DNA from: an uncultured candidate division Zixibacteria bacterium
GTDB lineage: Bacteria; Zixibacteria; MSB-5A5; GN15; FEB-12
Length of the DNA stretch: 64,000 bases
Assembly: GCA_963806185.1 (NCBI GenBank)
Contig: CAWDXE010000007.1
Coordinates: 768,001 to 832,000 of the forward strand
Direction: 5' to 3'
Under the pieces are notes generated by a model. The model was not told where the DNA came from. It saw only the letters and a list, made by a program, of their open reading frames with translations, and ran no database searches. Positions 1 to 64,000 of the stretch are shown here, one piece after another (positions within the stretch are counted from its first letter, which is position 1; each line of letters begins with the position of its first letter). The position numbers and the translations under genes are program-made.

Positions 1-247
1 CCTGATCGCCGTTGTTCTCCGGAATGCGCGCGCCCACCCAGTCGCCGACGGTCGGCAGTTCAAGACGATCGCGGGCGTCGTGGCGCAGCTGTCCCGTAAT
101 TTGCGCGAAACGCTCGCCCAAAGGTGTAATGATCTGATACCCGGTGCGCTCCTCACGGGAAACACGCGCCGGGCTTAGATCCGGCCGCCCCAACGAGGAG
201 AGCGGCTCGGCAAAATGGCTGTTCCAGCCTATATGTTCTAACTGCAT
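1..247 (-). CDS. rsgA: Ribosome small subunit-dependent GTPase A, N-terminal part (runs off window start)
   Basis: Manual minus-strand translation from ATG at 247: MQLEHIGWNSHFAEPL...PARVSREERTGYQI...GQLRHDARDRLELPTVGDWV. This matches the RsgA N-terminal OB-fold pattern (LGW..., GRV..., P.VGDWV). Not in the ORF track because it is truncated. Confidence 0.8.
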   Translation of the reverse strand, partial: MQLEHIGWNSHFAEPLSSLGRPDLSPARVSREERTGYQIITPLGERFAQITGQLRHDARDRLELPTVGDWVGARIPENNGDQ

Positions 248-674
248 TGCTTTCAGTTTTCCTTATCAATAATATCGTTTCTCGGCATCGTACGTCAATT
301 ATCAACGTCGACGCACCACCAGTTCCGGCCAAACGGCCTGCAACAATAGTCATACTCCTCCTGTATGTGCCGCTCCATGCGGACAGGGCACGGCCAAGGG
401 GTTAATTACTCAGATTTGTCGGGATTTCCGACAACGCTTGCGTCGCCGGTCGGAGAAACGATTCCTTGAAAAGGAACCGAGAGAGGGCTGGTTAATCGAA
501 ATCCTTAGACTTCGCTCAGCCTGCGACCGGGCGCAAAGAGCCTGTCATTTCTGCAACAATAACCATTTACGCCTCCGTCAAATAGGGTTTACGGGTTTCA
601 AATGACTCTGATAGTATCGGCGAATTCCGGCGTTCTGTCAAGCCAAACATCGCGTGCCGCAAGCATGATCGTCG

Positions 675-705
675 GTTGACTGCAGCAGAGCGACCGTTGA
701 CTGCA
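675..705 (+). promoter_or_regulatory. Putative LytTR-type operator: direct repeat GTTGACTGCA x2, 21-bp period
   Basis: GTTGACTGCA at 675-684 and 696-705, about 100 bp upstream of ATG 808 and next to a LytTR regulator. Confidence 0.6.
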
Positions 706-807
706 TTTCTGCGGCAGGAAATGAATACCACCCGTATGCTGAACACGTGAATGTCCATCACTTCCGCAGTGGCTTGCCCGGAGGGCAGTGGGAAAGGATT
801 CAGGCAA

Positions 808-2469
808 ATGAAAAAACTCATGGTGACAGCGCTCCTGGCCGCTCTTACGGCCGCAACGGGCCGGACGGCGACTATTCACGTCCCGGCCGATCAACCGACT
901 ATTCAGGCCGGCATCGATGCCGCGGTGAACAATGATACGGTTATCGTCGCGCCGGGAGAGTATTTCGAGAACATCTCCTTTCGCAATAAGACCCTTGTGC
1001 TGGCCAGTGACTATCTGGCGAGCGGCGACGTAAACGACATCCGGACAACCATCATTAATGGCAGCCAGCCAACCTACCCGGACACCGGCAGCGTTGTCAT
1101 CATGCCCGGCGGGCAGACGGGCACTACCCTCCTGGCCGGATTCACCATCACCGGCGGCACTGGGACAATCTGGCGAGATGTCTCCGACAACCTTCTGTAT
1201 CGCGAAGGAGGAGGCATACTCGTCGAAGGCGGTAATCCCAGAATCGAACGGAATATGATCATAGACAACGCGGCTGATTTTTACCCGGGCAACAGCGCCG
1301 GAGGAGGCGCCATTCGCGTTGGCTTCGGTGCGGCGTCACTGGTCGGCAATCTCATCGCCTACAATCGGGGTCGATACGGAGCCGGAGCAGTTTTCTTCTT
1401 CTCGGCCGCGGTCATCAAAAACAACATCTTTTGGAAAAATGCGGGCGGCCAGGACTTCGGTGGCGGTGGCATGTGGCTCGCCAATGGAACCGCCAACGCC
1501 GAAGTGACCAATAACACCATAGTCGCAAATACCTCCACTGGGGCAGGGGGCGGCATACTCGTGCGTGGTCAGACAGCGACCATTTTGAATTGCGTCGTGC
1601 GCGGTAACTCGGGAACTCTTGGTGCCCAAATCCGCCTCGGAACAGGAACGGCCGGCACAGATGTGCTCTATAGTGACGTGCAGGGCGGCTTTGCCGGTAC
1701 CGCCAATTGGGACGCCGATCCGCAATACGCCACTACCAACCTGCTCCTACTGTCAAGCTCTTCGTGCATCGACTCCGGTTGGAGCAGCGCGGCCTACTAC
1801 GACAAAGAAGACCCGGACAACCTCGGCTTCGCGCTTTTTCCGTCCCAAGGTGCTCGCCGTAATGATGTCGGAGCGTACGGCGGTCCCAACGCGCGATCCC
1901 TGCCTCTGTTCACCTCGGCCGAGTTTGGACTCGTTACCGATTCCATTGGCTTTACACCCACCGGGTCAGGCGATACCGCCGGCGCGTGGATTACTTTCTC
2001 GAAAATCTGGTTCGGCCCGGTGAAGATCGACAGCATTCGTTTCAAGCACACTCCGACAAATATTCTCTTTGCCAAGACGACCCTTCCACACACCACCGAT
2101 ATATCGCGCGGCCCCGACTCCGTGCAAATCGGCTGGTCTCCCGTCGCGCTTGGCGAATTGACCGACACGGCGCTGGTGTACCACAATGATTCGACCACCA
2201 TTAGTCCGTTCCAGGTCATCGTCACGGGGCAGACCGTGGGATGTTGTGTGGCCGCAACCGGCAACATCGATTGCGATCCGGGTGACAATGTCGACATCGG
2301 TGATTTGACTTCTCTTATCGACAACCTCTTTGTCACCTTTACGCCCCTCTGCTGCACTCAGGAAGCCAATTGCGACGGCGATCCCGGCGGCAATGTTGAC
2401 ATCGGCGACCTGACCTCCCTGATAGACAATTTGTTCGTGAGCTTTACACCGCTTGCGGGGTGTCAGTGA
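808..2469 (+). CDS. Secreted right-handed parallel beta-helix (pectin-lyase-like) protein with Ig-like domain and C-terminal dockerin-like tag
   Basis: Start taken at ATG 808 (MKKLMVTALLAALTAA signal peptide, AAGGA upstream). Contains TIHVPADQPTIQAGIDAA..DTVIVAPGEY, GGG/N-rich beta-helix repeats and a duplicated C-terminal VDIGDLTSLIDNLF. Confidence 0.8.
   Translation: MKKLMVTALLAALTAATGRTATIHVPADQPTIQAGIDAAVNNDTVIVAPGEYFENISFRNKTLVLASDYLASGDVNDIRTTIINGSQPTYPDTGSVVIMPGGQTGTTLLAGFTITGGTGTIWRDVSDNLLYREGGGILVEGGNPRIERNMIIDNAADFYPGNSAGGGAIRVGFGAASLVGNLIAYNRGRYGAGAVFFFSAAVIKNNIFWKNAGGQDFGGGGMWLANGTANAEVTNNTIVANTSTGAGGGILVRGQTATILNCVVRGNSGTLGAQIRLGTGTAGTDVLYSDVQGGFAGTANWDADPQYATTNLLLLSSSSCIDSGWSSAAYYDKEDPDNLGFALFPSQGARRNDVGAYGGPNARSLPLFTSAEFGLVTDSIGFTPTGSGDTAGAWITFSKIWFGPVKIDSIRFKHTPTNILFAKTTLPHTTDISRGPDSVQIGWSPVALGELTDTALVYHNDSTTISPFQVIVTGQTVGCCVAATGNIDCDPGDNVDIGDLTSLIDNLFVTFTPLCCTQEANCDGDPGGNVDIGDLTSLIDNLFVSFTPLAGCQ
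2242..2469 (+). repeat. Cys-bracketed duplicated dockerin-like module (copy 1)
   Basis: CC..GNIDCDPGDNVDIGDLTSLIDNLF..CC..EANCDGDPGGNVDIGDLTSLIDNLF..CQ. Confidence 0.8.
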
Positions 2470-2506
2470 CGAGAAAGAAGAACCCCGCTTAGTATCCTTC
2501 TCAACG

Positions 2507-2566
2507 CGGCGAACCGGACGGGGACGGCACTTGGCGGCTGCCGAACTCTCTGGTTCGCCGAATTTT
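2507..2566 (+). terminator. Long imperfect hairpin, possible terminator
   Basis: cggcgaacc...ggttcgccg stem followed by aatttt, downstream of stop 2469. Confidence 0.4.
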
Positions 2567-2589
2567 ATCTCGCAGACCCTGCCGCCATG

Positions 2590-2618
2590 TTGGCAGGACT
2601 ACGTAAAACGGGTATATT
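2590..2618 (+). promoter_or_regulatory. Putative sigma70 promoter of the LytS/LytTR pair
   Basis: TTGGCA-N17-TATATT just upstream of ATG 2633. Confidence 0.45.
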
Positions 2619-2632
2619 GACGAGAATGAAAC

Positions 2633-3802
2633 ATGCAGGCAGATCACACGATGAATTCAGATGAGCGGGCTCTCGCCTTTATGATGGTCAAAACCACCAA
2701 CACCGAAATCGCCGCGCGCCCTCTGGAACGACGTTGGGTGCGGGCGCTGCTTTTGGTGTTGATCTGGACATTCATTGCCGTCCTCATCGCCTCGCTCAGT
2801 CATCTCCGGATGCTGTATCTGGGGAATGAATCCCATTACTGGAAATGGCTCCTGGATTCTGTCATCGGCTGGAACGCCTGGGCCGCTCTGACTCCGGTCA
2901 TCATTTGGCTCGGTCGCAAGGTAAAGATTGAGCGCGAAGTCTGGCTGTCGCGCGCTCTCTGGCACGTCCCAATGGCCATCGGCATCGTCACTATTCGTGC
3001 CATGTTCGGCATTTTCACGTCCATGGTTGTCATGGGTGAGACGCTGACCATAGCCACTTATCTCGACCAGATGCTTCGCTATCTTATCTGGATGGCGCCG
3101 TGGGATCTGGTCATCTACGGCGGCATTCTCGGTTTCTCCTACGCCATTGAATACCGGAGGCAGCTCCGCGATCGGGAACTGGAGTCGGTACGACTCGAAG
3201 CCGCCTTATCGAAGGCCCAGCTCGATGCCCTGCATGCGCAACTGCAGCCTCATTTCCTGTTTAATACCCTGAATTCCATCTCTGTTCTTATGCAAACCGG
3301 CCGGGTGGACTCGGCCGATCGCATGCTGCGCCACCTCAGTGAGCTGCTTCGCTATGTACTCGCCAAAGGGACATTGCAGGAGGTGACTCTGGACGAGGAA
3401 ATGAAGTTCGTAAATGGTTATCTGGACATCGAACAAGCGCGCTTCGGCGCCCGATTGACCATCAACATTACTATCCCAACCGAACACCTCACTGCCCTGG
3501 TTCCAAGCTTTCTAATCCAGACTCTGGTCGAAAACGCAATCCGTCATGGCGTGGGGCCAAAGTCCGAGCCGGGTACTGTCTCGATACAGGTCAGCCGACG
3601 CGGCGACCGAATGTTGATTGAAGTTGCCGACGACGGGATCGGCATGAAGCAGGATGCCGATTCCAACTCCGGCGTAGGACTGCGCAACGCCCGCGCTCGT
3701 CTCCAGCGACTTTACGGTTCCTCGGCCACTCTCGAAATCAGCCGGCCGGAGGCAGGTGGCACTGTCGTGCGATTGGAATTGCCGTATCGGCGGGAAGAGT
3801 AG
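2633..3802 (+). CDS. LytS/YehU-family membrane sensor histidine kinase
   Basis: Several TM helices, then AQLDALHAQLQPHFLFNTLN (His_kinase H-box), LVENAIRHG, DDGIG and GVGLRN. Start codon uncertain. Confidence 0.93.
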   Translation: MQADHTMNSDERALAFMMVKTTNTEIAARPLERRWVRALLLVLIWTFIAVLIASLSHLRMLYLGNESHYWKWLLDSVIGWNAWAALTPVIIWLGRKVKIEREVWLSRALWHVPMAIGIVTIRAMFGIFTSMVVMGETLTIATYLDQMLRYLIWMAPWDLVIYGGILGFSYAIEYRRQLRDRELESVRLEAALSKAQLDALHAQLQPHFLFNTLNSISVLMQTGRVDSADRMLRHLSELLRYVLAKGTLQEVTLDEEMKFVNGYLDIEQARFGARLTINITIPTEHLTALVPSFLIQTLVENAIRHGVGPKSEPGTVSIQVSRRGDRMLIEVADDGIGMKQDADSNSGVGLRNARARLQRLYGSSATLEISRPEAGGTVVRLELPYRREE

Positions 3803-3807
3803 GCCAG

Positions 3808-4599
3808 ATGCCGGATCGCATCCGCACGCTGATTGTCGACGACGAACCTCTGGCCCGTGACGGCATTCGACACCTGCTCAGCAGTGACGATCGCTTCGAA
3901 ATCATCGGTGAATGTCAGAACGGTAAAGAAGCTGTTGCGACAATTCGCGCCGACAATCCGGCGCTGGTCTTTCTGGACATTCAGATGCCCAGTATGAGTG
4001 GAATGCAGGTGGTCTCCGCCTTGACTCCGCCCAGGCCGCTAATAGTCTTTGTCACCGCATATGATGAATTCGCCGTGCAGGCGTTCGATGTCCACGCCCT
4101 TGATTACTTGCTCAAGCCGGTCGATCCCGATCGGTTCCGCAAAACCCTGGCTCGAATAGCTGGAGCAATTCAGGAAGATCGCATCGGCCAGATCTCCGAC
4201 CGGTTGGAACAACTGGTCGGCAATCTCCAGAAGAGCGGCACCTCGCTGGATTCCAGTTCTCCGTATCTCACGCGCTTCATCATCAAGTCCGCCGGCCTGA
4301 TATACTTTGTTCAGGCCGATGATATCGACTGGATCGAAGCTGCCGACTATTACGTCCGCTTGCACACCGGCAAAAAGAACCACCTGCTGCGGGACTCACT
4401 GAATCGTCTGGAAACCCGCCTCGATCCGAACACTTTCATCCGCATCCATCGATCGACCATCGTCAACCTCAGCCGCGTCAAAGAACTCAAACCGCACTTC
4501 CAGGGCGAGTATATCGTCACGCTCACCGACGGCACCGATCTCAAGTTAAGCCGCACCCACCGCGACAAATTGCAGGCGCTGCTGGGTCAGTCAATCTGA
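3808..4599 (+). CDS. LytTR-family response regulator
   Basis: REC domain (IVDDEPLAR, FLDIQMP, VTAYDEFA, LLKP) and LytTR domain (IDWIEAADYYV, FIRIHRSTIVN). Confidence 0.95.
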   Translation: MPDRIRTLIVDDEPLARDGIRHLLSSDDRFEIIGECQNGKEAVATIRADNPALVFLDIQMPSMSGMQVVSALTPPRPLIVFVTAYDEFAVQAFDVHALDYLLKPVDPDRFRKTLARIAGAIQEDRIGQISDRLEQLVGNLQKSGTSLDSSSPYLTRFIIKSAGLIYFVQADDIDWIEAADYYVRLHTGKKNHLLRDSLNRLETRLDPNTFIRIHRSTIVNLSRVKELKPHFQGEYIVTLTDGTDLKLSRTHRDKLQALLGQSI

Positions 4600-4610
4600 C
4601 CGGCGACGCG

Positions 4611-4662
4611 ATTCACTGCAGCCAGAGTAGCCCCTACTGCAAATCAGTAACTCTGTTCTGCA
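4611..4662 (+). promoter_or_regulatory. Putative LytTR-type operator: three (A/T)CTGCA boxes, 21-bp period
   Basis: ACTGCA 4615-4620, ACTGCA 4636-4641, TCTGCA 4657-4662. Same core and period as 675-705. Confidence 0.55.
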
Positions 4663-4780
4663 CGCGACGTACATTTCCTGAGAACATGTGAGGCTCCCGC
4701 GCTGCCTCGGCCCGATTCGCCCACGATTCGGTCCGTGCCGCGGATAACGTATCAGCGATCATCTCTACCAAGGAGGTTTC

Positions 4781-6688
4781 ATGCGTAATTGGCTGACCGC
4801 CGGGCTCGTCTTAGCCCTGACCACTGCGACCCAGGCCGCCTATTTTACCAAAGTCACCAGCGGCCCGGTAGTGACCGACGGCGGCGATTCGCGCAGCGTT
4901 GATTTCATCGACTACGATAACGACAACGACCTCGACCTGTATATCACCAACGGTCCAAAGCTTGGCGCGGTCAATTTTCTCTACCGCAACAACGGTGACG
5001 GTACCTTCACGAAGGTCACTGGCGACGACGCCGTGACGGTTGCCCTTGCCTATGACGGAGCCACCTTCGGCGATTACGATAACGATGGCGACCTCGACCT
5101 CTTCGTCGCCACATGGTGGGGAAACGTCGATCTGCTCTGTGAGAATAACGGTGACGGAACCTTCACGCGTATCACCAGCGCGCCGGTCGCGACCCTGGCC
5201 GGTCACGGCGAGGCGGGAAGCTGGGCCGACTGGGATAACGACGGTGACCTCGACCTGTATGTCGCCAACTCCGGGGGAGATCTGAAAGATTTCGTCTACA
5301 TCAACGATGGCACGGGCAATTTCGCCCGCATTCTGACCGGACAACTGGCCACCGACACAGATACGAAACGCGTCGGCGCCTGGGGTGACTACGATAATGA
5401 CGGCGATCTGGACCTGTTTATAGCCACAGAATCGGCCAATCCCAACCGACTTTATCAGAACCAGGGCGGCGGCGTATTGACTCAGGTAAACGCGGGAGCC
5501 ATTACCTCAGACAACGCCTTCTGCTTCAGCGGTAGTTGGGGCGACTATGACAACGACGGCGACCTTGACCTGTTTGCCACCTCCGCCGGTTCACAGGCAA
5601 GCAATCTGTTTAATAACCAGGGGAATGGCACATTCATAGAAATTACGAGCGGCGCTCAGGTAACAGATATAGCCAATTGCGTATCGAGTGGCTGGGCCGA
5701 CATTGACAACGACGGCGATCTCGACCTGTTTGTCACCACTGGCTTTGGCAGCCTGACGCAGAAGAACCGGCTGTACATCAATAACGGAGACGGAACATTC
5801 ACGCGGGACATCACTGATCCCACCACTATCGATAACGGCTGGACCTACGGCTGCGCGTTTGGCGACATTGACCGCGACGGCGATCTCGATCTGGCTATTG
5901 CCAAATGCGCGGGTGCGGCTGAGAACAACGGCCTGTTTCTCAATGACGGTAATGCCAACCATTGGCTGGACATCCGCCTTCAGGGAATGGTGAGCAATGC
6001 AAGCGCTATCGGCGCCCGAGTGCGCGTCAAGGCTACGATCAACGGCACTCCGGTCTGGCAGATGCGTGAAATCTCGAGTCAGGACGCTTACTGTAATCAG
6101 AGCGGCCTTTCAGCGCATTTCGGACTGGGCGACGCAACTGCGGTCGATTCAATCATCATGACCTGGCCTTCGGGCATCATCCGAGTTCTCGAGAATGTAC
6201 CGGTCGACCAGTTCCTGGTCGAGGCCGAATGCGTGAGCGATCCCGACGACGACGGCGTTCTCTGCCTCGACAACTGTCCGGCCACGCCGAATCCGGGTCA
6301 GGAAGACGCCGACAACGACGGCATCGGTGATCTCTGTGACGCCTGTCCGAACGACGCCAATAACGACGTCGATGGCGATGGGCTGTGCGCCAACCTCGAC
6401 AACTGCCCCCTCGTCTTCAATCCGGGTCAGGAAGACACCAACAATGACGGCATCGGTAACGCCTGTTGCTGTATCGGCGTCACCGGCAACATTGACTGCG
6501 ATTCCGGTCAGGGTGTTGACATCGGAGATTTGACGACGCTGATTGACAACCTATTCATTACCTTCACCACCTTGTGCTGCGATACTGAAGCTAATACTGA
6601 CGGTCTGGGAGGCGTCGACATTGGCGACCTGACCGCGCTGATCGACAACCTCTTCATCACCTTCACACCGACTGTCGCCTGTCAGTAA
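4781..6688 (+). CDS. Secreted FG-GAP/VCBS beta-propeller protein (CRTAC1/ASPIC-UnbV-like) with TSP3 repeats and dockerin-like tag
   Basis: AAGGAGG SD and signal peptide. Seven D.DND.DLDL-type repeats, ASPIC/UnbV motif (NASAIGARV...AHFGLG..WPSG), DNCP..NPGQED TSP3 repeats and a duplicated VDIGDLT.LIDNLF. Confidence 0.88.
   Translation: MRNWLTAGLVLALTTATQAAYFTKVTSGPVVTDGGDSRSVDFIDYDNDNDLDLYITNGPKLGAVNFLYRNNGDGTFTKVTGDDAVTVALAYDGATFGDYDNDGDLDLFVATWWGNVDLLCENNGDGTFTRITSAPVATLAGHGEAGSWADWDNDGDLDLYVANSGGDLKDFVYINDGTGNFARILTGQLATDTDTKRVGAWGDYDNDGDLDLFIATESANPNRLYQNQGGGVLTQVNAGAITSDNAFCFSGSWGDYDNDGDLDLFATSAGSQASNLFNNQGNGTFIEITSGAQVTDIANCVSSGWADIDNDGDLDLFVTTGFGSLTQKNRLYINNGDGTFTRDITDPTTIDNGWTYGCAFGDIDRDGDLDLAIAKCAGAAENNGLFLNDGNANHWLDIRLQGMVSNASAIGARVRVKATINGTPVWQMREISSQDAYCNQSGLSAHFGLGDATAVDSIIMTWPSGIIRVLENVPVDQFLVEAECVSDPDDDGVLCLDNCPATPNPGQEDADNDGIGDLCDACPNDANNDVDGDGLCANLDNCPLVFNPGQEDTNNDGIGNACCCIGVTGNIDCDSGQGVDIGDLTTLIDNLFITFTTLCCDTEANTDGLGGVDIGDLTALIDNLFITFTPTVACQ
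6464..6688 (+). repeat. Cys-bracketed duplicated dockerin-like module (copy 2)
   Basis: CCCIGVTGNIDCD..VDIGDLTTLIDNLF..CC..EANTDG..VDIGDLTALIDNLF..CQ. Confidence 0.8.
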
Positions 6689-6710
6689 GCCAATTGTGCA
6701 TTGCAAAGCT

Positions 6711-6746
6711 ATCCACGGCCGTAAGACCGGCCGTGGATGGATTTTT
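6711..6746 (+). terminator. Rho-independent terminator
   Basis: Perfect 11-bp stem atccacggccg/cggccgtggat with a 6-nt loop, followed by ggattttt. Confidence 0.7.
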
Positions 6747-6814
6747 CTGATTGCATAAATGGCGCGTTCTATCGTCTATTCCTGTATCAGCGTTTCTCGT
6801 ACAGGAGTGACCTC

Positions 6815-9217
6815 GTGCGCCGCCGTCGATCTCAGCTGTTTACTCTTGCTTGTCTCCTTCTGACCGAAGTCTGGTTGCCCGGGATGCATGCTCTGGCCGA
6901 CTCGACAGACGCCGCGCTTGTTTCCTCCGCCTATCGCACGACCGAGCACAACGTCGGGCGGCTGGCCTTTTCATTAAACAACAATGGCGGCTTTGGCGGC
7001 ATGGCCAGCCTCTCGGGCTATCGGGATTATTTCACCGGCCGTCCGGTCCGCGACGGTGAGTATCCGATCGGCAGCGGACAGTCATTCATCGGTTTTGGCG
7101 GCCTCTGGGTTGGTGCCGTGGTTGGCAATGACACCCTCGTCTCGACCACTTTCAACAGCCCCGCCTATCAGAAGAATGGTCAAAACCAACCGGCGGTGGA
7201 GCTATTTGAGTTTCAACCCGGCGGCGACGGTGAAGAATCTCTGCAGAAGCGATCTACCCTCGCCCACGATTCAGGCGCTGTCTCCCATCAGGACATTCAA
7301 GCTATCTATGCCGATACGTGTACGACTTGTTTTCCGCAAACAATCGACTGGAAAGACAATCGCCCGCATCGACCCTTGGGAGTCGAAGTACGCCAGCAAT
7401 CATACGCGTGGACATATCCATGGGCTGATGCTGTCATCCTGATCGCTTACACCATCAAGAATGTGAGCACCAGCCAGCTTTCCAACCTCTTTGCCGGAAT
7501 CTACGTCGATGGCGACGTGGTCAATCGCGAGTATGCACCGCTTCGATACACCGATGACATGACCGGAATCCGATGGGTGACGACAAACAGTTCCTCGTGC
7601 CTGGCTGGGGATTCTATACTGATAGCGTGGATAGCTGATAACGACGGCGACGATTCTACTTGTGGCGGCATGTACACCCTTCCGCACGCATTAGCCGTTT
7701 CGGTACTGCAGGCTGACGGCGGCGCCGGCCTGCGCAGTTGTAATTGGTGGGTGACCGGAAGCAACGGCGACGATTTCGGCCCGCGCCGTCGCTCCACCGG
7801 CTCTGAACCGTATCGTGACTTCGGCACTGGCAACACCGGTGTCCCCTATGGCGACAAAACCAAATACTATATGCTCAGACACCGTGAATTCGATCACTCT
7901 CAATACTACACCAAAGCAATTGCGACCAACGATTCGCTCTGGTCGTACGTGCCGGATCGGAATCTGGCTTCGCGCGTCACCGTAGGCGGGGATATCCGGG
8001 TGCTCCTGTCAGTCGGCCCCTGGCAACTGGCGCCGGGGGAGGAGGCCTCCTTCGCGGCCGCCTTTATCGGTGGCGAAAGCCTCTTTACGAGTTGCGGCAT
8101 TCCCACCGGCCTGCCCGACCAGCCCGCGGCCTATGTCGCTCGCTTGAACTTCTCCTCGTTGGACGACAACACCGGGATTGCCTCGCGCATACTCGACGTT
8201 CCGGGCGTTGACTCGGATAGCGATGGCTACGCCGGCACCTTCATTGTATGCGATGCTGAGACTACCTGGACCGGCGGTGACGGCCGACCGGATTATCTCG
8301 CCGACGTCCCGCCGGTGCCGCCGATTGTCTCGGCCAATCCCATTGATGGCGGCTTTCGAGTTCGCTGGAACGGCGGTCCGTCGGAATTGCGGCCGGATCC
8401 GATCAGTCGCCGGGCTGATTTTGAAGAGTATCAAGTTTTGCTTGGTGCTGACTCCGCGAGTGAATTTACCGTCATCGCTACCTGGGACCTCGACGATTAC
8501 GTCAAGGAAGTGTGGCATCCGTCGACCGGTTCCTGGTGGTCCGATAATCTACGGTTGAGCGGTGACTCACTCCGTTGTCTGTACGCCCCACAGGGATGTG
8601 CTGACTCCGACTGGGATGCGGCCAGTTTCACGCGCATGTTGCCATTGCACCATCCCCAGTATTCCGATTCAATCTTCGCCTTTGCCCCGATCGGAAGAAA
8701 CGCCAAACTTGGCGAGACTACGGCGATACGAAAGCGATTCCCCGACGCGCCCAGGCCGGCGTATGCACGACCGTCGCTTGTGCCCCCGGAATCGACCCAG
8801 GTGTATCTCACCGATGCCGGTCTGTTCCGGTATTATGAATACGAAATGTACAGAGTCGGTTTGCCGGAAGGCGAGACCTGTTACGTAGCCGTCACGGCGG
8901 CCGACATCGCCTTCCCCGGACTGAATGAGCAACCCCGGGTATCGTCTCCGTCTGCCACCGTCCGCCCAGTGGCCGTTCCAATCCGATTGTGCTGTGCGGA
9001 AACAGTGGGCAACGTCGATTGCGATGAATTCGACGTCACCGACATCGCCGATCTGGCTGCCCTGGTGAATAATTTGTTCGTGGAGTTCTCACCGCCCTGC
9101 TGTTATCGAGAAGCCAATTGTGACGGCATCCCCGGTATTGACATCGGCGATCTGTCTGCGCTGATCAACCATCTCTTTATCTCCGGTGCGCCCCTGCCGA
9201 CCTGCGCTTCGGAGTGA
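6815..9217 (+). CDS. Large secreted protein of unknown function with FN3-like region and C-terminal dockerin-like tag
   Basis: Start moved to GTG 6815 (AGGAG SD), because ORF-track start 6737 lies inside the terminator. Signal-like N-terminus, HNVG...NNG.FG...EYP.GSG...GGLWVGAVVG.DTLVS motif and a C-terminal GNVDCD..DIADL/IDIGDL duplication. Confidence 0.75.
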   Translation: MRRRRSQLFTLACLLLTEVWLPGMHALADSTDAALVSSAYRTTEHNVGRLAFSLNNNGGFGGMASLSGYRDYFTGRPVRDGEYPIGSGQSFIGFGGLWVGAVVGNDTLVSTTFNSPAYQKNGQNQPAVELFEFQPGGDGEESLQKRSTLAHDSGAVSHQDIQAIYADTCTTCFPQTIDWKDNRPHRPLGVEVRQQSYAWTYPWADAVILIAYTIKNVSTSQLSNLFAGIYVDGDVVNREYAPLRYTDDMTGIRWVTTNSSSCLAGDSILIAWIADNDGDDSTCGGMYTLPHALAVSVLQADGGAGLRSCNWWVTGSNGDDFGPRRRSTGSEPYRDFGTGNTGVPYGDKTKYYMLRHREFDHSQYYTKAIATNDSLWSYVPDRNLASRVTVGGDIRVLLSVGPWQLAPGEEASFAAAFIGGESLFTSCGIPTGLPDQPAAYVARLNFSSLDDNTGIASRILDVPGVDSDSDGYAGTFIVCDAETTWTGGDGRPDYLADVPPVPPIVSANPIDGGFRVRWNGGPSELRPDPISRRADFEEYQVLLGADSASEFTVIATWDLDDYVKEVWHPSTGSWWSDNLRLSGDSLRCLYAPQGCADSDWDAASFTRMLPLHHPQYSDSIFAFAPIGRNAKLGETTAIRKRFPDAPRPAYARPSLVPPESTQVYLTDAGLFRYYEYEMYRVGLPEGETCYVAVTAADIAFPGLNEQPRVSSPSATVRPVAVPIRLCCAETVGNVDCDEFDVTDIADLAALVNNLFVEFSPPCCYREANCDGIPGIDIGDLSALINHLFISGAPLPTCASE
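8990..9217 (+). repeat. Cys-bracketed duplicated dockerin-like module (copy 3)
   Basis: CCAETVGNVDCD..DIADLAALVNNLF..CC..EANCDG..IDIGDLSALINHLF..C. Confidence 0.75.
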
Positions 9218-9242
9218 TTCCATCTCAACGCCTGCGCGCGCC

Positions 9243-10499
9243 TCAGGTGACCGCAGAGCCGGCACCCATATGGCTCCCGGCAATCCAGGCTGTCGTCCAG
9301 GCGCTTTGGAAATTAAACCCGCCCGTAATGCCGTCAATATCAAGGATCTCGCCGGCGAGATAGAGATGCGGGCAGATTCTGCTCTCCATCGTTCTGAAAT
9401 CTACCTCTTTGAGATTCACACCGCCGCAGGTGACGAATTCTTCTTTAAATTGCCCTTTGCCCGCGACCTGATATTCTCCTGCCTTCAGTTCTTCCAACAA
9501 CGACTCGAGCTGGTCCTTGGTGAGATGTGACCAGATATCGGTCTCGGCAATCCCCGCCCGTTGACACAGCCGTTCCCATAACCGTCGCGGAATGACATCC
9601 GGGTTGTGTCCCAGAATCGGTCGGGTCCCCGATCTTGATCGGTGAGCCTCGACCGCTTTTCGCAGGCGCTCCTCAGAATGGCTCGGTATCCAGTCGATAG
9701 TCAGCGACGCTCGATAATGAGCGTCGTGAAGTTCGCGTGCCGCCCATGCCGAGAGTTTCAACACTGCTGGTCCGCTGAGTCCCCAATGGGTTATCAGCAA
9801 CGGCCCGGACTGTTCGAACGTTTTTCCCTCCACCCGAAGGAACAAGTGCGCCTCAGTTACGCTGATACCCGATAATTCGCTCAGACGCGTGTCGATCACC
9901 TTAAACGTGAATAGCGACGGCACACACGGCACAATCGTGTGCCCCAGATTCTCCGCAAATCGGTGACCTGCAGCCGAACTTCCCGTCGCTAACAAGATGC
10001 CGTGGGCGTCTATCTGACTGCCACTGTGGGTAGATATTCGGAATCGACCCGTCAGCGAGTTGCCTTCGCGTCGTTCGACGGAGGTCACTCGGTCTCCGAC
10101 AATCAACCGGACGCCGGCGTCCTGAACGGCTTTCATGAGACATTCGATAATGGTGACAGAGGAGTCACTCACCGGAAACATGCGGCCGTCAGATTCCGTT
10201 TTCAATCGGATCCCTCGCGCCTCGAACCACTCTACCGTGTCCTTCGGCTGGAACCGGCTGAATGCCCCGCGCAGTTCCCGAAACCCGCGCGGATACCCGC
10301 TTACCAATTCCGCCGGATCGAAACAATGGTGAGTCACATTGCAGCGCCCTCCGCCCGAAATCCGCACCTTGTCAAGCGGCTCGTGCGTCGACTCAATCAG
10401 GACCACCTCGGCTGACGGGTTAACCTCCGCACCCCGTATCGCGCCGAAGAATCCGGCGGCTCCGCCGCCGATGACTGCCATTCGCTTGGTTTCGCTCAC
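9243..10499 (-). CDS. HI0933/BaiN-family FAD/NAD(P)-dependent oxidoreductase
   Basis: VIGGGAAG, KVRISGGGRCNVT, LITHWGLSGPA, VTCGGV, GEILDIDGITGGFNFQSAW. Start placed at GTG 10499. Confidence 0.92.
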   Translation of the reverse strand: MSETKRMAVIGGGAAGFFGAIRGAEVNPSAEVVLIESTHEPLDKVRISGGGRCNVTHHCFDPAELVSGYPRGFRELRGAFSRFQPKDTVEWFEARGIRLKTESDGRMFPVSDSSVTIIECLMKAVQDAGVRLIVGDRVTSVERREGNSLTGRFRISTHSGSQIDAHGILLATGSSAAGHRFAENLGHTIVPCVPSLFTFKVIDTRLSELSGISVTEAHLFLRVEGKTFEQSGPLLITHWGLSGPAVLKLSAWAARELHDAHYRASLTIDWIPSHSEERLRKAVEAHRSRSGTRPILGHNPDVIPRRLWERLCQRAGIAETDIWSHLTKDQLESLLEELKAGEYQVAGKGQFKEEFVTCGGVNLKEVDFRTMESRICPHLYLAGEILDIDGITGGFNFQSAWTTAWIAGSHMGAGSAVT

Positions 10500-10691
10500 G
10501 GCGGCCAATATAGAGCCATTTGGCTCGCCGGGCAAGACATCGTCAATTGCCTGCCTCGGCGCGCTCACACTTTCTGCCGATTCGACTGAAATCAGCCGCT
10601 TGTATTTCGAACTGAAACAGCATATACTGACTTTCAGCAGCCTCAAGACGATCATGTCGCATATCTTCACGCAGCCTCTTCGGGAGTATCT

Positions 10692-13600
10692 ATGGCTGGA
10701 TTCATTTCTCAATCAATCGATCGTGTGAAATCACACCCACGACGCTTCATCTCTTATGTCGCCGCGCTTACCGCTGTGGCGCTCCTCGTATTCGCCACCC
10801 TGACCCTCAGTCTGCCCGATAATGAAATCCGGGTGACGTCGTTTGAGCCTGACGGTCGGGTGGGCATGCAAACCAATATCACCGTCAAGTTCTCCAAAAA
10901 AATGGTCGCGACCGACAGCGTGGATCGCCCCGTTCTCAATCCACCTCTCAAAATCACTCCTCCTATTCCCGGAATCGCACGCTGGATTGAGACCGACGTA
11001 TTGCGGTTCTTTCCCGACGGCTCGCTCCTGCCGGCCACCCGGTACTCGGTCGCCGTGCAATCTGACCGCACTTGGGAGGCCGGTCTGAAAATTGTCAAGC
11101 CCAAGACGTACCAGTTCTTTACCCCCGGCCTCCGTTTTGAAAGCGCCAGCGGCTGGACCGAACCGGTGCCGGATGTCAACGAGTCCGTCCGACTCGTCGC
11201 ACGTCTCGTCTTCAACTACCCGGTGAATCTGAAGGATCTCAGAGACAAACTCACCATTCGAACCGGGGGAAATGCCGCCAAAACTCAGCTCAACTTTGTC
11301 GTCCGACCGACCGACCAGGGCTACCCACCGTCGGATATCTCTACCTCAGCAATGGCTGAAAATCTCACTGCCTCCGATGTACAGGTGTTTAGTGAGTCAA
11401 TTGCCAAGACCAAGTCTGATCAGACGTATGTGCTGAAGATAGATAAGGGCCTGCTCTGCCAGGAGTGCGGCGATGCCACCGCCGATCCCATGACATTGTC
11501 GATTACGATCGATCGTCTCTACCCGCTTGTGATCAATTCGACTCAGAGTTACAGTCAGGGAGAACTGGTCTTCATAGCCGTCGATTTCTCCCAGCAGATC
11601 AGCCCTGAAACGGCCGGCAGCTACGTCTCGATTGAGCCAAAAGTCGATTTCACGACGGAAGTCTCCTGGTCTCGTCTCATTCTTCGCGGTCCATTTCGCC
11701 CGGGAGAAACGTACACGGTCTCAATTGCGAAGGGAATGCCATCCCAACTTAATCACTTGCTCGAAGAGGATTTTTCAACCAGGGTCCTGATCGCCGACCT
11801 CAATCCCTCGGTCAAGTTCACTTCTCATGGCCTCTTCCTACCCAGATCCGGCAACGGCCTGCTGGAGTTAAGCACCATCAACTTGTCGAAGGTTGTCGTC
11901 GAGACTGAACAGGTCTTCGCTAACAATCTCGTTTACTTCCTGCTGACCGGGCGGGGATCGGTATACGGGGGGGATGCCAACTACTACGACACCCGTGCCG
12001 AGCAATTGGGGCGTTCGATCTTCATCAAGGACAAGGAACTGGACGGTGTCCGGAACACACCACTTGCCACGACCGTGGACATCAAGAGCATCATCGCCGA
12101 CACGGCCAAAGGTATCTTTCGCGTCTCCGTTCGCGATAAAGAACAACGCTGGATCGCCGCCAGCCGCTACGTTCTGATCACTGACCTCGGCCTCTCGGTC
12201 CGCATGGCGGATAACTATCTGATGGTCTGGGTCAACTCACTCTCGACCGTCACGCCGACCAGCGGCGTGACCGTTACGCTCTACAGCAAGAACAACCAAC
12301 CGTTGCTCCAGGGAAAAACCGATAGTCGGGGCATTGTCGTCTTCAAAGAGATCGGTCCGCACCTTGCCGGCTTTGAACCGTTCGTCATTACGGCCGAGAA
12401 ACAGGGCGACCTTTCCTACCTCCGTCTCGACGAGTCGCTTATACCGACCAGTGATTTTGACGTTGCCGGACGTCCGCTACTCACCTCCGGTTACGAAGCG
12501 TTCGTGTACGCCGATCGGGGCGTTTACCGGCCCGGTGACACGGCTCACTTTGTGTCTGTGGTGCGCGGCCCGGAAGCAAAACTCCCGCCCGGCTTCCCAT
12601 ACTTGCTGACGGTATTCGATCCCGAGGGGCGGAAGTTTCAGTCATTCAAGATGACCACGGGTGCCGGGATGACTGGTGTCGATTTCGTCATCCCGGATTA
12701 CGTCCCGACCGGCCGCTACGCTGTCGCGGCGACTATTGGCGAGGACTTACAGATTGGTCGAATGGAATTGCTCGTCGAAGATTTCATGCCCGATAAGATT
12801 CGCGTTGACCTTCGCACTCTGAGTTCATCGTATGCCACCGGAGATACGCTGAAAGCTACCGTAAGCGCCAGACTGCTCTTTGGCCCACCCGGAGCCGGAT
12901 ACCAGGTCAAATCCGACATGGTGATTGAATCCCAACCGTTCGAACCAAAGGGCTTCTCGGAGTATACGTTCTCGGCCGACGATCGGACCTTCAACAGAAT
13001 GTCCGTAAATCTCCGCGACACGCTGCTCGATGACTCCGGCCTGCACACGTTCACCTATCAGCTTCCGCCGAAACTGGTCGCACCGTCGGCCCTGAAGGGT
13101 CTGATTTCTGCGACCGTATCGGAATCGGGTGGGCGCGGCGTGAGCGCTTACGCTGAAGTGCTTATCCATCCCTATCCGACCTACCTCGGAATCAAACTTG
13201 CCCGGGACGGCTACACCAAGCCGGGCGAGCCGGTTGTCGCCATGGTGGTCGCCGTGAATTGCGACGGCCAGGCGGTCGACCTCTCCGGCTGCAAGGTCCG
13301 CTTCAACCGCATCGTCTACAACACTCTGCTCAAGCGCGGACAGACCGGCGATTACCAATGGGTCTCGGAGAGAAAAACTCAACCGCTCGATTCCACAGTT
13401 GTCTCAATCACCGGCCTTGGTACCACGGCGACCTTCACACCTGTCGCCTACGGAAGTTATCAAATCACTGCCGAGGATCCGAAGGGTGGGCACCTTTCTG
13501 CCGTCGATCTCTGGGTCTCGGGCTGGGGGTATGCTCCGTGGGCGATGGACCACCCGGATAAGATAGAGTTGGCCCTTGATAAGAAGGAGTATCAGCCCGG

Positions 13601-16175
13601 CGAAAAAGCGATCCTGCAGGTGCGCGCCCCCTTTGGCGGCAAGCTTCTCGTGACGCTGGAAAGGGGAGAGGTGATCGACGTCATCACTCGCGATATGTCC
13701 GAGAATACCGCCGAACTTCAACTACCGGTCAAGAAGGAATATCTCCCCAATATCTACGTCACCGCCGCCGTTGTTCGGCCTGCCGACAGCCTCGAACCCA
13801 ATAAACCGGCGCGCGCCTTCGGTATGGTGCCGCTGGCAGTCTCAACTTCCGCCAAACGCATCGGCATGACTCTGACCGCGCCGGATGTGATCGCACCGCA
13901 CAGCACAATTACCGTCGCGGTACAGCTTGATAGGCCGAGAGCAAGTGACGTGACAGTGGCGGCCGTCGACGCCGGCATTCTGCAACTGACCGAATTCAAG
14001 ACGCCCGACCCGCTCACGTTCTTCTTCGGGAAAAAACAGCCGCATTTCAAACCGTACGATTTGTACTCGTTTCTCTATCCGCACGTCAACCAGGCCACCA
14101 GTCACCTGGCGGCGGGGGATAAGAGCCTTTTCGCGGCAGCTCGTCAGCGGCACCTCAACCCATTCACAGCCAATCGGGTCAAGTCGGTGGCCCTCTGGTC
14201 GGGAGTTCTGCACACCGACAGCGAGGGAAAAACTTCTGCTACGTTCGATATTCCCGAATTCAACGGCAAGCTGGTGGTGATGGCAGTTTCTTCGCAAGGC
14301 GAACTCTTTGGCTCCGCGACCCGCGACATCATCGTACGTGACAACATCGTCCTCCAGGAGAGTTTTCCCCGCTTCATCAGTCCCCGCGACAGCTTCGACG
14401 GCTTGATCACCCTTTTCAACAATACTGGTCAAACCGCCGACATCACGGTGACCGCCACTCCAACCGGCCCCCTCAAACTTGCCGGCCCGGCGTCGCTTAC
14501 TATTCCTGTTGAAAAGGGGCGGGAGGGTCATGCCATTTTCAGATTCAAGGCTGACGATGCACCCGGTACGATCAGCGTCGCCGTGAGCGCCACCGCTGGC
14601 AGCGACAAATCATCTCTCCATCTGGAGATGGCCAACCGTCCGGCCATGCCGTTGGTCACGCAGTACGGGTCGGGAACCGTTATCCCGGGCAAGCCTGCCA
14701 CGTTCGCTCTTCCTTCCGATTGGCTTGCCACCACCGATCAATATGTTCTGCAGACTTCCGGCCTGCCGGCCACAGCCCTGGCCAAACAGGTGCAATATCT
14801 TTTGCAGTATCCGTACGGTTGTGTTGAGCAGACGACATCCCGAGTATTCCCCTTGCTCTATTACAATGATCTGGTCAAAGTGGTCGAACCTGCACTCTTC
14901 GGTGGGCATGGTCACGAGTACTTTGTTCAGCAGGGCATCATCCGCCTCTCGAGCATGATTTTGCCTGATCGCTCGTTTGCCTTCTGGCCCGGTGGAACCT
15001 ACAGCAATTCGTGGTCCACCCTTTACGCCTCGCACTTTCTAACAGAGGCCAGTCGCTCGGGCTTCACCGTCGATAAGAAATTGCTCGGTAACATATACGA
15101 CAACCTGAACAATATCGCACGTGGCCGGCGGACAGATCGGATGACCGACGTTCATCGCGTGTATGCCGCGTACATACTCGCTCAGGCCGGCAAACTCGAC
15201 CAGTCAATCGTCAGCTACTTGAAACGCCTTGATGCCACCAAATTCCTTCCGGATACGCGCTACCAACTTGCCGGAGCGCTCGGTATCAGCGGCAATATGG
15301 CCGAGGCCGTTCGGCTGATCCCGACCGACATTCAGCCCAACCTCTTTGATCCCGAAACCGGCGGCGATTTTGGGTCGGGTGTCCGCTCGGATGCGATCGG
15401 CCTCGATGTCCTTCTCGCGATCAGCCCCGGAAATCCGTCGATCGATGTCCTGGCCGGTTCCCTGCTTCAACGAGCGCAGGCCGGACGGTGGTACTCCACG
15501 CAGGAAAACGCCTTTGCCCTGATGGCCTTGGGCAAGTACTTTAAGACGAAATCAAGTCTCGGTTTCACTGGAACGCTGGCGATCTTCGGCGATAAGACCT
15601 TCACCATCGATTCGACCGGCTTCAGGCTGACTCGCGCTGACTTGGGAGGGAAGAACATCACTGTCTCCGTCCTGAAAGGCGAGGGAACTTGCTACTACTA
15701 CTGGCAGGCTAGCGGCATTCCACGCACCACTGCCGCTCCGGAATTCGATCGCGGCATCCGGGTGCGTCGACAGTATCTTGATGAGGATGCCCTACCGATT
15801 GATCCGGCCAAGGTGAAGCTCGGCGACCGCATCGTATGTCTTGTCACCGCCGAGGCTGTCGACAAGCCCCTCTACAACGTCGTGATAAATGACCTCTTGC
15901 CCGCCGGACTTGAAGTGGAAAATCCCCGGCTAAAGACCACCCCCCGACTCTCCTGGATTCCCAGCGGCGGGATCTCGATCGACTATCAGGATATCCGCGA
16001 CGACCGCATTCTGCTGTTCGCCAATATCTACCCCGGTCAGCCGGTGAAGTTCTACTACAGCCTTCGCGCGATCAGCGCCGGAGAATTCAAGGTGCCGCCG
16101 GTCGCGGCGGAGTGCATGTATAATCCACTCATTGCCGGAAGCGCATCATCAGGCTCGATGACCATCACGCGGTGA
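10692..16175 (+). CDS. Bacterial alpha-2-macroglobulin
   Basis: 1827 aa with N-terminal TM anchor and Ig-like domains. Contains DRGVYRPGD, AAVDAGIL, thioester YPYGCVEQ, WYSTQENAFAL and C-terminal DIRDDR...PPVAAECMY. Confidence 0.95.
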   Translation: MAGFISQSIDRVKSHPRRFISYVAALTAVALLVFATLTLSLPDNEIRVTSFEPDGRVGMQTNITVKFSKKMVATDSVDRPVLNPPLKITPPIPGIARWIETDVLRFFPDGSLLPATRYSVAVQSDRTWEAGLKIVKPKTYQFFTPGLRFESASGWTEPVPDVNESVRLVARLVFNYPVNLKDLRDKLTIRTGGNAAKTQLNFVVRPTDQGYPPSDISTSAMAENLTASDVQVFSESIAKTKSDQTYVLKIDKGLLCQECGDATADPMTLSITIDRLYPLVINSTQSYSQGELVFIAVDFSQQISPETAGSYVSIEPKVDFTTEVSWSRLILRGPFRPGETYTVSIAKGMPSQLNHLLEEDFSTRVLIADLNPSVKFTSHGLFLPRSGNGLLELSTINLSKVVVETEQVFANNLVYFLLTGRGSVYGGDANYYDTRAEQLGRSIFIKDKELDGVRNTPLATTVDIKSIIADTAKGIFRVSVRDKEQRWIAASRYVLITDLGLSVRMADNYLMVWVNSLSTVTPTSGVTVTLYSKNNQPLLQGKTDSRGIVVFKEIGPHLAGFEPFVITAEKQGDLSYLRLDESLIPTSDFDVAGRPLLTSGYEAFVYADRGVYRPGDTAHFVSVVRGPEAKLPPGFPYLLTVFDPEGRKFQSFKMTTGAGMTGVDFVIPDYVPTGRYAVAATIGEDLQIGRMELLVEDFMPDKIRVDLRTLSSSYATGDTLKATVSARLLFGPPGAGYQVKSDMVIESQPFEPKGFSEYTFSADDRTFNRMSVNLRDTLLDDSGLHTFTYQLPPKLVAPSALKGLISATVSESGGRGVSAYAEVLIHPYPTYLGIKLARDGYTKPGEPVVAMVVAVNCDGQAVDLSGCKVRFNRIVYNTLLKRGQTGDYQWVSERKTQPLDSTVVSITGLGTTATFTPVAYGSYQITAEDPKGGHLSAVDLWVSGWGYAPWAMDHPDKIELALDKKEYQPGEKAILQVRAPFGGKLLVTLERGEVIDVITRDMSENTAELQLPVKKEYLPNIYVTAAVVRPADSLEPNKPARAFGMVPLAVSTSAKRIGMTLTAPDVIAPHSTITVAVQLDRPRASDVTVAAVDAGILQLTEFKTPDPLTFFFGKKQPHFKPYDLYSFLYPHVNQATSHLAAGDKSLFAAARQRHLNPFTANRVKSVALWSGVLHTDSEGKTSATFDIPEFNGKLVVMAVSSQGELFGSATRDIIVRDNIVLQESFPRFISPRDSFDGLITLFNNTGQTADITVTATPTGPLKLAGPASLTIPVEKGREGHAIFRFKADDAPGTISVAVSATAGSDKSSLHLEMANRPAMPLVTQYGSGTVIPGKPATFALPSDWLATTDQYVLQTSGLPATALAKQVQYLLQYPYGCVEQTTSRVFPLLYYNDLVKVVEPALFGGHGHEYFVQQGIIRLSSMILPDRSFAFWPGGTYSNSWSTLYASHFLTEASRSGFTVDKKLLGNIYDNLNNIARGRRTDRMTDVHRVYAAYILAQAGKLDQSIVSYLKRLDATKFLPDTRYQLAGALGISGNMAEAVRLIPTDIQPNLFDPETGGDFGSGVRSDAIGLDVLLAISPGNPSIDVLAGSLLQRAQAGRWYSTQENAFALMALGKYFKTKSSLGFTGTLAIFGDKTFTIDSTGFRLTRADLGGKNITVSVLKGEGTCYYYWQASGIPRTTAAPEFDRGIRVRRQYLDEDALPIDPAKVKLGDRIVCLVTAEAVDKPLYNVVINDLLPAGLEVENPRLKTTPRLSWIPSGGISIDYQDIRDDRILLFANIYPGQPVKFYYSLRAISAGEFKVPPVAAECMYNPLIAGSASSGSMTITR

Positions 16176-16185
16176 GGGGGAGATC

Positions 16186-18525
16186 ATGAACACGAAGTCG
16201 ATTCGTGACAAAAGCTCACAACGGCGGCGGCTCCGCCCTCTGCTTGGCGCGCTCATCGCGATTCTTGCGGCCGGAGCGCTCACCAATTGGGTGCTCTTTC
16301 CGTTGCCCAAAGAAAAACTGATCCGCCCGCACGGCGCCTACGTGTACAGTCGCGAGGGTCTGTTGCTGAATTGCTTTACCGCGGAAGATCGTTTCTGGCG
16401 CAAACCGGCGAAGCTGTCAGAAATCTCGCCGCTCCTGATCAAGAGCGTGCTCGCGTGCGAGGACCGATGGTTCTACTATCATCCGGGGTTCAATCCAATC
16501 TCTCTGGTAAGTGCAACCGTCGACAATGTACGGACGGGCAAGTTCGTGCGCGGCGGCTCTACCATCACTATGCAGATCGCGCGGATGATTGAGCCCAAAC
16601 CGCGCACCATTCCCAACAAAGCGCTGGAGATTCTCCGCGCCGTCCAGCTCGAACTAGCCTATTCCAAGTCCGACCTTCTCGAAATTTACTTCAATATTGC
16701 CCCGTATGGTGGCAATATTGAAGGAGTTGGGAGCGCGGCGCACCTCTACTTTGGCAAGGACCCGCTCCACCTTTCACCCTCCGAAGTAGCCATTCTCACC
16801 ACTATCCCGGCCTCTCCCACGAGGTTCCGGCCCGACGCTGATCCAGCCGCCTGCGTCCGACGACGCAATGTCGTGCTCAATCGACTCTGCGCCTCAGGAC
16901 TCATTAGCCGGTCCGACCGCGACGAGGCGATGAAAGAGGACGCTCCCGTCCGTCGCACCGATAGCCCCGTCGCCGCGCCCCACTTCTGTCAGTCGATAAC
17001 ATCGGCGCACTCTTCCGAAGCAGTCATCCGAACAACTCTCGACTACGCCTTGCAGCAGACGTGTGAGAATCTGTCCCTCGGCTACCAATCCATTCTTCGC
17101 GACAAAGGGATCAGCAACTTGGCCCTCGTGGTCATTGATAACCAGTCCGGTGAGCTGCGCGCCATGGTCGGGTCGGCTGACTTCGGCGACCTGCTTCATC
17201 AGGGACAGATCAATGGCGCCCTGGCGCCGAGATCCCCCGGCTCGGCACTCAAACCATTTGTCTACGCTCTCGGCTTCGAGAAGGGGCTCATCTCGCCGGC
17301 CAGGAGAATCGAGGATCTGCCTACCAACTACGCCGGCTATATCCCGGTCAATTACGACGGCGAGTACCACGGCGTCGTGTCGGTGAGCGATGCCTTGATC
17401 CAGTCGCTCAACGTTCCGGCAGTGAACTTGTGTGCCCGCCTTGGCTTGGGTAACGTGTACGATCTCTTCAAGCGTGGCGGAATCACAACTCTGTGTCGAA
17501 AACAATCCGAGTATGGCCTGCCGCTTGTGCTGGGTGCCTGTGAAGTCAATCTGATCGAACTTAGCAACCTGTATGCGACGCTGGCACGGGGCGGACTCTA
17601 CCGCCCCGTACGGATGCTTCAAGCTGACACGTCCGGTCCATCGTTTCGCCTGCTCTCGGAGGCTTCAACGTATCTCGTCTCCGAAATACTCGCCGAACTC
17701 AAACGGCCCGACCTTCCGTCAAGTTGGGAAGCTACAGCCGGCATGCCGCGCGTGGCCTGGAAAACCGGGACGTCGTACGGCCGCAAGGATGCCTGGGCGA
17801 TCGGTTACACGCCGCAGTTCACCGTCGGCGTCTGGGCCGGCAACTTCACGGCCGAGGGCTCCATCGCGATTGTCGGCGCCGAGATCGCCGCGCCACTCAT
17901 GCTCGACATCTTCAATCACCTCGCCACCCTTCAAGGGCAGAACTGGTTCGAAACGCCGCCCTCAATCGATGTCCGGTCAGTTTGCGCTATCAGCGGTATG
18001 CCGGCCGGCGATGCCTGCGATCAGACCCTGTCGGAACAATATATCATCGGCGTTACTCCCGAACAGACCTGCACGGTGCATCGCAAGATTCACGTGGATC
18101 CCAAAACAAGAAACCAGGTTTGTGTGTTTTGTCAGGGAAACGCGCCCGCCGAGGACAGGGTGATCGAGATATGGCCCCCGAAAATCGCCACCTGGCTGTT
18201 GCGTCACGGCATCATCGACTTCGAGCCTCCCCACAATCCGGCCTGCCGGGGTGAAGCCGGGGGAGAAGGCCCGATCATCACCTCACCCGAACCCGGCGCA
18301 GTGTACTTTGTCCAGAACAAAGCGCACCCCGAGTTCCAGAAGATTCTCTTCGAGGCTTCCGCTGCCGCTGATTGTCGTGAAGTACATTGGTTTCTCGACG
18401 GACAGCTCGTTGCGTCAGCGGCGCCCGAATCACGCGTCCTGTACGCCCCACCGACCGGCAACCACAGACTGCTCTGTATTGATGGCAACGGCCGTTCCAG
18501 TGCCGTCTCATTTACCGTACAATAG
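16186..18525 (+). CDS. pbpC: Penicillin-binding protein 1C
   Basis: Transglycosylase motifs (EDRWF, GGSTITMQ), transpeptidase motifs (SALK, SLN, KTGT) and BiPBP_C tail (HWFLDG). Directly follows alpha-2-macroglobulin. Confidence 0.93.
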   Translation: MNTKSIRDKSSQRRRLRPLLGALIAILAAGALTNWVLFPLPKEKLIRPHGAYVYSREGLLLNCFTAEDRFWRKPAKLSEISPLLIKSVLACEDRWFYYHPGFNPISLVSATVDNVRTGKFVRGGSTITMQIARMIEPKPRTIPNKALEILRAVQLELAYSKSDLLEIYFNIAPYGGNIEGVGSAAHLYFGKDPLHLSPSEVAILTTIPASPTRFRPDADPAACVRRRNVVLNRLCASGLISRSDRDEAMKEDAPVRRTDSPVAAPHFCQSITSAHSSEAVIRTTLDYALQQTCENLSLGYQSILRDKGISNLALVVIDNQSGELRAMVGSADFGDLLHQGQINGALAPRSPGSALKPFVYALGFEKGLISPARRIEDLPTNYAGYIPVNYDGEYHGVVSVSDALIQSLNVPAVNLCARLGLGNVYDLFKRGGITTLCRKQSEYGLPLVLGACEVNLIELSNLYATLARGGLYRPVRMLQADTSGPSFRLLSEASTYLVSEILAELKRPDLPSSWEATAGMPRVAWKTGTSYGRKDAWAIGYTPQFTVGVWAGNFTAEGSIAIVGAEIAAPLMLDIFNHLATLQGQNWFETPPSIDVRSVCAISGMPAGDACDQTLSEQYIIGVTPEQTCTVHRKIHVDPKTRNQVCVFCQGNAPAEDRVIEIWPPKIATWLLRHGIIDFEPPHNPACRGEAGGEGPIITSPEPGAVYFVQNKAHPEFQKILFEASAAADCREVHWFLDGQLVASAAPESRVLYAPPTGNHRLLCIDGNGRSSAVSFTVQ

Positions 18526-18554
18526 CCCTCGATAGCTCCCCTTTGGAAAGCCAC

Positions 18555-18614
18555 GCGGCCCGCCGGGTTGACCAAACTAGCCCCGCGGGCCGCCGTCTTG
18601 TACTCGGTTTTTTT
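18555..18614 (+). terminator. Possible terminator after pbpC
   Basis: gcggcccgc...gcgggccgc stem with a T-run about 15 nt downstream. Confidence 0.35.
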
Positions 18615-18732
18615 GAAACTCCTTGTGCCTCTCGCGGCTATAAACATGCCCTTGGAAATCACCACCCCCGGTGGATTTGCCGACGGCCGGACCGGGTCGT
18701 TTCTCCGTCCGACTCGAATCGAAAGCGCAAAT

Positions 18733-20187
18733 ATGAAAGTTGCCGTCAAACTCGTCGCCCTGCTCCTGATGGGCGTCACCCTGGTGCTCACCATCGGCGC
18801 CTATCTCTCAGTCCAGCGCGAACGGGATCTCTTCGTCTCTGATATGGCACAGGACGCCCGCCTGTTCGGGCAGACCGTCATGGAAATCGTGCACCGCGTT
18901 TGGCAGGAAAACGGCGGGCGCCAGGCGGCGTCACTCATTACCGACATCGGGCGCTCTCACGGTCCCATGCACATTCGCTGGGTGTCGCTCGTTGCAGCCA
19001 AACCGGACGCCGTGCCCTCGGTACCGACCGATCAGCTTTCCGGGGTCATGAACGGCGAAAGCCGCAGCCTCCTGTTTGAAAACCCGACCGGCCAGCGTTT
19101 CCTCTTCACCTACATTCCGGTGAATTCTGCCGGCGCCAATACCGAGGCGCTCGAAATCTCGGAAAGCCTCGACCCGATGAGCCAGTACATCCGCACCACC
19201 ATCGTTCGCACGGTGATACTCTCGGCCGTGCTGTTTTTGCTCTCAGCCATTTTCGTCGTCTCGGCTGGGTATCTTATCATAGGTCGCAAGCTGCGGGCCG
19301 TTACTCAGTACGCGCGCACTGTCGGCGGCGGCAACCTCTCAGACCGGCTTGCCATCCGGGGGCACGACGAACTGGCGGAACTCGGCGACGTCATGAACAC
19401 TATGAGCGGCCAACTCCGAGAATCGCAGGAGCAACTGCGCGAGGAAACAAAGGCGCGCATCGCCGCGCTCGTGCAATTGCGGCACGAAGACCGCCTGCGC
19501 ACCGTCGGTCGCCTCGCTTCCGGGTTGGCTCATGAACTCGGCACTCCTCTCAACGTCGTCAGTGGCCGCGCCGGACTCATCGTCGCAGGTGCGTTGGCGG
19601 ACGGCGAGGTCAAGGAAAGCGCCGGCATTATCAAAACCCAGGCCGACCGCATGACAGGACTCATTCGCGATCTGCTGACCTTTGCCCGTAAGGGAGCTGA
19701 CCAGCGAGAACCGCTCGACGTACGGCCCGTTGTACAACAGGCCGTCACCCTCCTGCAGTCACTGGCTGCCAAACAGCGAGTCTCGCTCTCCTTCACCATC
19801 CCTAAAGTGCCGATCACTGCCCGAATCAATCAGTCGCAATTCCAGCAAGTCGTTATCAATCTCGTCACGAATGCCATCCAGGCCGTCCCCGCCGGGGGAG
19901 AGGTGTCCGTTGAATTGATGACCGCATCGCACGCGGACACCTTGAACGGAAACACCTTCAGGGAATTTGTTCAGATCGACGTGGTCGACAACGGCTGTGG
20001 CATCTCCGAGGAACACTTGGCGCAAATATTCGAGCCTTTCTTCACCACTAAAGATGTTGGCGAGGGGACCGGTCTGGGTCTGCCCATCGCCTATGGAATT
20101 GTTCACGAACATGGTGGGTGGATCGATGTTCACAGCGAGCTCGGCCGGGGGAGCCGCTTCACCATTCTATTGCCCAGCGGAGTTTGA
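18733..20187 (+). CDS. HAMP-domain sensor histidine kinase (NtrB-like)
   Basis: Two TM segments, HAMP (DELAEL), LAHELGTPL, NLVTNAIQA, DNGCG, FEPFFTTK, GTGLGL. Start at ATG 18733. Confidence 0.92.
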   Translation: MKVAVKLVALLLMGVTLVLTIGAYLSVQRERDLFVSDMAQDARLFGQTVMEIVHRVWQENGGRQAASLITDIGRSHGPMHIRWVSLVAAKPDAVPSVPTDQLSGVMNGESRSLLFENPTGQRFLFTYIPVNSAGANTEALEISESLDPMSQYIRTTIVRTVILSAVLFLLSAIFVVSAGYLIIGRKLRAVTQYARTVGGGNLSDRLAIRGHDELAELGDVMNTMSGQLRESQEQLREETKARIAALVQLRHEDRLRTVGRLASGLAHELGTPLNVVSGRAGLIVAGALADGEVKESAGIIKTQADRMTGLIRDLLTFARKGADQREPLDVRPVVQQAVTLLQSLAAKQRVSLSFTIPKVPITARINQSQFQQVVINLVTNAIQAVPAGGEVSVELMTASHADTLNGNTFREFVQIDVVDNGCGISEEHLAQIFEPFFTTKDVGEGTGLGLPIAYGIVHEHGGWIDVHSELGRGSRFTILLPSGV

Positions 20188-20188
20188 T

Positions 20189-21577
20189 ATGAACGGACAC
20201 CTGCTTGTTGTTGATGATGAACCGGAAATGGTCAAGCTGCTTCAATTGGAACTCAAGCACCGCGGCCACACTTCGGCAGTCGCCCTCTCAGTGGCCGAAG
20301 CTCGCGAGCAATTGGCCAAAGCTGATTTCGATCTGGTCCTCACCGACATTCAGATGCCGGGCTTGACCGGCCTTGAACTCTGTCGTGAGCTGCAATGTAC
20401 TCGCCCGGATATTCCCGTCGTGGTACTGACCGGCTTCGGTAGCGTCGAAACTGCCACCTCGGCCATCCGCGCCGGTGCGTACGACTTCGTGACCAAACCG
20501 GTTGACATGGAACTCCTCGCTATCGCCGTCGAACGGGCCATCACCCATCGGCAGATGCAGGAGACGATCCGCCGTCTGCAATCGGTCGGAAGCGAACTTG
20601 GTACCTTCGGCGCCCTTCAGGGAGCCGCACCGGCGATGAAACGTCTCTTCGACACCTTGAGCCGCGTTGCCGTCTCCGACGCTACTGTCCTGATCGCAGG
20701 GGAGAGCGGCTGCGGCAAAGAACTGGCAGCGCGCGCCCTTCACGATCACAGCCGGCGCTCGGCCGCACCCTTTGTCGCCATCAACTGTGCCGCTATGCCC
20801 GAAGCCCTTCTGGAATCCGAACTCTTCGGACACGTGCAAGGCGCGTTCACCGACGCCCGCTCGGCCCGGCGCGGGCTTTTCGCGGCGGCCGATGGTGGCA
20901 CGTTGTTTCTCGACGAAATCGGTGATATGCCGCCGACGCTGCAACCTAAACTGCTTCGAGCACTCGAGAATCGCACCATCCGCCCGGTAGGTGCCGAGTC
21001 CGAGGTTCACATCGACGTTCGCGTGGTGGCCGCCACCAACCGGGACATTGATTCAATGATTGAAGAGGGCAAGTTTCGGGAAGATCTCTACTTTCGTATC
21101 AACGTTGTCCGCGTCGATATCCCGCCGCTGAGAGCCCGTCTCGAAGATCTCGTGCCGCTGGTTACTCATTTCATCGCCCGTTTTGCCGCCCAACACCAGA
21201 AAGACGTCACTGGTATTGCGGATGCCGCCATGTCCAGATTCTATACCTATGAATGGCCGGGCAATGTCCGCGAACTCAAAAACGTGATTGAGCAGGCCGT
21301 TCTTCTGACAGCCCACGACAAAATTCTCGCCACTGATCTCCCCGAACGCATTCAGGAGGCAGTTGCATCACCGATTCTGCCGGAAAACCAGCGCGGGACC
21401 GAACTGCTCCCCATGCACGAGGTCGAACGCCGCCACATCCTCCAGGTGCTGAGCTCCGTCAATGGCAACCGGGGCCAGGCGGCCCGGATTCTTGCCCTCG
21501 ATCGAAAAACCCTCTGGCGAAAACTTCGCCAGTACGGTGTCGTCGATTCTACCAGCGACTCCACGACGGCACTCTAG
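20189..21577 (+). CDS. Sigma54-dependent response regulator (NtrC/AtoC family)
   Basis: REC domain, AAA+ domain (GESGCGKE, GAFTDA, LFLDEIG, WPGNVREL) and Fis HTH. Start at ATG 20189. Confidence 0.95.
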   Translation: MNGHLLVVDDEPEMVKLLQLELKHRGHTSAVALSVAEAREQLAKADFDLVLTDIQMPGLTGLELCRELQCTRPDIPVVVLTGFGSVETATSAIRAGAYDFVTKPVDMELLAIAVERAITHRQMQETIRRLQSVGSELGTFGALQGAAPAMKRLFDTLSRVAVSDATVLIAGESGCGKELAARALHDHSRRSAAPFVAINCAAMPEALLESELFGHVQGAFTDARSARRGLFAAADGGTLFLDEIGDMPPTLQPKLLRALENRTIRPVGAESEVHIDVRVVAATNRDIDSMIEEGKFREDLYFRINVVRVDIPPLRARLEDLVPLVTHFIARFAAQHQKDVTGIADAAMSRFYTYEWPGNVRELKNVIEQAVLLTAHDKILATDLPERIQEAVASPILPENQRGTELLPMHEVERRHILQVLSSVNGNRGQAARILALDRKTLWRKLRQYGVVDSTSDSTTAL

Positions 21578-21588
21578 CTCACCGCTGT

Positions 21589-21622
21589 TGGGGCAATTTG
21601 TCCCACCGGGTGATTCGCCCCA
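21589..21622. promoter_or_regulatory. Putative tandem enhancer (UAS) sites for the sigma54 activator
   Basis: Near-palindromes TGGGGCAATTTGTCCCA (21589-21605) and CGGGTGATTCGCCCCA (21607-21622), about 140-170 bp upstream of a -24/-12 promoter. Confidence 0.5.
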
Positions 21623-21758
21623 AAGAGCTACTTGGCCATATCGGGCTGCGAGTTACACCGCGTGACCATCTATCCATAGATCTTACCTCCGCGAGTCCGG
21701 GGTAAAACTCCACATGCGATGGTCCTCGTAACGTATTGCGCTGCAACACGAATGTGAT

Positions 21759-21774
21759 TGGCACGCCCTCTGCT
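21759..21774 (+). promoter_or_regulatory. Sigma54 (-24/-12) promoter
   Basis: TGGCACGCCCTCTGCT matches TGGCACG-N4-TTGCW with exact GG-N10-GC spacing. Confidence 0.75.
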
Positions 21775-21853
21775 ATATCTCGTCTTGAATTTGATGACGA
21801 AAGAAATCGGCGATGGTCGCACGCGACCACGCACACTAGAAAGGAGTGGTCAC

Positions 21854-22684
21854 ATGAAACAACACCCGATCACCCAAACGGAGACCCGGCGCTCATCGCA
21901 GCCGAAACTCGATCCCGTCACCCGTCGCCCTCGTGTGCTCCTCGCCGAAGATGATTTGGAGATGCGGAATCTCCTGCAGTGGGAGTTTAGCAAGAACGGT
22001 TTCGATGTCATCGAATGCCGGGACGGCTATCAACTCCTCGCCCAGCTTGGCACGCCGCCGCTCGCGGCCAAACCGGAATCCGTCGACCTTATCGTTTCCG
22101 ACATCCGTATGCCCGGCGTCACCGGCTTGGAGATTCTCCAGGCCTTGCAGGAAACCGAGTGGAATCTCCCCATGGTCCTGATCACCGCTTTTGGTGACGA
22201 TCACACTCATCGACTCGCCGATCAATATGGAGCCGCCGCTATGTTTGATAAACCGTTTGAAATCAGCCTGCTCATCAGTCGCGTGCGAGAAGTGCTCGGA
22301 CTCGATAATCCCAACGGAAGCAATTGGGCCACCCCTTCGCGCTCTGATTCACACGCCAACCAGCCCGTCGATGTCGTTTTCAGTCGTCTTCCGCGAATGC
22401 CCGAAATCGAGGCGATTGTCAATGGGGCCTACGCACAGTTGCACCCCTATACCAAGAATATCGTGTATTGCCGAGCCATCGTCGAAGGCTCCCGCCTGCT
22501 GCAAAACGCCGGCGACAAGTACCACATCCAGTTGATGGTCACCTTGCCTGATGAGGTGCTCGTCATTCGTTCCCACATGCGTTTCCTGGGCGACACCGGA
22601 TCGCTGCACGCAGCGATCCGGGACGCTTTCGGCGCCATGCGGGGAAAACTCCGACGGTACTTCGACGGCCGGGACGTCAACTAG
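21854..22684 (+). CDS. Response-regulator receiver domain fused to C-terminal HPF/RaiA-like domain
   Basis: AAGGAG SD before ATG 21854. REC domain (LLAEDD, SDIRMPG, ITAFG, DKPF). The C-terminus PVDVVF...YCRAIVE...YHIQLMVTLPD...LHAAIRDAFGAMRGKL resembles the S30AE/HPF fold. Confidence 0.75.
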   Translation: MKQHPITQTETRRSSQPKLDPVTRRPRVLLAEDDLEMRNLLQWEFSKNGFDVIECRDGYQLLAQLGTPPLAAKPESVDLIVSDIRMPGVTGLEILQALQETEWNLPMVLITAFGDDHTHRLADQYGAAAMFDKPFEISLLISRVREVLGLDNPNGSNWATPSRSDSHANQPVDVVFSRLPRMPEIEAIVNGAYAQLHPYTKNIVYCRAIVEGSRLLQNAGDKYHIQLMVTLPDEVLVIRSHMRFLGDTGSLHAAIRDAFGAMRGKLRRYFDGRDVN

Positions 22685-22745
22685 AAGTCAGACCATTCTA
22701 TATCTGTGCCAACAAACTGGTATACCCAATGAAAAGGAGGACCAC

Positions 22746-23249
22746 ATGACCAGAACACACCTCACCCGGTTAGGAACCCGGCTCGCTGTAGCTGCCCTGC
22801 TCCTCACCATAGCCGTCAATCCCGCCTCGGCTGCGCCCAAGGCCAAGGGACACGAACTGTCAAAACCCAAACCAGCCGCCGATATGAAGATGGTCTCGAA
22901 GGAGGCGGAGAAAGGGATGCTTGATGGTTGGAAATTCACCGGCGACGTGACCACAAACGGCTCGACGCCGATGCAGGACCAACTCTCTTTTGACAAGGGC
23001 AAACTGATGAGTTCGCTCAGCGCCAAAGACGGTTTCTCGGCGATTCCGTATACCGCGGCTGTGAAAGACGGTGTCACCAGCTTCTCAGCCACGTCAACCA
23101 ATGTCAAAGGTGACAAGGTGATGTGGACCGGCACAATCAAAGACGGCCAGCTCGACGCCGCTCTGACCTTGACTCCGAAGGGGCAGGCGGCTGTCACCAA
23201 GACTGAGAAAGCGCACCGTGATACCCCGGTTGCATCACCTCACAACTAA
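22746..23249 (+). CDS. Secreted hypothetical protein (Lys/Thr-rich, beta-rich)
   Basis: AAGGAGG SD before ATG 22746; signal peptide ending ASA-A. Confidence 0.75.
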   Translation: MTRTHLTRLGTRLAVAALLLTIAVNPASAAPKAKGHELSKPKPAADMKMVSKEAEKGMLDGWKFTGDVTTNGSTPMQDQLSFDKGKLMSSLSAKDGFSAIPYTAAVKDGVTSFSATSTNVKGDKVMWTGTIKDGQLDAALTLTPKGQAAVTKTEKAHRDTPVASPHN

Positions 23250-23282
23250 CAAGTCGTAGAACCGACAACTCCCACCGTAGCA

Positions 23283-23325
23283 AGCCAATTCGCCGGAGAA
23301 GAACTCTCTTCTTCGGCGATTGGCT
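23283..23325. terminator. Hairpin between convergent genes (likely bidirectional terminator)
   Basis: agccaattcgccggagaaga-actc-tcttcttcggcgattggct inverted repeat. Confidence 0.6.
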
Positions 23326-23345
23326 ATTCAATCTGGTGGGGGAGA

Positions 23346-23876
23346 CTACTTTCGAGTCAGGCCGAGAATCAACCCGAGCACCAGCGACCAGACTGCAGCC
23401 AGCCCGATCTGATACTCAAGCGGCAAACTAAATGTAATGGTATGAGCCGGTATCCAGAACCAGAGCAATGTCCACCAGGCGGTAGTGAGTCCTTTGAAAC
23501 TCGACTTCCAGGCGATCAGATTGTCTTCCAGCCTGTGGAAAAACATCATCTGGGGGCCGAAAAATACATTTGTCAAAACCGAGACGGCAAACGCCCACCC
23601 CACGCCCGACGAAACCATCTGCGGCAACAACCCGTGATCGGCAAGTTCGCGCGTAAACCCTCGCATCCCGGTAAAACCGTACTTGATGACTATCCCCAGG
23701 AGCGCCCAGGCTGCAACCTTCGCCAACGTTTGCCATGCATTTCCCGGCAAAGCCGCCCGCTTCTGCCGCAGGCTTGCCGAAATCGCCTCTCCAAGTGTTC
23801 CCAATATCCCGAACTGTATTGCCGCTGACAACAGCGCATTCTCTCTGACCCACTGTGCGTACGCTTCAAACATCAA
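23346..23876 (-). CDS. Mpv17/PMP22-like membrane protein
   Basis: Four TM segments; FWIPAHTITF.LP...QI.LAA motif. Confidence 0.65.
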   Translation of the reverse strand: MMFEAYAQWVRENALLSAAIQFGILGTLGEAISASLRQKRAALPGNAWQTLAKVAAWALLGIVIKYGFTGMRGFTRELADHGLLPQMVSSGVGWAFAVSVLTNVFFGPQMMFFHRLEDNLIAWKSSFKGLTTAWWTLLWFWIPAHTITFSLPLEYQIGLAAVWSLVLGLILGLTRK

Positions 23877-23903
23877 TCATCTCCCGGATAACTGCCACCA
23901 CGT

Positions 23904-24497
23904 CTAGTGGCCGGTGGACAGGTAAGTTGAAAGACCGTCCAAAAAGAGTTGCACCGCCAGCGCCACCAGGATCATTCCCATCAGCCGCTCCACCGCCACC
24001 AGACCCCGTTTGGTGAGCAAATCGACGATATATGTCGACGAATACAGCACGATAAACGTTCCCACCCACGCCAGCCCCGCCGCCAGCAGCAATTGCGTCG
24101 ACGAGATAGTGCCGGTGGACGAAAACAACAGCAGCGCGGCCAACAGCGATGGCCCGGAAACCAGTGGCACCGCCAGCGGCACCAACAGCGGTTCGCCATC
24201 CAGTTCCGCATACGCATCTGATTCGTGACGGGGGAAGACCATGCGAATGGCGATCAAGAACAGGATGATGCCGCCAGCCACGCTTACCGACGACCGCTCC
24301 AGGCCCAGAAACGACATCACCAGCTTTCCGGACAGAGTGAACAGCGCAATCACGGCCAGAGCCAGGAGCAACTCGCGCACCAGCACGCGGCGCCGACGCT
24401 CCTCCGGCACTTTCTCGAGCACCGGGAGAAATATCGGGATATTCCCGAACGGATCCATGATGAGGAAAAGCGTGACCGCTATCGAAAGCAATTCCAT
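23904..24497 (-). CDS. MarC-family membrane protein
   Basis: LFLIMDPFGNIPIF, AGGIILFLIAIRM, VPLAVPLVSGP, ERLMGMIL. Confidence 0.92.
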   Translation of the reverse strand: MELLSIAVTLFLIMDPFGNIPIFLPVLEKVPEERRRRVLVRELLLALAVIALFTLSGKLVMSFLGLERSSVSVAGGIILFLIAIRMVFPRHESDAYAELDGEPLLVPLAVPLVSGPSLLAALLLFSSTGTISSTQLLLAAGLAWVGTFIVLYSSTYIVDLLTKRGLVAVERLMGMILVALAVQLFLDGLSTYLSTGH

Positions 24498-24625
24498 CTG
24501 ATTCCTTCTGCCGAACCGACGGTTGGCGTTCGCGGGCTCTCTGCTTGGCCAACTTGCCTAAGCTAGGTGTTGAGGAGTTAGCGGGCAATTACTGTTTATG
24601 GGTGATTCGTGTGCCGGCTGATTTA

Positions 24626-24664
24626 GGAAAAGAAGAGGCCGGCCCAATGCATGGGTCGGCCTCT
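24626..24664 (-). terminator. Rho-independent terminator of the cytochrome gene
   Basis: agaggccggccca/tgggtcggcctct stem followed on the minus strand by tctttt. Confidence 0.7.
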
Positions 24665-24678
24665 GCAGCTCAGCATGC

Positions 24679-24906
24679 CTACTGACAGGCGGGAAGTGGG
24701 GCGAAGGTGATGAACAGATTGTTGATCAACGCCGTGAGATCACCCACATCGACGCTGTTCGTCGGGTCACCATCGCAATTCGCTTCAGCCTGACAGCACA
24801 GTGGGTCAAAGGTAATGAAGAGATTGTTGATGAGCGCCGTCAGGTCGCCGATATCGACTCCGTCGCCCGCGCTGCAATCAACATTCCCAACTGCGCCAAT
24901 ACAACA
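24679..24906 (-). repeat. Cys-bracketed duplicated dockerin-like module (copy 4)
   Basis: CCIGAVGNVDC..VDIGDLTALINNLF..CC.AEANCDG..VDVGDLTALINNLF..CQ. Confidence 0.8.
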
Positions 24907-26037
24907 GCCGCCGGCATGCAACCCGTGCGGTCCCGCCCCGGTCGGTACCACGCCGTGGCAAACCGCGCACGTATTGAGCGTCCCGGCATGCCCCTGCAAG
25001 GCGATATTCTGCACGTTGTCGCGCGCATTTCCGCTCGGCACAATCGCGTGCGGCTCACCGTGACAAGCACTGCAGAATAATCCGCCATGCCCGCGCGATT
25101 CCCGAAATAGCTTCCCCGGCTCCTCCGCATATGTCGCACCGTGGCAGGACGACGCCCCGCACGACGGTTCCTGCAACCAGGGATTCCGGCCGCTGCTGAT
25201 ACTTTCACCTACCTGAGTCACCGACCCGTGGCACATCTGGCAGGTAAACCCATGTTGGGTTTTCATGACATCGCGCAGACACTGCGTATTCGGTCCGGGG
25301 TGGCACTTGTAACAATCGTTGGTCCGCTCACCGTGCGCCTTGTGAATGGCTTCGGACAAGGAGGGTACGCCCGGCTTGCCCGGCGTCCCCAGTGCATTCG
25401 ATGAATGGCAGATCGCGCAGAGTATCGGCGTCTGCGTCGGATCAAACCCGGCTTCTCCGGCGTGTAGGTCCAGAATTCCCTGGGCGCTTGCGTGGCAGCC
25501 GGAACTGACGCAATTGATTTCATTTGACACCGGTACCACGGGCGGTGCTGTCCCCAACAAATTGCTCGACAAATCGTACGCCTTCAACAAGCCCAGTTGA
25601 AATGGATCCTCGTGCGTCAAGTCGGCGTCGGTGTACGGAGTGACGGGGACGCCACTGATGAAGAAGTGATCGCCCGCCGTCGGTACCATCTCGCCTGATA
25701 ACCCGTGCCCGGTCAGGCCGACATTCGGAGGCAGGTCAACGCCGAATATGGCGTAGTCGTAATCCCAGAAATTGGTTTTCCCGACCGAGTATGTGTTACC
25801 CGGTATTTCATACGTCACATGAACTCCGGTCGTCAGGATAACCGGCAGGTGGGTGGAATCGCCTACCTGTATCACCTGGGCTCGAACATTGTTGTACGGT
25901 GGCAATACGACAAAGGTGGAAAAGTCAAGATTGCTGCAATGCATGCCGAGGTCGTTCCACCCAATGACCACATAGTCGGCGGCAAACAACGGGGAGCATG
26001 CCACCACGAAGATGATTGCCAGGAAAACCCTCTTCAT
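24679..26037 (-). CDS. Secreted multiheme c-type cytochrome with C-terminal dockerin-like tag
   Basis: Signal peptide MKRVFLAII; WNDLGMHC N-domain; five CXXCH (CAICH, CYKCH, CQMCH, CSACH, CAVCH) and two CX4CH (CVSSGCH, CGASSCH); duplicated VD.GDLTALINNLF. Confidence 0.88.
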   Translation of the reverse strand: MKRVFLAIIFVVACSPLFAADYVVIGWNDLGMHCSNLDFSTFVVLPPYNNVRAQVIQVGDSTHLPVILTTGVHVTYEIPGNTYSVGKTNFWDYDYAIFGVDLPPNVGLTGHGLSGEMVPTAGDHFFISGVPVTPYTDADLTHEDPFQLGLLKAYDLSSNLLGTAPPVVPVSNEINCVSSGCHASAQGILDLHAGEAGFDPTQTPILCAICHSSNALGTPGKPGVPSLSEAIHKAHGERTNDCYKCHPGPNTQCLRDVMKTQHGFTCQMCHGSVTQVGESISSGRNPWLQEPSCGASSCHGATYAEEPGKLFRESRGHGGLFCSACHGEPHAIVPSGNARDNVQNIALQGHAGTLNTCAVCHGVVPTGAGPHGLHAGGCCIGAVGNVDCSAGDGVDIGDLTALINNLFITFDPLCCQAEANCDGDPTNSVDVGDLTALINNLFITFAPLPACQ

Positions 26038-26374
26038 AATATCCTTCTTTCTGCCACGATCGTGCACGGCAGTGCGATGTAGAGCGTGTGACGTTTCACC
26101 GAGACTGATAGTGGTAAAATAGGTCGACAGGGACGAGTTGGCAATGGATTTCCATGACCCTCTTGCTTCCGCCCAGCAAGTTGCGGCGCTCGGCCGACTC
26201 TCCGGCTATTGCCGACACTTGAACTGCCGAGAACCGCGAGGCAAGTCTGCCGGTCGCACCTTCCATCAATTCTCGCCTTGCTGGGATGAGGTATAATGCA
26301 TATATTAGGTCCACGTAGTGTTATATCACGAAACACCCATCTCGGGTCATTAGCGCCCTCGGGATCTTGCGGCC

Positions 26375-27088
26375 ATGTCAACAGAACACGAACTTCGGAA
26401 TTACTGGAATCAGTGGAACGCCAAATACCAGGAAGTCGAACGCCTCGATGCACCATCAATGCGCCGTGGCGCCGAAGTTCTGCGCATCGTCAAAGGTCTC
26501 GGCCTCACCCATCCCGATATCCTCGAGGTTGGCTGCGGGAGTGGCTGGCTGTCAAGGCAGCTTTACGCGCTCGGCCCCGTGACTGCGATCGACATCGCCG
26601 ACGAAGTAATCGGTCGGGCGCAGGCGAGGATACCCGAAGTTGAATTCCTGAGCGGGGACATCACCACGGTCGATCTCGGTCCGCGTGTCTTTGACATTGT
26701 GGTCACTCTGGAAACCATCGGAAATGTCAGAGACCACGCCGGCTTCATTCAGGCCATCGGGCGACTGCTTAAATCCGGGGGATACCTGGTGCTGACGGCA
26801 CAGAACAAGTGGGTCTTCGATCGGCGAAGCGACGTACCTCCCCCGGATCCCGGAGCGATTCGCAATTGGGTGGACATCCCTACCGTGTCCCGCCTTCTCA
26901 AACAGGATTTCTCACTACTCAAGGTGATCACCGTCTTTCCCGCCGGTCATGGCGGGATTCTTAGAATCGTCAACTCCTACAAACTCGACAGCGTAGCCGC
27001 GCGTCTCGGCCTGGATAAGCCGATCACCAGCATCAAAGAACGCCTCGGCCTCGGACAATCAATAGTCCTCCTCGCAAAACGTCGGTAG
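26375..27088 (+). CDS. Class I SAM-dependent methyltransferase
   Basis: ILEVGCGSG motif I, FDIVV, LLKSGGYL. Confidence 0.9.
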   Translation: MSTEHELRNYWNQWNAKYQEVERLDAPSMRRGAEVLRIVKGLGLTHPDILEVGCGSGWLSRQLYALGPVTAIDIADEVIGRAQARIPEVEFLSGDITTVDLGPRVFDIVVTLETIGNVRDHAGFIQAIGRLLKSGGYLVLTAQNKWVFDRRSDVPPPDPGAIRNWVDIPTVSRLLKQDFSLLKVITVFPAGHGGILRIVNSYKLDSVAARLGLDKPITSIKERLGLGQSIVLLAKRR

Positions 27089-27212
27089 CGCGTCTCTCCC
27101 GGCCCTGAGTCACTCCGTTATCTGTCGAATTCACAACACCTTGTCGAGATTCAGTCAGGTCATTTTTGCGATGATTTTGTTGTGGAATTGCTTCCTAAAG
27201 CCGATGTTATAG

Positions 27213-28619
27213 ATGAAACACCGGGATTTTGACCATGAAGCAAGGATTGCTTACCCACCTATGAACGGGCTGACTAACAAATCATTCGCGCTTCTAAGTC
27301 CAAGCGGTTGGGGAAATCTGGGCGATGCGGCTATTGTCGATGCGGTAATCGAACAGATTAGATTGCGCTGCCCCGACGCTTCAATTATCGGCCTGACTCT
27401 GAACCCCGACGACACGCTCCGACGCCACAATATCCCCGCCATGACCCTTCGTGGTTTCTCGAGTATCGGGTACGGCAATCGAGAACCAGAACCGTCCGCC
27501 GTCTCGGCTTCCATATCCCAAGCTCTGGACAGACAGGCCGGCTCTGTCCCCAGCTCGACGCGGCTAAACCATCAACGGCGTGGCATGAAATTGCTCCTCG
27601 ATCTCATCACACGCCCCCTTCGCCGACCGCTCTACCCCTTGAAAAAAGAGTTCAAGCATCTGGTCCGCTCCTACCGCCGTCTGAAAAGTATCGACCTTTT
27701 GATCGTCTGCGGCGGGGGACAGCTCGACGACTACTGGGGCGGCGCCTGGGGACACCCCTACGTCCTGTTCCGTTGGGCATTGTTAGCTAAAATGACCAGG
27801 ACGCGCATGGTCATTCTCGGCGTAGGCACCGGGACAATCCAGACCGCTCTGAGCCGATTTTTCATCCGCTGCTCCCTGAGGATGGCCGAATTCCGCTCTT
27901 TTCGTGACGCCGGGTCCCGTGACCTGGTCGAAGCCCCGCGATTGGTAGGCCGCGACATGATCGGCCCCGATCTTGCTTTTGCCCTCAATGTGGATCGCTA
28001 CCTTGCGTCCAAACAGGCATCAAGCTCACTTCATGTTGCCGTGAGCCCGATGTCATATCTCGATCCACGAATCTGGCCGGAAAAAGATGCCGTCGCATAC
28101 GATCGCTACGTAAACCTGCTGGCTGATTTTCTACACTACTTGGTCGAAAACAAGTACCGCGTCTCGCTCTTTGCCACTGACACCGCCGATGAACGCACGA
28201 TTGTTGATGTTCAGAAGGCGCTTTCAGAGAAACACCCGGCGACGGCCGGCGCTGTCACCTCCCCGGAAATCGGCACCGTGTCAGGCCTGATGACTCTTCT
28301 GGGCGGAGTCGATCTAGTTGTTGCCAGTCGCCTGCACGGTGTGCTATTATCCTGCCTGATGGAAACCCCGACCCTGGCCCTATCCTACGATCGCAAAGTC
28401 TCTGCACTCATGCGGGATCTGAACCTCGCCACCTTTTGTGGTGACCTCTCTACCGCCAATCTGTCGGGCGTCATTGCCCTCTTTCAGACGACCGCGGCCA
28501 ATCGCGATCGAATCCGCACTTCGCTGCGTGACGCCGTACCGGCGTGTCGTCGCCAACTCGAGGATCAGTTTGATCGCGTCCTTTGCGCCGTCCGGGTTTC
28601 ACAGAAAGTGGAGGCGTAG
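27213..28619 (+). CDS. Polysaccharide pyruvyl transferase family protein
   Basis: GNLGDAAI, CGGGQL, SFRD..S, PDLAF, SRLHG, LSYDRKV. Start may be ATG 27261. Confidence 0.88.
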   Translation: MKHRDFDHEARIAYPPMNGLTNKSFALLSPSGWGNLGDAAIVDAVIEQIRLRCPDASIIGLTLNPDDTLRRHNIPAMTLRGFSSIGYGNREPEPSAVSASISQALDRQAGSVPSSTRLNHQRRGMKLLLDLITRPLRRPLYPLKKEFKHLVRSYRRLKSIDLLIVCGGGQLDDYWGGAWGHPYVLFRWALLAKMTRTRMVILGVGTGTIQTALSRFFIRCSLRMAEFRSFRDAGSRDLVEAPRLVGRDMIGPDLAFALNVDRYLASKQASSSLHVAVSPMSYLDPRIWPEKDAVAYDRYVNLLADFLHYLVENKYRVSLFATDTADERTIVDVQKALSEKHPATAGAVTSPEIGTVSGLMTLLGGVDLVVASRLHGVLLSCLMETPTLALSYDRKVSALMRDLNLATFCGDLSTANLSGVIALFQTTAANRDRIRTSLRDAVPACRRQLEDQFDRVLCAVRVSQKVEA

Positions 28620-28622
28620 GGT

Positions 28623-29630
28623 ATGACCGGCCATCCACGCCCACTCGTCAGTTTCGTCACGCCGTTCTACAACACGGCCCAATACCTGGCCGAGTGCATA
28701 GAGAGTGTCTTGGGGCAGACGTATCAGAACTGGGAATACCATCTCGTCAACAATTGCAGTACCGACGGCTCCCAGGAAATTGCTCAGAAATATGCGGCGC
28801 TGGACCCACGTATCAAGCTAACAACCAATGCCGAATTCCTGGACCAGGTGCCGAATTACAACCACGCTCTCCGTCAGGTTTCATCCGCCGCGACCTTTGT
28901 TAAAATGGTTCAGGCCGATGATTGGCTGTTCCCCGACTGCACTGAACGCATGGTCGAACTCGCCCGCACTGACCCGGATATTGCCATCGTCTCCGCCTAC
29001 TCGCTCCGGCACCGATTCATTGGCTGTGTCGGGCTGCCGTATCCCAGCCATGTTACGCCGGGGGAGACGGCCCTCCGCCTGCATCTCATGGAAGGAAAGA
29101 CCGTCGTCGGCACTCCCACCAACGTCCTCTACCGTGCCGATCTGGTTCGGGCGCGGACGACCTTTTTCGACGAAAAGAGCATGCTCGAGGATTTGGAGAT
29201 TTGTTACGAACTGCTCATAGGGCGCAAGCTTGGCTTCGTTCATCAGGTATTGACCTATCTGCGCGAAGACAATCCCTCCATCTCGGTCGGACTACTGGCG
29301 TACAACCCCTGGCCCCTGCATAGACTCATTCTGCTCCGCAAATACGGTCCTCGTCTCCTTGACGAACAGGAATACGCCGGCTGCCTGGAGCGGGTCGAAT
29401 CCGATTATCTCAAATTTCTTGGCTATGCCAAATTGGTCGGCCGTCCGAAACAGTTCTGGGACTACCAACGGGAGGGTTTTGCGGAAATGGGACAAACACT
29501 CCCCACCGGCCGACTCTGGCGCGAGGCCTTCGGCGCCGCACTGGATGTTGTTGCAAATCCCAAGCTGACCTGGGATCGATACCAAAACCGCCGCACGCGC
29601 GCTGCCCGGCAGGCGGGAAGGGCACTATGA
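28623..29630 (+). CDS. Glycosyltransferase family 2
   Basis: VSFVTPFYN..YLAECIESVL.QTY..., NNCSTDGS, ADD. Confidence 0.9.
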   Translation: MTGHPRPLVSFVTPFYNTAQYLAECIESVLGQTYQNWEYHLVNNCSTDGSQEIAQKYAALDPRIKLTTNAEFLDQVPNYNHALRQVSSAATFVKMVQADDWLFPDCTERMVELARTDPDIAIVSAYSLRHRFIGCVGLPYPSHVTPGETALRLHLMEGKTVVGTPTNVLYRADLVRARTTFFDEKSMLEDLEICYELLIGRKLGFVHQVLTYLREDNPSISVGLLAYNPWPLHRLILLRKYGPRLLDEQEYAGCLERVESDYLKFLGYAKLVGRPKQFWDYQREGFAEMGQTLPTGRLWREAFGAALDVVANPKLTWDRYQNRRTRAARQAGRAL

Positions 29631-30412
29631 TCGAAGCGATCCGCGAACTCTACCGCTATCGTGAACTTCTTTATATGTTCACCTGGCGGCAAATTCAGAT
29701 CAAGTACAAGCAGTCGGTCATGGGTTTGCTCTGGGCCTTTCTCATGCCCATCATCATTGTCTTTGCCGGCGTGCTGGTCAAATTGGCCTTTGCCACTATG
29801 TCGCAACGTCCTTTCAACACGCTTGAAATCGCAACCGTCGCCGTCAAAGCCGTCCCTTGGGCCTTCTTCGTCTCGTCGATTCGCTTCGCCTCCCAAAGCC
29901 TGATCGCCAACACCAATCTGGTCACCAAGATCTACTTCCCGCGCGAGATCTGCCCGCTCGCCGTTTCCCTGTCGCAGATGGTCGATTTCGCCGCCGCCGG
30001 CTCGCTGCTCGTCATCGGCCTGCTCTTTTTGCAGGTCGGCATCAGCGTCCATCTGCTCCTGGTGCCCGTGTACATCCTCCTGCTCTTCCTGTTTACCTCC
30101 GGGCTAGGGATTATTCTTTCGGCGGCCTCGCTGTTTTTTCGCGACGTGAAGTATATCGTGGAAGTCATCCTGACCTTTGCCATCTTCTTCACACCGGTGT
30201 TTTACGAGCCGACCATCTTCGGCCCCAAAGGCCAGTGGCTGCTGCTTAATCCTGTGGCGCCGATACTTGAAGGTCTGAATGACGTCGTCGTCATGCACCG
30301 AATGCCCGATATGAACTGGTTTGCCTACAGCGCCGCCGTTTCAATTCTATTGGCTCTGTTTTCACTCCGCTATTTCAAACGGCTTGAACCGGCCTTCGCC
30401 GAGAGCATTTAA
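29627..30412 (+). CDS. wzm: ABC-2 polysaccharide export permease
   Basis: YRELL..KYKQSVMGLLWA, KIYFPRE, FFRDVKY, FFTPVFY, LNPV. Confidence 0.9.
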   Translation: MIEAIRELYRYRELLYMFTWRQIQIKYKQSVMGLLWAFLMPIIIVFAGVLVKLAFATMSQRPFNTLEIATVAVKAVPWAFFVSSIRFASQSLIANTNLVTKIYFPREICPLAVSLSQMVDFAAAGSLLVIGLLFLQVGISVHLLLVPVYILLLFLFTSGLGIILSAASLFFRDVKYIVEVILTFAIFFTPVFYEPTIFGPKGQWLLLNPVAPILEGLNDVVVMHRMPDMNWFAYSAAVSILLALFSLRYFKRLEPAFAESI

Positions 30413-30421
30413 GGGAATCCC

Positions 30422-31630
30422 ATGGCCGATACCGCCCTCAGACTCGATCATGTTCACAAGAAATTCCGCCGTGGAGAGATGTACAACTCACTGCGCGACC
30501 TGATTCCCGCCATGACCGGACGATTTCTCAGACGATTCGGGAGCGAAAAACTGGAGCGTCAGGAATTCTGGGCACTCAAGGATGTCACGTTTCAGGTCGC
30601 CAAGGGCGAAGCCGTGGGCATCATCGGCTCCAACGGCGCCGGCAAGAGCACCATGCTCAAACTGTTGAGCGGAATTATGAAACCGACCTCCGGTGCGATC
30701 ACCGTCAACGGCAAACTCTCCGCCTTGATTGAGGTCGGCGCCGGCTTCCATCCCGACCTGACCGGCCGGGAGAATATCTTTCTCAACGGTGTCATCCTCG
30801 GCATGACCCGAAACGACATCAAACGCAAGTTCGACCAGATCGTGGAATTCTCCGGACTGGCCGAATTTATCGACACACCGGTCAAGCGTTACTCCTCCGG
30901 CATGTTCGCCCGCCTCGGCTTTTCGGTCGCGGCCCATGTTGACCCGGACATTCTCATTGTCGATGAAGTGCTCAGTGTCGGTGACTATGTCTTCCAGAAG
31001 AAATGCATTGAACGGATGAACGAAGTGCTTCACGACGGAACGACCGTCATCTTTGTCTCACACAATCTGCGCGCCGTCACCGACCTTTGCCATCGCTGCG
31101 TCTTGCTCGATCACGGCTCCGTTCTCTCTATCGGGCCGACCGCTGACATCGTCCGTAATTATATGTCTCTCGTGTCGGAAAATCGCGGCGACCAAAGCGA
31201 CAAGCCGGTACGAATCACCCGGCTGGATATCCGCAGTGAGGCCGGTCCGTCCGTGACCTTTAGTGCCGGGCAACGGGCCTGGGTGGACATTGAGCTGACT
31301 GCCACCCGACCGGTTGAGAAAATCGCCGTCGTACTGGAATTGCAGGACAACAGCTTCTACGAAATCTTCAATACCTCATCCGAACGGTTAGGCATTCCAC
31401 CCCTCTCTCTCAAAGCCGGGGAAACCTTCACCTGCACCTTCGCATTGCAGCTTCATTTGTCCGCCGGTACTTTTCATCTCGGCGCCGCGCTTTACCGGTA
31501 TGATATCCAGAAAGCCTTCGATAGCTGGTCCAGTTCGACGACCATATTCGTCAAATCGCCTATTGACGTCCGCGGCGCGGCGAACTTGTACCCGACCGTG
31601 ACCATGAATCGCAAGTCCGAAGTAAAATGA
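30422..31630 (+). CDS. wzt: ABC polysaccharide export ATPase with C-terminal carbohydrate-binding domain
   Basis: FWALKDV, GSNGAGKST, YSSGM, DEVLSVGD and a Wzt_C extension. Confidence 0.92.
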   Translation: MADTALRLDHVHKKFRRGEMYNSLRDLIPAMTGRFLRRFGSEKLERQEFWALKDVTFQVAKGEAVGIIGSNGAGKSTMLKLLSGIMKPTSGAITVNGKLSALIEVGAGFHPDLTGRENIFLNGVILGMTRNDIKRKFDQIVEFSGLAEFIDTPVKRYSSGMFARLGFSVAAHVDPDILIVDEVLSVGDYVFQKKCIERMNEVLHDGTTVIFVSHNLRAVTDLCHRCVLLDHGSVLSIGPTADIVRNYMSLVSENRGDQSDKPVRITRLDIRSEAGPSVTFSAGQRAWVDIELTATRPVEKIAVVLELQDNSFYEIFNTSSERLGIPPLSLKAGETFTCTFALQLHLSAGTFHLGAALYRYDIQKAFDSWSSSTTIFVKSPIDVRGAANLYPTVTMNRKSEVK

Positions 31631-31633
31631 CGG

Positions 31634-32596
31634 GTGTCACATACTATGCCTGCCAATCCCTTCATCGATCCTTCACCCGCTCTTGATGTCTCGATCATCA
31701 TCTGCTCGCGCAACCGGTGCGCAAGCCTTTTGGGTGTGATACAGGCGATGTATGAGCAAAAGGGAACTGACACTCTGGCGTGGGAATTGATCGTCGTCGA
31801 CGACGCTTCAACCGATGCCACCCGGAAGACCGTTGAAGATTGGATTGCCGATGGACACCCCCAGACCCGCTACTTGTTCGAGCCGACTATCGGCCAGGCC
31901 TTCGCCATGAATCGGGGCACAGTTAATGCAAAAGGGAAGTTGCTCATATTTACCGATGATGATGTCGTTCTGGACAGCCGGTGGCTGGTCAGTCATCTGT
32001 TCGCCTTTGAGAAATTCAATTGTGCCGGCGTGGGAGGGAGACTCCTGCCGATGTTCACGCCGGCTCCGCCCAAATGGTACCGCTCCGATATCCCCTTCCC
32101 GTATCGTTTTGACTTTGGCGACCAGCCGACAGCTCTCACCGCCCCGCCCTTCGGTGCCAACATGGCTTACCGGCGTGATGCTTTCGTGAAATACGGCTTG
32201 TTCCGCACTGATCTCGGCTCGACCCCCGACAATCCAGCCGGCAAAGGAGTGGATTCCGAATTTGGTCGCCGACTCATGGCCGGTGGGGAGAAGATCATGT
32301 ACGCGCCCGATGCGCTCCTCTACCATCCGCTCGATGCTCGCTTGATTACCCCCGCCTTCATGCACAAGTGGTATTACCAGTACGGCCGTTCGCAGGTGCT
32401 CAGGCAGTCAGCCGACCTGGCGGGTGTCCGCTGGTTCGGTATTCGCCGCCACCTGATTCGATCGCTGGTATCCAATTGGCTGAAGGGGAAATTGCTGTTT
32501 GACCCCGCCGAGCGTTACCTCCGCGAGATGGACGTCTATCGTACGCTGGGGATTATTGCCGAAGAACGCGAGCAGGCTCGCGCCGGCAAATCGTGA
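31634..32596 (+). CDS. Glycosyltransferase family 2
   Basis: SIIICSRNR, VVDDASTD, FTDDD, GANMAYRR. Confidence 0.9.
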   Translation: MSHTMPANPFIDPSPALDVSIIICSRNRCASLLGVIQAMYEQKGTDTLAWELIVVDDASTDATRKTVEDWIADGHPQTRYLFEPTIGQAFAMNRGTVNAKGKLLIFTDDDVVLDSRWLVSHLFAFEKFNCAGVGGRLLPMFTPAPPKWYRSDIPFPYRFDFGDQPTALTAPPFGANMAYRRDAFVKYGLFRTDLGSTPDNPAGKGVDSEFGRRLMAGGEKIMYAPDALLYHPLDARLITPAFMHKWYYQYGRSQVLRQSADLAGVRWFGIRRHLIRSLVSNWLKGKLLFDPAERYLREMDVYRTLGIIAEEREQARAGKS

Positions 32597-32621
32597 GTAT
32601 CAGGATGAGCGCTGTGCCGTG

Positions 32622-33857
32622 TCAGGCGCTGAGCAGGTCAATGACCGAGCGCTGCGAAAGAGCTTCCTGCGTATCCGCAAATCGACTCACGTATTCAGGA
32701 CCAAGATTCCGGCACATTGCCTCTGCCACCGTCGCTGCCAGGGTATGCCAATCATACGCCCGGGCCGTCTCGCGACGTTGCGCCACCAGGTTGGGCTCTC
32801 GCATCTCCGGGCGCTGGGCGAATTCCAGGGCTTCGATCCACCCGTCGACTCCGTCTGCAATCGTGAGCACGTTTGAAAACTCCATCGCTGCCGGAATCGG
32901 TGAACTGACCACCGGAAGACCGGTCGCAAGATACTCGTGCATCTTGAGCGGATAGATGTACTTGGTGTAATTGTTCCGCTTGTAACCCATCAGACAGACG
33001 TCAAAATGCTGACAATACGCCGGCAGATCATCCACCGCTTTGGGTCCCATGTAGTGGACATTGGGCAGCGAGAAGAGCGCATTCACCACCGACATCTGAT
33101 CTCCTACCGCACCGATGGGCCCCACAAAAACATACTGCCATTCCGGCTTTGCTCTGGCCAGCTCGAGGTGCATGTTCAGGTCCATGTGACTCTTGATGTA
33201 CCCGATATATCCCATTCGCGGATGAGGGATGTCGCGCATATCCTCCGGTTCCTCGCGCGGGGTCGCGTATGCCCCGAAGTCAACCCCGTTCGGCACTCTA
33301 ATACTGCTCTGGTTCAGGTACCCCTTCTTGATCATCAGATTGTTTGAATGGATGAACACCTGGTTGACCCGCTTTATAATCCCTATCTCCACGGGATCAT
33401 TCGGCGGATCATCCGGCAAGAAGGAATACTCGTCGTCAATATGATAACAACTGATGTCATACCTGGCGTGATCCAAAGTCGAGACGTAATCCGGATGCCA
33501 GAGATACAGCACCCATTTCCGAATTTTGATCGGACGAATCGCATATCGTGCCTGGGTAAGGCGTATCCGCTCAAAAAGCTCTGAAGCAAAATGGGGTCGA
33601 TACACCTTGGGGAAAAGCGAGCTCGGTGTGTACTCGACCAGCCCGCCCAACCTGCGTTCCGCCCGGTACCAGGGGGCGAAGCGATGATCTCTGACCACCC
33701 GCCGCCACTCCGGCACGGGACCGTACCAGACGATATGAAAGTACTCCGAAAGGGCGGTGAGTAAATGATGCCGCGTCTGGCGCGGATTGGCCCAGCGGTC
33801 TGGGACAACGGCCATGACGCCGACCTCAGGGATGAGCGGAGCCCGGTCAATTTTCAC
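32622..33857 (-). CDS. GT-B glycosyltransferase (GT4/TuaH-like)
   Basis: VPNGVDF, PRMGYIG, NVHYMG, PLKMHEYLATGLPVVS. Confidence 0.85.
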   Translation of the reverse strand: MKIDRAPLIPEVGVMAVVPDRWANPRQTRHHLLTALSEYFHIVWYGPVPEWRRVVRDHRFAPWYRAERRLGGLVEYTPSSLFPKVYRPHFASELFERIRLTQARYAIRPIKIRKWVLYLWHPDYVSTLDHARYDISCYHIDDEYSFLPDDPPNDPVEIGIIKRVNQVFIHSNNLMIKKGYLNQSSIRVPNGVDFGAYATPREEPEDMRDIPHPRMGYIGYIKSHMDLNMHLELARAKPEWQYVFVGPIGAVGDQMSVVNALFSLPNVHYMGPKAVDDLPAYCQHFDVCLMGYKRNNYTKYIYPLKMHEYLATGLPVVSSPIPAAMEFSNVLTIADGVDGWIEALEFAQRPEMREPNLVAQRRETARAYDWHTLAATVAEAMCRNLGPEYVSRFADTQEALSQRSVIDLLSA

Positions 33858-34314
33858 TATTTGCTCGAACTTTCCATATTCCTACTCAGTATCGGCACGT
33901 TTTCGTTTTGGTAAAGATAACCCTGGTATTCCATGATACCATCGCCAAACGCCCATGCCGGATAGCCTAAAGCTCGCTTTGACACGACTTTTCTTCATTT
34001 CCCAGGTCCTTGAGATTTGCACTTGGCCGTATTGGTAGCCGGGGGATGACGCCGGATGATTGGCAGTTGCTGGACGGACGAAAAGTTCGGGACTTCGTGA
34101 CAGCCGCCTCTCCAGAGTTATTCGCCTCGCAGGTACAATCGCTTTCTTGTGACTGACGAGCTACACAGTCGGATAATACCGCCTAAGTCACGCCTTGTCA
34201 AGGTGTTGCCCGCCCGATGCTAGGGCGCAAGCCGCCTGTCCGAATTTGGACCAGCCACGAAACACAACCCGGCCCTGTCTCGTCCACTTCATGATCGCCA
34301 CGGCCGCCTCCTCG

Positions 34315-34665
34315 TTACTTGCGGTTTCGCTTTGACCAAAAGTCAAAGGACCGACCCGGCACGAAAATGTCCAATCCCACCGACGGAACCGCCAGCGGAT
34401 TCGTCACCACGTGCGTCTCGTTCCCCGGAATATACACCGCGTCGCCCGGTCCAAGTTCCCGCTTGTCGGTATCCGTTGTCACGACTATTTTGCCCTCGAG
34501 TACCACCAACACCTGAGCGTTGACGTGTTCATGTTTGGGCGAGGCGTGACCCGCCGGCTTGACAAAGTGCTCAATCGAAATGTCCGGCTGACTGCAAAGG
34601 CTTGATCGGCGCCAGTCTTTCTCCGGCTCATACTTCTCGGCTTGATCGAATCGTATCACGTGCAC
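34315..34665 (-). CDS. Cupin domain protein
   Basis: PKHEH...VLEG...PGDAVYIPGNETH. Confidence 0.85.
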   Translation of the reverse strand: MHVIRFDQAEKYEPEKDWRRSSLCSQPDISIEHFVKPAGHASPKHEHVNAQVLVVLEGKIVVTTDTDKRELGPGDAVYIPGNETHVVTNPLAVPSVGLDIFVPGRSFDFWSKRNRK

Positions 34666-34736
34666 AGGCGCGCTCCTTTCATGTATCAGATCATGGTAAA
34701 CAAGGAGGGGTAATAGCGCAAATTCAATGCGCTGCT

Positions 34737-36293
34737 TTAGAGCGAATTTCCGGCCACCGAGAGCCGGGTCGATAGAACCGAACTGTCAGCCGCCGTGCCA
34801 AGCTGATGTAGGCGATAGATATTGAACTTGCCGAAGGTCGATTGCTTCTGCAGGTAGCGGCTGATTTCCGGTCGCCCCTCCAGCGTGCGCGAATCCGAAA
34901 TCAGATAGCGCGCCCCGCGCTCCAGCATATTCTCGAACTTATCCGTCGACACGTCCGCGGTTGTCGACCACCCCTTGCGGTGCATGAAGTACAAATCGAT
35001 GCTGGGCGATTGGTCCTCGGCGGCAATCACCAGTTCCGCCCTGTCGGGTATCACCTTGTCGAGGTGCGCCTCTATGCCCAGCAGATCGGCGTTAATTGGT
35101 GACCAATGAAATCGGGGAAGCGCATTCGCACACCCGGCGACCGGCACCGCCAGGAGGAGAACTGCTACCATGGCCTGTAGAGCGCGGGATCTCGACGACC
35201 ATTCCAGTGCAAACCGAACGCCCATCGTCCCAAGCACGACCAACGGCACCAGCGTCGTGGTCAGGTAGTATTCGTGATGCTCGAACATCGGCAACATTGA
35301 TGACATGAAGGCCAGGAGCGGCACCGTACTGAGTACCAGAAATTCAACAGCACTGGCCACTCGAATGCGAAGCAGGGAAAACGCCCCCACCACCAGTAGC
35401 ACGGTCTCCGCTCGATTGACCACAAATCCCGGCATCCATTTTACGAACACGTCCTGCAGCCGGGGGAGAATAATCGCCGTGCCGTACGGCAGCACGGCGC
35501 CCAGCACAAAATCCTCGTTGCCATAGGTGATATTCAGGTAGCGGGCGTAGACATACCAGCTTGCCACAATTCCGCACGCCGCGCCCGACGCCAGCACCAT
35601 GCGTAAACGTGTCGAACGAGACTGCGGTGACTTCACGATATCAAAGAGGTACCACAATACCACAATGATGCCGGTAATCTTTATCAGCGCTGATATCGCT
35701 AGAAATACCAGCGCCCAGACGGCGTACCGCCCGCGATTGACCGTCTTACCGATCTGCCAGCAGGCGAGCGATACGAACAACAGACAAAGTGCCGGGACAT
35801 CCGGCAGCGCCGTGATCGAATAGTACAGGAAAAGCGGACTGAAAATAAGAAAGACGGCGGCGACAAAGCCCATCACTTTCGAGCCCATGAGATAACGCAC
35901 AAATTGAAAGCAGCCGACGATGCCCGTGAAACTGAGAAGTAGCATTACTACCCGCGACAGGGTGTGACTGAATCCAAAAACAGCGTACCCCTGCGCAATG
36001 ATATAATTTACCACCGGGAATTCCATCCCCGCAATTCCCGTCAGATTTCCCCGGGAATCTACGCGCGGCTGAAAGATACTGCCGCCCTCTTCATAGAAAT
36101 TACGAGCCACCGACAACGTCTGCGTCTGCCTCCAGACATGACGACCGGTCGGCGGTAGGGTCACGTAGGGGAGATGTACCAGAATCTGACTCAGTAACAA
36201 AACGGCGACCAGACTGAAAGTTCGGCGCGCTTCCAGCCAGTTGATGATTTGCCCCATTATCCCGGAAATAGCGGTCTGCCCGGTCGCTTGCAT
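34737..36293 (-). CDS. ArnT/PMT-like (GT-C) membrane glycosyltransferase
   Basis: WRQTQT..ARNF, EFP, many TM helices, H.YY motif. Confidence 0.78.
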   Translation of the reverse strand: MQATGQTAISGIMGQIINWLEARRTFSLVAVLLLSQILVHLPYVTLPPTGRHVWRQTQTLSVARNFYEEGGSIFQPRVDSRGNLTGIAGMEFPVVNYIIAQGYAVFGFSHTLSRVVMLLLSFTGIVGCFQFVRYLMGSKVMGFVAAVFLIFSPLFLYYSITALPDVPALCLLFVSLACWQIGKTVNRGRYAVWALVFLAISALIKITGIIVVLWYLFDIVKSPQSRSTRLRMVLASGAACGIVASWYVYARYLNITYGNEDFVLGAVLPYGTAIILPRLQDVFVKWMPGFVVNRAETVLLVVGAFSLLRIRVASAVEFLVLSTVPLLAFMSSMLPMFEHHEYYLTTTLVPLVVLGTMGVRFALEWSSRSRALQAMVAVLLLAVPVAGCANALPRFHWSPINADLLGIEAHLDKVIPDRAELVIAAEDQSPSIDLYFMHRKGWSTTADVSTDKFENMLERGARYLISDSRTLEGRPEISRYLQKQSTFGKFNIYRLHQLGTAADSSVLSTRLSVAGNSL

Positions 36294-36434
36294 TATTCGT
36301 CTTCCTGTAGAGGGAGTGCGTAGATCGTTATTATCTATATATATGTCAGGCTGGTCGGAAAGTCAACTGGTGAACGGCCAACCCAATTGACTACTATGAC
36401 AGGGCTGTGATTTAGTGTAGATTGAGATATGTGC

Positions 36435-37811
36435 CTAGCGCGCCGACGACGACAGCACCGAGTCGGGGGAGAGGCAATCGACGGCCAGTACCCAATCCCC
36501 TTCAAACGGCGGCGTAATGGTCTGCACAACTTTCCGAGACCGAACGGTTTTTGATGACATGCCGCTGCCGGGGTTGATCCAGGTGACCAGCACCGAGTCA
36601 CCCTTCACACACGATGGACTTATTGTAATGGAGCGTTGCGTCGGTACATACCCAAGGATGCCGCTCGAATCAGCCGCATAGGCCAACGTGGCTGGGTCGT
36701 CGGCCGATCCCTCTCCGGCCGTCAGCACTTTTCCAGTCAGGTCCGGCACCAAAGTCCACCAATGGCGTTGGGTCATCACCGACTTGAATACTGACATCGC
36801 CATCGAGCTCCGGCTCCGCAGTGAGGCCCGCCAGTTGTACTGGTCGCCCGGAGGACGCAACTCGCATAGGTCATAACCAAACCACCAGATCGGACAATTG
36901 CCCATGATCGCGCCGACAGCACCCCTCATGGCCGGCCACCAGACTTGCTTGTGATGCCGCAGATCACTCCAGCGGTGCAGTCCCCATTCGCCGTTCTCGT
37001 AGAGCCCCTCAATTTGAAACACAGGGCGTACCGTTTCCAGCGCATAGGCAGCAGTGGTGAGCGTCACATTCTCCAACTCACGATAGGTGTAGATGCCGCG
37101 CAGGTCGATCCAGTTCCCGGGGAATTGCTCGTCGATTGGCTTGACGTCGTCCCCGTGCGCAGTATACAAACGCGCAGAATTGGTGTCCGTGGCCTTCAGC
37201 GCCATCACCAGCGTATCTATCTTGTCACTTAATTGAGCATCCCGAGGATCCTGATCCCCGCCGATCAGCCAAATGATGTTCTTTCCCCCCCGGTAGTGTT
37301 CCCCCAGCCATTCTCCCCATGCCCGAATATCTGCGCTCTTTGCACCGCGAATCTCCGCACAAAATCCGTCCCTGCCGCTGCCTGCTTTGGGCGTACATCC
37401 GGCGCCGATATACATGGGTGCCAACAGTACCGCGATCCCTAGTTCGCCCGCCCGATCAATCATCGAATCGGCGAGAGCAAAGTAAGCCGGGTTGGGGGTC
37501 GCGAAACACCTCCCGGTAAACGGAGATACATTATATGTGTTGTTGGGAGCCGAAAACGCAAACCGATGCTCGATCAGATTTACGATGACTACGTTGAATC
37601 CCCGATTCGCCCGATCCGTCAGATAGATATCAGCCTGACGGTACGTCAACTGGGTTGTCAGTGACCAGGCCGCGTCGCCCACCATCAGGAATGGCTCACC
37701 CCTGTTGTCCTCCAGATAGCGGCCGTTCGCACTCACACGGAGCGGGAACTCGTCCGCCGCCACCGTCGTGGCAGCCAGAATCAACAGCACTAAGATCGGC
37801 CTGATCATCAT
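36435..37811 (-). CDS. Secreted DUF4038/apiosidase-like glycoside hydrolase with putative collagen-binding C-domain
   Basis: Signal peptide; LRVSANGRYL..GEPF..GD.AW, RGFN, NPAYF, NIIWLIGGD, E..YE; C-terminal W.NP.SG...PP..GDWVL. Confidence 0.8.
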   Translation of the reverse strand: MMIRPILVLLILAATTVAADEFPLRVSANGRYLEDNRGEPFLMVGDAAWSLTTQLTYRQADIYLTDRANRGFNVVIVNLIEHRFAFSAPNNTYNVSPFTGRCFATPNPAYFALADSMIDRAGELGIAVLLAPMYIGAGCTPKAGSGRDGFCAEIRGAKSADIRAWGEWLGEHYRGGKNIIWLIGGDQDPRDAQLSDKIDTLVMALKATDTNSARLYTAHGDDVKPIDEQFPGNWIDLRGIYTYRELENVTLTTAAYALETVRPVFQIEGLYENGEWGLHRWSDLRHHKQVWWPAMRGAVGAIMGNCPIWWFGYDLCELRPPGDQYNWRASLRSRSSMAMSVFKSVMTQRHWWTLVPDLTGKVLTAGEGSADDPATLAYAADSSGILGYVPTQRSITISPSCVKGDSVLVTWINPGSGMSSKTVRSRKVVQTITPPFEGDWVLAVDCLSPDSVLSSSAR

Positions 37812-37883
37812 TCACTATAATACAACAGGCAACGGTCGTCGGGCTAGTTGATTTGTAGATCTCACCGTCCGAAGACACTGAGG

Positions 37884-39482
37884 TTATTGCATGATGAGTA
37901 TGTCAATCCGCCGGTTCTTAGCCCTTCCTTCCGGTGTACTTTGCGAGGCGATCGGCTTCTCGGATCCATACCCTATCGCCCGAATTCTGTCCGACGGTAT
38001 ATTCATAGTTTGGCGCAGATATTGCATGACTGCAAACGCTCGCTTCTCCGACAACTGTGTATTGGCCGCCGGCTCGCCCCGATCGTCGGTATGCCCCTCA
38101 ATCACCAACGGTGACTCGGGGAAGAGGCCGATGATTTGCTTCACCTTTTCAAGCAAGGGCAACTGCTGATCGACTATCTCGCTCTTGCCCGCCGCAAACG
38201 ACAGCCCGGACAATCGCAAGACGATGTCATTGGAGGCGTTGACGATCATCTCGCCCTGCGTCGGGTCAATCATCGACTTCGCCGTAATGAGCCGTTGTTC
38301 GCGCTCTTCCTTGGATTGCAGCGCGGTAGTCACTTCACGATGTTCCTCTGAAAGTTGGGTGAGCTTGCTTTGTTCGGCCGCCACCTGTTCGGAGAGGCGG
38401 CTCCGCTCCACCGCGACTCCTGCCGCGATACTGTCGATGGCCTGGAGCATCCCCATTGGACTCTGAATGGTGGTGTCCCCGCCAAGCGCCACCAGCGTCG
38501 ACATAAGGCTCTCCCGAAGCTGCTCGCGCGTGCCTTTCACTTCTTCCATTTCTCTGCCCAGTTTAGCCAGGGAGTCGCGCAACACGTTTACGTCGGCCGA
38601 TGATGACGACCGCAGCGCCTGTATTCCGGAGATCAGCGAGTCGGCGGCTTTTGACGGTCCCAGGTCGAATGGCAGATGATCTATCCCCAGAAGCAGTCCT
38701 GCGCGGTCCATCTGGATTTCATAGAGCAGCATCAACTTCTCCCAAGCCTGATCGTTTCTATTGAGCGACCGAACCGACTGGGAGATATTCGATGCGTGGC
38801 GGGCCTCGTATTCCGCCTCGGTCGCCGTCTTGGTGGCTTCCGTCCGGTTATACCGATTGGCCGTCAATATACCATTCGCCTTCTCGCGGGCCGTTTTGGC
38901 CTTGTCGAGTATGGTCAGGGCATATTTGGGCGCTTCATCCGCTGTGGCAGTGGCGATCAGCTTGTCGGCCGCTCCGAGTACGTCGACCCGAATCGACTCC
39001 ATCTCCGCAACATCGTAGAGAGGCGTCGATTTGGCTGCCTCTTTCAGTCCCCCCTTGACGTCACCGGACTCAACCTTGGCCGCCGCGGCAATGAATTGCG
39101 CCTCCGCTTTGTCGTATAGCGTGGTCACCAGCATAGGTGCCTTGGCGACGCGCGCCTTTGTTCGGGCCGGCAGATATTCTCGTAATGACAACTTGCAGAC
39201 ATCGGTGTTTTTGAGCGCATTTTCGCCGTATTCACGTGCCTTGGCGAAATACCCGGTCACCGTCGAAGCTCCCCGTTTCAAGCTGACCGCCTGCTGCCCC
39301 ATGTCAAACTGCGCCTTCGCTTTCTCGTAAGCCTTGGGGGAGAATATGGGCGCTTCCACTACCTTGAGCGAATCAAGCAACCGCTGCACCTCGGCGCCGT
39401 CAGCGCCGCTTTGTGCCCGGCCGTTATCTGCCAGCACGCACATCGCCAACGTCGCGAGAATAAGCTTGAATCCATTCTTCAT
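37884..39482 (-). CDS. OmpA/MotB C-terminal domain protein with long helical/coiled-coil N-terminus
   Basis: Signal peptide; IEGHTD..G...N..LS.KRA, GYGSEKPIA, NRRIDI. Confidence 0.88.
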   Translation of the reverse strand: MKNGFKLILATLAMCVLADNGRAQSGADGAEVQRLLDSLKVVEAPIFSPKAYEKAKAQFDMGQQAVSLKRGASTVTGYFAKAREYGENALKNTDVCKLSLREYLPARTKARVAKAPMLVTTLYDKAEAQFIAAAAKVESGDVKGGLKEAAKSTPLYDVAEMESIRVDVLGAADKLIATATADEAPKYALTILDKAKTAREKANGILTANRYNRTEATKTATEAEYEARHASNISQSVRSLNRNDQAWEKLMLLYEIQMDRAGLLLGIDHLPFDLGPSKAADSLISGIQALRSSSSADVNVLRDSLAKLGREMEEVKGTREQLRESLMSTLVALGGDTTIQSPMGMLQAIDSIAAGVAVERSRLSEQVAAEQSKLTQLSEEHREVTTALQSKEEREQRLITAKSMIDPTQGEMIVNASNDIVLRLSGLSFAAGKSEIVDQQLPLLEKVKQIIGLFPESPLVIEGHTDDRGEPAANTQLSEKRAFAVMQYLRQTMNIPSDRIRAIGYGSEKPIASQSTPEGRAKNRRIDILIMQ

Positions 39483-39852
39483 TTGATATTACTCCGGATA
39501 GGCGTGATTGATTTTGTACTGGGAAATTGGGGCCCTTGATCCGGTCACGCAAGCCTAAAACTCGCGCCCCCGGCGACGGCTCGGACGGTCGCAATCGGAG
39601 GATAAACCCCCATCGAGAAACCGACGGGACTCACGAAACCAAGTTCGCATGTTAAGAGTGCCTGTTCACAGCCTCTTAGTACACCCGGACAGGCAACTAA
39701 TTCTGTTGCATTCTGGCGCTATTCGTCTACTTTATTGATAGGGACTATAGGACGTCATCGTCTGCCATATTATGTCAACGCTTCACGGTCACGCATGCAT
39801 CGGATTCTTGACAACACACTGAAGTAACATCCGCCCGCGACGCCACTGAACT

Positions 39853-40401
39853 ATGCCTCAATCTATCGCACAACTCTGGTCAGGCATTCTGGATGGCAAT
39901 CCGCGCTCGTGGGAGGAGATGGTCCGCCGCTTCAATCCGCTGGTTGTCGCCGCCGCTCGGGCTCACGGTCTTGCGGCGGTGGATTTGGAGGATTGTGCCC
40001 AGCAGACCTGGTTGGCCCTCTACACCGGCCGGGCACACATCAATGATCCCCTGGCCATACCGACATGGCTCGTCACCGTCGCCAAACGCAAAGCGCAACG
40101 CCTGCAAATAAGACAGAAGGCCGGAACCACCGCAGAACAGGAATTCAACCCGGAAGCCAACAGCGTCTCACCCGAAGATTTATATGTCAAGGCGCTCGAG
40201 GCGGCACGCCTCCATATCGCCCTCGAGCTGTTGGACAGCCGCTGTGCCCGCCTGCTCAAGCGATTGTTTCTGGCATCGGAAGAATATACGTACCAGGAAA
40301 TTGCCGAAGAATTACGGATCGCGCCCAACAGCCTCGGCCCAATCCGCTCCCGCTGTCTGGCCCGGTTGCGCAAAATCCTGAGTGAACTTGATCACGGATA
40401 G
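39853..40401 (+). CDS. ECF RNA polymerase sigma factor
   Basis: 182 aa. Region 2 (W..MV.RF..LV, EDCAQQTW, WLVTVAKR) and region 4 (YQEIAEEL...SLGPIRSRCL.RLR). Confidence 0.9.
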   Translation: MPQSIAQLWSGILDGNPRSWEEMVRRFNPLVVAAARAHGLAAVDLEDCAQQTWLALYTGRAHINDPLAIPTWLVTVAKRKAQRLQIRQKAGTTAEQEFNPEANSVSPEDLYVKALEAARLHIALELLDSRCARLLKRLFLASEEYTYQEIAEELRIAPNSLGPIRSRCLARLRKILSELDHG

Positions 40402-40491
40402 TACTAACTCCCTTTGAGCCGGTACTTATTGAATGACTGGCCTGATCGCATACGACGGTCCGAGCCACGCCCGCGAAACGAGACCTGATTT

Positions 40492-41055
40492 ATGACAAAT
40501 GCCACCAAACATCCCTCGAGACAGGCGCTTCACCGTCACCTGCAAGTTGCCGAATCCAGCATCTCCCGGCATCTGAAAAGTTGCGAAGACTGCCGACTAA
40601 TTGTCCACTCAATGCGCCACCTTATGGCTGTTGACGATCAGGCGGCCGACCGGGCCCGCCGGGAGTCTCTGGTGCAAAGCATCTTGAGTGTGCCGGCACT
40701 CTCCGCTCCTCCGGCAGGCCGCCCGCGCCTCGCTCCAATTGTGCGGGATTCGTGGCAATCCGCCATGGTTGCCCAATTGCGTCACGCCGCTCACGGGGTA
40801 GAAAGACGCCTGAGATTCCACGTCGGCGACATTACCGTCGACCTCGTCGCCGATCGTCTCGGCGACAAGTGGAACTGCTCTATGCGCATCAGCCGCCGGG
40901 GACGGTCCGTCTCTCAATTCGCGGCCAGCCTCGGCAAGCGGAAGATGCTGCCGGTCGACGTCGGCTTCTTCTCCTGGGTGGCCAAACGCCCGCCTAAGCA
41001 AATTCGACTATGGTCTTCCGATTCGAAAATCCTCCTGGAGACCATACCGTGGTAG
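40492..41055 (+). CDS. Putative soluble zinc-finger (ZAS) anti-sigma factor
   Basis: HLKSCEDC = Hx3Cx2C at 40570-40593; no TM helix; directly downstream of the ECF sigma. Confidence 0.7.
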   Translation: MTNATKHPSRQALHRHLQVAESSISRHLKSCEDCRLIVHSMRHLMAVDDQAADRARRESLVQSILSVPALSAPPAGRPRLAPIVRDSWQSAMVAQLRHAAHGVERRLRFHVGDITVDLVADRLGDKWNCSMRISRRGRSVSQFAASLGKRKMLPVDVGFFSWVAKRPPKQIRLWSSDSKILLETIPW

Positions 41056-43820
41056 CCTCACGCCCAAAGCTCAGTCTGGCTGCCCGGCGCTTCCTGGACG
41101 GCGGGGGAATCCCGTCCGATCCATCGGCCATGATCCGGGAATGCGACACTTATGTCCGGAAATACACCCAGGTTGACCTGGTCAAAGCCAGAACCCTGGC
41201 CCACCAGTTTGTTCTCCGAACCCGCACCCTGCCACCAGCCGACCGGGCCACCGCACTCCGCGCCCTTGGTTGGACCTGCCAAGTGGGTGCCGCCTATCGG
41301 GAAGCCGAATCCGCTTACCTCAAAGCCCGCAAGCTGGCTGGAAACGACACCGATCTGCGCGCTCGTATCGACCGCATTCTCATCGATGTATATATGTATC
41401 TGGGCGACTACCGCGAAGCCGTCCGTCGGGCGCGCATCGCCATCGCCGCTTTTCGCCGTTTGCACGACCGCGACGGAGAAGCCAAGACCCTCGTTAATCT
41501 CGCCAACGTGTTCCATCGTCAGGATCGGCACGTCGATGCCCTGCGGCTGTATCGAAAAGCCGCCCGGCACTACGAAAATACAAGTGACAAGCTCACCTTG
41601 GGTGTGTGCAGCTACAATTGTGCCAACTGTCTGGTGCAGTTGCTCCAGTTTGACGAGGCCGATGCTCTCTATCGGAGCGCCGAACGGCTGTTTGGCGAGG
41701 TCGAGTATGGCCTCTATGTCAACGAGGCCAGATACGGCCGCGCCTGGTTGGATAAGCTCCGGGGCAATTATCACCTCTCCCTCCGCGCCCTCGCCGAATG
41801 CGAGGAGGAATATCGAAAGATTGGTCAGCCGAAGGGGGTGACGCTCTGCCAGCTCGATCGTGCCGAAGTCATGCTCGAATTGCAGCTCCTCTCTGATGCC
41901 CGGGCCCTTGCTAAAGATGCCGAAAAAAGCGCTCGAAAACTCAAGATTCAGTATGAGGCTGCCAAAGCCGCGCTCTTCCTGGCGAAAGCTGCCTTCGGCC
42001 TCGGGGCAAATCGCGAGGCACAGGAGGCTCTCAGGCGCGCCCGCATTGGCTTTGAATCGGTTAAGAACGATACCATGGTCGGTGTCAGTCGATTCTATGA
42101 CGCCCTGTATCACGACGGTGAATCCAGCCTGGCTGAACTCGACTCGACTCGACGGCTGTTCCATTCCGCCCAATTGCCCCTCTGGCAGGCGGTGTGTGAT
42201 CTGACGTCAATGGCCATACGCGCGCCCCGATATGATGCGGCTACCCTTCAACGATTGGCGAAAAATCCCGCCGTTTCCTCCGTCCCGCACCTCTACGCAG
42301 GATGGAAAACACTTCTGGGTGATCGTTCGCTGAGTCGCCACGACCTCACCGGCGCCAAGCGCAACTGGACCCGGGCGGCCGATGCGCTTGATAAAATGCG
42401 GGCCAAACTCCCGCCCGTTGACATGCGTCAAACCCTGACCGAAAAAAGCCTGGATCCGTACAAGCGTATGTTTGGCCACGAAATGACTCGCCACCCCGAG
42501 GCGGCCGCCATTTGGTCCGAACGAAGCAAGATTGCGGGCATCTGGACATACGATCAATCGGCCGACCTCCCCGACGCTCGACGCAAAGTCGCCGACCGTC
42601 TGGCCGAATTGGCCCAACATGTCACGGCGCTCTCGTCATCGCTCGAACGAACCAGGGGAGAGGCGGCCGGCCAACTCTGGCCGACCGACAATCGATTCTG
42701 CCGACTGCAGGCTGAAATCAGACGTGACCTTCTGGCCGCGCACGAAAGCGACTTTTCCGTTGCCGGTACGCATAACACAATCAGGGATACCATCCGCGAT
42801 GCCTCAACGGTCAATCCTCTGGTGCAATTCCACATGGACGATGATCGACTGGTGGCCTTTGTCCATCAGCGAGGTGTCACTCGCACACACATCTACCCTG
42901 ACTCGCAGCGTATGCTGACCCGCTTTCTCGGTCAGTGGAATGTTCTGCTCATCAATACTGTCGCCCGGGGGCAACGGCAGCGTCTGGCCGACCGGGACGA
43001 GGAGACCCGCCTGCTAACCATGCTCGGCGACTGGCTCTGGAGACCGCTTGAGCTACCCTTGGATTGCCCACAAGTCACCATTATTCCAACCGGCGAGATG
43101 GCCAGTCTGCCTTGGTCAGCCATGATTGTCGATGGCTCTGCACTCATCGATCGTCATCGCTTCACCCTGGCTCCCAGTATCAGCCATTTTGCGGCTTCCG
43201 CCCGGTTTAGAATTACCAGCCGCTCAGCCCGAATCTTTGTGGGCGATACCAGCGGCCTCAAGTATGTCGCCGATGAACTCTCCGCCGTGTCACCGCTCCC
43301 CGCTGTCGACCTCGACGTCTGTCGACCATGCCTCCGGGAGAACTGGCCCCTGTCCGGAGAACATCTGCTCTGGCACTACATCGGCCACGCGCAATTTCGC
43401 GGCGATAATCCGTTTTATTCTTCACTCCTGCTGGAAGACGGCCCGATCTTCGCGGCCGATTTCCGACTGCGTTCCTGTCGGGTCGGCCTGGTCACCCTGG
43501 CCGCCTGCCGTACCGGCGTGCAATCGTCCGTGCCCGCCTACGAATCGACCGGCCTGGTACGGTCCCTCCTTGAAATGGGAGCGCAAAACGTCCTCGCCAG
43601 CCACTGGTCGGTGGGTGACCGCCCCACCGCCGACTGGATGAGGACCTTCTATGCTTTACTTGGCAACGGCCATACCCTGTTGGACTCCACACGCCTCACC
43701 ATTCAACGCATGCGCGAGATGTACCCGTCGGCCGGACAATGGGCCGCGTTTTCCCTGTTTGGTGCCGGTCGTGATGCCTGGGATAAGAATTTCTTCAAAA
43801 GAGATATGAGGAGAATGTGA
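41049..43820 (+). CDS. TPR-CHAT (caspase/separase-like clan CD) protease
   Basis: N-terminal TPR repeats; [18 protein letters not shown] (His 43386); [18 protein letters not shown] (Cys 43506); [16 protein letters not shown]. Probable GTG start overlapping the upstream stop. Confidence 0.9.
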
Positions 43821-43822
43821 TC

Positions 43823-46800
43823 ATGCGTGCCAATCGATCAGTCAGTTGGTTGATCCCTCTGCTGGTGTTGCTTCTGGCGGCTACGGGAACGACCGGGGAG
43901 CACAATCCCTTTATCGTTGGACAACTGGTACTCAAGATGTTATCGGGCGGAGACGTCAACGCTCTGGCTCAGCAGTACAATCTGGACCTTCGACAACATT
44001 TGCCCCAAATTGACGTCTACCAGGTAGACGCAACGCCGGGTGCCGACCTCGATTCACTGTCGGCAGTGATCTCGGCGCAATCCGACGTCGAGTTCTGCCA
44101 TCCCAACTATGTGCTGGATCCACTGCGATCCGTGCAGAGCAGCCTGCCGATCTCCGACGACAAAGCCTTGCCTGACTATGAATCGCAGGGGTCGGTGAGT
44201 CGTCTCCAATTGACCGAGGTACATACTCTCACCACCGGTCAGGGAGTCAAGGTCGCCATTCTTGACGGCGGCGCCGAATTCTCCCATCCATTGATTTCCG
44301 GGGTCGTTCTTTCCGGCTATGATTATGTTGATGACGACGCCGACGCGTCCGACGTACCCGGCGGCAACAACTACGGCCACGGTACCTTCGTCGCCGGTAT
44401 CGTGCATCTCGTGGCCCCCGACGCACAAATCGTCGTCTACCGCGTCAGTGACCCCCAAGGCGAAGGGAATGGGTATATCGTCGCCGAGGCCCTCCTTCAG
44501 GCCGTTGCTGACGGCTGCAAGATTATCAACATGAGCATGGTCGTGCATGGATACCACATGGCTATCGCCAAGGCTGTCGAGTACGCCCGCGATCACAATG
44601 TCCTGGTCGTGGTCGCCGCCGGCAATGATCAGGAAAATCAAGGTGTTTTCCCGGCCGATCATCCGGACGTACTTTCGGTTCTGGCCGTCGACACGGCCGA
44701 TCACCTGTCCACTTTCTCAAATTACGGCAGCCATATCGACATCGCCGCCCCCGGCGAGCTGGTGGTAGGGCCTTACCACAGCGGTAAGTATGCGTTGTGG
44801 GGTGGAACGAGCTTTGCCGCGCCGTTCGTCGCCGGACAAGCGGCGTTGATCCTGTCGCTTGTGCCAAACATTCCCTGGAACAACCTCTTCCAGACCATCG
44901 TCAATTCCGCGGTCAATATCGATCTTAACAACCAGGGGTACGAGGGTCAACTGGGAAGCGGCCTGACCAATCCGCTCGGTTCGGTACAACAGGTCGAGCC
45001 TACCGACCTCCTGCACTTCGTGTGCTGGCCGGTGAGCAGCGGGGGAAATGGGCACTGGTATGGTGCGATCCCCGACCTGTTAAATTGGGACTCTGCCCGT
45101 CAACGGGCTACCACATACTCGTACGGGGGGTTCACGGGCCATCTCGCCACAGTCAATACGCCCGCCGAGAATAATTTCATCTATCAGCAGGTAATGGTCG
45201 GACTGACGCCAGGGTCGGTCCTTGAACAATACTTCCTCGGATCCCGGCTGGTCAACGGCCAGCGAACCTGGATAACCGGTGAGCCGTTCACGTATTCCAA
45301 TTGGGCGCCGGGAGAACCTGGTGGCGGCTTCAGCGAACCAGGATCTGCGATGTGGGGAAGCACGAATACTGCCGCCAATCGGACCCCCGGTACCTGGAAT
45401 GACGTCGCCATCGACCAAACATCCAGCAATTATCTCTATTTGGGGATAGTTGAATTCGGCGACACAGTTGACACCGACCCATTTGATTCCAGTGCTGTTT
45501 GCGGTAATGTCAACATGGATTTGCTCGGCCTGGTGGACACGGCCGACGTCTCAGCGCTCATGTCCTACCTCCACAAGGACTTGTCACTTAGTATCTCGCC
45601 AACAGCCGCTAATGTCGACTTGAGTGTGAACCTCGATAACAATGACGTCGTCGTGCTGGCCGATCATGTATACGGCGCCCACAATCCGCTGACGTGCGCG
45701 CCGACCTTCGTCGGTAACTACCCCCAGAACACTGCTGACGTGATCACGATCAGCCCCCTGACCATCACTCCGCCGTATGCGGCAAGGGTTGTTGCCGAAG
45801 TCACGTTCACTGCCAGCGAACCGTTCCGGGGTCTTTCCTTCACCTTTGAATACGGGTCTTACGGCAACTACGGATACCTCTCGAGCATCACGCTGCATGA
45901 TTCCGCCGACCAATGCATGACCGGAATCTTCCCGAACACCCACAACGGCGCGATTGCCCTGCTGGAACAAGACACCGACTTACCCGCCGGTGAATACCAC
46001 ATTGCCACGCTGGTCTTTGACAACGTCGTAGGGCCCTCACCGCAAATATTCCTCGATACGACCACCCTCAGCCGTGGCGCTCGAGTCGTGGTTTCTCGGC
46101 AAGGCGGACTCGTGTCTACAATTCCGGAGATCCTCGGCCGCAATCCTGGTTTCGACCTCGACGGTGACGGTGTCCCGGACGCTACCGACAACTGCGCGGT
46201 AAGAGCCAACCCGGATCAGCTTGACGGCGATAACGATGGGGTCGGTGATGCCTGCGATCCCGACTTCGTCTGTGGCAACATCGACTGTGATTTGACGCTC
46301 GACCTCAGCGACCTTGCTAGATATATCGATTACCTGCATTTCGGAGGTCCCTCCGACATATGTGAATCGGTGGCTGACCTCGATCAGTACGTCGGCCTCA
46401 CGAACAATGACATTGTCGCTTTCATTCGCTGGATTTTTGTCACCTTCGAACCCCTGCAGTGTTCGCCTACTCTCCTGGGTTCATTTCCGGTCGACCCCGG
46501 CGATATCCTGACGATTGGTGATCTTAACGTTCCGCCGAATACACCGACGTGGGATGTGCCACTCATGTTCACCGCCAGTGCTCCATTCGACGCCCTCGCC
46601 TTCCCCTTTGTCTACTCCTCAACCGGAGATCAAGCCGTCCTGTCTTCAGTCACGGTAGTTATGGGAGACCAAATGGAAGTTGGCCGGGCGTTCCCCGCCA
46701 CCCATTCCGGAACCGTTGCCTTCTCTTCGTTTCAAAATGACTTTGCTGCGGGGTCATATCTCATCGGGACGCTCCATTTCACCAATACGAGCTCACCCAC

Positions 46801-48682
46801 CGGCATGCAGATCACGCTCGACTCGACCACCAATTCTCGCGGGAGCACAACGGTGGTGTCGCGCGATTGGGGAGTGCTGCCAAGCATTCCGTCACTGCGG
46901 GCCTACGACCCGACACTTGACTGGGACGGCGATGGTGTCGGCGGGACGACGGACAACTGCCCTTTGGTCGCCAACCCGGATCAATCCGATCGGGATCATG
47001 ACGGCGTCGGCGATGCCTGCGACGAATGCCCGGATCTCGTCAACCCCTGCGCCGTTGTCTGCGGACTCACGGGCGACGTTACGCTCGACGGCAACGTCAA
47101 CATCGGCGATCTCACCTATCTGGCCGACTACCTCTATCTCGGTGGTCCTGCCCCGGTGAATCCGCTTACTGCCGACTGTGACAATGTGGCCGGCATAACA
47201 CCTCGCGACCTCGTGGTGCTCAACGGGTACCTCTTCGCGCACACCACGACACTATCCTGCCCGCCGAGTTCCGCGACCTATCCGCCAACCGATCCTTCGA
47301 TCGTCCTGCGACTGCCCAGCCTGCTTCCTGCGGGTGTGTCGCAGCTCGCCTGTCCGCTCTGGCTGGAGGCGCCGGTTGACGTCGTGTCCTTCAATCTCCC
47401 GCTCCAGGTGCGCGTGGGCGATGAAGTACCGGTTATCGATTCCTTCGTGCAATCGCCCTTCTTCAAAGCAACGACCGCGTGGATCATGAAGCCGGAGGAT
47501 CTGTTTTCGACCAAAGCCGACTCCGGAATCGCCCTGATTGCCGGTTCAACCGCCATGGTATCCGACCTGTCCTTGCCGGCCGGAAGCAATTTGCTTGGCA
47601 CCCTTTATATCACGGTCACGGCGAACGACAGTGATCGCACCGTCTCCGGTTCCTGGGGCCTCATGTACCCGCAGCATCCGCTGCCCGTTAGCTATCCCGA
47701 GGTCGGCTTGTTGCCGCAGATCGTGGGCAAAGGGGGACCATCGTTGGCCAAGCCGCTTGACCAGCTCGCCGTCATCTACACGCAATATACGCCGACGCTG
47801 ATCGAGGATCCCGGCTGCTGCCTCGGCATCAGAGGCAACGTCGATTGCGACCCGGCTGACAACATCGACATCGGCGACCTTACCTGCTTCATCCAGGGTC
47901 TGTTCCTCTTCGGCGAGGGTGGAGGATGTATGTGCTGCCTTGAAGAGGCCGACGTGAACAGGGACAACGGCGTTGACATCGCCGATCTTACCGACCTGAT
48001 ATGCTACCTCTTCTTGGACTGTGATCCTCCGCCGTCCTGTGGACCCGTCGCTCTCGGACTTGTCCCGGCTGCGAAAGTGCAGGCTGGCGTGACAATCAAC
48101 ACCGAATATGCCGACGGCAAGACCACCGTAACTCTTTCCTCCGACGTCGATCTCCTCGGTGTTCAACTCACACTTCCCGGTTCGTCGCTCGGCAAAGCGC
48201 AATCACGATCGCCGGAGGGCATGGAACTCTACCAGGGCACTTGGGACAATAGGACGCACATTGGATTATTGGATATGGAGGGAAAGCTCTCCTGGAGCCC
48301 AGGCAATCACACGCTGCTGGTCATCGACGGTGAGGCGACGATTACCGAAGCTATTGTGGCCGATCTGAATCACCATTCCTGGACCGCCGAGACTTCTTCC
48401 TCCAGGTCGTCGGTGCCGGCAACATTCTCATTGGCGCAGAACCACCCCAATCCGTTTAACCCGGCAACGACCATTGAGTTCAGTATTCCCAAACCCGCGC
48501 ACGTTGAACTGTCCGTGTACAACGTGAGCGGGCAATTGGTCGCCGTGCTCGTCGATCGGGAACTGCCGGCCGGCGCCCAGTCACTCGATTGGAACGCTTC
48601 CGCGCTCGCGAGCGGTGTGTACGTCTATCGCCTGACCACGCGCGATTATTCGGCGACGCGCAAGATGATTCTGCTCAAATAA
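43823..48682 (+). CDS. Secreted S8 subtilase with C-type lectin, dockerin-like, cohesin-like and TSP3 modules and T9SS-type C-terminal domain
   Basis: GAGGAG SD and signal peptide. Triad VAILDGG / HGTFVAG / GTSFAAP; lectin ([17 protein letters not shown]); four GN/GD.D...D..D EF-hand pairs; C-terminal [15 protein letters not shown]...ASGVYVYRL...KMILLK. Confidence 0.9.
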
Positions 48683-48718
48683 TTGCGAACCCGCAGTCCC
48701 CGGGAAATCGCCCAGCAT

Positions 48719-48756
48719 CCCGGCAGCGATCGTGCCTTTTCGCTGCCGGGGTTTCT
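48719..48756 (+). terminator. Rho-independent terminator after the S8 gene
   Basis: cccggcagcga/tcgctgccggg stem followed by gtttct. Confidence 0.6.
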
Positions 48757-48961
48757 ATAGGTCCTCACCTGCCCCGTCGCTGACCCGACCTCACCGTTTA
48801 AGGGACCTTGCGCCTGCTCTCATTTGTAAAAGCTGGTAACGGTAACTCAGGATCCGGTCGCAGTCGAATTGACCATTGACAAGCGGAATCGCCGCAGCAT
48901 TATTCGCTAGGCATCCGACCGGGCCATTGCACACTGCCCTGCGCTTTCCTTCGAGGAAGAT

Positions 48962-49468
48962 ATGACAGACTCCTCCGACCGTCAGAAAGAAATTACCATC
49001 ATTGACTTCAAGCGTAAATACGCGCGGAATTTTCGGGATATCAATCGCGCGTGGATCGAAGAGTATTTCGAGCTGGAACAATACGATCTCATCATGATCA
49101 ATGATCCGGAGGGCCAGATCATTGCGCATGGCGGCTGCGTGCTGTTTGCCGTCATTGACGGAGATGTTGTGGGCACGTGTGCGTTGCTCAGACATGCCGA
49201 GCGGAAATACGAACTCGCCAAAATGGGCGTGCTGAAGGCATATCACAATCGCGGCGTGGGGAAGAAGCTGGCCGAGGCCGCCATTCAGAAAGCCCGAGCG
49301 CTGGGAGCCGACGTTCTGGTTCTGGCCACGAGTCGGAAGTTGGAAGCGGCCAACCATCTCTATCGAAGTCTGGGCTTTTGCGATGTGGACCTTGCGGAAG
49401 TCGGCCCGCTGCCGTACAAGCGAGAGTCAATCGCGATGCGCCTGAGCTTGGGAGGGCCCGCGAAGTGA
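48962..49468 (+). CDS. GNAT-family N-acetyltransferase
   Basis: VGTCAL, YELAKMGV, RGVGKKL, LYRSLGF. Confidence 0.88.
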   Translation: MTDSSDRQKEITIIDFKRKYARNFRDINRAWIEEYFELEQYDLIMINDPEGQIIAHGGCVLFAVIDGDVVGTCALLRHAERKYELAKMGVLKAYHNRGVGKKLAEAAIQKARALGADVLVLATSRKLEAANHLYRSLGFCDVDLAEVGPLPYKRESIAMRLSLGGPAK

Positions 49469-49482
49469 TCTCGGCAAATCTA

Positions 49483-49566
49483 TGCCGGAGGTCGGACTCG
49501 AACCGACATGTTCTTGCGAACGGGGGATTTTGAGTCCCCTGCGTCTACCAGTTTCACCACTCCGGC
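49483..49566 (-). tRNA. tRNA-Leu (CAA), CCA not encoded
   Basis: Reverse complement GCCGGAGTGGTGAAACTGGTAGACGCAGGGGACTCAAAATCCCCCGTTCGCAAGAACATGTCGGTTCGAGTCCGACCTCCGGCA gives a cloverleaf with long variable arm and anticodon CAA. Confidence 0.96.
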
Positions 49567-49576
49567 AAGAATGCCC

Positions 49577-49605
49577 AAACTATACGCGACCCTTCACCTT
49601 GTCAA
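49577..49605 (-). promoter_or_regulatory. Sigma70 promoter of tRNA-Leu
   Basis: TTGACA-N17-TAGTTT on the minus strand, ending 10 nt upstream of the tRNA. Confidence 0.6.
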
Positions 49606-49629
49606 GATGGGAATTGACCGGACTCCGGC

Positions 49630-51780
49630 CTAAAAGTGCACTCGCTCGTTGGCCGTGTCCTCGACCACCGGCGTCCGACCGCGGGGCCGAATATACATCC
49701 CTCGCGACGGATGCAAATGACATGTCACCGTCGGCTGATTCTCAAACGTAAACAAGTCCGTCGCTACCTGCGTACACCGATCTGTCGCCAGTTCGCCCGA
49801 TTCCAAACAGACGTCCACTCTCACGATATCATCCGGCTGCTCGAAATCGGCAATCGGCAGCGAATCGTGCGCCGCCAACATGTACTCCGTCCAGACCGGC
49901 ACCGCATTACTCGAACCCTCCTGACCGTGCCCGAGCGACGTCTTGTCGTCGAATCCCAGCCAGACCCCCGCGGTAATCTGCGGCGTGAATCCCACAAACC
50001 AGTTATCGCAGAATTCGTTCGACGTCCCGGTCTTGCCCCCCGCCGGACGGCTGAATCCCATCGCCCGCGCGCGTACCCCCGTGCCCTCATCCACCACCGA
50101 ACGCATCATATCCACCATGATATACGCCGTCTGCGGCGACAGCACTTCGCTTTTCTGCACCACCGTGTGGTCCTCGAGCACCCGACCGTACCGATCGACA
50201 ATCTTCAGAATCATCCGGTAGGGGATATGTATCCCCTGGTTCGGAAAGACCGAAAACGCCGAGACCAGCTCGATCAGTTTCACCTCACTCACGCCGATCG
50301 CCAATGACGGCACGGGAGTGAGCGGCGTGGTAATGCCGAAACTCTTCGCGTAAAAAATCGCCTGCTCCGGGTTAATCTTCAACAGCAACCGAATGGCCGC
50401 CAGGTTGCGCGACTGCGCCAGCGCCGTCCGAAGCGTGATCGGCCCCATGAACTTGTCGTCAAAATTGTGTGGTCGCCATTGCTTGGCGCCGGGAATGTCG
50501 AGCACGATCGGATTGTCATCGATAATATCCGTCGGATGAAATCCATTGTCGATACAGGCCGTGTAGACAAACGGCTTGAAGGCCGACCCCGGCTGGCGAA
50601 GCGCCTGCACCGCGCGGTTGAACTTGGTCTTGTCGAACGACCGCCCGCCAATCATCGACAAAACATCACCGGTGACATTGTCGATCGCAACAAACGCTCC
50701 CTGAATCTTCTTCCATGTCCTGATCGAATCCCCAAACCGATTCACCGTGTCCGGCAAAATCTGCGTGTACGCCTGATCAGACAGGGGATAGGTCCGTTCG
50801 ATCCTCGCCCGCATCGAGTCAATTTTCTTGTACAGCGAAACCTCGGCCTTGCGCTGAAGTCGCGCATCCAGCGACGTGTACACCTTCAGCCCGCCGGAAT
50901 AGAGCTGATCCTCGCCATATTTCCCAATCAGATACTGGCGAACGGTCTCGGTGAAGTACGGCGCCTGTCCGCCCGCTTCCTCCGGCGGCGAAATCTCGAC
51001 CGGCCGACTTTTCAACGAGTCAAATTGGGCCTCGGTGATCCCGCCCCACGAATAGTACGAATACAGCACTCGGTTGCGCGCCTGCAGCGCCTTGTCCGTA
51101 CTGCTTAGCGGCGAATTGATATTCGGCCCCTTGAGCAAACCGATCAGGATAGCACAATCGTTTATGTTCAGATCGGCCACTCGTTTGTCGAAAAGCGCCC
51201 GGGCCGCGGCCGCAACACCGTACGAACCCCTCCCGAAATAATGCTGGTTAAGATACATCTCCAGTATCTCGTCCTTCGAATACGTCCGCTCCAGCTTGAT
51301 CGCGGTCAACGCTTCCTTGATCTTGCGCGACATCGTCCTCTCCGGCGTCAGGAACAGCATGCGCGATACCTGCTGCGTGATCGTCGACGCACCGGCTTTG
51401 ATCTGCCAGTGCACGACATTGGTGAGCGCAACCAGGAAGAGCCGTCGAAGGTTGATCCCCCAATGGTGGTAGAATTCCTGATCCTCGGACGCGATCAGCA
51501 TCTCCACCAGCGGCTTCGGCATATCGGTCAGCGGCGTCAGTGCCCGGTTCTCGGTGTAGAATTCCTTGAGGAGCACGCCGTTGCGATCGTACAACTTCGT
51601 GCTCAGGTTCGGCTCTATATTGTGCAGTTGTTCAAATGAGGGAAGTTCCGACTGATAGACCCGATACGTCATCCAGGCGCCATACCCGAATGCCGCCAGA
51701 ACGATCACCGCCGCAACCGTGAGCACGGTTCGCCAGGGTGATCGGCCTCGGCCGTCTGATGCAAATGAAAACCAGCTCAT
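49630..51780 (-). CDS. Penicillin-binding protein 1A family (class A PBP)
   Basis: SEDQEFY, GASTITQQ, RKIKE, RQPGSAFKP, SRN, GKTGT. Confidence 0.93.
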   Translation of the reverse strand: MSWFSFASDGRGRSPWRTVLTVAAVIVLAAFGYGAWMTYRVYQSELPSFEQLHNIEPNLSTKLYDRNGVLLKEFYTENRALTPLTDMPKPLVEMLIASEDQEFYHHWGINLRRLFLVALTNVVHWQIKAGASTITQQVSRMLFLTPERTMSRKIKEALTAIKLERTYSKDEILEMYLNQHYFGRGSYGVAAAARALFDKRVADLNINDCAILIGLLKGPNINSPLSSTDKALQARNRVLYSYYSWGGITEAQFDSLKSRPVEISPPEEAGGQAPYFTETVRQYLIGKYGEDQLYSGGLKVYTSLDARLQRKAEVSLYKKIDSMRARIERTYPLSDQAYTQILPDTVNRFGDSIRTWKKIQGAFVAIDNVTGDVLSMIGGRSFDKTKFNRAVQALRQPGSAFKPFVYTACIDNGFHPTDIIDDNPIVLDIPGAKQWRPHNFDDKFMGPITLRTALAQSRNLAAIRLLLKINPEQAIFYAKSFGITTPLTPVPSLAIGVSEVKLIELVSAFSVFPNQGIHIPYRMILKIVDRYGRVLEDHTVVQKSEVLSPQTAYIMVDMMRSVVDEGTGVRARAMGFSRPAGGKTGTSNEFCDNWFVGFTPQITAGVWLGFDDKTSLGHGQEGSSNAVPVWTEYMLAAHDSLPIADFEQPDDIVRVDVCLESGELATDRCTQVATDLFTFENQPTVTCHLHPSRGMYIRPRGRTPVVEDTANERVHF

Positions 51781-51966
51781 ATCGTGGCTCTATTAAGCCG
51801 TCCGACCGCCCAAAGTGCAAGGTAAAAACCACCCCTCAACAACGGTTTGCCTTTTGCGGCGCAATTTCGTATCGTCTGTGTCAATCCATTCGGCTGCAAT
51901 TGCATAGGAATCACCTCCCATATTATATGCCGACATGGGTGCAAAGTCTAGACTGAGGAGACCAGT

Positions 51967-53229
51967 GTGACGACCGAAAACGAGGTCAGCGCCGATATCC
52001 GCCGCGAATTCGAACGACAATGGCATGTTTTTTCCCGTCGAACCATCGACCTCCTGCCCGAAAACGAATTCCGCGAGAAACTCCTGAATGCCATACGCGA
52101 TAACAAGCCCTTGCGTGTCAAGCAGGGGTTCGACCCAACCTCTCCGGATATCCACATCGGTCACGCTGTCGGTATCCGCAAACTGCGGGAATTCCAGGAC
52201 TTCGGCCATCAAATCGTCCTCATCATCGGCGACTATACGGCGATGGTGGGCGATCCGTCCGGCCAGTCGGCCACCCGACCGCAGCTCGGCTACGATGAAA
52301 TCATGAAAAACGCCGAGACCTACCAGGCTCAGTTCTTCCACATCCTGGATCGGTCCAAGACCGAGGTCCGGCGCAACGGCGAGTGGTTTGAGAAAATGAA
52401 CTTTCTCGAGATTATGAAACTCGCCTCCAAGTTCACCGTCGCTCGCCTTCTGGAACGTGACGATTTCGCACAGCGAATGAAGAACCTGACCCCTATCTCC
52501 GTGCATGAACTGTTCTATCCGTTGATGCAGGCGTATGACTCCGTCGCTATCCGGGCCGATCTCGAACTCGGCGCCACCGAACAGAAATTCAACCTGCTCG
52601 CCGGTCGCACCATCCAGGAAGCCTACGGCGTTCCACCCCAGTGCATCATGACCCTGCCCATCCTGGTCGGCCTGGACGGGGAGAAGAAGATGTCCAAGTC
52701 GCTCGGCAACTATGTGGGTATCACCGAGTCAAATCGGGAGATCTTTGGGAAGATCATGTCCATCCCGGATGACGTCATTGCCCAGTTTTTTGAACTGGCT
52801 ACCGATCTTTCAACGGAGGAACTGGTCGACATTAAACGGCAGCTTCAGGATCCGTCTGTCAACCCCATGGGTCTGAAGAAGAGTCTCGGCGAGAAAATTG
52901 TCGACATGTATCACCCGAAGGGATCGGGTAGGAGCGCTCGCGAGGAATTCGAGCGCGTCTTCTCCCAGAAACAGCTCCCCGACGATATTCCGGAACTATC
53001 TGCCGGTCAGCTCTCTGGTCTCGGCCTCCGGCCCGACGCTGTTTATCTCGTCGGCCTGATCACCAAGACTGGCATGGCTAAGTCAAACAGCGAGGCCCGG
53101 CAGCTCATTCAGGCCGGGGGAGTCTACCTCGATGACGTCAAAATCGGGGACCCGGCGTTTGAATTTTCCGTAAAAGGCGAGATGATTCTGAAAGTGGGGA
53201 AACGACGCTTTCTCAAAATAAAACCCTGA
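51967..53229 (+). CDS. tyrS: Tyrosine--tRNA ligase
   Basis: GFDPTSPDIHIGH, YPLMQAYD, KMSKS and an S4-like tail ending VGKRRF; GAGGAG SD. Confidence 0.97.
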   Translation: MTTENEVSADIRREFERQWHVFSRRTIDLLPENEFREKLLNAIRDNKPLRVKQGFDPTSPDIHIGHAVGIRKLREFQDFGHQIVLIIGDYTAMVGDPSGQSATRPQLGYDEIMKNAETYQAQFFHILDRSKTEVRRNGEWFEKMNFLEIMKLASKFTVARLLERDDFAQRMKNLTPISVHELFYPLMQAYDSVAIRADLELGATEQKFNLLAGRTIQEAYGVPPQCIMTLPILVGLDGEKKMSKSLGNYVGITESNREIFGKIMSIPDDVIAQFFELATDLSTEELVDIKRQLQDPSVNPMGLKKSLGEKIVDMYHPKGSGRSAREEFERVFSQKQLPDDIPELSAGQLSGLGLRPDAVYLVGLITKTGMAKSNSEARQLIQAGGVYLDDVKIGDPAFEFSVKGEMILKVGKRRFLKIKP

Positions 53230-53308
53230 TCCCTGCAACTTTCGAACCTGTCTCGCACTATTACATCAGTGATCAGTGTCACTATGAATTGAACGGTTTG
53301 GAGCAAGT

Positions 53309-54943
53309 GTGAATAAGCCCCGTCAGCGCCCTTTGGTATTTGCCGTGTCCGCGATGGCCCTTTGTCTCGTGGCCGTCAGTGCATTCGCGGCCCAATCCAG
53401 ACCAGGCGCCGTCGACACCACTCTGAAGCATCTTCCTACGATCGCCATCAAGGCGCCCGGCGCGCTGATGGACCGACGCGCTTACGATCTGTACGTGACC
53501 GGTATTCTGCAGGAGAACATCGGTGACCTCCCCTCAGCGATTGAAACTTACAAGCTCGCTCTCCAGTACTACCCCGAGTCGTACGAAATCGGCTTCTCGC
53601 TGGCCAACGTACTGGTCAACACTCACCGGCCGGATGATGCCCTTGACATCCTCAAAAGGCTCCTCCCGCGCGACGCCGGTGTCTACGAGTTGTCCGCCAC
53701 CTGCTATCGAATGAAAGGCGACGACCGCTCCGCCATCGACTCCTATCGCAAAGTCATCGCCCTCGACACCACCAACTTCCTCGCCTACAGCGTCCTCGCC
53801 GGCTATTTTCAGGTGGCCGGGGATATCGACTCAACACTCTGGGCCTACGAGCAACTCACCCGTATTCGCCCCGACAACTATCGCGTCTGGTTCGAAATCG
53901 GCCGAGTAAGAGCGCTCAAGCAAGACATCGACGGCGCCAAGAAAGCCCTCAATTTGTCCCTGTCGATCGAGGACGGCCCGGAAAATACCAATACCCTGCA
54001 AGCCCTCGGGGAACTGTATACAGTCGGTCGACAACTGGATTCTGCCGCCCTGATATATAAAGCAGGACTTGAACATGATCGTGCTAATATACAATTGCAC
54101 AATAAGTTAATCGGTGTCTATATTCAGCAGGACTCGCTCGCCCAAGCCCTGCCACATGCGAAGTTCGTCGCTGACATAAACCCGCTCGACAAACCGTCCC
54201 TGCGCCGCCTCGGCATTCTGTATTTCTCTCTTGACTCCATTCCGGCCGCCGATTCGATCTTCACTTCGCTGATTAAGTCGGGTGATGATAGCCCCACTGA
54301 CCTTTACTACATGGGCCGTATTGCCGGGCTCCGCAAGGACTACGACAAAGCCATCGACTACTTTACGAAGCTGACTCAGGCTGCGGATACCGCCATCGGC
54401 AGCTGGTACAGCCTCGGCTATGTCTATCGTGACCTCGGCCAGCGCGACAAGGAAATTGAGACATACCGAACCGGCATCAAACACATGCGTTCAGAAGAAA
54501 ACGCAGTCAATCTCTATTTTGCCCTCGGTGCATCGCAAGAGCAGGCAGGTCAGTTTGATTCGTCGGTGAGTACGTTCGAGGAACTGCTCAAGCACTCCCC
54601 GGACCACAGCCAGGCCCTCAATTACCTCGGTTATATGCTGGCCGATAAGGGAGTCCGCCTCGACTACGCCAAAAGCCTCATAGAACGAGCCGTCGCCCTT
54701 GCCCCCAACACCCCGGCCTTTCTCGATAGCTACGGTTGGGTTCATTTCCGGCTCGGCAATCTCGAAGCCGCTCTCCAATATCTGAATCAAGCCGCGGAGC
54801 TTGACACCGACGTTACGATTTTCGATCATCTGGGCGATGTCTACAATGCCCAGGGAAACATCGAACAAGCACGCCACTGGTGGAATCGGGCCTTGGAAGT
54901 CCAGCCTGACAACGCCGCCATTCGACAGAAACTGGTCCGTTAA
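53309..54943 (+). CDS. Secreted/periplasmic TPR-repeat protein
   Basis: Signal peptide; multiple TPRs; ALNYLGY.LAD, DSYGW, DHLGDVY. Confidence 0.88.
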   Translation: MNKPRQRPLVFAVSAMALCLVAVSAFAAQSRPGAVDTTLKHLPTIAIKAPGALMDRRAYDLYVTGILQENIGDLPSAIETYKLALQYYPESYEIGFSLANVLVNTHRPDDALDILKRLLPRDAGVYELSATCYRMKGDDRSAIDSYRKVIALDTTNFLAYSVLAGYFQVAGDIDSTLWAYEQLTRIRPDNYRVWFEIGRVRALKQDIDGAKKALNLSLSIEDGPENTNTLQALGELYTVGRQLDSAALIYKAGLEHDRANIQLHNKLIGVYIQQDSLAQALPHAKFVADINPLDKPSLRRLGILYFSLDSIPAADSIFTSLIKSGDDSPTDLYYMGRIAGLRKDYDKAIDYFTKLTQAADTAIGSWYSLGYVYRDLGQRDKEIETYRTGIKHMRSEENAVNLYFALGASQEQAGQFDSSVSTFEELLKHSPDHSQALNYLGYMLADKGVRLDYAKSLIERAVALAPNTPAFLDSYGWVHFRLGNLEAALQYLNQAAELDTDVTIFDHLGDVYNAQGNIEQARHWWNRALEVQPDNAAIRQKLVR

Positions 54944-54947
54944 TTCC

Positions 54948-56618
54948 GTGAACTTTCGATCGCTTCTCGGCTGGCTCACAATCCTACCGATAGTGTGTGT
55001 CCTGTCCTGTGCCGAAGTTGCTCCCCCCCCGGGAGGAGAAATCGACAAGAAAGGCCCCATCATTCTTGGCACGACGCCGGCCAGCGGCTCGGTCAACGTG
55101 GCACCGACCGACAAAATCGTAATCTCATTTTCCGAACCGGTTCAGCGTCCGACCGGCGGACAAACGCTCTTTCTCTCACCGCGCCAGACACAACCACCAA
55201 AAGTCCACTGGAAATCAGATCGTATCGAAATCGAACTGAGCGACACCCTTGCCCCCAACCAAACCTACATCCTCTCGCTCAGCGCCAATATCACCGATCT
55301 GCGAAATAACAAGGTCGACTCCCTGGCTCCTATCGCCTTTTCCACCGGCCCCGCGCTCGACACCGGTGTCATCACGGGTGACGTCCTCGAACAGCGCGCC
55401 GGCGTCGGCGGTATCGTGATCGCCCTCTTTGACTCGTTGCCCCCGGATGGCCAACCGTACGATTCGACCTTTCCGCAATACCTCACCTCGTCCGGCAGCG
55501 ATGGCCGCTTCACCTTCCGGTATCTTCCGTCGCGCAGTTTCTACCTGATCGCTTTCCAGGACAAGAATAACAACGGTCTCTTCAACCCGTCTTCTGAACG
55601 CTTTGCCGTTCCTGATCGGTCCGTTTCACTGGGTGATTCCATCGGCGTCCCGAACCTGCACCTTCAACTGGCCCCGGCCTTTCCGCCTTCGGCCATTCAG
55701 GATGCTTCATTCTCAGTCGACGGCATGGTGCGCCTTCGCTTCGTCGGTCCCATAATTCCGAAGTTCATCAGCCGTCATCCGTCCGGTGCTCGCATCTGGT
55801 TGCGCAGCGACTCAGCCAAAACATACTCCGGCCTGGCTATAGCCCAGGCGCCTGAGGACACCACTCGCGTCCTCGATCTCTGGCTCGGTCCAGTCGACAC
55901 CGGCGCCTACGTTGGCTCCATTCAACTGGACTCACTCGCCAATCCTATGGCCATCGACACCTTTGAGGTAAAGACGGGGGAGGACAAGACCCCGCCGCGA
56001 ATAACAGCGACCAGTCCTGCCGCCGGCAGCCACTTTCGAGATCAGATTCTGCTGACCTTCGCCTTTTCCGAGCCTATCGATACCGCCCGGCTTCAGCCGA
56101 GCACCTTCACGCTGATCGCCTCGCCGGCCGACACCATTCCGCTGACTCGCACCTGGTCCGACCTTATGCATCTGCACCTAACGCCGGGTTCTTTGGCTAC
56201 GGGCATGAGCTATACTCTGACGGCTTCCGCACCCGACATTCTTGATCTCCATGGCACCCCTGTCGGCGATTCCGTGCGCGTCTATACTTTTTCCACGCTT
56301 GATCCGGACTCCGTTGGCACTGCCGTTGGAACAGTGACGCTGGCTTCGGACGTATCTCCAAACGCGGTCAAACTCAGCTTCGTCCGCCTGCCCGACCAGC
56401 ACCCTTTTGCACTCTCGCTCAGCGACTCCAAATTCTCCCTTTCTCTGCCGGCCGGGAAGTACCTCCTCTCGGGCTACATCGATCGTGACAGCGACGGAAC
56501 CCTCTCCAGAGGCTCGGTCCAGCCGTATCGCTATGCCGAAACGGCCGCCCTCTACCCGGACACGATCGCCGTTCGTGCCCGCTTCGAAACTACAGGCATC
56601 AACTTCGAAATTCGGTGA
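54948..56618 (+). CDS. Lipoprotein with bacterial Ig-like (Big_5) domains
   Basis: GTG 54948; lipobox LSC followed by A...PPGGEIDK.GP; FSEP Ig repeats. Confidence 0.78.
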   Translation: MNFRSLLGWLTILPIVCVLSCAEVAPPPGGEIDKKGPIILGTTPASGSVNVAPTDKIVISFSEPVQRPTGGQTLFLSPRQTQPPKVHWKSDRIEIELSDTLAPNQTYILSLSANITDLRNNKVDSLAPIAFSTGPALDTGVITGDVLEQRAGVGGIVIALFDSLPPDGQPYDSTFPQYLTSSGSDGRFTFRYLPSRSFYLIAFQDKNNNGLFNPSSERFAVPDRSVSLGDSIGVPNLHLQLAPAFPPSAIQDASFSVDGMVRLRFVGPIIPKFISRHPSGARIWLRSDSAKTYSGLAIAQAPEDTTRVLDLWLGPVDTGAYVGSIQLDSLANPMAIDTFEVKTGEDKTPPRITATSPAAGSHFRDQILLTFAFSEPIDTARLQPSTFTLIASPADTIPLTRTWSDLMHLHLTPGSLATGMSYTLTASAPDILDLHGTPVGDSVRVYTFSTLDPDSVGTAVGTVTLASDVSPNAVKLSFVRLPDQHPFALSLSDSKFSLSLPAGKYLLSGYIDRDSDGTLSRGSVQPYRYAETAALYPDTIAVRARFETTGINFEIR

Positions 56619-56624
56619 ACTCTT

Positions 56625-57722
56625 ATGCACAAGTTCCTCTCGCAGATTCCGGTAACTGAAGGCTGGCAGGAATTGATTGGCCTCGCCATCATCGTCGTCG
56701 GCACCCTGATTGCCGCCGCCGTCGTGCGCATCATCCTGTTTACCATCATTGGTCATTACACCAAACGTACCAAAACCGACCTCGACGACGCCCTCTTCGC
56801 TGCTACCCGCAAGCAGATCTACCTGCTCATTTACGTGTTCGGCCTGAGCGTATTGTTCAATTATCTGCAATCGATACACGAGGAATCACTCGGCGCCAAA
56901 CTGTTCGAGATCTGCGATCGGGTCATTTTTGCCCTCGGCGTCCTGGTCGTTGCCTTTACGATCGTACGCATCGCTCACACTTTCCTGCACTGGTACGGAC
57001 GGACCGTTGCCTCCAGAACCGAATCTACACTGGACGATGAATTCGTCCCCCTGCTCGACCGCGTCGTGAAAATCATCGTCTTTTCCCTGGCGATTCTCAT
57101 CGTCCTCGACCATTTCCATGTCGACGTAAAGGGCTTGATCGCCGTATTGGGCGTCGGTTCCCTGGCCATTGCCCTCGCCGCTCAGGACACGATCGCCAAT
57201 ATGATCGCCGGCTTCGTCATCATGATCGACCGTCCCTTTCGCGTGGGGGATAGGCTGCGCCTTCCCGACGGCACGGTCTGTATTGTCAACCAGATCGGCC
57301 TCCGCTCCACGCGCATGCTGACCTTTGAAAACACGTTCATCATTTCGCCCAACGCCGAACTGACCAAAACGACAATTCACAACCTGAGCTACCCGTCGCC
57401 CGAGATTCGCGTCGACGTTAAGTTCGATATCGGTTACCAGTCCGATATCCCGCACGCCCGCCAGATCATGCTCGACGAGGCCCAGCACCACCCGAAGGTA
57501 CTCAAGGATCCCAAACCGACTTTTGCCCTCAACAAGTTTAAGGACAGCGCCATTGAGGTTGCCCTGTATGCTCGCGTCGGCGACGTGGCCGATCAGTTTC
57601 AGACCAACCAGGACCTCGCCGAACGAATCCTCAACCGCTTCCGGACTGAGAAAATCGAAATCCCCCTCCCACAGCGCGTGGTTCACCTCGTGGACAATCG
57701 CCAGACCGACCGGCAGCCATAA
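56625..57722 (+). CDS. Small-conductance mechanosensitive channel (MscS family)
   Basis: LGVGSLAIALAAQDTIAN, DRPFRVGD, IGLRST, IEIP. Confidence 0.93.
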   Translation: MHKFLSQIPVTEGWQELIGLAIIVVGTLIAAAVVRIILFTIIGHYTKRTKTDLDDALFAATRKQIYLLIYVFGLSVLFNYLQSIHEESLGAKLFEICDRVIFALGVLVVAFTIVRIAHTFLHWYGRTVASRTESTLDDEFVPLLDRVVKIIVFSLAILIVLDHFHVDVKGLIAVLGVGSLAIALAAQDTIANMIAGFVIMIDRPFRVGDRLRLPDGTVCIVNQIGLRSTRMLTFENTFIISPNAELTKTTIHNLSYPSPEIRVDVKFDIGYQSDIPHARQIMLDEAQHHPKVLKDPKPTFALNKFKDSAIEVALYARVGDVADQFQTNQDLAERILNRFRTEKIEIPLPQRVVHLVDNRQTDRQP

Positions 57723-57750
57723 AAAAACCGGCGATCGTTCGACCGCCGGT
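57721..57750 (-). terminator. Terminator between convergent MscS and OmpA genes
   Basis: aaccggcg..cgccggtt stem with an A-run on the left (U-tail on the minus strand). Confidence 0.65.
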
Positions 57751-57774
57751 TCGTTGCGAGTCAGTAGGCAACTC

Positions 57775-58413
57775 CTAGTTGGTTATTTGAGTCCGCTCCG
57801 CCGCCGGTTGCTGATCCGGAGTCGGAATTCCCCACACGACCAGGGTCACGCGCCGGTTCTTGGCTCCGGCATTGCTCTGATCGGTCATCTCCGCCTTGCG
57901 GCTTTCCCCGTGCGAAATGCTGAACAGCCGATAGAGCGCGACACCGTACTTCTCATTGAGATACAGCTTCGCCGCATCCGCTCGCCGTCCGCCCAGGACC
58001 AGATTGTACGCCGCCGGGCCGGTCTTGTCCGTGTATCCCCCGATCTCCATGATCGAGGACTTGTTGGCTTCCAACGCTTGACCGCCCTCGTCGAGCACTG
58101 ATTGCGCCTCTCCGGTCAATTCGAATGAATCAAAATTGAAATTGATCTCGCCCTGCCATAGAATCTGATAATTCTCGAACCCGGCCGCCTTATTGACCGC
58201 CAGATCAGCCTTCTTGTCCAATTCGGTCGCCAGTTGCTGAAGACGCGCAACGTCGGCGGCCGTCATATCCTGCTTGGATGACATGTCGGAAAGGCGGGTA
58301 CTCGTGCGAGCTTCCGAGGCCGCAATCTCCTGAGCGACAAAATCCTTCTTCACACCGCAGCCGGCCATCATCACGGTCAGGCCAAGCAGTGTGATTGCCC
58401 AAAAGTTTCTCAT
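57775..58413 (-). CDS. OmpA/Pal-family lipoprotein
   Basis: Lipobox MAGC; F.FDS..L, GYTD..G...YN..L..RRA, NRRV. Confidence 0.88.
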   Translation of the reverse strand: MRNFWAITLLGLTVMMAGCGVKKDFVAQEIAASEARTSTRLSDMSSKQDMTAADVARLQQLATELDKKADLAVNKAAGFENYQILWQGEINFNFDSFELTGEAQSVLDEGGQALEANKSSIMEIGGYTDKTGPAAYNLVLGGRRADAAKLYLNEKYGVALYRLFSISHGESRKAEMTDQSNAGAKNRRVTLVVWGIPTPDQQPAAERTQITN

Positions 58414-58513
58414 TTCGGTCCGTCCTTTCATTTCCAAAAGTGGAAGGTCATTCCCTTATACAGCCAACTGCCTGCTGGTTTCCGCCTAAAAACCCGCCCC
58501 AGCGGCCAATTCG

Positions 58514-59341
58514 CTATTGCTTGATCCCGCCGGCCATGATGCCGGAGACGATCTGACGCTGTCCGATGATGAATAACACGAGAATCGGTAGCACGGCCAG
58601 ACTTGAACCGGCCATGAGATGCTGCCAGTCGATGGCTTGGTGTCCCTGAAGCATCGCCAGCGCCACCGGCAATGTGCGCAGCGAATCACTCGATGTCAAG
58701 ATGTAAGGGAAGAGGAAGGAATTCCAGTTGGTGACAAACACCTGTATCGCCAGCACGGCAATGGCCGGCTTGCACAACGGCATCACGATACGAAACACTA
58801 TCGTGTACTCCCCGGCCCCGTCCACCCGCGCCGCCTCTTCCAACGATGTAGGAATCGCCTCCACGTACTGCTTGATCAGAAAGATGCCGATCGGGTTAAC
58901 CAACCACGGGATAATCAGCGCCCAGTACGAATCATAAATGCCCGCCTTGATACACATCAAATACAGCGGTATGATCACGATGTGCGCCGGTATCATGAGT
59001 ACGATTACCACCGACGCGAACAGGATCTTGTTGCCGATCGAGCGGTACCGCGCCAGCCCATACCCCACCATGAAGCAGAAGAGAATATTCCCGGCGGTTA
59101 CCACCAACCCCACGAACAGCGAATTGAATAGATACCGACCGACATTCCCGTCGCGCCACAAATCGACAAAGCTCTGCAGCGTCACCGAGCCCATGAACAT
59201 CTCACGTACGCCGGTAGCCGAGCCCGCCGGCATAAGCGACACCCGAAGCATCCACAAAAGAGGGAGGACCATCGCCAGCAGTATCGTCGTTAACACAACG
59301 TACCTGATCAGGCGAATGACCCGGCCTTCCCGACTTACCAT
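58514..59341 (-). CDS. Carbohydrate ABC transporter permease (MalG-like)
   Basis: EEAARVDGA EAA motif; WNSFLFP; TLPVAL. Confidence 0.92.
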   Translation of the reverse strand: MVSREGRVIRLIRYVVLTTILLAMVLPLLWMLRVSLMPAGSATGVREMFMGSVTLQSFVDLWRDGNVGRYLFNSLFVGLVVTAGNILFCFMVGYGLARYRSIGNKILFASVVIVLMIPAHIVIIPLYLMCIKAGIYDSYWALIIPWLVNPIGIFLIKQYVEAIPTSLEEAARVDGAGEYTIVFRIVMPLCKPAIAVLAIQVFVTNWNSFLFPYILTSSDSLRTLPVALAMLQGHQAIDWQHLMAGSSLAVLPILVLFIIGQRQIVSGIMAGGIKQ

Positions 59342-60204
59342 ATGGACTCCCTCCGCCGCAGCAGCGCAAACTGCGCTATCGATATCACCGCCACCAGCAA
59401 AAAGAGCGACCAGGCAATCGCCGACGCATACCCGAATTTGAAATTGGTCGTCAACCCCGTGTCGTACATATAGTACACCACGGTCGCCGTCTCATACTTC
59501 CCCTTGGTCATCACGAAAATCTCGACAAATACCTGGAACGACTTGATCGAGTTGACCACGATGATAAACAGCGCCACCGGCCGCAGTAGCGGCAGGGTAA
59601 TCGACCGAAATTGCCGCCACCACGAAGCTCCCACGATCTCCGCCGACTCGTACAACTCTTCCGGTATCGCCTTCAATCCGGCCAGGAAGATCAGCATGTA
59701 ATACCCGACCGACATCCAGATATCCATCGCCATGATTGAATACAAGGCCGTCCGATTGTCATAGAGAAATCCGTACTGCGGGGGAGTGAACCCGGCCATC
59801 TCCGCCAGCATCGCCACATACCCGCCGCGCTCATACAAATTCGTAAAGATGAGCGCGATCACCACCATCGAGGTGATCCAGGGAAGAAAGAACCCCGCCC
59901 GAAACAACCCGCGCCCCGGAAATTCATGATTTACCAGCAACGCCAGAAGCAGCGCTATAATCGTTGTGACCGGAATCGTGCCAAGCACGAACACAAACGT
60001 GTTTTTCAATGAAGACAGAAACGCCGGATCGTCAAGCAGGGCACGGTAATTGTCCAAACCCACCCAATGCGTCTCGTGGGTCAGCAATTGACCGTCGGTA
60101 AACCCCATGTACAGGGAATAACTGAGCGGGAAAATCCAGAAAAAGAGAAACGTCAACAGCCACGGTGAAACCAGCGTCAGAGAAATCCAGCGCCCCGTTT
60201 TCAT
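59335..60204 (-). CDS. Carbohydrate ABC transporter permease (MalF-like)
   Basis: VGLDNY, LAGLKAIPEELYESA..GA, ITLPLLRP, GYASA. Confidence 0.92.
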   Translation of the reverse strand: MKTGRWISLTLVSPWLLTFLFFWIFPLSYSLYMGFTDGQLLTHETHWVGLDNYRALLDDPAFLSSLKNTFVFVLGTIPVTTIIALLLALLVNHEFPGRGLFRAGFFLPWITSMVVIALIFTNLYERGGYVAMLAEMAGFTPPQYGFLYDNRTALYSIMAMDIWMSVGYYMLIFLAGLKAIPEELYESAEIVGASWWRQFRSITLPLLRPVALFIIVVNSIKSFQVFVEIFVMTKGKYETATVVYYMYDTGLTTNFKFGYASAIAWSLFLLVAVISIAQFALLRRRESIW

Positions 60205-61412
60205 GGCTTTTTCAGTTTTGCGATCTCTATCTGCGCCTGGTGAAGGGCCTCGCTCGCGAGGCCGTCGTTGAAGACCACTTCTTCAACCGCCTTCTCGAGA
60301 ATATCTTCGATCGCCGGCCATTGCGGCGTCACCGGCGGATATTTGGCGCTTTTAATCTGTTTGATAAACGTCACCAGATGCGGGTCTCCTGCGAAAAACG
60401 GATCCTTCTGCGCCTCCAGACTCGATGGGTTCGCCGAATAATTCGCCCGGCAAAAACGCACCTGATTGGCCGGCTTGGTCATGAAGGCGATGAACTTCAG
60501 CGCCTCCTCTTTATACTGCGACTTCGCATTGACCGCCAGGAATTCACCGCCCATGAATGACAGCCCGGGCCCCTTCGATCCGGGAATCAGCGACGACATC
60601 AGGTTGAATTTCCGCTTCTCGTTTGCGATCCGCTTCAGTAGCCAATCACCGGAAATGATGAACCCGACCTTGCCGTCCAGAAAGGCATCTTCGATACCGC
60701 GTTGCGTCGCCACATATCCGGTCGAATCATGCAATGCCTTGTAGTAATTCAACGCGTCAATGGCATAATAGGACGATACCACGCAATACTTGCCGTCATC
60801 CGTGAATATATCGCTGCCCGATGACCAGAAAAACGGGAGATACTTCTTATAGAGCCGGTGTTTCTCGGCCGTATTGGACCCCCAGCCGAACAATGCCTTG
60901 CGATCGAGCAGGCGAATCCTGTACGCCGCCCCCAGCAAATCCATCGCCGTCGTCGGCACCCATTCCTGGCCGAATCCGGCTTTGGCCATCAGATCCCTGT
61001 TGCCGAACAGCACGCGCGTCCCCAGTATCCACGGCCAGGCGTACACCTTCCCCTGGTACGTCGCCATGCCCCACCCTTCAAATTGAGCGCTGTCGTGTGC
61101 TATTGCCGATGATATATCCAGCAACTGGTCATTCGCCGCAAACTGCGCCATCCAGTCGGATCCCATTTCGAACACATCCGGTCCGGTACCCGCCGAAAAC
61201 GATATCACCAGTTTCTCCTGGCCGTTTGCCCAGGTCAGGTCGGTAATCTTTACGGTGATGTCAGGATTGGCCGCCTCGAACTCCTTCACCAGGGAGTCTA
61301 TGGTCGGCTTGATTTCGGGATCGGTCCAGAACTGCCACCATTCCAGAGTCGTCGTCGCCTGAGCCGCTCCGGTCAACATGAGTAGTAGCAGAAATATGCG
61401 CACCAGATTCAT
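60201..61412 (-). CDS. Sugar ABC transporter extracellular solute-binding protein
   Basis: Signal peptide; FEAANPDI.V, GTGPDV, F.DGKVG..ISGDW. Confidence 0.9.
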   Translation of the reverse strand: MNLVRIFLLLLMLTGAAQATTTLEWWQFWTDPEIKPTIDSLVKEFEAANPDITVKITDLTWANGQEKLVISFSAGTGPDVFEMGSDWMAQFAANDQLLDISSAIAHDSAQFEGWGMATYQGKVYAWPWILGTRVLFGNRDLMAKAGFGQEWVPTTAMDLLGAAYRIRLLDRKALFGWGSNTAEKHRLYKKYLPFFWSSGSDIFTDDGKYCVVSSYYAIDALNYYKALHDSTGYVATQRGIEDAFLDGKVGFIISGDWLLKRIANEKRKFNLMSSLIPGSKGPGLSFMGGEFLAVNAKSQYKEEALKFIAFMTKPANQVRFCRANYSANPSSLEAQKDPFFAGDPHLVTFIKQIKSAKYPPVTPQWPAIEDILEKAVEEVVFNDGLASEALHQAQIEIAKLKKP

Positions 61413-61527
61413 GATCAATTTCCTATGTGTCAGCGGTTGTTGCGCCAATATATCGCCGCTCGACAGCCGGTCAACAATAAATCTTTTTGTTGCCCCTGAC
61501 TCGGCGCTTTCTCAATCTTGTTCGTGG

Positions 61528-62337
61528 ATGCTGATACTCTTGATTCCCATCCTCATACAGACCGAACCGGCCTGGTTTGATCAGGGCAAACTTGTCGTAC
61601 TGCTCGCCGCCCTTATCTCGACCGCCATCGTCTTGTACACCACCTTCCACCGGGCCAGCCGGGATCGCTTCAAAGTCCGTCAGATTTCCGGTCTCAAAGC
61701 GGTTGAGGAGGCCATCGGCCGAGCCACCGAAATGGCCCGCCCGGTCGTTTTCACACCGGGATGGGGGGGAGATATCCAGCGCCCAACCACCATCGCTTCG
61801 CTCAATATCCTGGCCTACGTCGCCGAGAAGACTGCTCAATACGATTGCGCCCTCATCTTTCCCACCCATGATCCGGTCATCATGACCGTCGCGCAGGAGG
61901 TGGCCCGGGAAAGCTACGCCCGCTCCGGCTTCGCCGATCGATTTCACGAGGAGAATTATCAATACGTTTCCTCGTCGCAATTCGGCTACGCCGCCGCCGT
62001 CGAGGGTATCATCAGTCGCCAGAAACCCGCCTCGGTGTTTCTATTGGGCACCTTCGAGGCTGAGTCGCTCATTCTCGCCGAGACCGGCAACGCCGTCGGC
62101 GCCATCCAGATCGCGGGCACCGATTCCACCATCCAACTTGCCTTTTTTATCGTCGCCTGCGATTACACGTTGATCGGCGAGGAATTGTTCGCCGCCTCCG
62201 GTTACCTCTCCGGTGACCGCTCCATCCTGGCCTCCGTCCGCGCTCAGGATATTCTCAAAGTCATCCTGATCGGGCTGCTGCTTCTCGCTTCGATCTGGGC
62301 GTCGATTAATCCGTCTGCTACCTGGTGGAAAATCTGA
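61528..62337 (+). CDS. Conserved membrane protein (DUF6754-like)
   Basis: R.I.GL.A.EEAIGRATEM, ESLILAETG...GAIQIAGT, CDYTLIGEELFAASGYL; TM helices at both ends. Start ATG 61528. Confidence 0.7.
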   Translation: MLILLIPILIQTEPAWFDQGKLVVLLAALISTAIVLYTTFHRASRDRFKVRQISGLKAVEEAIGRATEMARPVVFTPGWGGDIQRPTTIASLNILAYVAEKTAQYDCALIFPTHDPVIMTVAQEVARESYARSGFADRFHEENYQYVSSSQFGYAAAVEGIISRQKPASVFLLGTFEAESLILAETGNAVGAIQIAGTDSTIQLAFFIVACDYTLIGEELFAASGYLSGDRSILASVRAQDILKVILIGLLLLASIWASINPSATWWKI

Positions 62338-63083
62338 TGAATCGCCGCCTCGCTCAGCTTGCCTGCGGCGCCTTCGGCGTCATCCTGTTCTTGCTCTACT
62401 TTTCCCGGCACCCGGTCGCCCGCTCGATGTATCAGACGATTCTCGACGATTACTGGCAAATCATTGCCGCTTTCGCCCTCGTCGTCGGCGTCGTCAGTTA
62501 CTTGAAAATCAGTCTGGTCGGCATACAACGAAACGATCAGCGCTTCTTCCGCATCGTCGGGCTTCTCGGTCTGTTTGCCATGCCGGTCTTTGCCGCACTC
62601 TGGGGCATTCAGGGCGGCACCCCGTTCATGTGGACGTTCGAGAATATCCAGGTGCCGATTCAATCGACCGTCTTTGCCCTGCTCGCCTTCTTCGTTGCTT
62701 CTGCTTCCTATCGCGGCTTCCGCGCCCGCTCCTTGCCGGCGACTGTGTTGCTGATCGCCGCGCTCTTACTCCTGCTAACCCGGTCGAATATCGGCGGCTC
62801 CGGCTTCGCCTGGCTCGGTGACTTCACCGACTGGCTGCGAAACTATCCGTCAATGTCCGCCCGTCGCGCCATCCTGATCGGCATCGGCCTCGGCTCGCTC
62901 ACCACGTCGTTGCGCGTGATATTGGGTATCGAACGGAATTGGCTGGGGGGAGTCGATGAAACTCGAATCCCGCCACTGGACTTTTCTCGGCCTATTCGTC
63001 GTCGTCGTGCTTACGATGAGTCTGGGGATCGATCTGAAAATGCCCGCCTCCAAAGAGGTCCGTCAGTTCTACAACTACATTGA
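62337..63083 (+). CDS. Multi-pass membrane protein of unknown function
   Basis: ATG overlaps the upstream TGA; FALLAFFVASASYRGFRAR, RRAILIGIGLG...R.ILGIER. The last ~40 codons overlap the next gene. Confidence 0.75.
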   Translation: MNRRLAQLACGAFGVILFLLYFSRHPVARSMYQTILDDYWQIIAAFALVVGVVSYLKISLVGIQRNDQRFFRIVGLLGLFAMPVFAALWGIQGGTPFMWTFENIQVPIQSTVFALLAFFVASASYRGFRARSLPATVLLIAALLLLLTRSNIGGSGFAWLGDFTDWLRNYPSMSARRAILIGIGLGSLTTSLRVILGIERNWLGGVDETRIPPLDFSRPIRRRRAYDESGDRSENARLQRGPSVLQLH

Positions 63084-63765
63084 TTCCTTGCCTCCCGGCT
63101 CGACCCTGATCGTCTCGTTCGATCACGAGGCCTCCGCACTGCCCGAAATCCGCCCCCTTGCGCTCGCTGTCCTACGCCACATCTTCGCCAAAGGTCACAA
63201 AGTGATCGGCGTCGCTCTCCTCGCCGAGGGCACCGCGATCGGCTACCGCCTCATGGACCAGGTTGCTCAGGAAACGGGGAAGACCTACGGCACCGACTAC
63301 GTCTATCTCGGTTTTCAGCCGCAGTACATAGCCGCCATCCTCTCGATGGGCGAATCAATCACCACTACCTTTCCGAAAGACTATCTAGGTCATCCCAGCG
63401 CCACTCTGCCCATGCTCGCCACCGTCAGAAATTACGCCGACATAGCCGCGGCCGTCTCTATTGCCGATGGTAATCTGACCACCCATTGGATGGAGTACGC
63501 CGGTGCCCGCTACAATCTCCGCGTCGTGGCTGCCGTCACTGCGGCGATGGTCACGACCTACGACCCGTACCTGTCTTCCGGCCAGCTCTACGCCATGTTT
63601 GGCGGCTTGCGCGGCGCGGCTGAGTATGAACAGCTCCTCGGACAGCCCGGCAGCGGGACGCGGGCTATGCTCGCCCAATCCAGCGCCCACATCTACATTG
63701 CTCTGCTGGTGATACTCGGGAACGTCGTTTTCTTTATCGCCCGCCGAAAGAGGGGAGAGCGCTGA
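62956..63765 (+). CDS. Conserved membrane-anchored protein of unknown function
   Basis: N- and C-terminal TM helices; YGTDYVYLGF, PYLSSGQL..GGLRGAAEYE. Confidence 0.8.
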   Translation: MKLESRHWTFLGLFVVVVLTMSLGIDLKMPASKEVRQFYNYIDSLPPGSTLIVSFDHEASALPEIRPLALAVLRHIFAKGHKVIGVALLAEGTAIGYRLMDQVAQETGKTYGTDYVYLGFQPQYIAAILSMGESITTTFPKDYLGHPSATLPMLATVRNYADIAAAVSIADGNLTTHWMEYAGARYNLRVVAAVTAAMVTTYDPYLSSGQLYAMFGGLRGAAEYEQLLGQPGSGTRAMLAQSSAHIYIALLVILGNVVFFIARRKRGER

Positions 63766-64000
63766 TGGACTGGGGCACTATCGTCGCCGGCCTCCTGACA
63801 CTCGCGGTTCTCACCTTCCTCTACCGCGACAACCCGATTTACAAATTTGCCGAATACTTGCTGGTCGGCGTCTCGATCGGCTACGTCATCGTGATCGCCT
63901 GGACAAACACCCTCACGGCCAAGCTTCTCACCCCGCTTTTTGAGAACGGTGATCTTGCCCTGGTCGTGCCGTTTCTACTCGGCCTCATGATGTTCGGCCG
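63765..64000 (+). CDS. Conserved membrane protein, N-terminal part (runs off window end)
   Basis: Manual translation from the ATG overlapping TGA 63765: MDWGTIVAGLLTLAVLTFLYRDNPIYKFAEYLLVGVSIGY...; GGGGAG SD. Confidence 0.78.
   Translation, partial: MDWGTIVAGLLTLAVLTFLYRDNPIYKFAEYLLVGVSIGYVIVIAWTNTLTAKLLTPLFENGDLALVVPFLLGLMMFG

What the first reader, a model, noticed from the sequence alone, without database searches (positions are those of the whole stretch)
2242..48040. One Cys-bracketed dockerin-like tag on five unrelated exported proteins: possible sorting or assembly code
Seen: a ~75-aa module, CC-x4-GN(I/V)DC..D(I/V)GDL..L(I/V)..LF..CC..EA(N/D)..D..D(I/V)GDL..LI..LF..C, ends a beta-helix protein (2242-2469), an FG-GAP propeller (6464-6688), an unknown protein (8990-9217) and a multiheme cytochrome (24679-24906). 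It also lies inside the S8 protease (~47815-48040). Established: duplicated EF-hand-like loops of this type are the dockerin architecture that binds cohesins in cellulosomes. Inference: a disulfide-stabilised, non-cellulosomal dockerin system docks varied cargo on a cell-surface scaffold in a diderm bacterium. In four of the five proteins it sits at the extreme C-terminus with no T9SS signal, so it might also serve as an export tag.
Basis: partly seen in the sequence, partly recalled or inferred. Interest (0 to 1): 0.72.

Follow-up and report, generated by a model that had tools for sequence, protein, structure and literature searches.

The report
Dockerin tag replacing type IX signal
About ninety mostly signal-peptide-bearing proteins of this uncultured, probably Zixibacteria, bacterium end in a predicted dockerin, the 'plug' known from cellulosomes, and relatives of three tested ones carry a type IX secretion signal at the same spot, so the plug likely lets them borrow export and surface anchoring from a small 'socket' protein that has that signal.

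Summary
All five copies are real. The module occurs in 92 ORFs genome-wide, 86 at the C-terminus, and in 111 of 121 genomes of the phylum (probably Zixibacteria). Its predicted fold is a type I dockerin, and Cys covariation points to three disulfides. Only 1 of the 92 carriers also has a T9SS sorting domain (CTD). Homologs of three window proteins end in either a dockerin or a CTD, almost never both. The genome encodes SprA, PorU and PorV-family proteins. It also encodes a conserved single-copy protein made of signal peptide, cohesin fold and CTD (G000:C7:884801-885637; clear ortholog in 94 of 121 genomes). A tag-cohesin complex prediction gave only weak support (0.36 vs 0.01). Best reading: the dockerin substitutes for the CTD by binding CTD-bearing cohesins, likely in the periplasm, so cargo is co-exported and displayed. 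Binding and export route are untested, and my presence/absence test did not discriminate. A similar system was inferred in print for Ca. Stygibacter (Cloacimonadota). This scan noted it before in at least 11 other genomes and elsewhere in this one. Verdict: new variant of a known kind.

The parts
751..2469 (+). Beta-helix protein, 572 aa, signal-peptide-like N-terminus, tagged cargo
   Evidence: PF13229; of 119 homologs, 37 end in a dockerin, 82 in a CTD, 0 in both
2242..2466 (+). Dockerin tag, C-terminal
4781..6688 (+). FG-GAP propeller + ASPIC/UnbV + TSP3 protein, 635 aa, tagged cargo
   Evidence: homolog tails not tested
6464..6685 (+). Dockerin tag, C-terminal
6737..9217 (+). 826-aa protein with no Pfam family, tagged cargo
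   Evidence: of 50 homologs, 16 dockerin, 26 CTD hits (3 strong type A, 23 weak), 1 both, 7 other
8990..9214 (+). Dockerin tag, C-terminal
24679..26037 (-). Predicted seven-heme cytochrome c (5 CxxCH + 2 CX4CH), 452 aa, tagged cargo
   Evidence: of 119 homologs, 116 dockerin, 2 CTD, 1 with neither tail
24682..24906 (-). Dockerin tag, C-terminal; the copy used for the fold and complex predictions
43817..48682 (+). S8 protease, 1621 aa; the only protein in the genome with both this tag and a T9SS CTD
45473..45700 (+). S8 internal dockerin-like repeat 1 (52 bits)
45734..46096 (+). S8 cohesin-like module 1
   Evidence: in-genome cohesin HMM; binding untested
46244..46465 (+). S8 internal dockerin-like repeat 2 (58 bits)
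46499..46861 (+). S8 cohesin-like module 2
   Evidence: this module was part of the HMM's training set
47042..47263 (+). S8 internal dockerin-like repeat 3 (65 bits; Pfam Dockerin_1 22.5 bits, cut-off 22.9)
47273..47803 (+). S8 weak cohesin-like module 3 (18.8 bits)
47816..48046 (+). Cys-rich dockerin tag inside S8, followed by an unassigned module and the CTD
   Evidence: the following module scores below 0 bits against both cohesin HMMs
48446..48670 (+). T9SS type A CTD of the S8 protein
   Evidence: PF18962 35.9 bits; TIGR04183 40.8 bits

Best explanation
The module is a predicted type I dockerin that ends 86 of 92 carrier proteins in place of a T9SS sorting domain, and it likely binds a cohesin-CTD adaptor in the periplasm so that the cargo is co-exported by the T9SS and held on the cell surface. 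Steps: (1) Cargo crosses the inner membrane by a signal peptide (inferred; a heuristic scores 76 of 92). (2) The dockerin folds with Ca2+ and three disulfides, C5-C42, C15-C41 and C6-C78 (fold predicted; pairings inferred; Ca2+ binding untested). (3) Both halves carry the same D-I-G/A/S-D-L-T-x-L-I-D-Y/N-L-F/Y motif across about 90 cargos (shown), so one cohesin type would accept them all, in either orientation (inferred). (4) The main partner candidate is a single-copy, apparently monocistronic protein of signal peptide + cohesin fold + type A CTD at G000:C7:884801-885637 (architecture shown; binding weakly predicted). At least six other CTD-bearing cohesin-like proteins are alternatives. (5) SprA and a PorV-family shuttle read the adaptor's CTD and carry the complex out, and PorU would anchor it (inferred from Bacteroidota T9SS; untested). 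My odds: docking on CTD-anchored cohesins about 0.7; the whole chain including piggy-back export about 0.4.
For: Fold: model pLDDT 92.7; the top ten Foldseek rows are dockerins, best 4fl4_A prob 0.99, TM 0.72, rmsd 1.7, E 0.05. Adaptor: pLDDT 91; Foldseek top rows are cohesins, E 1.8e-7; VIA Z 14.3, rmsd 2.9, 139 aligned to 4uyp_A; TIGR04183 48.7 bits vs cut-off 23. One hit per genome at E<=1e-25 in 94 of 121 genomes; 13 of 20 distant hits fetched are cohesin + CTD. Exclusivity: 1 of 92 tagged ORFs has a CTD, vs about 6.7 expected in a crude exported pool, Fisher p 0.009. Tail swaps in 3 of 3 cargo families tested; two cytochromes at 72-74% identity switch to a CTD at the same junction. In-genome paralogs also swap tails, e.g. 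C1:445070 (tag) vs C6:38697 (CTD), 64% over 225 aa. T9SS core: SprA 543 bits, PorU 654 bits, 7 PorV/PorQ-family ORFs; SprA in 121 of 121 genomes. The T2SS-like secretin ortholog was not found in 19 of 121 genomes, 14 of which have >=45 dockerin matches. The 12 genomes without the adaptor ortholog have more CTD candidates: median 141 vs 54 (four families, not independent). Complex score 0.36 vs best control 0.01; runs agree in >=98% of contacts; partner pLDDT 88; the mark was reached by 116 of 157 solved and 2 of 215 mismatched pairs (weak pass). Contigs from RNA libraries of 4 studies cover the adaptor gene at about 97-100% identity and end near a predicted terminator (not shown to be transcripts).
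Against: The complex pass is weak: only 18 of 157 solved pairs passed at <=0.60, as did both false passes. Cohesin-dockerin is a textbook pair that can pass by likeness, and only one of at least 7 candidate anchors was tested. My co-occurrence test failed as a discriminator: families lacking this ortholog still have C-terminal dockerins (23 of 30 loci) and their own cohesin-CTD genes. Family f7 has the adaptor but few detected dockerins and few CTDs, which breaks the reciprocal trend. The beta-helix tree needs only 2 changes, 1 forced by starred branches, so that swap may be one old event. 15 of 92 carriers exceed 1000 aa, up to 3037, a large load for co-export. GldM was not found in 5 of 5 genomes, but no control rang. 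Two secretin loci exist in this genome. The T9SS text I read describes only direct CTD recognition, not co-export of a bound partner.
Confidence: 0.42

Rival explanations
1. Surface capture only, as in Gram-positive cellulosomes: cohesin-CTD proteins are exported and anchored by the T9SS, while tagged cargo leaves by another route (the T2SS-like or PilQ secretin systems, or vesicles) and docks afterwards.
For: Two secretin loci exist; the one at C7:566k has PilB/GspE, PilC/GspF, two pilins and a PilM-like gene. Some secretin was found in 121 of 121 genomes. This route avoids threading large complexes through SprA. It is close to the model inferred for Ca. Stygibacter.
Against: The ortholog of the T2SS-like secretin was not found in 19 of 121 genomes, 14 of them dockerin-rich, and it is present in G066 and G090, which have 0 Pfam dockerin matches. 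A clean CTD-for-dockerin swap on unrelated cargos would need a second export signal to arise each time.
Confidence: 0.3
2. The dockerin is itself a new T9SS sorting signal, read directly by one of the PorV-family paralogs; cohesins are secondary.
For: 86 of 92 are C-terminal and nearly exclusive with CTDs; the genome has 7 PorV/PorQ-family ORFs.
Against: The predicted fold is helical, unlike the beta-sandwich CTD (title of PMC4804311, listing). Four carriers have the tag near the N-terminus and one has it internally. A cohesin-fold CTD protein is conserved in single copy.
Confidence: 0.1
3. The tagged proteins stay in the periplasm or assemble among themselves, through CTD-less cohesins and cohesin-dockerin adaptors; or the module is a Ca2+-stabilising cap with no trans partner.
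For: Signal peptide + cohesin-only proteins exist (C1:385498; 7 of 20 fetched). Many cis cohesin-dockerin proteins exist. A heme cytochrome could act in the periplasm.
Against: Homologs of the same cargos carry T9SS CTDs, which marks these families as outer-surface or secreted. A uniform, symmetric motif across about 90 unrelated proteins is more than a stabilising cap would need.
Confidence: 0.15

Closest known systems
Cellulosome-like complex inferred for Ca. Stygibacter, Cloacimonadota (Williams et al. 2021, PMC8542988; passages and section 7 read)
   Same: Diderm bacterium; signal-peptide proteins with C-terminal dockerins, including S8 and other peptidases; a cohesin protein with a CTD for surface attachment; inferred from genomes only.
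   Different: There: a few named enzymes and one 3,755-aa multi-cohesin/CBM scaffoldin. Here: 92 carriers, no glycoside hydrolase among those annotated, a cytochrome as cargo, and single-cohesin CTD proteins. The section read does not discuss export of the dockerin proteins or CTD-dockerin swapping.
Type I cohesin-dockerin pairs of clostridial cellulosomes (PDB 4fl4, 4dh2, 5nrk, 4uyp, 3ul4); single-cohesin anchors such as C. thermocellum OlpA/OlpC
   Same: Predicted folds of both modules; duplicated Ca-loop plus helix; symmetric halves as in dual-binding dockerins; one cohesin plus an anchoring module.
   Different: 16-24% identity for the tag and 9-18% for the cohesin; a two-residue longer first loop; up to three inferred disulfides; a T9SS CTD in place of SLH or sortase anchors (recalled); an outer membrane to cross; non-cellulolytic cargo.
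Non-cellulosomal dockerin/cohesin expansions in ANME archaea (PMC9012536, passages read) and rumen Bacteroidetes (PMC6487960, passages read)
   Same: Many dockerin proteins with non-fibrolytic functions.
   Different: No T9SS link in the passages read; ANME have multi-cohesin scaffoldin-like proteins and no outer membrane.
Bacteroidota T9SS type A pathway (Lauber et al. 2024, PMC10994853; passages and Discussion read)
   Same: SprA, PorU, PorV-family proteins and type A CTDs are present.
   Different: There each substrate's own CTD binds PorV inside SprA. Here most candidate surface proteins lack a CTD. The GldM motor was not detected (no positive control).

Membership tests
Type I dockerin | Duplicated Ca-loop + helix fold | tested here: met
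   Model helices 23-35 and 58-70, pLDDT 92.7; top Foldseek rows are type I dockerins, TM 0.72, rmsd 1.7, but E only 0.05
Type I dockerin | Asp/Asn at Ca-ligand loop positions 1, 3, 9, 12 in both halves (positions recalled) | tested here: met
   N/D12, D14, D22, D25 and N/D47, D49, D57, D60 are 87-100% conserved in 142 sequences; first loop two residues longer
Type I dockerin | Pfam Dockerin_1 gathering score | tested here: not met
   None of the five window copies hit; 5 of 48 paralog proteins scanned pass the cut-off, 6 more hit below it
Type I dockerin | Binds a cognate cohesin | tested here: inconclusive
   Weak pass, 0.36 vs best control 0.01; may reflect likeness to solved pairs
Type I dockerin | Ca2+-dependent folding and binding | not testable with these tools
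   needs ITC or CD
Cohesin (adaptor at G000:C7:884801-885637) | Cohesin beta-sandwich fold | tested here: met
   Foldseek E 1.8e-7 to 5lxv; VIA Z 14.3, rmsd 2.9, 139 aligned; the top 19 rows are cohesins, best non-cohesin Z 10.3
Cohesin (adaptor at G000:C7:884801-885637) | Pfam Cohesin gathering score | tested here: not met
   20.3 bits vs 24.1; no significant PDB sequence hit
Cellulosome | Primary scaffoldin with many tandem cohesins | tested here: inconclusive
   At most 2-3 cohesin-like modules per ORF among 15 ORFs found; the genome is 82% complete and divergent cohesins may be missed
Cellulosome | Dockerin-bearing plant-wall glycoside hydrolases | tested here: not met
   No GH family among 48 genome carriers plus 5 window carriers scanned, of 92; peptidases S8, M1, M6, M12, M43, C10, propellers and Ig-like repeats instead
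T9SS type A substrate (adaptor) | Signal peptide + C-terminal type A CTD, with SprA/PorV/PorU in the genome | tested here: met
   TIGR04183 48.7 vs 23; TIGR04189 543 vs 200; NF033707 654 vs 420; NF033709 over cut-off in 7 ORFs; signal peptide judged by eye
T9SS type A substrate (adaptor) | GldLM/PorLM motor present | tested here: inconclusive
   TIGR03517 not found in 5 of 5 genomes; no control genome rang
T9SS sorting signal (the tag itself) | Beta-sandwich domain at the extreme C-terminus | tested here: not met
   Helical model; 6 of 92 not C-terminal, 4 of them near the N-terminus

The most novel reading that the evidence does not exclude
Zixibacteria run a two-tier T9SS. A single small cohesin-CTD protein is a universal shuttle that binds any dockerin-tagged protein in the periplasm, carries it through SprA and displays it. 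About 90 proteins per genome, including proteases, adhesins and a multiheme cytochrome, would thus be secreted without their own sorting signal. This would be piggy-back secretion through a T9SS and a ready-made plug-and-play display system for Gram-negative cells.
Probability: 0.35. Interest if true: 0.82.

Novelty: new variant of a known kind. Interest (0 to 1): 0.58.

Why it matters
If right, cohesin-dockerin pairing is not only an assembly device of Gram-positive cellulosomes but also a way for a diderm phylum to route most of its surface proteome through one export signal. It names a specific 30-kDa candidate and a cheap test (two small domains, then a reporter in a T9SS host). It would explain the many database entries for Zixibacteria named only 'dockerin type I domain-containing protein'. 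It would also place a conserved multiheme cytochrome on the cell surface, which bears on extracellular electron transfer. The docking idea alone has a published precedent, so the open and valuable part is the export route.

Tried and rejected
1. Single-sequence PDB search with one tag: 0 hits; the profile was needed.
2. Presence/absence of tag and adaptor looked near-perfect, but I rejected it as evidence. Pfam finds dockerins in 119 of 121 genomes. In five adaptor-negative genomes, 23 of 30 fetched dockerins are still C-terminal without a CTD, 4 are followed by a CTD, 2 other, 1 open. Families f9, f14 and f11 have their own cohesin-CTD genes. My prediction 'no adaptor, so dockerins only in cis' was wrong.
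3. The dockerin-position part failed through a faulty pattern; it was redone.
4. The Pfam single-family count under-detects this lineage's tags (19 matches vs 92 ORFs).
5. Expression level could not be judged. Runs are contigs, the flanking genes show no long cover, which is not evidence, and the control lay on another stretch was not obtained.
6. GldM search was uninformative.
7. The module between the S8 tag and the CTD is not supported as a cohesin.
8. The signal-peptide heuristic is crude: it scores 38% of background ORFs and misses obvious cases such as window 4781.
9. The wide structural search of the tag model was not obtained.
10. Peer et al. 2009 was not held; it is known here only as a citation in other papers.
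11. Literature: 0 papers for Zixibacteria + dockerin and for type IX secretion + Zixibacteria. Searches listed no title or abstract opening on this system or on T9SS piggy-backing; of the 87 papers matched only 12 were listed, none with the word 'piggyback'. Subscription papers and supplements were not searched.
Full report
Observation. The five copies are present where stated, four at the extreme C-terminus and one inside the S8 protease. An HMM iterated from them finds 99 domains in 92 ORFs of the 3.65-Mb, 82%-complete genome; the control search of reversed ORFs printed no hit lines. 86 of the 92 have the tag within 15 residues of the stop. Of the other six, four have it near the N-terminus, one is the S8 protein and one is a weak partial hit. 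A crude signal-peptide heuristic scores 76 of 92 carriers, 43 of 55 CTD proteins and 875 of 2312 other ORFs. I scanned 48 genome carriers plus the window's five against Pfam: peptidases (S8, M1, M6, M12, M43, C10), beta-propellers, Ig/PKD repeats, a cytochrome, many unknowns, and no glycoside hydrolase.

Organism. The closest tag relatives among GTDB genomes are titled mostly Candidatus Zixiibacteriota, along with TPA assemblies labelled Ignavibacteriales and three stray bins. Named homologs of the cargo are also mostly Zixibacteria. The assignment is inferred. The tag profile hits 111 of 121 sampled genomes of the phylum, 88 of them with 43 or more matches against a scoring cap of about 47. 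Pfam Dockerin_1 hits 119 of 121.

What the module is. One sequence finds nothing in the PDB. The 142-sequence profile finds dockerin-bearing chains in its top nine rows, best E 0.003. The model is confident (pLDDT 92.7) and matches type I dockerins (4fl4_A prob 0.99, TM 0.72, rmsd 1.7; E-values only about 0.05 for this small domain). The Asp/Asn positions expected for Ca2+ ligands are 87-100% conserved. Both halves share D-I-G/A/S-D-L-T-x-L-I-D-Y/N-L-F/Y, which by analogy with dual-binding dockerins (recalled) suggests one binding specificity in two orientations. In 106 dereplicated rows, C15 co-occurs with C41 (59/3/0/44, p 1e-26) and C5 with C42 (85/3/1/17, p 1e-15). That leaves C6 for the invariant C78. 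The pairings are inferred; I had no coordinates. A two-thioredoxin-domain membrane protein lies beside one tagged gene. A second, distinct dockerin class occurs in 7 ORFs, 6 with a CTD.

Partner. Pfam finds 7 cohesin matches, 6 in CTD-bearing ORFs; an in-genome HMM extends this to 15 ORFs. One stands out: G000:C7:884801-885637, about 53 kb beyond the window, made of signal peptide, cohesin and type A CTD. Its domain folds as a cohesin. It has a hit in all 45 sampled genomes of the family at 39-59% identity, and exactly one hit at E<=1e-25 in 94 of 121 genomes. 28 of the 30 nearest loci showed the CTD motif, and 13 of 20 distant hits are cohesin + CTD while 7 are cohesin only. It has a sigma-70-like promoter and a strong terminator-like hairpin, neither above shuffle counts by much. 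Contigs from RNA libraries of four studies cover it at about 97-100% identity and end near that hairpin; this is a weak hint of a monocistronic transcript, since DNA was not excluded. The one complex prediction, adaptor cohesin + tag + 2 Ca, scored 0.36 against a best control of 0.01, with runs agreeing in at least 98% of contacts and partner pLDDT 88. The mark was reached by 116 of 157 solved and 2 of 215 mismatched pairs, but a pass at this level is weak and may come from likeness to solved pairs.

Relation to the T9SS. The genome has SprA, PorU and seven PorV/PorQ-family ORFs; SprA is in 121 of 121 genomes. 55 ORFs end in a CTD and only the window's S8 also has the tag; about 6.7 overlaps are expected in a crude exported pool, p 0.009. 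Tails of homologs were classified with the tail excluded from the query. Beta-helix: 37 dockerin, 61 CTD by HMM or motif plus 21 Bacteroidota-type tails judged CTD by eye, 0 both, of 119; the tree needs 2 changes, 1 forced. Cytochrome: 114 C-terminal dockerin, 2 dockerin with a longer tail, 2 CTD, 1 with neither tail, of 119; the CTD forms are 72-74% identical and switch at the same junction. 826-aa protein: 16 dockerin, 26 CTD hits of which 3 strong and 23 weak, 1 both, 7 other, of 50. Only the best 120 hits were listed in the first two searches. Paralogs within the genome also differ in tail. The 12 genomes without the adaptor ortholog have 81-239 CTD candidates (median 141) and 0-24 Pfam dockerin matches, against 27-98 CTD candidates (median 54) in the other 109. 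These are first-look counts from four families and are not independent.

Results against my reading. The adaptor-negative families are not dockerin-system-negative. 23 of 30 fetched dockerins there are C-terminal without a CTD, with a different motif (V-N-G-L-D-V, G-A/S-D-V), and these genomes encode arrays of their own cohesin-CTD proteins; f11 does too. So the co-occurrence only tracks one ortholog, although the design is general. Family f7 has the adaptor with few detected dockerins and few CTDs. At least six other CTD-bearing cohesin-like proteins in this genome could be the true partners, and two of these are frameshifted in the assembly. GldM was not detected, without a positive control.

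Mechanism. Because the tag takes the place of a signal that provides both export and anchoring, the simplest reading is that it recovers both by binding a cohesin that has the CTD, before export. In Bacteroidota the CTD binds PorV inside the SprA cavity and exits first; a bound partner would have to follow, which I found described in none of the texts I saw. The main rival is separate export plus surface capture. The genome has a PilQ locus and an ambiguous T2SS-like locus, but the latter's secretin ortholog was not found in 19 of 121 genomes, 14 of them dockerin-rich, and it is present in two with no dockerins. Direct reading of the tag by PorV is disfavoured by its helical fold and by the N-terminal copies. 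Odds: docking on CTD-anchored cohesins about 0.7; piggy-back export about 0.4 overall.

Known systems and novelty. It works like a single-cohesin anchoring system of cellulosomes but is not a cellulosome by cargo. The nearest print precedent is the complex inferred for Ca. Stygibacter. No paper in the library pairs Zixibacteria with dockerin or type IX secretion; subscription papers and supplements were not covered. The scan's own notes report the system in at least 11 other genomes, elsewhere in this genome, and once as a possible piggy-back adaptor; these are unchecked and not independent support. My reading, recorded, predates seeing them. What I add is the conserved single-copy adaptor, the tail swaps, the disulfide pattern, and the secretin and CTD-load comparisons. 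Verdict: real, a new variant of a known kind, interest 0.58.

Noticed in passing
window 24679-26037 (-): Predicted seven-heme cytochrome (5 CxxCH + 2 CX4CH). It is unusually conserved: nearly all of the best 119 homologs are 72-83% identical and 5238 proteins hit at E<=1e-30. It carries a dockerin or CTD tail, so it is a candidate surface electron-transfer protein.
   Followed up: partly
window 39853-48682: ECF-type sigma factor, small putative anti-sigma, TPR-CHAT protein and the S8 protease lie in one apparent operon. The S8 catalytic region has an in-genome paralog (C1:884000, 45% over 350 aa) that ends in the tag with no CTD.
   Followed up: partly
window 45473-47803; G000:C4:31636, C7:142178, C4:288224: Internal dockerin followed about 10 residues later by a cohesin-like module, three times in S8 and at least once in the other three ORFs; possibly a cis-locked or adaptor unit.
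   Followed up: partly
G000:C6:191450, C6:194464, C1:744471, C2:3572, C7:366320, C6:113629, C6:86868: A second dockerin class found only in CTD-bearing proteins (6 of 7; the seventh is frameshifted next to a CTD), reminiscent of a type I/type II split.
   Followed up: partly
G000:C6:174174-198784 (L001, L013, L206): Cluster of cohesin, dockerin and CTD genes around a 3037-aa Ig-repeat protein with a C-terminal dockerin. Similar cohesin/dockerin/CTD clusters occur in G085, G067 and G028. Several ORFs here are frameshifted, probably assembly errors.
   Followed up: partly
G000:C1:385498-386205; L179, L181-L186: Conserved signal peptide + cohesin-only proteins with no CTD; possible periplasmic cap, chaperone or competitor for dockerins.
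   Followed up: partly
L129:10066-12651 (G000:C4:250065-252650): 862-aa PorV-family ORF directly after PorU, with PorV-like matches at both ends and an unassigned insert between them.
   Followed up: no
homologs P0255-P0290 of window 6737-9217: About 30 homologs end in a divergent CTD-like tail that scores only weakly or not at all against the type A HMM; possibly a distinct sorting class for PorV paralogs.
   Followed up: no
G000:C1:1048895-1050709: Membrane N-terminus plus two Thioredoxin_4 domains (VKOR-DsbA-like by recalled resemblance) directly after tagged gene C1:1046009; candidate disulfide catalyst.
   Followed up: partly
L148-L177 (families f9, f14): Dockerins with a different motif at the putative recognition positions (N-G-L-D-V, G-A/S-D-V), suggesting lineage-specific codes.
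   Followed up: partly
window 10692-18525: Bacterial alpha-2-macroglobulin plus PBP1C gene pair next to the tagged genes; ordinary.
   Followed up: no
window 2633-4599: LytS-type kinase and LytTR regulator between two tagged genes.
   Followed up: no
window 26375-36293: Polysaccharide locus: methyltransferase, pyruvyl transferase, GT2s, ABC-2/Wzt exporter, PMT-family glycosyltransferase.
   Followed up: no
L021, L023, L024 and others: Several assemblies labelled 'uncultured Ignavibacteriales' carry many close copies of the tag and may be Zixibacteria under another label.
   Followed up: no

Follow-up and report, generated by a model that had tools for sequence, protein, structure and literature searches.

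How might a sigma factor be controlled when its gene is followed by those of a small soluble protein, a caspase-family protease and a subtilase? Since 2015, loci of the ECF54 type have been catalogued as sigma factors without a known regulator, and the group is treated by Huang et al. 2015 (via citing papers), Casas-Pastor et al. 2021 (PMC7826278) and a review (PMC8999054). As reported in that review and the PMC7826278 supplement, its context comprises the sigma factor, a +1 carboxypeptidase-regulatory-like protein, a subtilase and a TPR-CHAT protein, and the group is given as 100% Actinobacteria and without a putative anti-sigma factor. The bacterial DNA analysed here (64,000 nucleotides, hereafter the window) carries, all on the forward strand, an ECF sigma gene of an ECF54-like clade (39853..40401, 182 aa; Sigma70_r2 Pfam match 5e-9), a gene for a small soluble +1 protein (40492..41055, 187 aa; no useful Pfam family), a TPR-CHAT caspase-family protease gene (41049..43820, 923 aa, GTG start; CHAT Pfam match 3e-31 plus TPRs) and a gene for an S8 subtilase that is predicted to be exported (43823..48682, 1619 aa; Peptidase_S8 Pfam match 6e-44). 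An earlier, sequence-only reading had described four co-oriented genes, the last three overlapping or abutting; the ORFs confirm this, with the CHAT GTG at 41049 overlapping the end of the small-protein gene (stop 41053–41055) and the CHAT stop (43818–43820) abutting the S8 start at 43823. All five codons of the CHAT His/Cys dyad and the S8 Asp/His/Ser triad lie where that reading had placed them. It had also closed the set with a terminator: a 13-bp hairpin does lie 3′ of the S8 gene (48717..48752, forward strand; z = −2.67 in a 98-nt stretch), but since its U-tail is weak and it was not among the terminators from a consensus scan of the window, a terminator here is plausible rather than certain.

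The proposed survey for joint conservation of ECF, ZAS, CHAT and S8 genes was borne out. Among the relatives examined, S8 lay directly 3′ of CHAT in 54 of 56 CHAT rows and phmmer found a co-oriented sigma gene upstream in 52 of 56, with two more found (L001, where CHAT is split, and L082). Of 201 genomes from the window's phylum, 80 had the family; the genomes compared are kin and not independent. A close sigma homolog is labelled candidate division Zixibacteria, and the relatives with the conserved cassette are probably Zixibacteria. Where CHAT is divergent (L076), S8 remains behind the sigma and small-protein genes; in one cassette (L041) the fourth position is held by a secreted, non-S8 gene. 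An apparent small protein–CHAT fusion (L078) was an artefact of an N-gap. The arrangement recurs across relatives and has a second copy in its own genome and is therefore not due to chance: it is a real, conserved bacterial operon. Its genes could still be merely clustered, as a mobile or co-regulated block without mutual action, in keeping with unrelated genomic positions, variable copy number and the fact that the interactions described below are predictions. However, both deep clades (A and B) keep the gene order, an actinobacterium has the set in another order, the genes overlap or abut and share a promoter-like motif, and catalytic and groove residues are invariant, so that we consider mere clustering very improbable.

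The sigma factor suggests a link of the cassette to ECF54. In a quick, unfinished tree of 75 rows, built without a reference ECF54 sequence, the sigmas of the window, clade A, clade B and two actinobacteria formed a 65-row group (SH-aLRT 95) separate from nine other ECFs of the genome. In the same tree the window sigma grouped with cassette sigmas of relatives and with a Nonomuraea sigma flanked by CHAT and S8 genes, from a locus of the ECF54 layout. The subtilase and TPR-CHAT genes adjoin the sigma gene as in ECF54 loci, where sigma, +1 protein, subtilase and TPR-CHAT likewise occur together and the predicted promoter is similar. The gene set itself is thus not new: the neighbourhood is the published ECF54 context, and the surmise that similar neighbourhoods might be catalogued in other phyla was right for Actinobacteria. 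The differences are several. Whereas ECF54 was described as confined to Actinobacteria, the cassette here belongs to the window's phylum, with a homolog named Zixibacteria; where no putative anti-sigma was described, the +1 protein here has a ZAS motif and resembles RsiW; export is predicted for the S8, whereas the Nonomuraea S8 has no signal peptide by eye; and the order is sigma–small protein–CHAT–S8, with the promoter motif at the 3′ end of the sigma gene.

The small protein offers a candidate for the missing regulator. It carries an HxxxCxxC zinc motif (H27, C31 and C34; residues 27–34; 40570..40593, forward strand) in an N-terminal helical domain, and its gene adjoins that of an ECF sigma, as expected of a ZAS protein. 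Its model comprises N-terminal ZAS/ASD-like helices and a C-terminal Ig-like beta-sandwich. Compared with PDB sequences, its profile matched the anti-sigma RsiW alone at E ≤ 10 (E 0.013). In structure comparison, residues 5–72 matched RsiW (Z 4.7, rmsd 3.3, 64 aa) and residues 6–63 matched RslA (Z 4.7, rmsd 4.9, 57 aa), both at low ranks (42–43), and Foldseek returned nothing at E ≤ 0.001. Neither the small proteins nor the sigmas showed a TM-like stretch in a hydropathy scan (not SignalP). The protein therefore shares with the SigW–RsiW and SigL–RslA pairs the HxxxCxxC motif and an N-terminal helical anti-sigma-like fold, but differs in having no TM helix, an Ig-like cytoplasmic C-terminal domain and a motif that is often lost. 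Given the zinc motif and the RsiW resemblance, it is probably the anti-sigma missing from ECF54 loci, and the soluble Hx3Cx2C candidate named by the sequence-only reading stands.

Across the family, 22 of 31 clade-A proteins have HxxxCxxC, as do 94 of 134 full-length representatives, whereas inspection by eye of 20 clade-B proteins found it in none; judged on these sequences, the zinc motif is dispensable. Weak zf-HC2 matches were found in 5 of 29 clade-A proteins; none of the 29 had a Pfam match to CarboxypepD_reg, and clade B gave weak, sub-threshold matches to CarboxypepD_reg (4/20) and zf-HC2 (3/20). The clade A and B proteins are homologous (hhalign 97%), which, with the clade-B CarboxypepD_reg matches, tentatively ties the family to the ECF54 +1 protein. 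The Nonomuraea +1 protein has no zinc motif and matches weakly: in an HMM search of 217 ORFs it reached E 0.003, its D, S and R residues lining up, and hhalign gave probabilities of 5.6% and 18.3%. D86, R97 and R105 are invariant in all 49 aligned clade A and B proteins; the conserved D86-S87...R97 loop (40747..40782, forward strand) runs into the lowest-pLDDT block of the model, residues 91–100.

CHAT may act on this loop. Its dyad (His780 at 43386 and Cys820 at 43506; 43386..43508, forward strand) is invariant in 56 of 56 rows, indicating that the catalytic residues are under selection. A signal-like N-terminus was absent in 56 of 56 rows (hydropathy scan, not SignalP) and the window CHAT has no TM-like stretch either, as expected of the signal-less TPR-CHAT protein with an intact dyad described before. 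Its fold matched separase (E 5e-17), Csx29 (8e-15) and DdvA (3e-12); separase was the best whole-protein match (TM-score 0.55 by query, rmsd 10.8, 12% identity), a likeness of fold only, with neither securin nor cohesin here. Complex prediction with CHAT 42–907 and small protein 56–187 scored 0.56 (best of three controls, 0.00), with runs agreeing in at least 75% of contacts and partner pLDDT of at least 72. Of 157 solved pairs, 116 attained the score mark, as did 2 of 215 mismatched ones; the range from the mark up to 0.60, however, held just 18 of the solved pairs and the two mismatched ones, and the prediction came without an interface. The suggested CHAT:ZAS check thus returned weakly predicted binding. 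Separases cut after Arg (PMC11506125), and we lean slightly towards CHAT cutting the small protein, with R97 as the best guess for the scissile residue.

The same data bear on the published ECF54 view, in which there is no anti-sigma, the proteases degrade the sigma factor and the +1 protein serves as an adaptor or, in the manner of securin, as a CHAT inhibitor (proposed in PMC8999054 and the PMC7826278 supplement). The CHAT model resembles separase, whose inhibitor is a protein; the predicted binding suits an inhibitor as much as a substrate; and the Nonomuraea +1 protein is without the zinc motif. Here, however, the +1 protein has HxxxCxxC and RsiW similarity, and S8, with a signal-like N-terminus in 54 of 54 rows, is poorly placed for degrading a cytoplasmic sigma. 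We regard this view as quite improbable for the cassette.

By Pfam the subtilase contains a prodomain, C-type-lectin-like, TSP_3 and dockerin-like domains and a Por/FlgD-like tail. Of its triad (Asp148, His186 and Ser330), Asp and His are invariant in 54 of 54 rows and Ser is present in 52, both misses being alignment gaps; a signal-like h-region in every row (hydropathy scan, not SignalP) agrees with the exported subtilase with an intact triad proposed earlier. At the prodomain/catalytic junction, a cassette-specific QxSxx(F/I/V/L)xD motif (44135..44158, forward strand) occurs in 50 of 54 cassette S8s and is absent in the readable thermitase-like neighbouring S8s.

A predicted ECF-type promoter lies at the sigma stop (40401..40428, forward strand), with boxes identified by eye (−35, 40401–40407; 15-nt spacer; −10, 40423–40428), and faces the small protein, CHAT and S8 genes. 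The window copy deviates from the clade consensus at −10 and scores low (10.8). Relative to the sigma stop, the best site fell between −50 and +20 nt in 27 of 30 rows of clade A and 21 of 23 of clade B, with an information content of 14.2 (A) and 14.1 (B) against 7.9–8.9 in six shuffles each. The model behind these values was started from sites picked by eye and scored on the sequences it had been trained on, with mononucleotide shuffles as its only control. Upstream of sigma, matches were weak and scattered; in some loci the −35 box overlaps the sigma coding sequence. The motif is similar, not identical, to the bipartite ECF54 motif (PMC7826278 supplement), which in the Nonomuraea locus stands just upstream of S8. 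It is probably the promoter of the cassette sigma, and since it faces the anti-sigma, CHAT and S8, the subtilase is first of all a likely output, rather than only the input proposed earlier.

CHAT, too, lies downstream of the promoter-like motif, and both proteases could be outputs, with the small protein an anti-sigma released otherwise (by zinc loss, oxidation or a housekeeping protease) and CHAT cutting the S8 precursor, host proteins or CHAT itself. In other systems ZAS domains are responsive to oxidation, and self-cleavage is proposed for DdvA (both PMC11506125). For a cut in the S8 precursor, Asp112 at the S8 junction is invariant (54/54), but it aligns with the PND motif of ordinary thermitase-like S8s, where it has a calcium-ligand role, and no caspase explanation is needed. 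The zinc motif has disappeared from clade B and from 40 of the 134 full-length representatives, yet CHAT and the D86/R97 loop are retained, and binding of CHAT by the beta-domain and loop is weakly predicted. Release by such other means seems to us unlikely.

Could the cassette instead be an antiviral alarm? In type III-E systems, CASP-sigma is inhibited by Csx30, whose C-terminal domain Csx29 binds and cleaves (PMC10028731). The cassette shares with Craspase a soluble TPR-CHAT protein with a His/Cys dyad, a probable sigma partner of two domains and an ECF-type sigma with motifs in its own locus (as described in PMC10028731); the N-terminal part of the partner would bind the sigma, and its C-terminal domain would be the target of the protease. 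In contrast to the Cas7-11 effector and CRISPR array there, no Cas7-11-type RAMP or Cas1 was found here in the 82%-complete genome and the trigger cannot be target RNA; the small protein has 187 aa against 565 for Csx30, and S8 belongs to the cassette. Csx30 was not among the matches listed for the small protein in the PDB profile, Foldseek and structure comparisons, though a remote link may exist, and CHAT had no sequence match to Csx29 at E ≤ 0.01 in the PDB. The label Craspase-like is an analogy, with separase the top fold match and no Csx30 homology found. Myxococcus DdvA/DdvS also combines a ZAS domain, TPR-CHAT and an ECF sigma; DdvA, however, is one transmembrane protein with a periplasmic TPR-CHAT part, and it controls a CBASS/CRISPR island; CHAT self-cleavage is proposed, not shown (PMC11506125). 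In the cassette, ZAS and CHAT belong to two different soluble proteins, and the neighbourhood holds no defence island.

In such an alarm, TPR-CHAT would be activated by a phage protein and the sigma would switch on defence. This would fit the CHAT fold similarity to Csx29 and DdvA, and both characterised CHAT/ECF systems serve defence (PMC10028731, PMC11506125). The surroundings point elsewhere. The 99 flanking ORFs (the nearest gene on each side of each cassette, without a background rate) included ten FG-GAP proteins, eight further S8 and two M28 peptidases, and only ten matched PADLOC at E ≤ 1e-8 (four generic subtilases, three sigma-54 AAA regulators, an ABC ATPase, an oxidoreductase and a PDC-M59A candidate). 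Genes for secreted proteins and peptidases predominate in the flanks, rather than defence genes. The sequence-only reading had noted neither cas genes nor an array in the window: the 20 largest of 21 direct-repeat families there held no array-like repeat, the large families being coding repeats, and Cas1 and RAMP had no match in the 82%-complete genome. GC is flat over the locus, and the four genes diverge jointly (Spearman 0.62–0.67, 27 loci). These observations count against the phage-defence trigger suggested earlier; such an alarm is improbable, and the cassette more likely serves to control proteolysis outside the cell and loci of secreted proteins.

Together, these results lead us to propose, at a probability of about 0.5, that the cassette is an ECF54-type, cytoplasmic, protease-operated sigma switch controlling an S8 protease that is predicted to be exported. 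The small protein would keep the sigma factor inactive; a peptide would occupy the TPR groove, whereupon TPR-CHAT, docked on the small protein, would cleave it; and the sigma, once released, would drive transcription of the genes for the small protein, CHAT and S8. That S8 is predicted to be exported and CHAT to be cytoplasmic, so that the two cannot meet after export, counts against the switch. The best PDB sequence matches of the TPRs were those of Pins/LGN and kinesin light chain, and a conserved Asn ladder (N150, N153, N190 and N193, with H156, R157 and D159; 41496..41627, forward strand) forms a predicted peptide-binding groove. In RRNPP sensors (Rap, PlcR and Rgg), a TPR groove with conserved Asn residues binds peptides and a secreted protease is linked. 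The cassette shares the groove, the possible peptide binding and the secreted protease, but its output is a protease–sigma pair, no sequence match to these sensors was reported, and neither a peptide gene nor an importer was identified. A peptide is a rather likely CHAT ligand; that S8 itself releases it is doubtful. We also consider, as an unlikely extension, a self-amplifying loop in which a peptide from the cassette-specific QxSxxF junction, or from narrow S8 specificity, would re-enter the cell and bind the LGN-like groove, CHAT would cut the anti-sigma after Arg97 and more subtilase would be made.

We know of no activating signal for bacterial TPR-CHAT proteases outside CRISPR. Relative to published ECF54, the likely new elements are the anti-sigma, the ECF54-like promoter at the sigma stop and a separase-like CHAT that is weakly predicted to bind the small protein, in which Arg97 is a candidate cut site. 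This lineage makes the question testable, with a zinc anti-sigma domain, a predicted promoter, a candidate Arg97 site and a mutable TPR groove, and its regulatory parts are all soluble and small enough for reconstitution. If true, the switch would be a stand-alone, ligand-gated caspase-family device. The peptide loop, if true, would give all of the ECF54-type family both its mechanism and the anti-sigma that it lacks so far, and might represent the kind of CRISPR-free module from which Craspase signalling was recruited.

The four plus-strand genes at 39853–48682 encode an ECF sigma factor (182 aa), a small protein (187 aa), a TPR-CHAT protein (923 aa) and an S8 subtilase (1619 aa), and the sequence-only reading was correct on the ORFs, on their junctions and on all five catalytic codons. 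Pfam and NCBIfam searches of the window identified the ECF sigma, the TPR-CHAT protein and the S8 subtilase, whose tail is long and modular, and gave no useful family match for the small protein; PADLOC returned for the cassette only TPR and subtilase matches, all generic. The terminator previously placed 3′ of the S8 gene is partly borne out: a 13-bp hairpin is present, but its U-tail is weak and the terminator scan missed it. GC content is level across the locus. The minus-strand flank (34737–39482) carries genes for a PMT_2 glycosyltransferase, an apiosidase-like hydrolase and an OmpA-domain protein, and the downstream flank (48962–49567) a GNAT acetyltransferase and tRNA-Leu(CAA). Coding repeats of dockerin-like and TSP3-like units (2269–9177 and 46160–48044) recur in the S8 tail and in several genes for secreted proteins, and another coding repeat at 4899–6343 has eight copies at ~156-nt spacing.

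CHAT was matched in 39 of 61 related genomes (E ≤ 1e-10), and 57 regions were fetched around the stronger matches. Requiring E < 1e-30 and >500 aa left 56 CHAT rows including the window, 32 in the close clade A and 24 in the distant clade B; two weak CHATs without a cassette (L085 and L086) and a contig-edge fragment (L084) fell short of these limits and are outside the 56. Co-conservation of the four genes, on which the sequence-only reading depended, held in this neighbourhood survey: among genomes that are kin rather than independent samples, an S8 gene lies directly 3′ of CHAT in 54/56 rows. The exceptions are L041, where a 1340-aa secreted protein with a signal-like N-terminus and without an S8 match replaces the subtilase (5078–9100), and L076, where sigma, small protein and S8 follow one another on one strand and CHAT is divergent, the Nonomuraea-type layout (248–6224). 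A co-oriented sigma gene upstream of CHAT was found by phmmer in 52 of the 56 rows and by inspection in L001 and L082; the remaining two are a contig edge (L005) and the rearranged L076. The CHAT His and Cys are invariant (56/56), as are the S8 Asp and His (54/54), and the S8 Ser is retained in 52/54. Pairwise identities of the four genes are correlated (Spearman 0.62–0.67, 27 loci), which indicates joint inheritance, not interaction. A small-protein profile matched 80 of 201 genomes of the phylum and 214 cluster representatives (E ≤ 1e-10), and one homolog of the cassette sigma is annotated as candidate division Zixibacteria. A pattern look-up of CHAT relatives in genome contigs gave 53 matches, none confirmed.

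The genome of the window (8 contigs, 82% complete) contains a second sigma–small protein–CHAT–S8 cassette on contig C1 (L001:10001–15256, minus strand). Its S8 is a short form (470 aa). Two frameshifts, one of them adjacent to an A7 run, split its CHAT into three pieces and may reflect assembly error or decay. Elsewhere, a clade-A and a clade-B cassette adjoin in opposite orientations, their sigma genes divergent (L046:8130–19092), or a clade-B cassette is followed directly by a clade-A cassette (L061). Another cassette-type S8, which carries the junction motif described below, lies two genes past the first in L048 (4529–5962) and L051 (9441–10811), a DUF5666 protein is encoded directly 3′ of S8 in two clade-A loci (L044:6318–7595 and L060:672–1892), and the clade-B S8s of L068 and L081 have long additional N-terminal regions. 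Apparent fusions of sigma with the small protein (L061) and of the small protein with CHAT (L078) were rejected because both cross runs of N.

In Craspase, the type III-E CRISPR system, Csx29 binds and cuts the C-terminal domain of Csx30, an inhibitor of CASP-sigma (PMC10028731). The AlphaFold model of the small protein (mean pLDDT 90) has N-terminal helices (10–65) and a beta-sandwich (79–182). The sole match of its profile to PDB sequences was the anti-sigma RsiW (E 0.013), and a wide structure search matched the N-terminal part to RsiW and RslA (Z 4.7) and the C-terminal part to generic Ig-like folds at a middling level (best Z 7.8). Csx30 was not among the matches of that search, and Foldseek with the model found nothing at E ≤ 0.001. 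The HxxxCxxC motif occurs in 22/31 clade-A small proteins (two of the misses are due to a gap of Ns and to a start called too late), in 94/134 full-length representatives and, by eye, in 0/20 from clade B, which are homologous to clade A (hhalign, 97%) and match zf-HC2 (3/20) and CarboxypepD_reg (4/20) weakly. Redox sensing as the main trigger is disfavoured because this zinc motif is so often absent. Only D86, S87, R97 and R105 are at least 90% conserved across 49 aligned small proteins, and R97, the candidate cut site, is located in the least ordered loop of the model. We infer an anti-sigma domain with optional zinc joined to a docking domain that exposes a conserved Arg; the small protein likely acts as an anti-sigma.

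The CHAT N-terminus is not signal-like in any of the 56 rows, and 19-residue hydropathy exceeds 1.8 in three, all from clade B. The CHAT model (pLDDT 84) matched separase best, then Csx29 and DdvA, a Myxococcus ZAS/TPR-CHAT protein treated in PMC11506125. Complex prediction for CHAT 42–907 with small protein 56–187 scored 0.56 against 0.00 for the best control, weakly supporting the pair; runs agreed in at least 75% of contacts, with a partner pLDDT of at least 72. Of 157 solved pairs, 116 reached the mark used, as did 2 of 215 mismatched ones, and scores at or below 0.60, where the CHAT pair falls, comprise 18 of the 157 solved pairs and both mismatches. We put the probability that CHAT cuts the small protein at roughly 0.55. 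The TPR part has its best matches in Pins/LGN and kinesin light chain, whose TPRs bind peptides, with Csx29 and DdvA absent at E ≤ 0.01, and N150, R157, D159, N190 and N193 are retained in all ungapped rows of both clades. The CHAT ligand is somewhat more plausibly a peptide than anything else; its derivation from S8, as the sequence-only reading had suggested, is unlikely.

A bipartite promoter-like motif lies at the sigma stop codon (40401–40428 in the window), the best site falling within −50 to +20 nt in 27/30 clade-A and 21/23 clade-B rows. Its information content is 14.2 and 14.1 versus 7.9–8.9 in shuffles (six mononucleotide shuffles each), with seeds picked by eye and scores in-sample; several sites are weak, including the window copy (10.8). 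Autoregulation at the 5′ end of the sigma gene was rejected, only weak, scattered matches being found upstream of it. From these positions, the sigma would transcribe the small protein, CHAT and S8 genes, but not its own. In L048, no copy of the motif could be made out by eye ahead of the second S8. S8 is probably an output of the sigma. A signal-like h-region is present in each of the 54 cassette S8s, whose tails vary widely (complete-looking proteins of ~440 to 2210 aa). QxSxx(F/I/V/L)xD stands at the prodomain junction in 50/54; among 19 other S8 ORFs, three cassette-type ones have it, L076 has a variant, nine thermitase-like ones lack it and six are unreadable. This junction may be a self-processing site or the source of a signalling peptide. 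S8 Asp112 corresponds in the alignment to the PND motif found in ordinary S8s and was therefore dropped as a caspase site.

That similar neighbourhoods might be catalogued in another phylum proved correct. In ECF54 loci, described in PMC7826278 as 100% actinobacterial, the +1 gene encodes a carboxypeptidase-regulatory-like protein and is joined by genes for a subtilase and a TPR-CHAT protein, with no putative anti-sigma given there; control by proteolysis is proposed in PMC8999054. Our motif is similar to the predicted ECF54 promoter (PMC7826278 supplement), and the ECF54 motif was also recognized by eye ahead of the S8 gene of a Nonomuraea locus (L087). That record, retrieved with the cassette sigma, encodes, besides CHAT, S8 and sigma, a 156-aa +1 protein with weak homology to the small protein; its CHAT gene is split into two overlapping frames (2649–5481), and its S8 has no signal peptide by eye. 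The other two plasmid matches carry sigma only and sigma with S8, and a quick tree groups the cassette sigma with two actinobacterial sigmas, the Nonomuraea one included. The 14.5-kb Miltoncostaea stretch has no match to CHAT; there (L089:399–8999) a related sigma gene precedes genes for an S8 and a GAF protein and itself lies downstream of a large kinase gene. PMC8195603 covers other caspase/ECF neighbourhoods (EACC2), not this cassette. Our literature search, which covered few subscription journals, found no experimental study of a soluble sigma/anti-sigma/CHAT/S8 system that is of ECF54 type or CRISPR-free. The label Craspase-like is an analogy: the cassette most likely operates as a counterpart, free of CRISPR, of the Csx29/Csx30/sigma switch, without belonging to Craspase.

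The absence of a cas/CRISPR link noted earlier extends to the genome, where no Cas1 or RAMP was found (82% complete), and no array-like repeats occur within the window among the 20 largest of 21 direct-repeat families. Among the 99 nearest flanking ORFs from 53 loci (first 450 aa at most), Pfam identified 10 FG-GAP proteins, 8 more S8s, 2 M28 peptidases and assorted housekeeping proteins, and PADLOC matched 10, nine of them generic, all of these being raw counts rather than counts set against a background rate. A defence role is thus improbable, and the flank content together with the failure to find Cas1, RAMP or an array favours control of secreted proteins by a cassette that we would class with the ECF54 context, as a Zixibacterial variant.

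Follow-up and report, generated by a model that had tools for sequence, protein, structure and literature searches.

Does a probably secreted protease of the candidate phylum Zixibacteria double as a scaffold that holds other secreted proteins at the cell surface? The question is raised by a single gene in the window, by which we mean the whole 64,000-nucleotide stretch of DNA analysed here. The tail of its product alternates two kinds of module, the dockerin plug and a fold that resembles its socket, the cohesin. The protein is a likely docking site on the cell surface, where it would hold some of the approximately 90 plug-tagged proteins of the genome, and a scaffoldin role is plausible for it.

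Architecture of the protease and its dockerins

The protein is organized as a signal peptide, an S8 protease, a lectin-like domain, four dockerin–cohesin pairs, and a C-terminal sorting domain (CTD) of the type IX secretion system (T9SS). Two of the four pairs are modelled and two are inferred from sequence. The features are as follows.

43817..48682, + strand: whole ORF, 1621 aa, a single open reading frame
43817..43897, + strand: probable Sec signal peptide, judged by eye from its basic N-region and hydrophobic core
aa 26-97: protease prodomain (PF22148, E 2e-5)
44237..44992, + strand: S8 subtilase domain (PF00082, E 6e-44)
45011..45460, + strand: C-type-lectin-like domain, weak match (PF00059, 20.3 bits, below the cut-off of 22.6)
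45500..45697, + strand: dockerin 1, internal asymmetric class (profile and repeat comparison)
45698..46138, + strand: cohesin-like repeat 1, predicted to share the fold of repeat 2 (42% identity to repeat 2; leave-out HMM E 2.7e-15)
46151..46261, + strand: TSP3 calcium-binding repeats (PF02412)
46268..46462, + strand: dockerin 2, internal asymmetric class (model against dockerin 4fl4_A, Z 5.8, rmsd 1.7 over 65)
46463..46897, + strand: cohesin-fold repeat 2, modelled (5nrk_A, Z 10.5, rmsd 2.5 over 126)
46910..47041, + strand: TSP3 calcium-binding repeats (PF02412, best stretch aa 1035-1056)
47063..47260, + strand: dockerin 3, internal asymmetric class (PF00404, 22.5 bits, cut-off 22.9)
47261..47722, + strand: cohesin-like repeat 3, divergent, fold inferred (leave-out HMM E 2.5e-20)
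47813..48040, + strand: dockerin 4, symmetric cargo-like class (model against 4fl4_A, Z 9.8, rmsd 2.0 over 65)
48074..48406, + strand: fourth, shorter cohesin-fold domain (model against 2vo8_A, Z 12.2, rmsd 3.3 over 111)
48413..48679, + strand: T9SS type A C-terminal sorting domain (PF18962, TIGR04183)

The initial annotation had proposed an S8 protease with a tail of four dockerin-like pairs, beta-rich repeats, TSP3 linkers, and a terminal T9SS-type CTD, and this outline stands. The four dockerins start at 45500, 46268, 47063, and 47813, the first three followed by related repeats; two TSP3 stretches are present (46.9 bits against a curated cut-off of 25); and the CTD, placed at the C-terminus as in type A substrates of T9SS, scores 35.9 bits against 27 (PF18962) and 40.8 against 23 (TIGR04183). 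The motifs of Peptidase S8, an Asp-His-Ser triad and an oxyanion Asn, are all intact (Asp150, His188, Asn270, and Ser332, as motif positions in the protease). The lectin-like domain sits between the protease and dockerin 1 and has two paralogs elsewhere in the genome.

The dockerins are type I-like: they have a pair of calcium-loop/helix repeats in which position 12 is Asp in 98-100% for both repeats, and the AlphaFold2 model of unit 2 places helices at 13-24 and 46-59. A profile of the dockerin plus its beta domain matches solved dockerins (PDB sequence search, best E 1.8e-8). Near-identical dockerin repeats are the basis of the dual binding mode. Dockerin 4 keeps 8 of 13 positions identical between its repeats; dockerins 1-3 keep 4, 2, and 5 and lack this near-identity, a feature that dockerin membership does not need. 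The difference extends beyond this protein: internal dockerins average 3.7 identical positions of 13, against 9.85 for terminal ones, and the terminal dockerin is the more symmetric in 80 of 82 proteins. Internal dockerins retain the terminal-type consensus in repeat 1, and their departure is confined to repeat 2. By this sequence comparison, the dockerins of the first three pairs form a separate, asymmetric class. The genome holds six such dockerins in four proteins, every one followed by a cohesin.

The predicted cohesin fold and the fused unit

The repeats reported after the first three dockerins are found at approximately 45700-46140, 46465-46900, and 47260-47720. Repeats 1 and 2 share 42% identity (pairwise E 6e-31), and repeat 3 is indeed more divergent, to the point of being undetectable by pairwise comparison (E 0.007). 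A leave-out HMM, built on 271 homologous units with the protein itself excluded, matches all three (E 2.7e-15, 4.7e-20, and 2.5e-20). Chance resemblance is rejected, with reversed-proteome controls empty (for the repeat HMM, nothing under E 0.1).

The suggestion that the repeats are cohesin-like is supported by structural comparison. The model of unit 2 (pLDDT 89, pTM 0.84) matches cohesins first, both in VIA-align, where they fill the top 18 rows (best Z 10.5), and in Foldseek, where nearly all rows listed are cohesin entries (best E 1e-6). An Ig or carbohydrate-binding module (CBM) identity is rejected, as such folds rank under the 18 cohesin rows; a Gram-negative adhesin domain, pilins, and CBMs come next (Z 7.4 and lower). 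A fourth domain, absent from the initial annotation, lies between dockerin 4 and the CTD; its model (pLDDT 89, pTM 0.86) places cohesins in the top 13 rows. Modelling predicts the nine-stranded beta-sandwich of cohesins, superposable on solved structures, for repeat 2 and for the fourth domain; for repeats 1 and 3 it is predicted by homology. Since profile–profile comparison of the repeat with the fourth domain is non-significant (probability 6%), their kinship is one of fold.

The best structural matches (Z 9-12) comprise type I cohesins of clostridial cellulosomes (5nrk, 4uyp, 6kgc, and 1ohz) and non-cellulosomal cohesins from Archaeoglobus fulgidus (2xdh) and from Clostridium perfringens hydrolases (2vo8 and 2w1n), the last two being cohesins carried by enzymes. 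No solved chain among the matches listed aligns over the model's dockerin and cohesin as a fused pair. Identity of the modelled domains to solved cohesins is low (7-17%). The Pfam profile PF00963 matches none of 46 unit cohesins (E<=1) and nothing in the whole protein, searching Pfam and the PDB with the repeat sequences returns no cohesin, and a word-index search with unit 2 returns only the protein itself. Because of the missing Pfam match, we class the domains as cohesin-fold and tie them to PF00963 members only via the repeat HMM, which recovers the Pfam-positive cohesins of the genome (E 2e-11 and 5e-10). Strands 3 and 6, which we take to be part of the dockerin-binding face, carry a similar small-residue pattern in 274 unit cohesins and 17 free-cohesin matches (Gly 55 vs 41%, Pro 80 vs 53%, and Gly 51 vs 29%). 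In the ESM Atlas, cohesin clusters appear at 0.88-0.89, a lead only.

Each dockerin is predicted to pack rigidly against the next cohesin, and the fused pair makes a 211-residue unit. Its linker measures 12-13 residues in 139 of 147 units, and a second alignment places 243 of 270 linkers within 3 residues, against 4-58 residues from unit end to next dockerin. Given this near-fixed linker and the single rigid predicted unit, the cohesin socket may be filled in cis. Covariation was computed on 274 units (effective number 234; one cluster holds 101 sequences, and the control for kinship is coarse). The top pairs are intra-domain, several between cohesin strands, and cross-domain pairs are not enriched (9 of the top 45). 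Set against 35 within-cluster permutations, a coarse kinship control, the ten best cross-domain scores average 3.98 (null up to 3.96), the nine pairs above 3.5 are matched once, and the maximum is exceeded three times. This weak interdomain signal falls on two patches, at both ends of the cohesin.

Cargo, probable export, and genomic setting

The expectation that dockerin-tagged cargo is encoded in the window is borne out by four genes:

2239..2466, + strand: cargo-type C-terminal dockerin of a beta-helix protein (751-2469)
6464..6685, + strand: cargo-type C-terminal dockerin of an FG-GAP/ASPIC protein (4781-6688)
8987..9208, + strand: cargo-type C-terminal dockerin of a protein (6737-9217) with no Pfam/NCBIfam match
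24682..24909, - strand: cargo-type C-terminal dockerin; the protein (24679-26067) has five CxxCH motifs

The last of these is, by its motifs, a predicted five-haem cytochrome. A cellulosome would carry dockerin-bearing cellulases or hemicellulases; none of the four matches a glycoside hydrolase. Across the 12,291 ORFs of the genome, 92 proteins carry a dockerin, 86 of them at the end, and the reversed-proteome control is empty. The protease is the only one with both dockerin and CTD; six further proteins combine cohesin with CTD and are possible cargo holders.

Of the T9SS genes to be checked, SprA (1) and the PorV family (10) score above cut-off, as does PorU (1), so that translocon, shuttle, and sortase are all present. 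PorK, L, M, and N are the part not found: there is no match to TIGR03525, 03513, 03517, or 03523 in this 82% complete genome, and three of these four models gave no match in any control genome. A scan of the genome contigs returned mostly CTD matches.

Of 285 genomes from the phylum, at least 118 contain the unit family of the first three pairs, and the dockerin–cohesin pair travels as a unit between unrelated proteins. By eye, approximately 20 of the 168 unit-bearing proteins listed consist of just dockerin-cohesin-dockerin, and others have up to four units with no catalytic domain found (P0021). The protease itself belongs to a conserved setting:

39853..43820, + strand: conserved upstream string of an ECF sigma factor, a 187-aa partner, and a TPR-CHAT protein

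The stop of the TPR-CHAT gene overlaps the start of the protease gene, and an S8 protease follows the CHAT gene in 39 of 40 related loci. The 41 S8 frames at these loci divide into 26 that end in a dockerin, 13 that end in a CTD, and 2 fragments. Units occur on the protease in only 2 of the 40 loci; a hub role is therefore not required by the operon. The tail is a lineage-specific addition: at other loci the conserved operon protease has just a dockerin or a CTD at its end.

Competing readings and known systems

With four cohesin-fold domains and a CTD, the protein has the several cohesins and the cell anchor of a scaffoldin; PMC8542988 words scaffoldins as non-catalytic, whereas here the protease motifs are intact. 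We hold, with slightly less than even confidence, that the protease is a putative catalytic anchor or adaptor whose sockets capture dockerin-tagged proteins. The protein is probably exported, by Sec and then T9SS, and attached to the surface in PorU fashion, and its cohesin sockets would take up dockerin-tagged proteins. X modules brace dockerins; here the internal dockerin may brace its own cohesin side-on and leave the binding face open, while calcium-loaded dockerins and TSP3 repeats may stiffen the tail. In favor of an open socket, a wholly closed pair would leave the minimal dockerin-cohesin-dockerin proteins without an evident job, and the small-residue pattern shared with free cohesins and the terminal-type repeat 1 of internal dockerins point the same way. 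Against it, the fixed linker and the pTM of 0.84 fit a self-bound dockerin equally well, and a private pair, too, could let its cohesin drift beyond the reach of Pfam, as has happened in these units. The six other cohesin-CTD proteins, the rarity of units on the protease (2 of 40 loci), the PorK, L, M, and N genes not found, and the weak covariation at both cohesin ends also count against the scaffoldin reading.

It is somewhat doubtful, though a serious alternative, that the pairs are closed, with each dockerin bound to the canonical face of the cohesin that follows it. The tail would then form four self-satisfied, calcium-dependent rigid blocks, a stalk that keeps the protease off the surface, and the protein would therefore be no scaffoldin. 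The fixed order and linker, the rigid two-domain models (pTM 0.84 and 0.86), and the joint movement of the pair among unrelated proteins fit this arrangement, as does the lost dockerin symmetry, expected if the tether sets one orientation. Dockerin 4, however, is symmetric despite also preceding a cohesin fold, and the strongest covarying pairs, themselves weak, include cohesin-tip residues away from the binding patch.

We consider unlikely a joint reading in which the unit is a self-complementary brick and the C-terminal dockerin a second type IX address label. If the first half were true, partners swapped between molecules would build a calcium-locked surface scaffold bearing enzymes; if the second were true, the 86 dockerin-ended, CTD-less proteins would be carried over the outer membrane by cohesin-CTD proteins, this protease among them, an idea that agrees with the ends, dockerin or CTD, of the orthologous proteases. 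Swapping as such, in which an internal dockerin binds the unit cohesin of another molecule to give head-to-tail filaments or a surface mesh and cargo-type dockerins go to the free cohesin-CTD anchors, is quite improbable in our judgment: it would account for the two dockerin classes, the cohesin behind every internal-class dockerin, the multi-unit proteins such as P0021, and the division of covariation over two patches, but a rigid model of one chain is enough to explain the fixed linker. That the folds were repurposed as Ig-like spacers, adhesin, or carbohydrate-binding domains that bind no dockerin is very improbable, for all the low identity, the lack of sequence matches, and the adhesin, pilin, and CBM folds next in the structural lists, since the domains always come paired with dockerins, share homology with Pfam-positive cohesins, and belong to a genome that encodes 92 dockerin proteins, and all other folds rank below true cohesins.

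Similar in-silico systems are already published for Cloacimonadota and Planctomycetes. In PMC8542988, the cellulosome-like proposal for Ca. Stygibacter (Cloacimonadota) likewise concerns a Gram-negative candidate phylum, with one protein that carries tandem cohesins and a CTD and with dockerin-tagged peptidases, including S8, as proposed cargo. That scaffoldin is described as non-catalytic and bearing CBMs, with S8 as cargo, whereas here it is the S8 protease that bears the cohesin folds; a dockerin is fused ahead of each, and Pfam does not detect them. The "Planctosome" of the Nemodlikiaceae (Planctomycetes; PMC6461901) is also a proposed non-cellulolytic peptidase assembly, with an adaptor of dockerin plus cohesin and an anchor with TSP3 repeats; it is anchored by a lamin-tail domain rather than a T9SS CTD, and its adaptor has an HYR domain between single copies of dockerin and cohesin. 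ANME archaea (PMC9012536) combine a dockerin with up to five cohesins on one non-cellulolytic polypeptide; these proteins have no T9SS and one dockerin each, in contrast to the alternating pairs here. The double-dockerin S8 protease 8x39 of Clostridium thermocellum, the best PDB sequence match of the unit profile, shares rigidly packed dockerins; as presented in PMC12484212, it is dockerin-dockerin, without cohesin or CTD. In a literature collection made up largely of open-access papers, we found none on Zixibacteria, under that spelling, with dockerin, cohesin, or type IX secretion, and none on Latescibacteria with both dockerin and cohesin.

Cohesin–dockerin assembly beyond cellulolytic Firmicutes is known mostly from genome-based proposals. 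This locus defines a small object, a 211-residue, Pfam-invisible unit with its own dockerin class, which could reveal that the cohesin–dockerin pair has a new use, as a stalk or as a brick of a polymer, and might be a source of new orthogonal binding pairs from which to design scaffolds. Whether the pairs are open, closed, or swapped would show how a Gram-negative candidate phylum arranges approximately 90 secreted proteins on its surface.

A protease tail built of dockerins and predicted cohesin folds

The tail occupies the C-terminal part of a single open reading frame (ORF), which contains the following features.

43817-48682 (+): S8 protease, 1621 aa, with four dockerins numbered from the N-terminus
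48074-48406 (+): fourth domain, between dockerin 4 and the C-terminal domain (CTD)

In this ORF, Pfam cut-offs are exceeded by the S8 protease and its prodomain, by TSP3 repeats, and by a type IX secretion system (T9SS) CTD; the matches to a dockerin and to a C-type lectin domain fall slightly short. The initial annotation had described four dockerins and three beta repeats, with TSP3 linkers and a T9SS-type CTD; the positions match those we find, and the latter two elements are among the Pfam matches. Repeat 1 shares 42% identity with repeat 2, and repeat 3 is matched at E 2.5e-20 by an HMM of 271 homologous units from which the protease itself was left out, the reversed proteome being empty. 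The tail is a real feature.

The proposal that the repeats are cohesin-like is borne out by the predicted fold of repeat 2. An AlphaFold2 model of dockerin 2 and repeat 2 only, built from 24 sequences, reached pLDDT 89 and pTM 0.84. When it was compared with 48,161 chains, cohesins filled the top 18 rows, led by 5nrk_A (Z 10.5, rmsd 2.5 over 126), with the first non-cohesin at Z 7.4; residues 1-65 matched a dockerin (Z 5.8, rmsd 1.7 over 65). Foldseek, the check suggested earlier, likewise returned cohesins for repeat 2 (best E 1e-6). Sequence profiles gave a Pfam cohesin match in 0 of 46 unit cohesins and no PDB cohesin match for the repeats, and the repeat HMM picks up proteins of this genome that Pfam classes as cohesins. 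As a prediction, from modeling for repeat 2 and from homology for repeats 1 and 3, the cohesin fold of the repeats holds.

The fourth domain is also modeled as a cohesin fold (pLDDT 89, pTM 0.86; cohesins fill the first 13 rows, with 2vo8_A at Z 12.2 and rmsd 3.3 over 111), so that the tail would consist of four dockerin-then-cohesin pairs and a CTD. Its profile similarity to repeats 1-3 is not significant. With this query, the dockerin-plus-fourth-domain block is present in 23 of 101 Zixibacteria genomes, all in the family of the window. Several large proteins have, directly ahead of their CTD, a weak match to the HMM of the fourth domain or of the repeats (loci L067, L068, and L070, and G000:C1:744516-751013 in the window's genome), and further hidden cohesin folds are therefore likely.

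A fused unit with its own dockerin class

In each of the first three pairs, dockerin and cohesin form one unit. At E<=1e-24 the unit profile has hits in 118 of 285 Zixibacteria genomes, a count that takes in the genomes of training rows, with 10 candidates scored per genome. A library of 1.84 billion proteins yields 393 clusters at E<=1e-30, part of them via tandem dockerins only; the best named homologue is from Ca. Zixiibacteriota. The window's genome is itself probably of Zixibacteria: its TyrRS shares 68%, 58%, and 49% identity with three records named Zixibacteria or Zixiibacteriota and 63% with one labeled Ignavibacteriaceae, 4 of 5 genomes giving a match. The linker, counted from the final Cys of the dockerin up to where the cohesin begins, is 12-13 residues long for 139 of 147 units (148 were aligned, 1 without the Cys), and the gap from unit end to next dockerin spans 4-58 residues (88 cases; script limit 60 residues). 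Proteins with a full unit (146) end in a dockerin (120), a CTD (8), or otherwise (18). Seven listed proteins (P0024, P0025, P0035, P0037, P0051, P0053, and P0056) carry 8-12 tandem dockerin-like repeats without a cohesin, and several end in an S8 domain.

By sequence, the internal dockerins stand apart as a class. Identity between the two repeats of an internal dockerin covers 3.7 of 13 positions, versus 9.85 of 13 in the dockerin that ends the protein concerned. Of 146 proteins, 82 were scored, and in 80 of these the terminal dockerin is the more symmetric, with the caveat that related proteins do not count as independent. The internal class keeps the terminal-type consensus in its first repeat and has Thr/Asn, Asn/Ile, and Asn/Arg at positions 9-11 of its second. 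Dockerins 1, 2, and 3 of the protease belong to this class (4, 2, and 5 identical of 13); dockerin 4, with 8 of 13, resembles the cargo type.

Cargo, anchors, and gene neighborhood

A census of 12,291 six-frame ORFs in the genome, in which the fourth domain was not counted, found 92 dockerin-bearing ORFs, 86 with the dockerin at the C-terminus and 0 of those 86 with a CTD. Cohesin-like domains number 22 in 19 ORFs, 44 ORFs carry a CTD, and 6 proteins combine cohesin and CTD without a dockerin; this protease alone joins dockerin and CTD. Dockerin-tagged cargo had been predicted elsewhere in the window, and 4 cargo genes are indeed present. Other features of the window are as follows.

6737-9217: dockerin-tagged 826-aa protein, no Pfam or NCBIfam match
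10692-18525: bacterial alpha-2-macroglobulin then PBP1C, an ordinary pair
24679-26067 (-): likely multihaem cytochrome tagged for docking; it has five CxxCH motifs and ends in a cargo dockerin
26375-36293: surface polysaccharide cluster with methyltransferase, pyruvyl transferase, glycosyltransferases, Wzm/Wzt-type ABC transporter, and PMT-family transferase
39853-48682: ECF sigma factor, 187-aa partner, TPR-CHAT protein, and the S8 protease

The expected T9SS genes were recovered in part: SprA, PorU, and ten PorV-family genes score over cut-offs, PorU adjoining PorV-family matches at G000:C4:246771-252644, and PorK, PorL, PorM, and PorN were not found, the GldK, L, M, and N models giving no match in this 82% complete genome. 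Going by the CTD and established T9SS biology, the protease would be exported via Sec and the T9SS and attached by PorU.

The TPR-CHAT gene upstream is matched in 69 of 151 phylum genomes. We fetched 40 loci: 39 from among its strongest matches and one more, a broken second copy, from the window's genome. ECF sigma, partner, and CHAT keep that order in all 40, and S8 comes next in 39. The 41 S8 frames comprise 26 that terminate in a dockerin, 13 that terminate in a CTD, and 2 fragments; dockerin and CTD are thus alternative ends of the same protease. Units occur on the protease in only 2 of the 40 loci, so the long tail is a local elaboration. The second copy (L222, G000:C1:878000-890500) has CHAT in three reading-frame pieces and an S8 with a dockerin end; at L198, CHAT is followed by a 1365-aa cohesin-CTD protein without an S8 match to the query.

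Free or filled sockets

We lean, tentatively, toward an open hub in which the cohesin sockets of the tail are free. Proteins that consist of dockerin-cohesin-dockerin and nothing else are common, at about 20 of the 168 listed when counted by eye, and strands 3 and 6, which we take to face the dockerin, have a similar small-residue pattern in unit and free cohesins; both favor free sockets. A closed stalk with filled sockets is a less likely reading that draws on the fixed linker, the rigid model, the lost dockerin symmetry, and the drift of unit cohesins from the family profile. Covariation between dockerin and cohesin gives at most a marginal cross-domain signal, at two patches. A swapped polymer is improbable, and cohesin-like domains that do not bind are more improbable still.

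In its working, the protease may be likened to an anchoring or adaptor scaffoldin; we do not class it as one, since it carries a catalytic domain and its binding in trans is putative. The nearest proposals we found are the in silico CTD-anchored scaffoldin of Ca. Stygibacter (PMC8542988), the planctosome (PMC6461901), and the dockerin-cohesin proteins of ANME (PMC9012536), the last two also in silico; another paper describes an S8 protein with a double dockerin from C. thermocellum (PMC12484212). Among the main texts searched under the spelling Zixibacteria, none connects the phylum with dockerins, with cohesins, or with type IX secretion; supplements could list such domains. This locus contributes a fused unit that Pfam does not see, one with a dockerin class of its own, and a choice between dockerin and CTD on orthologous proteases.
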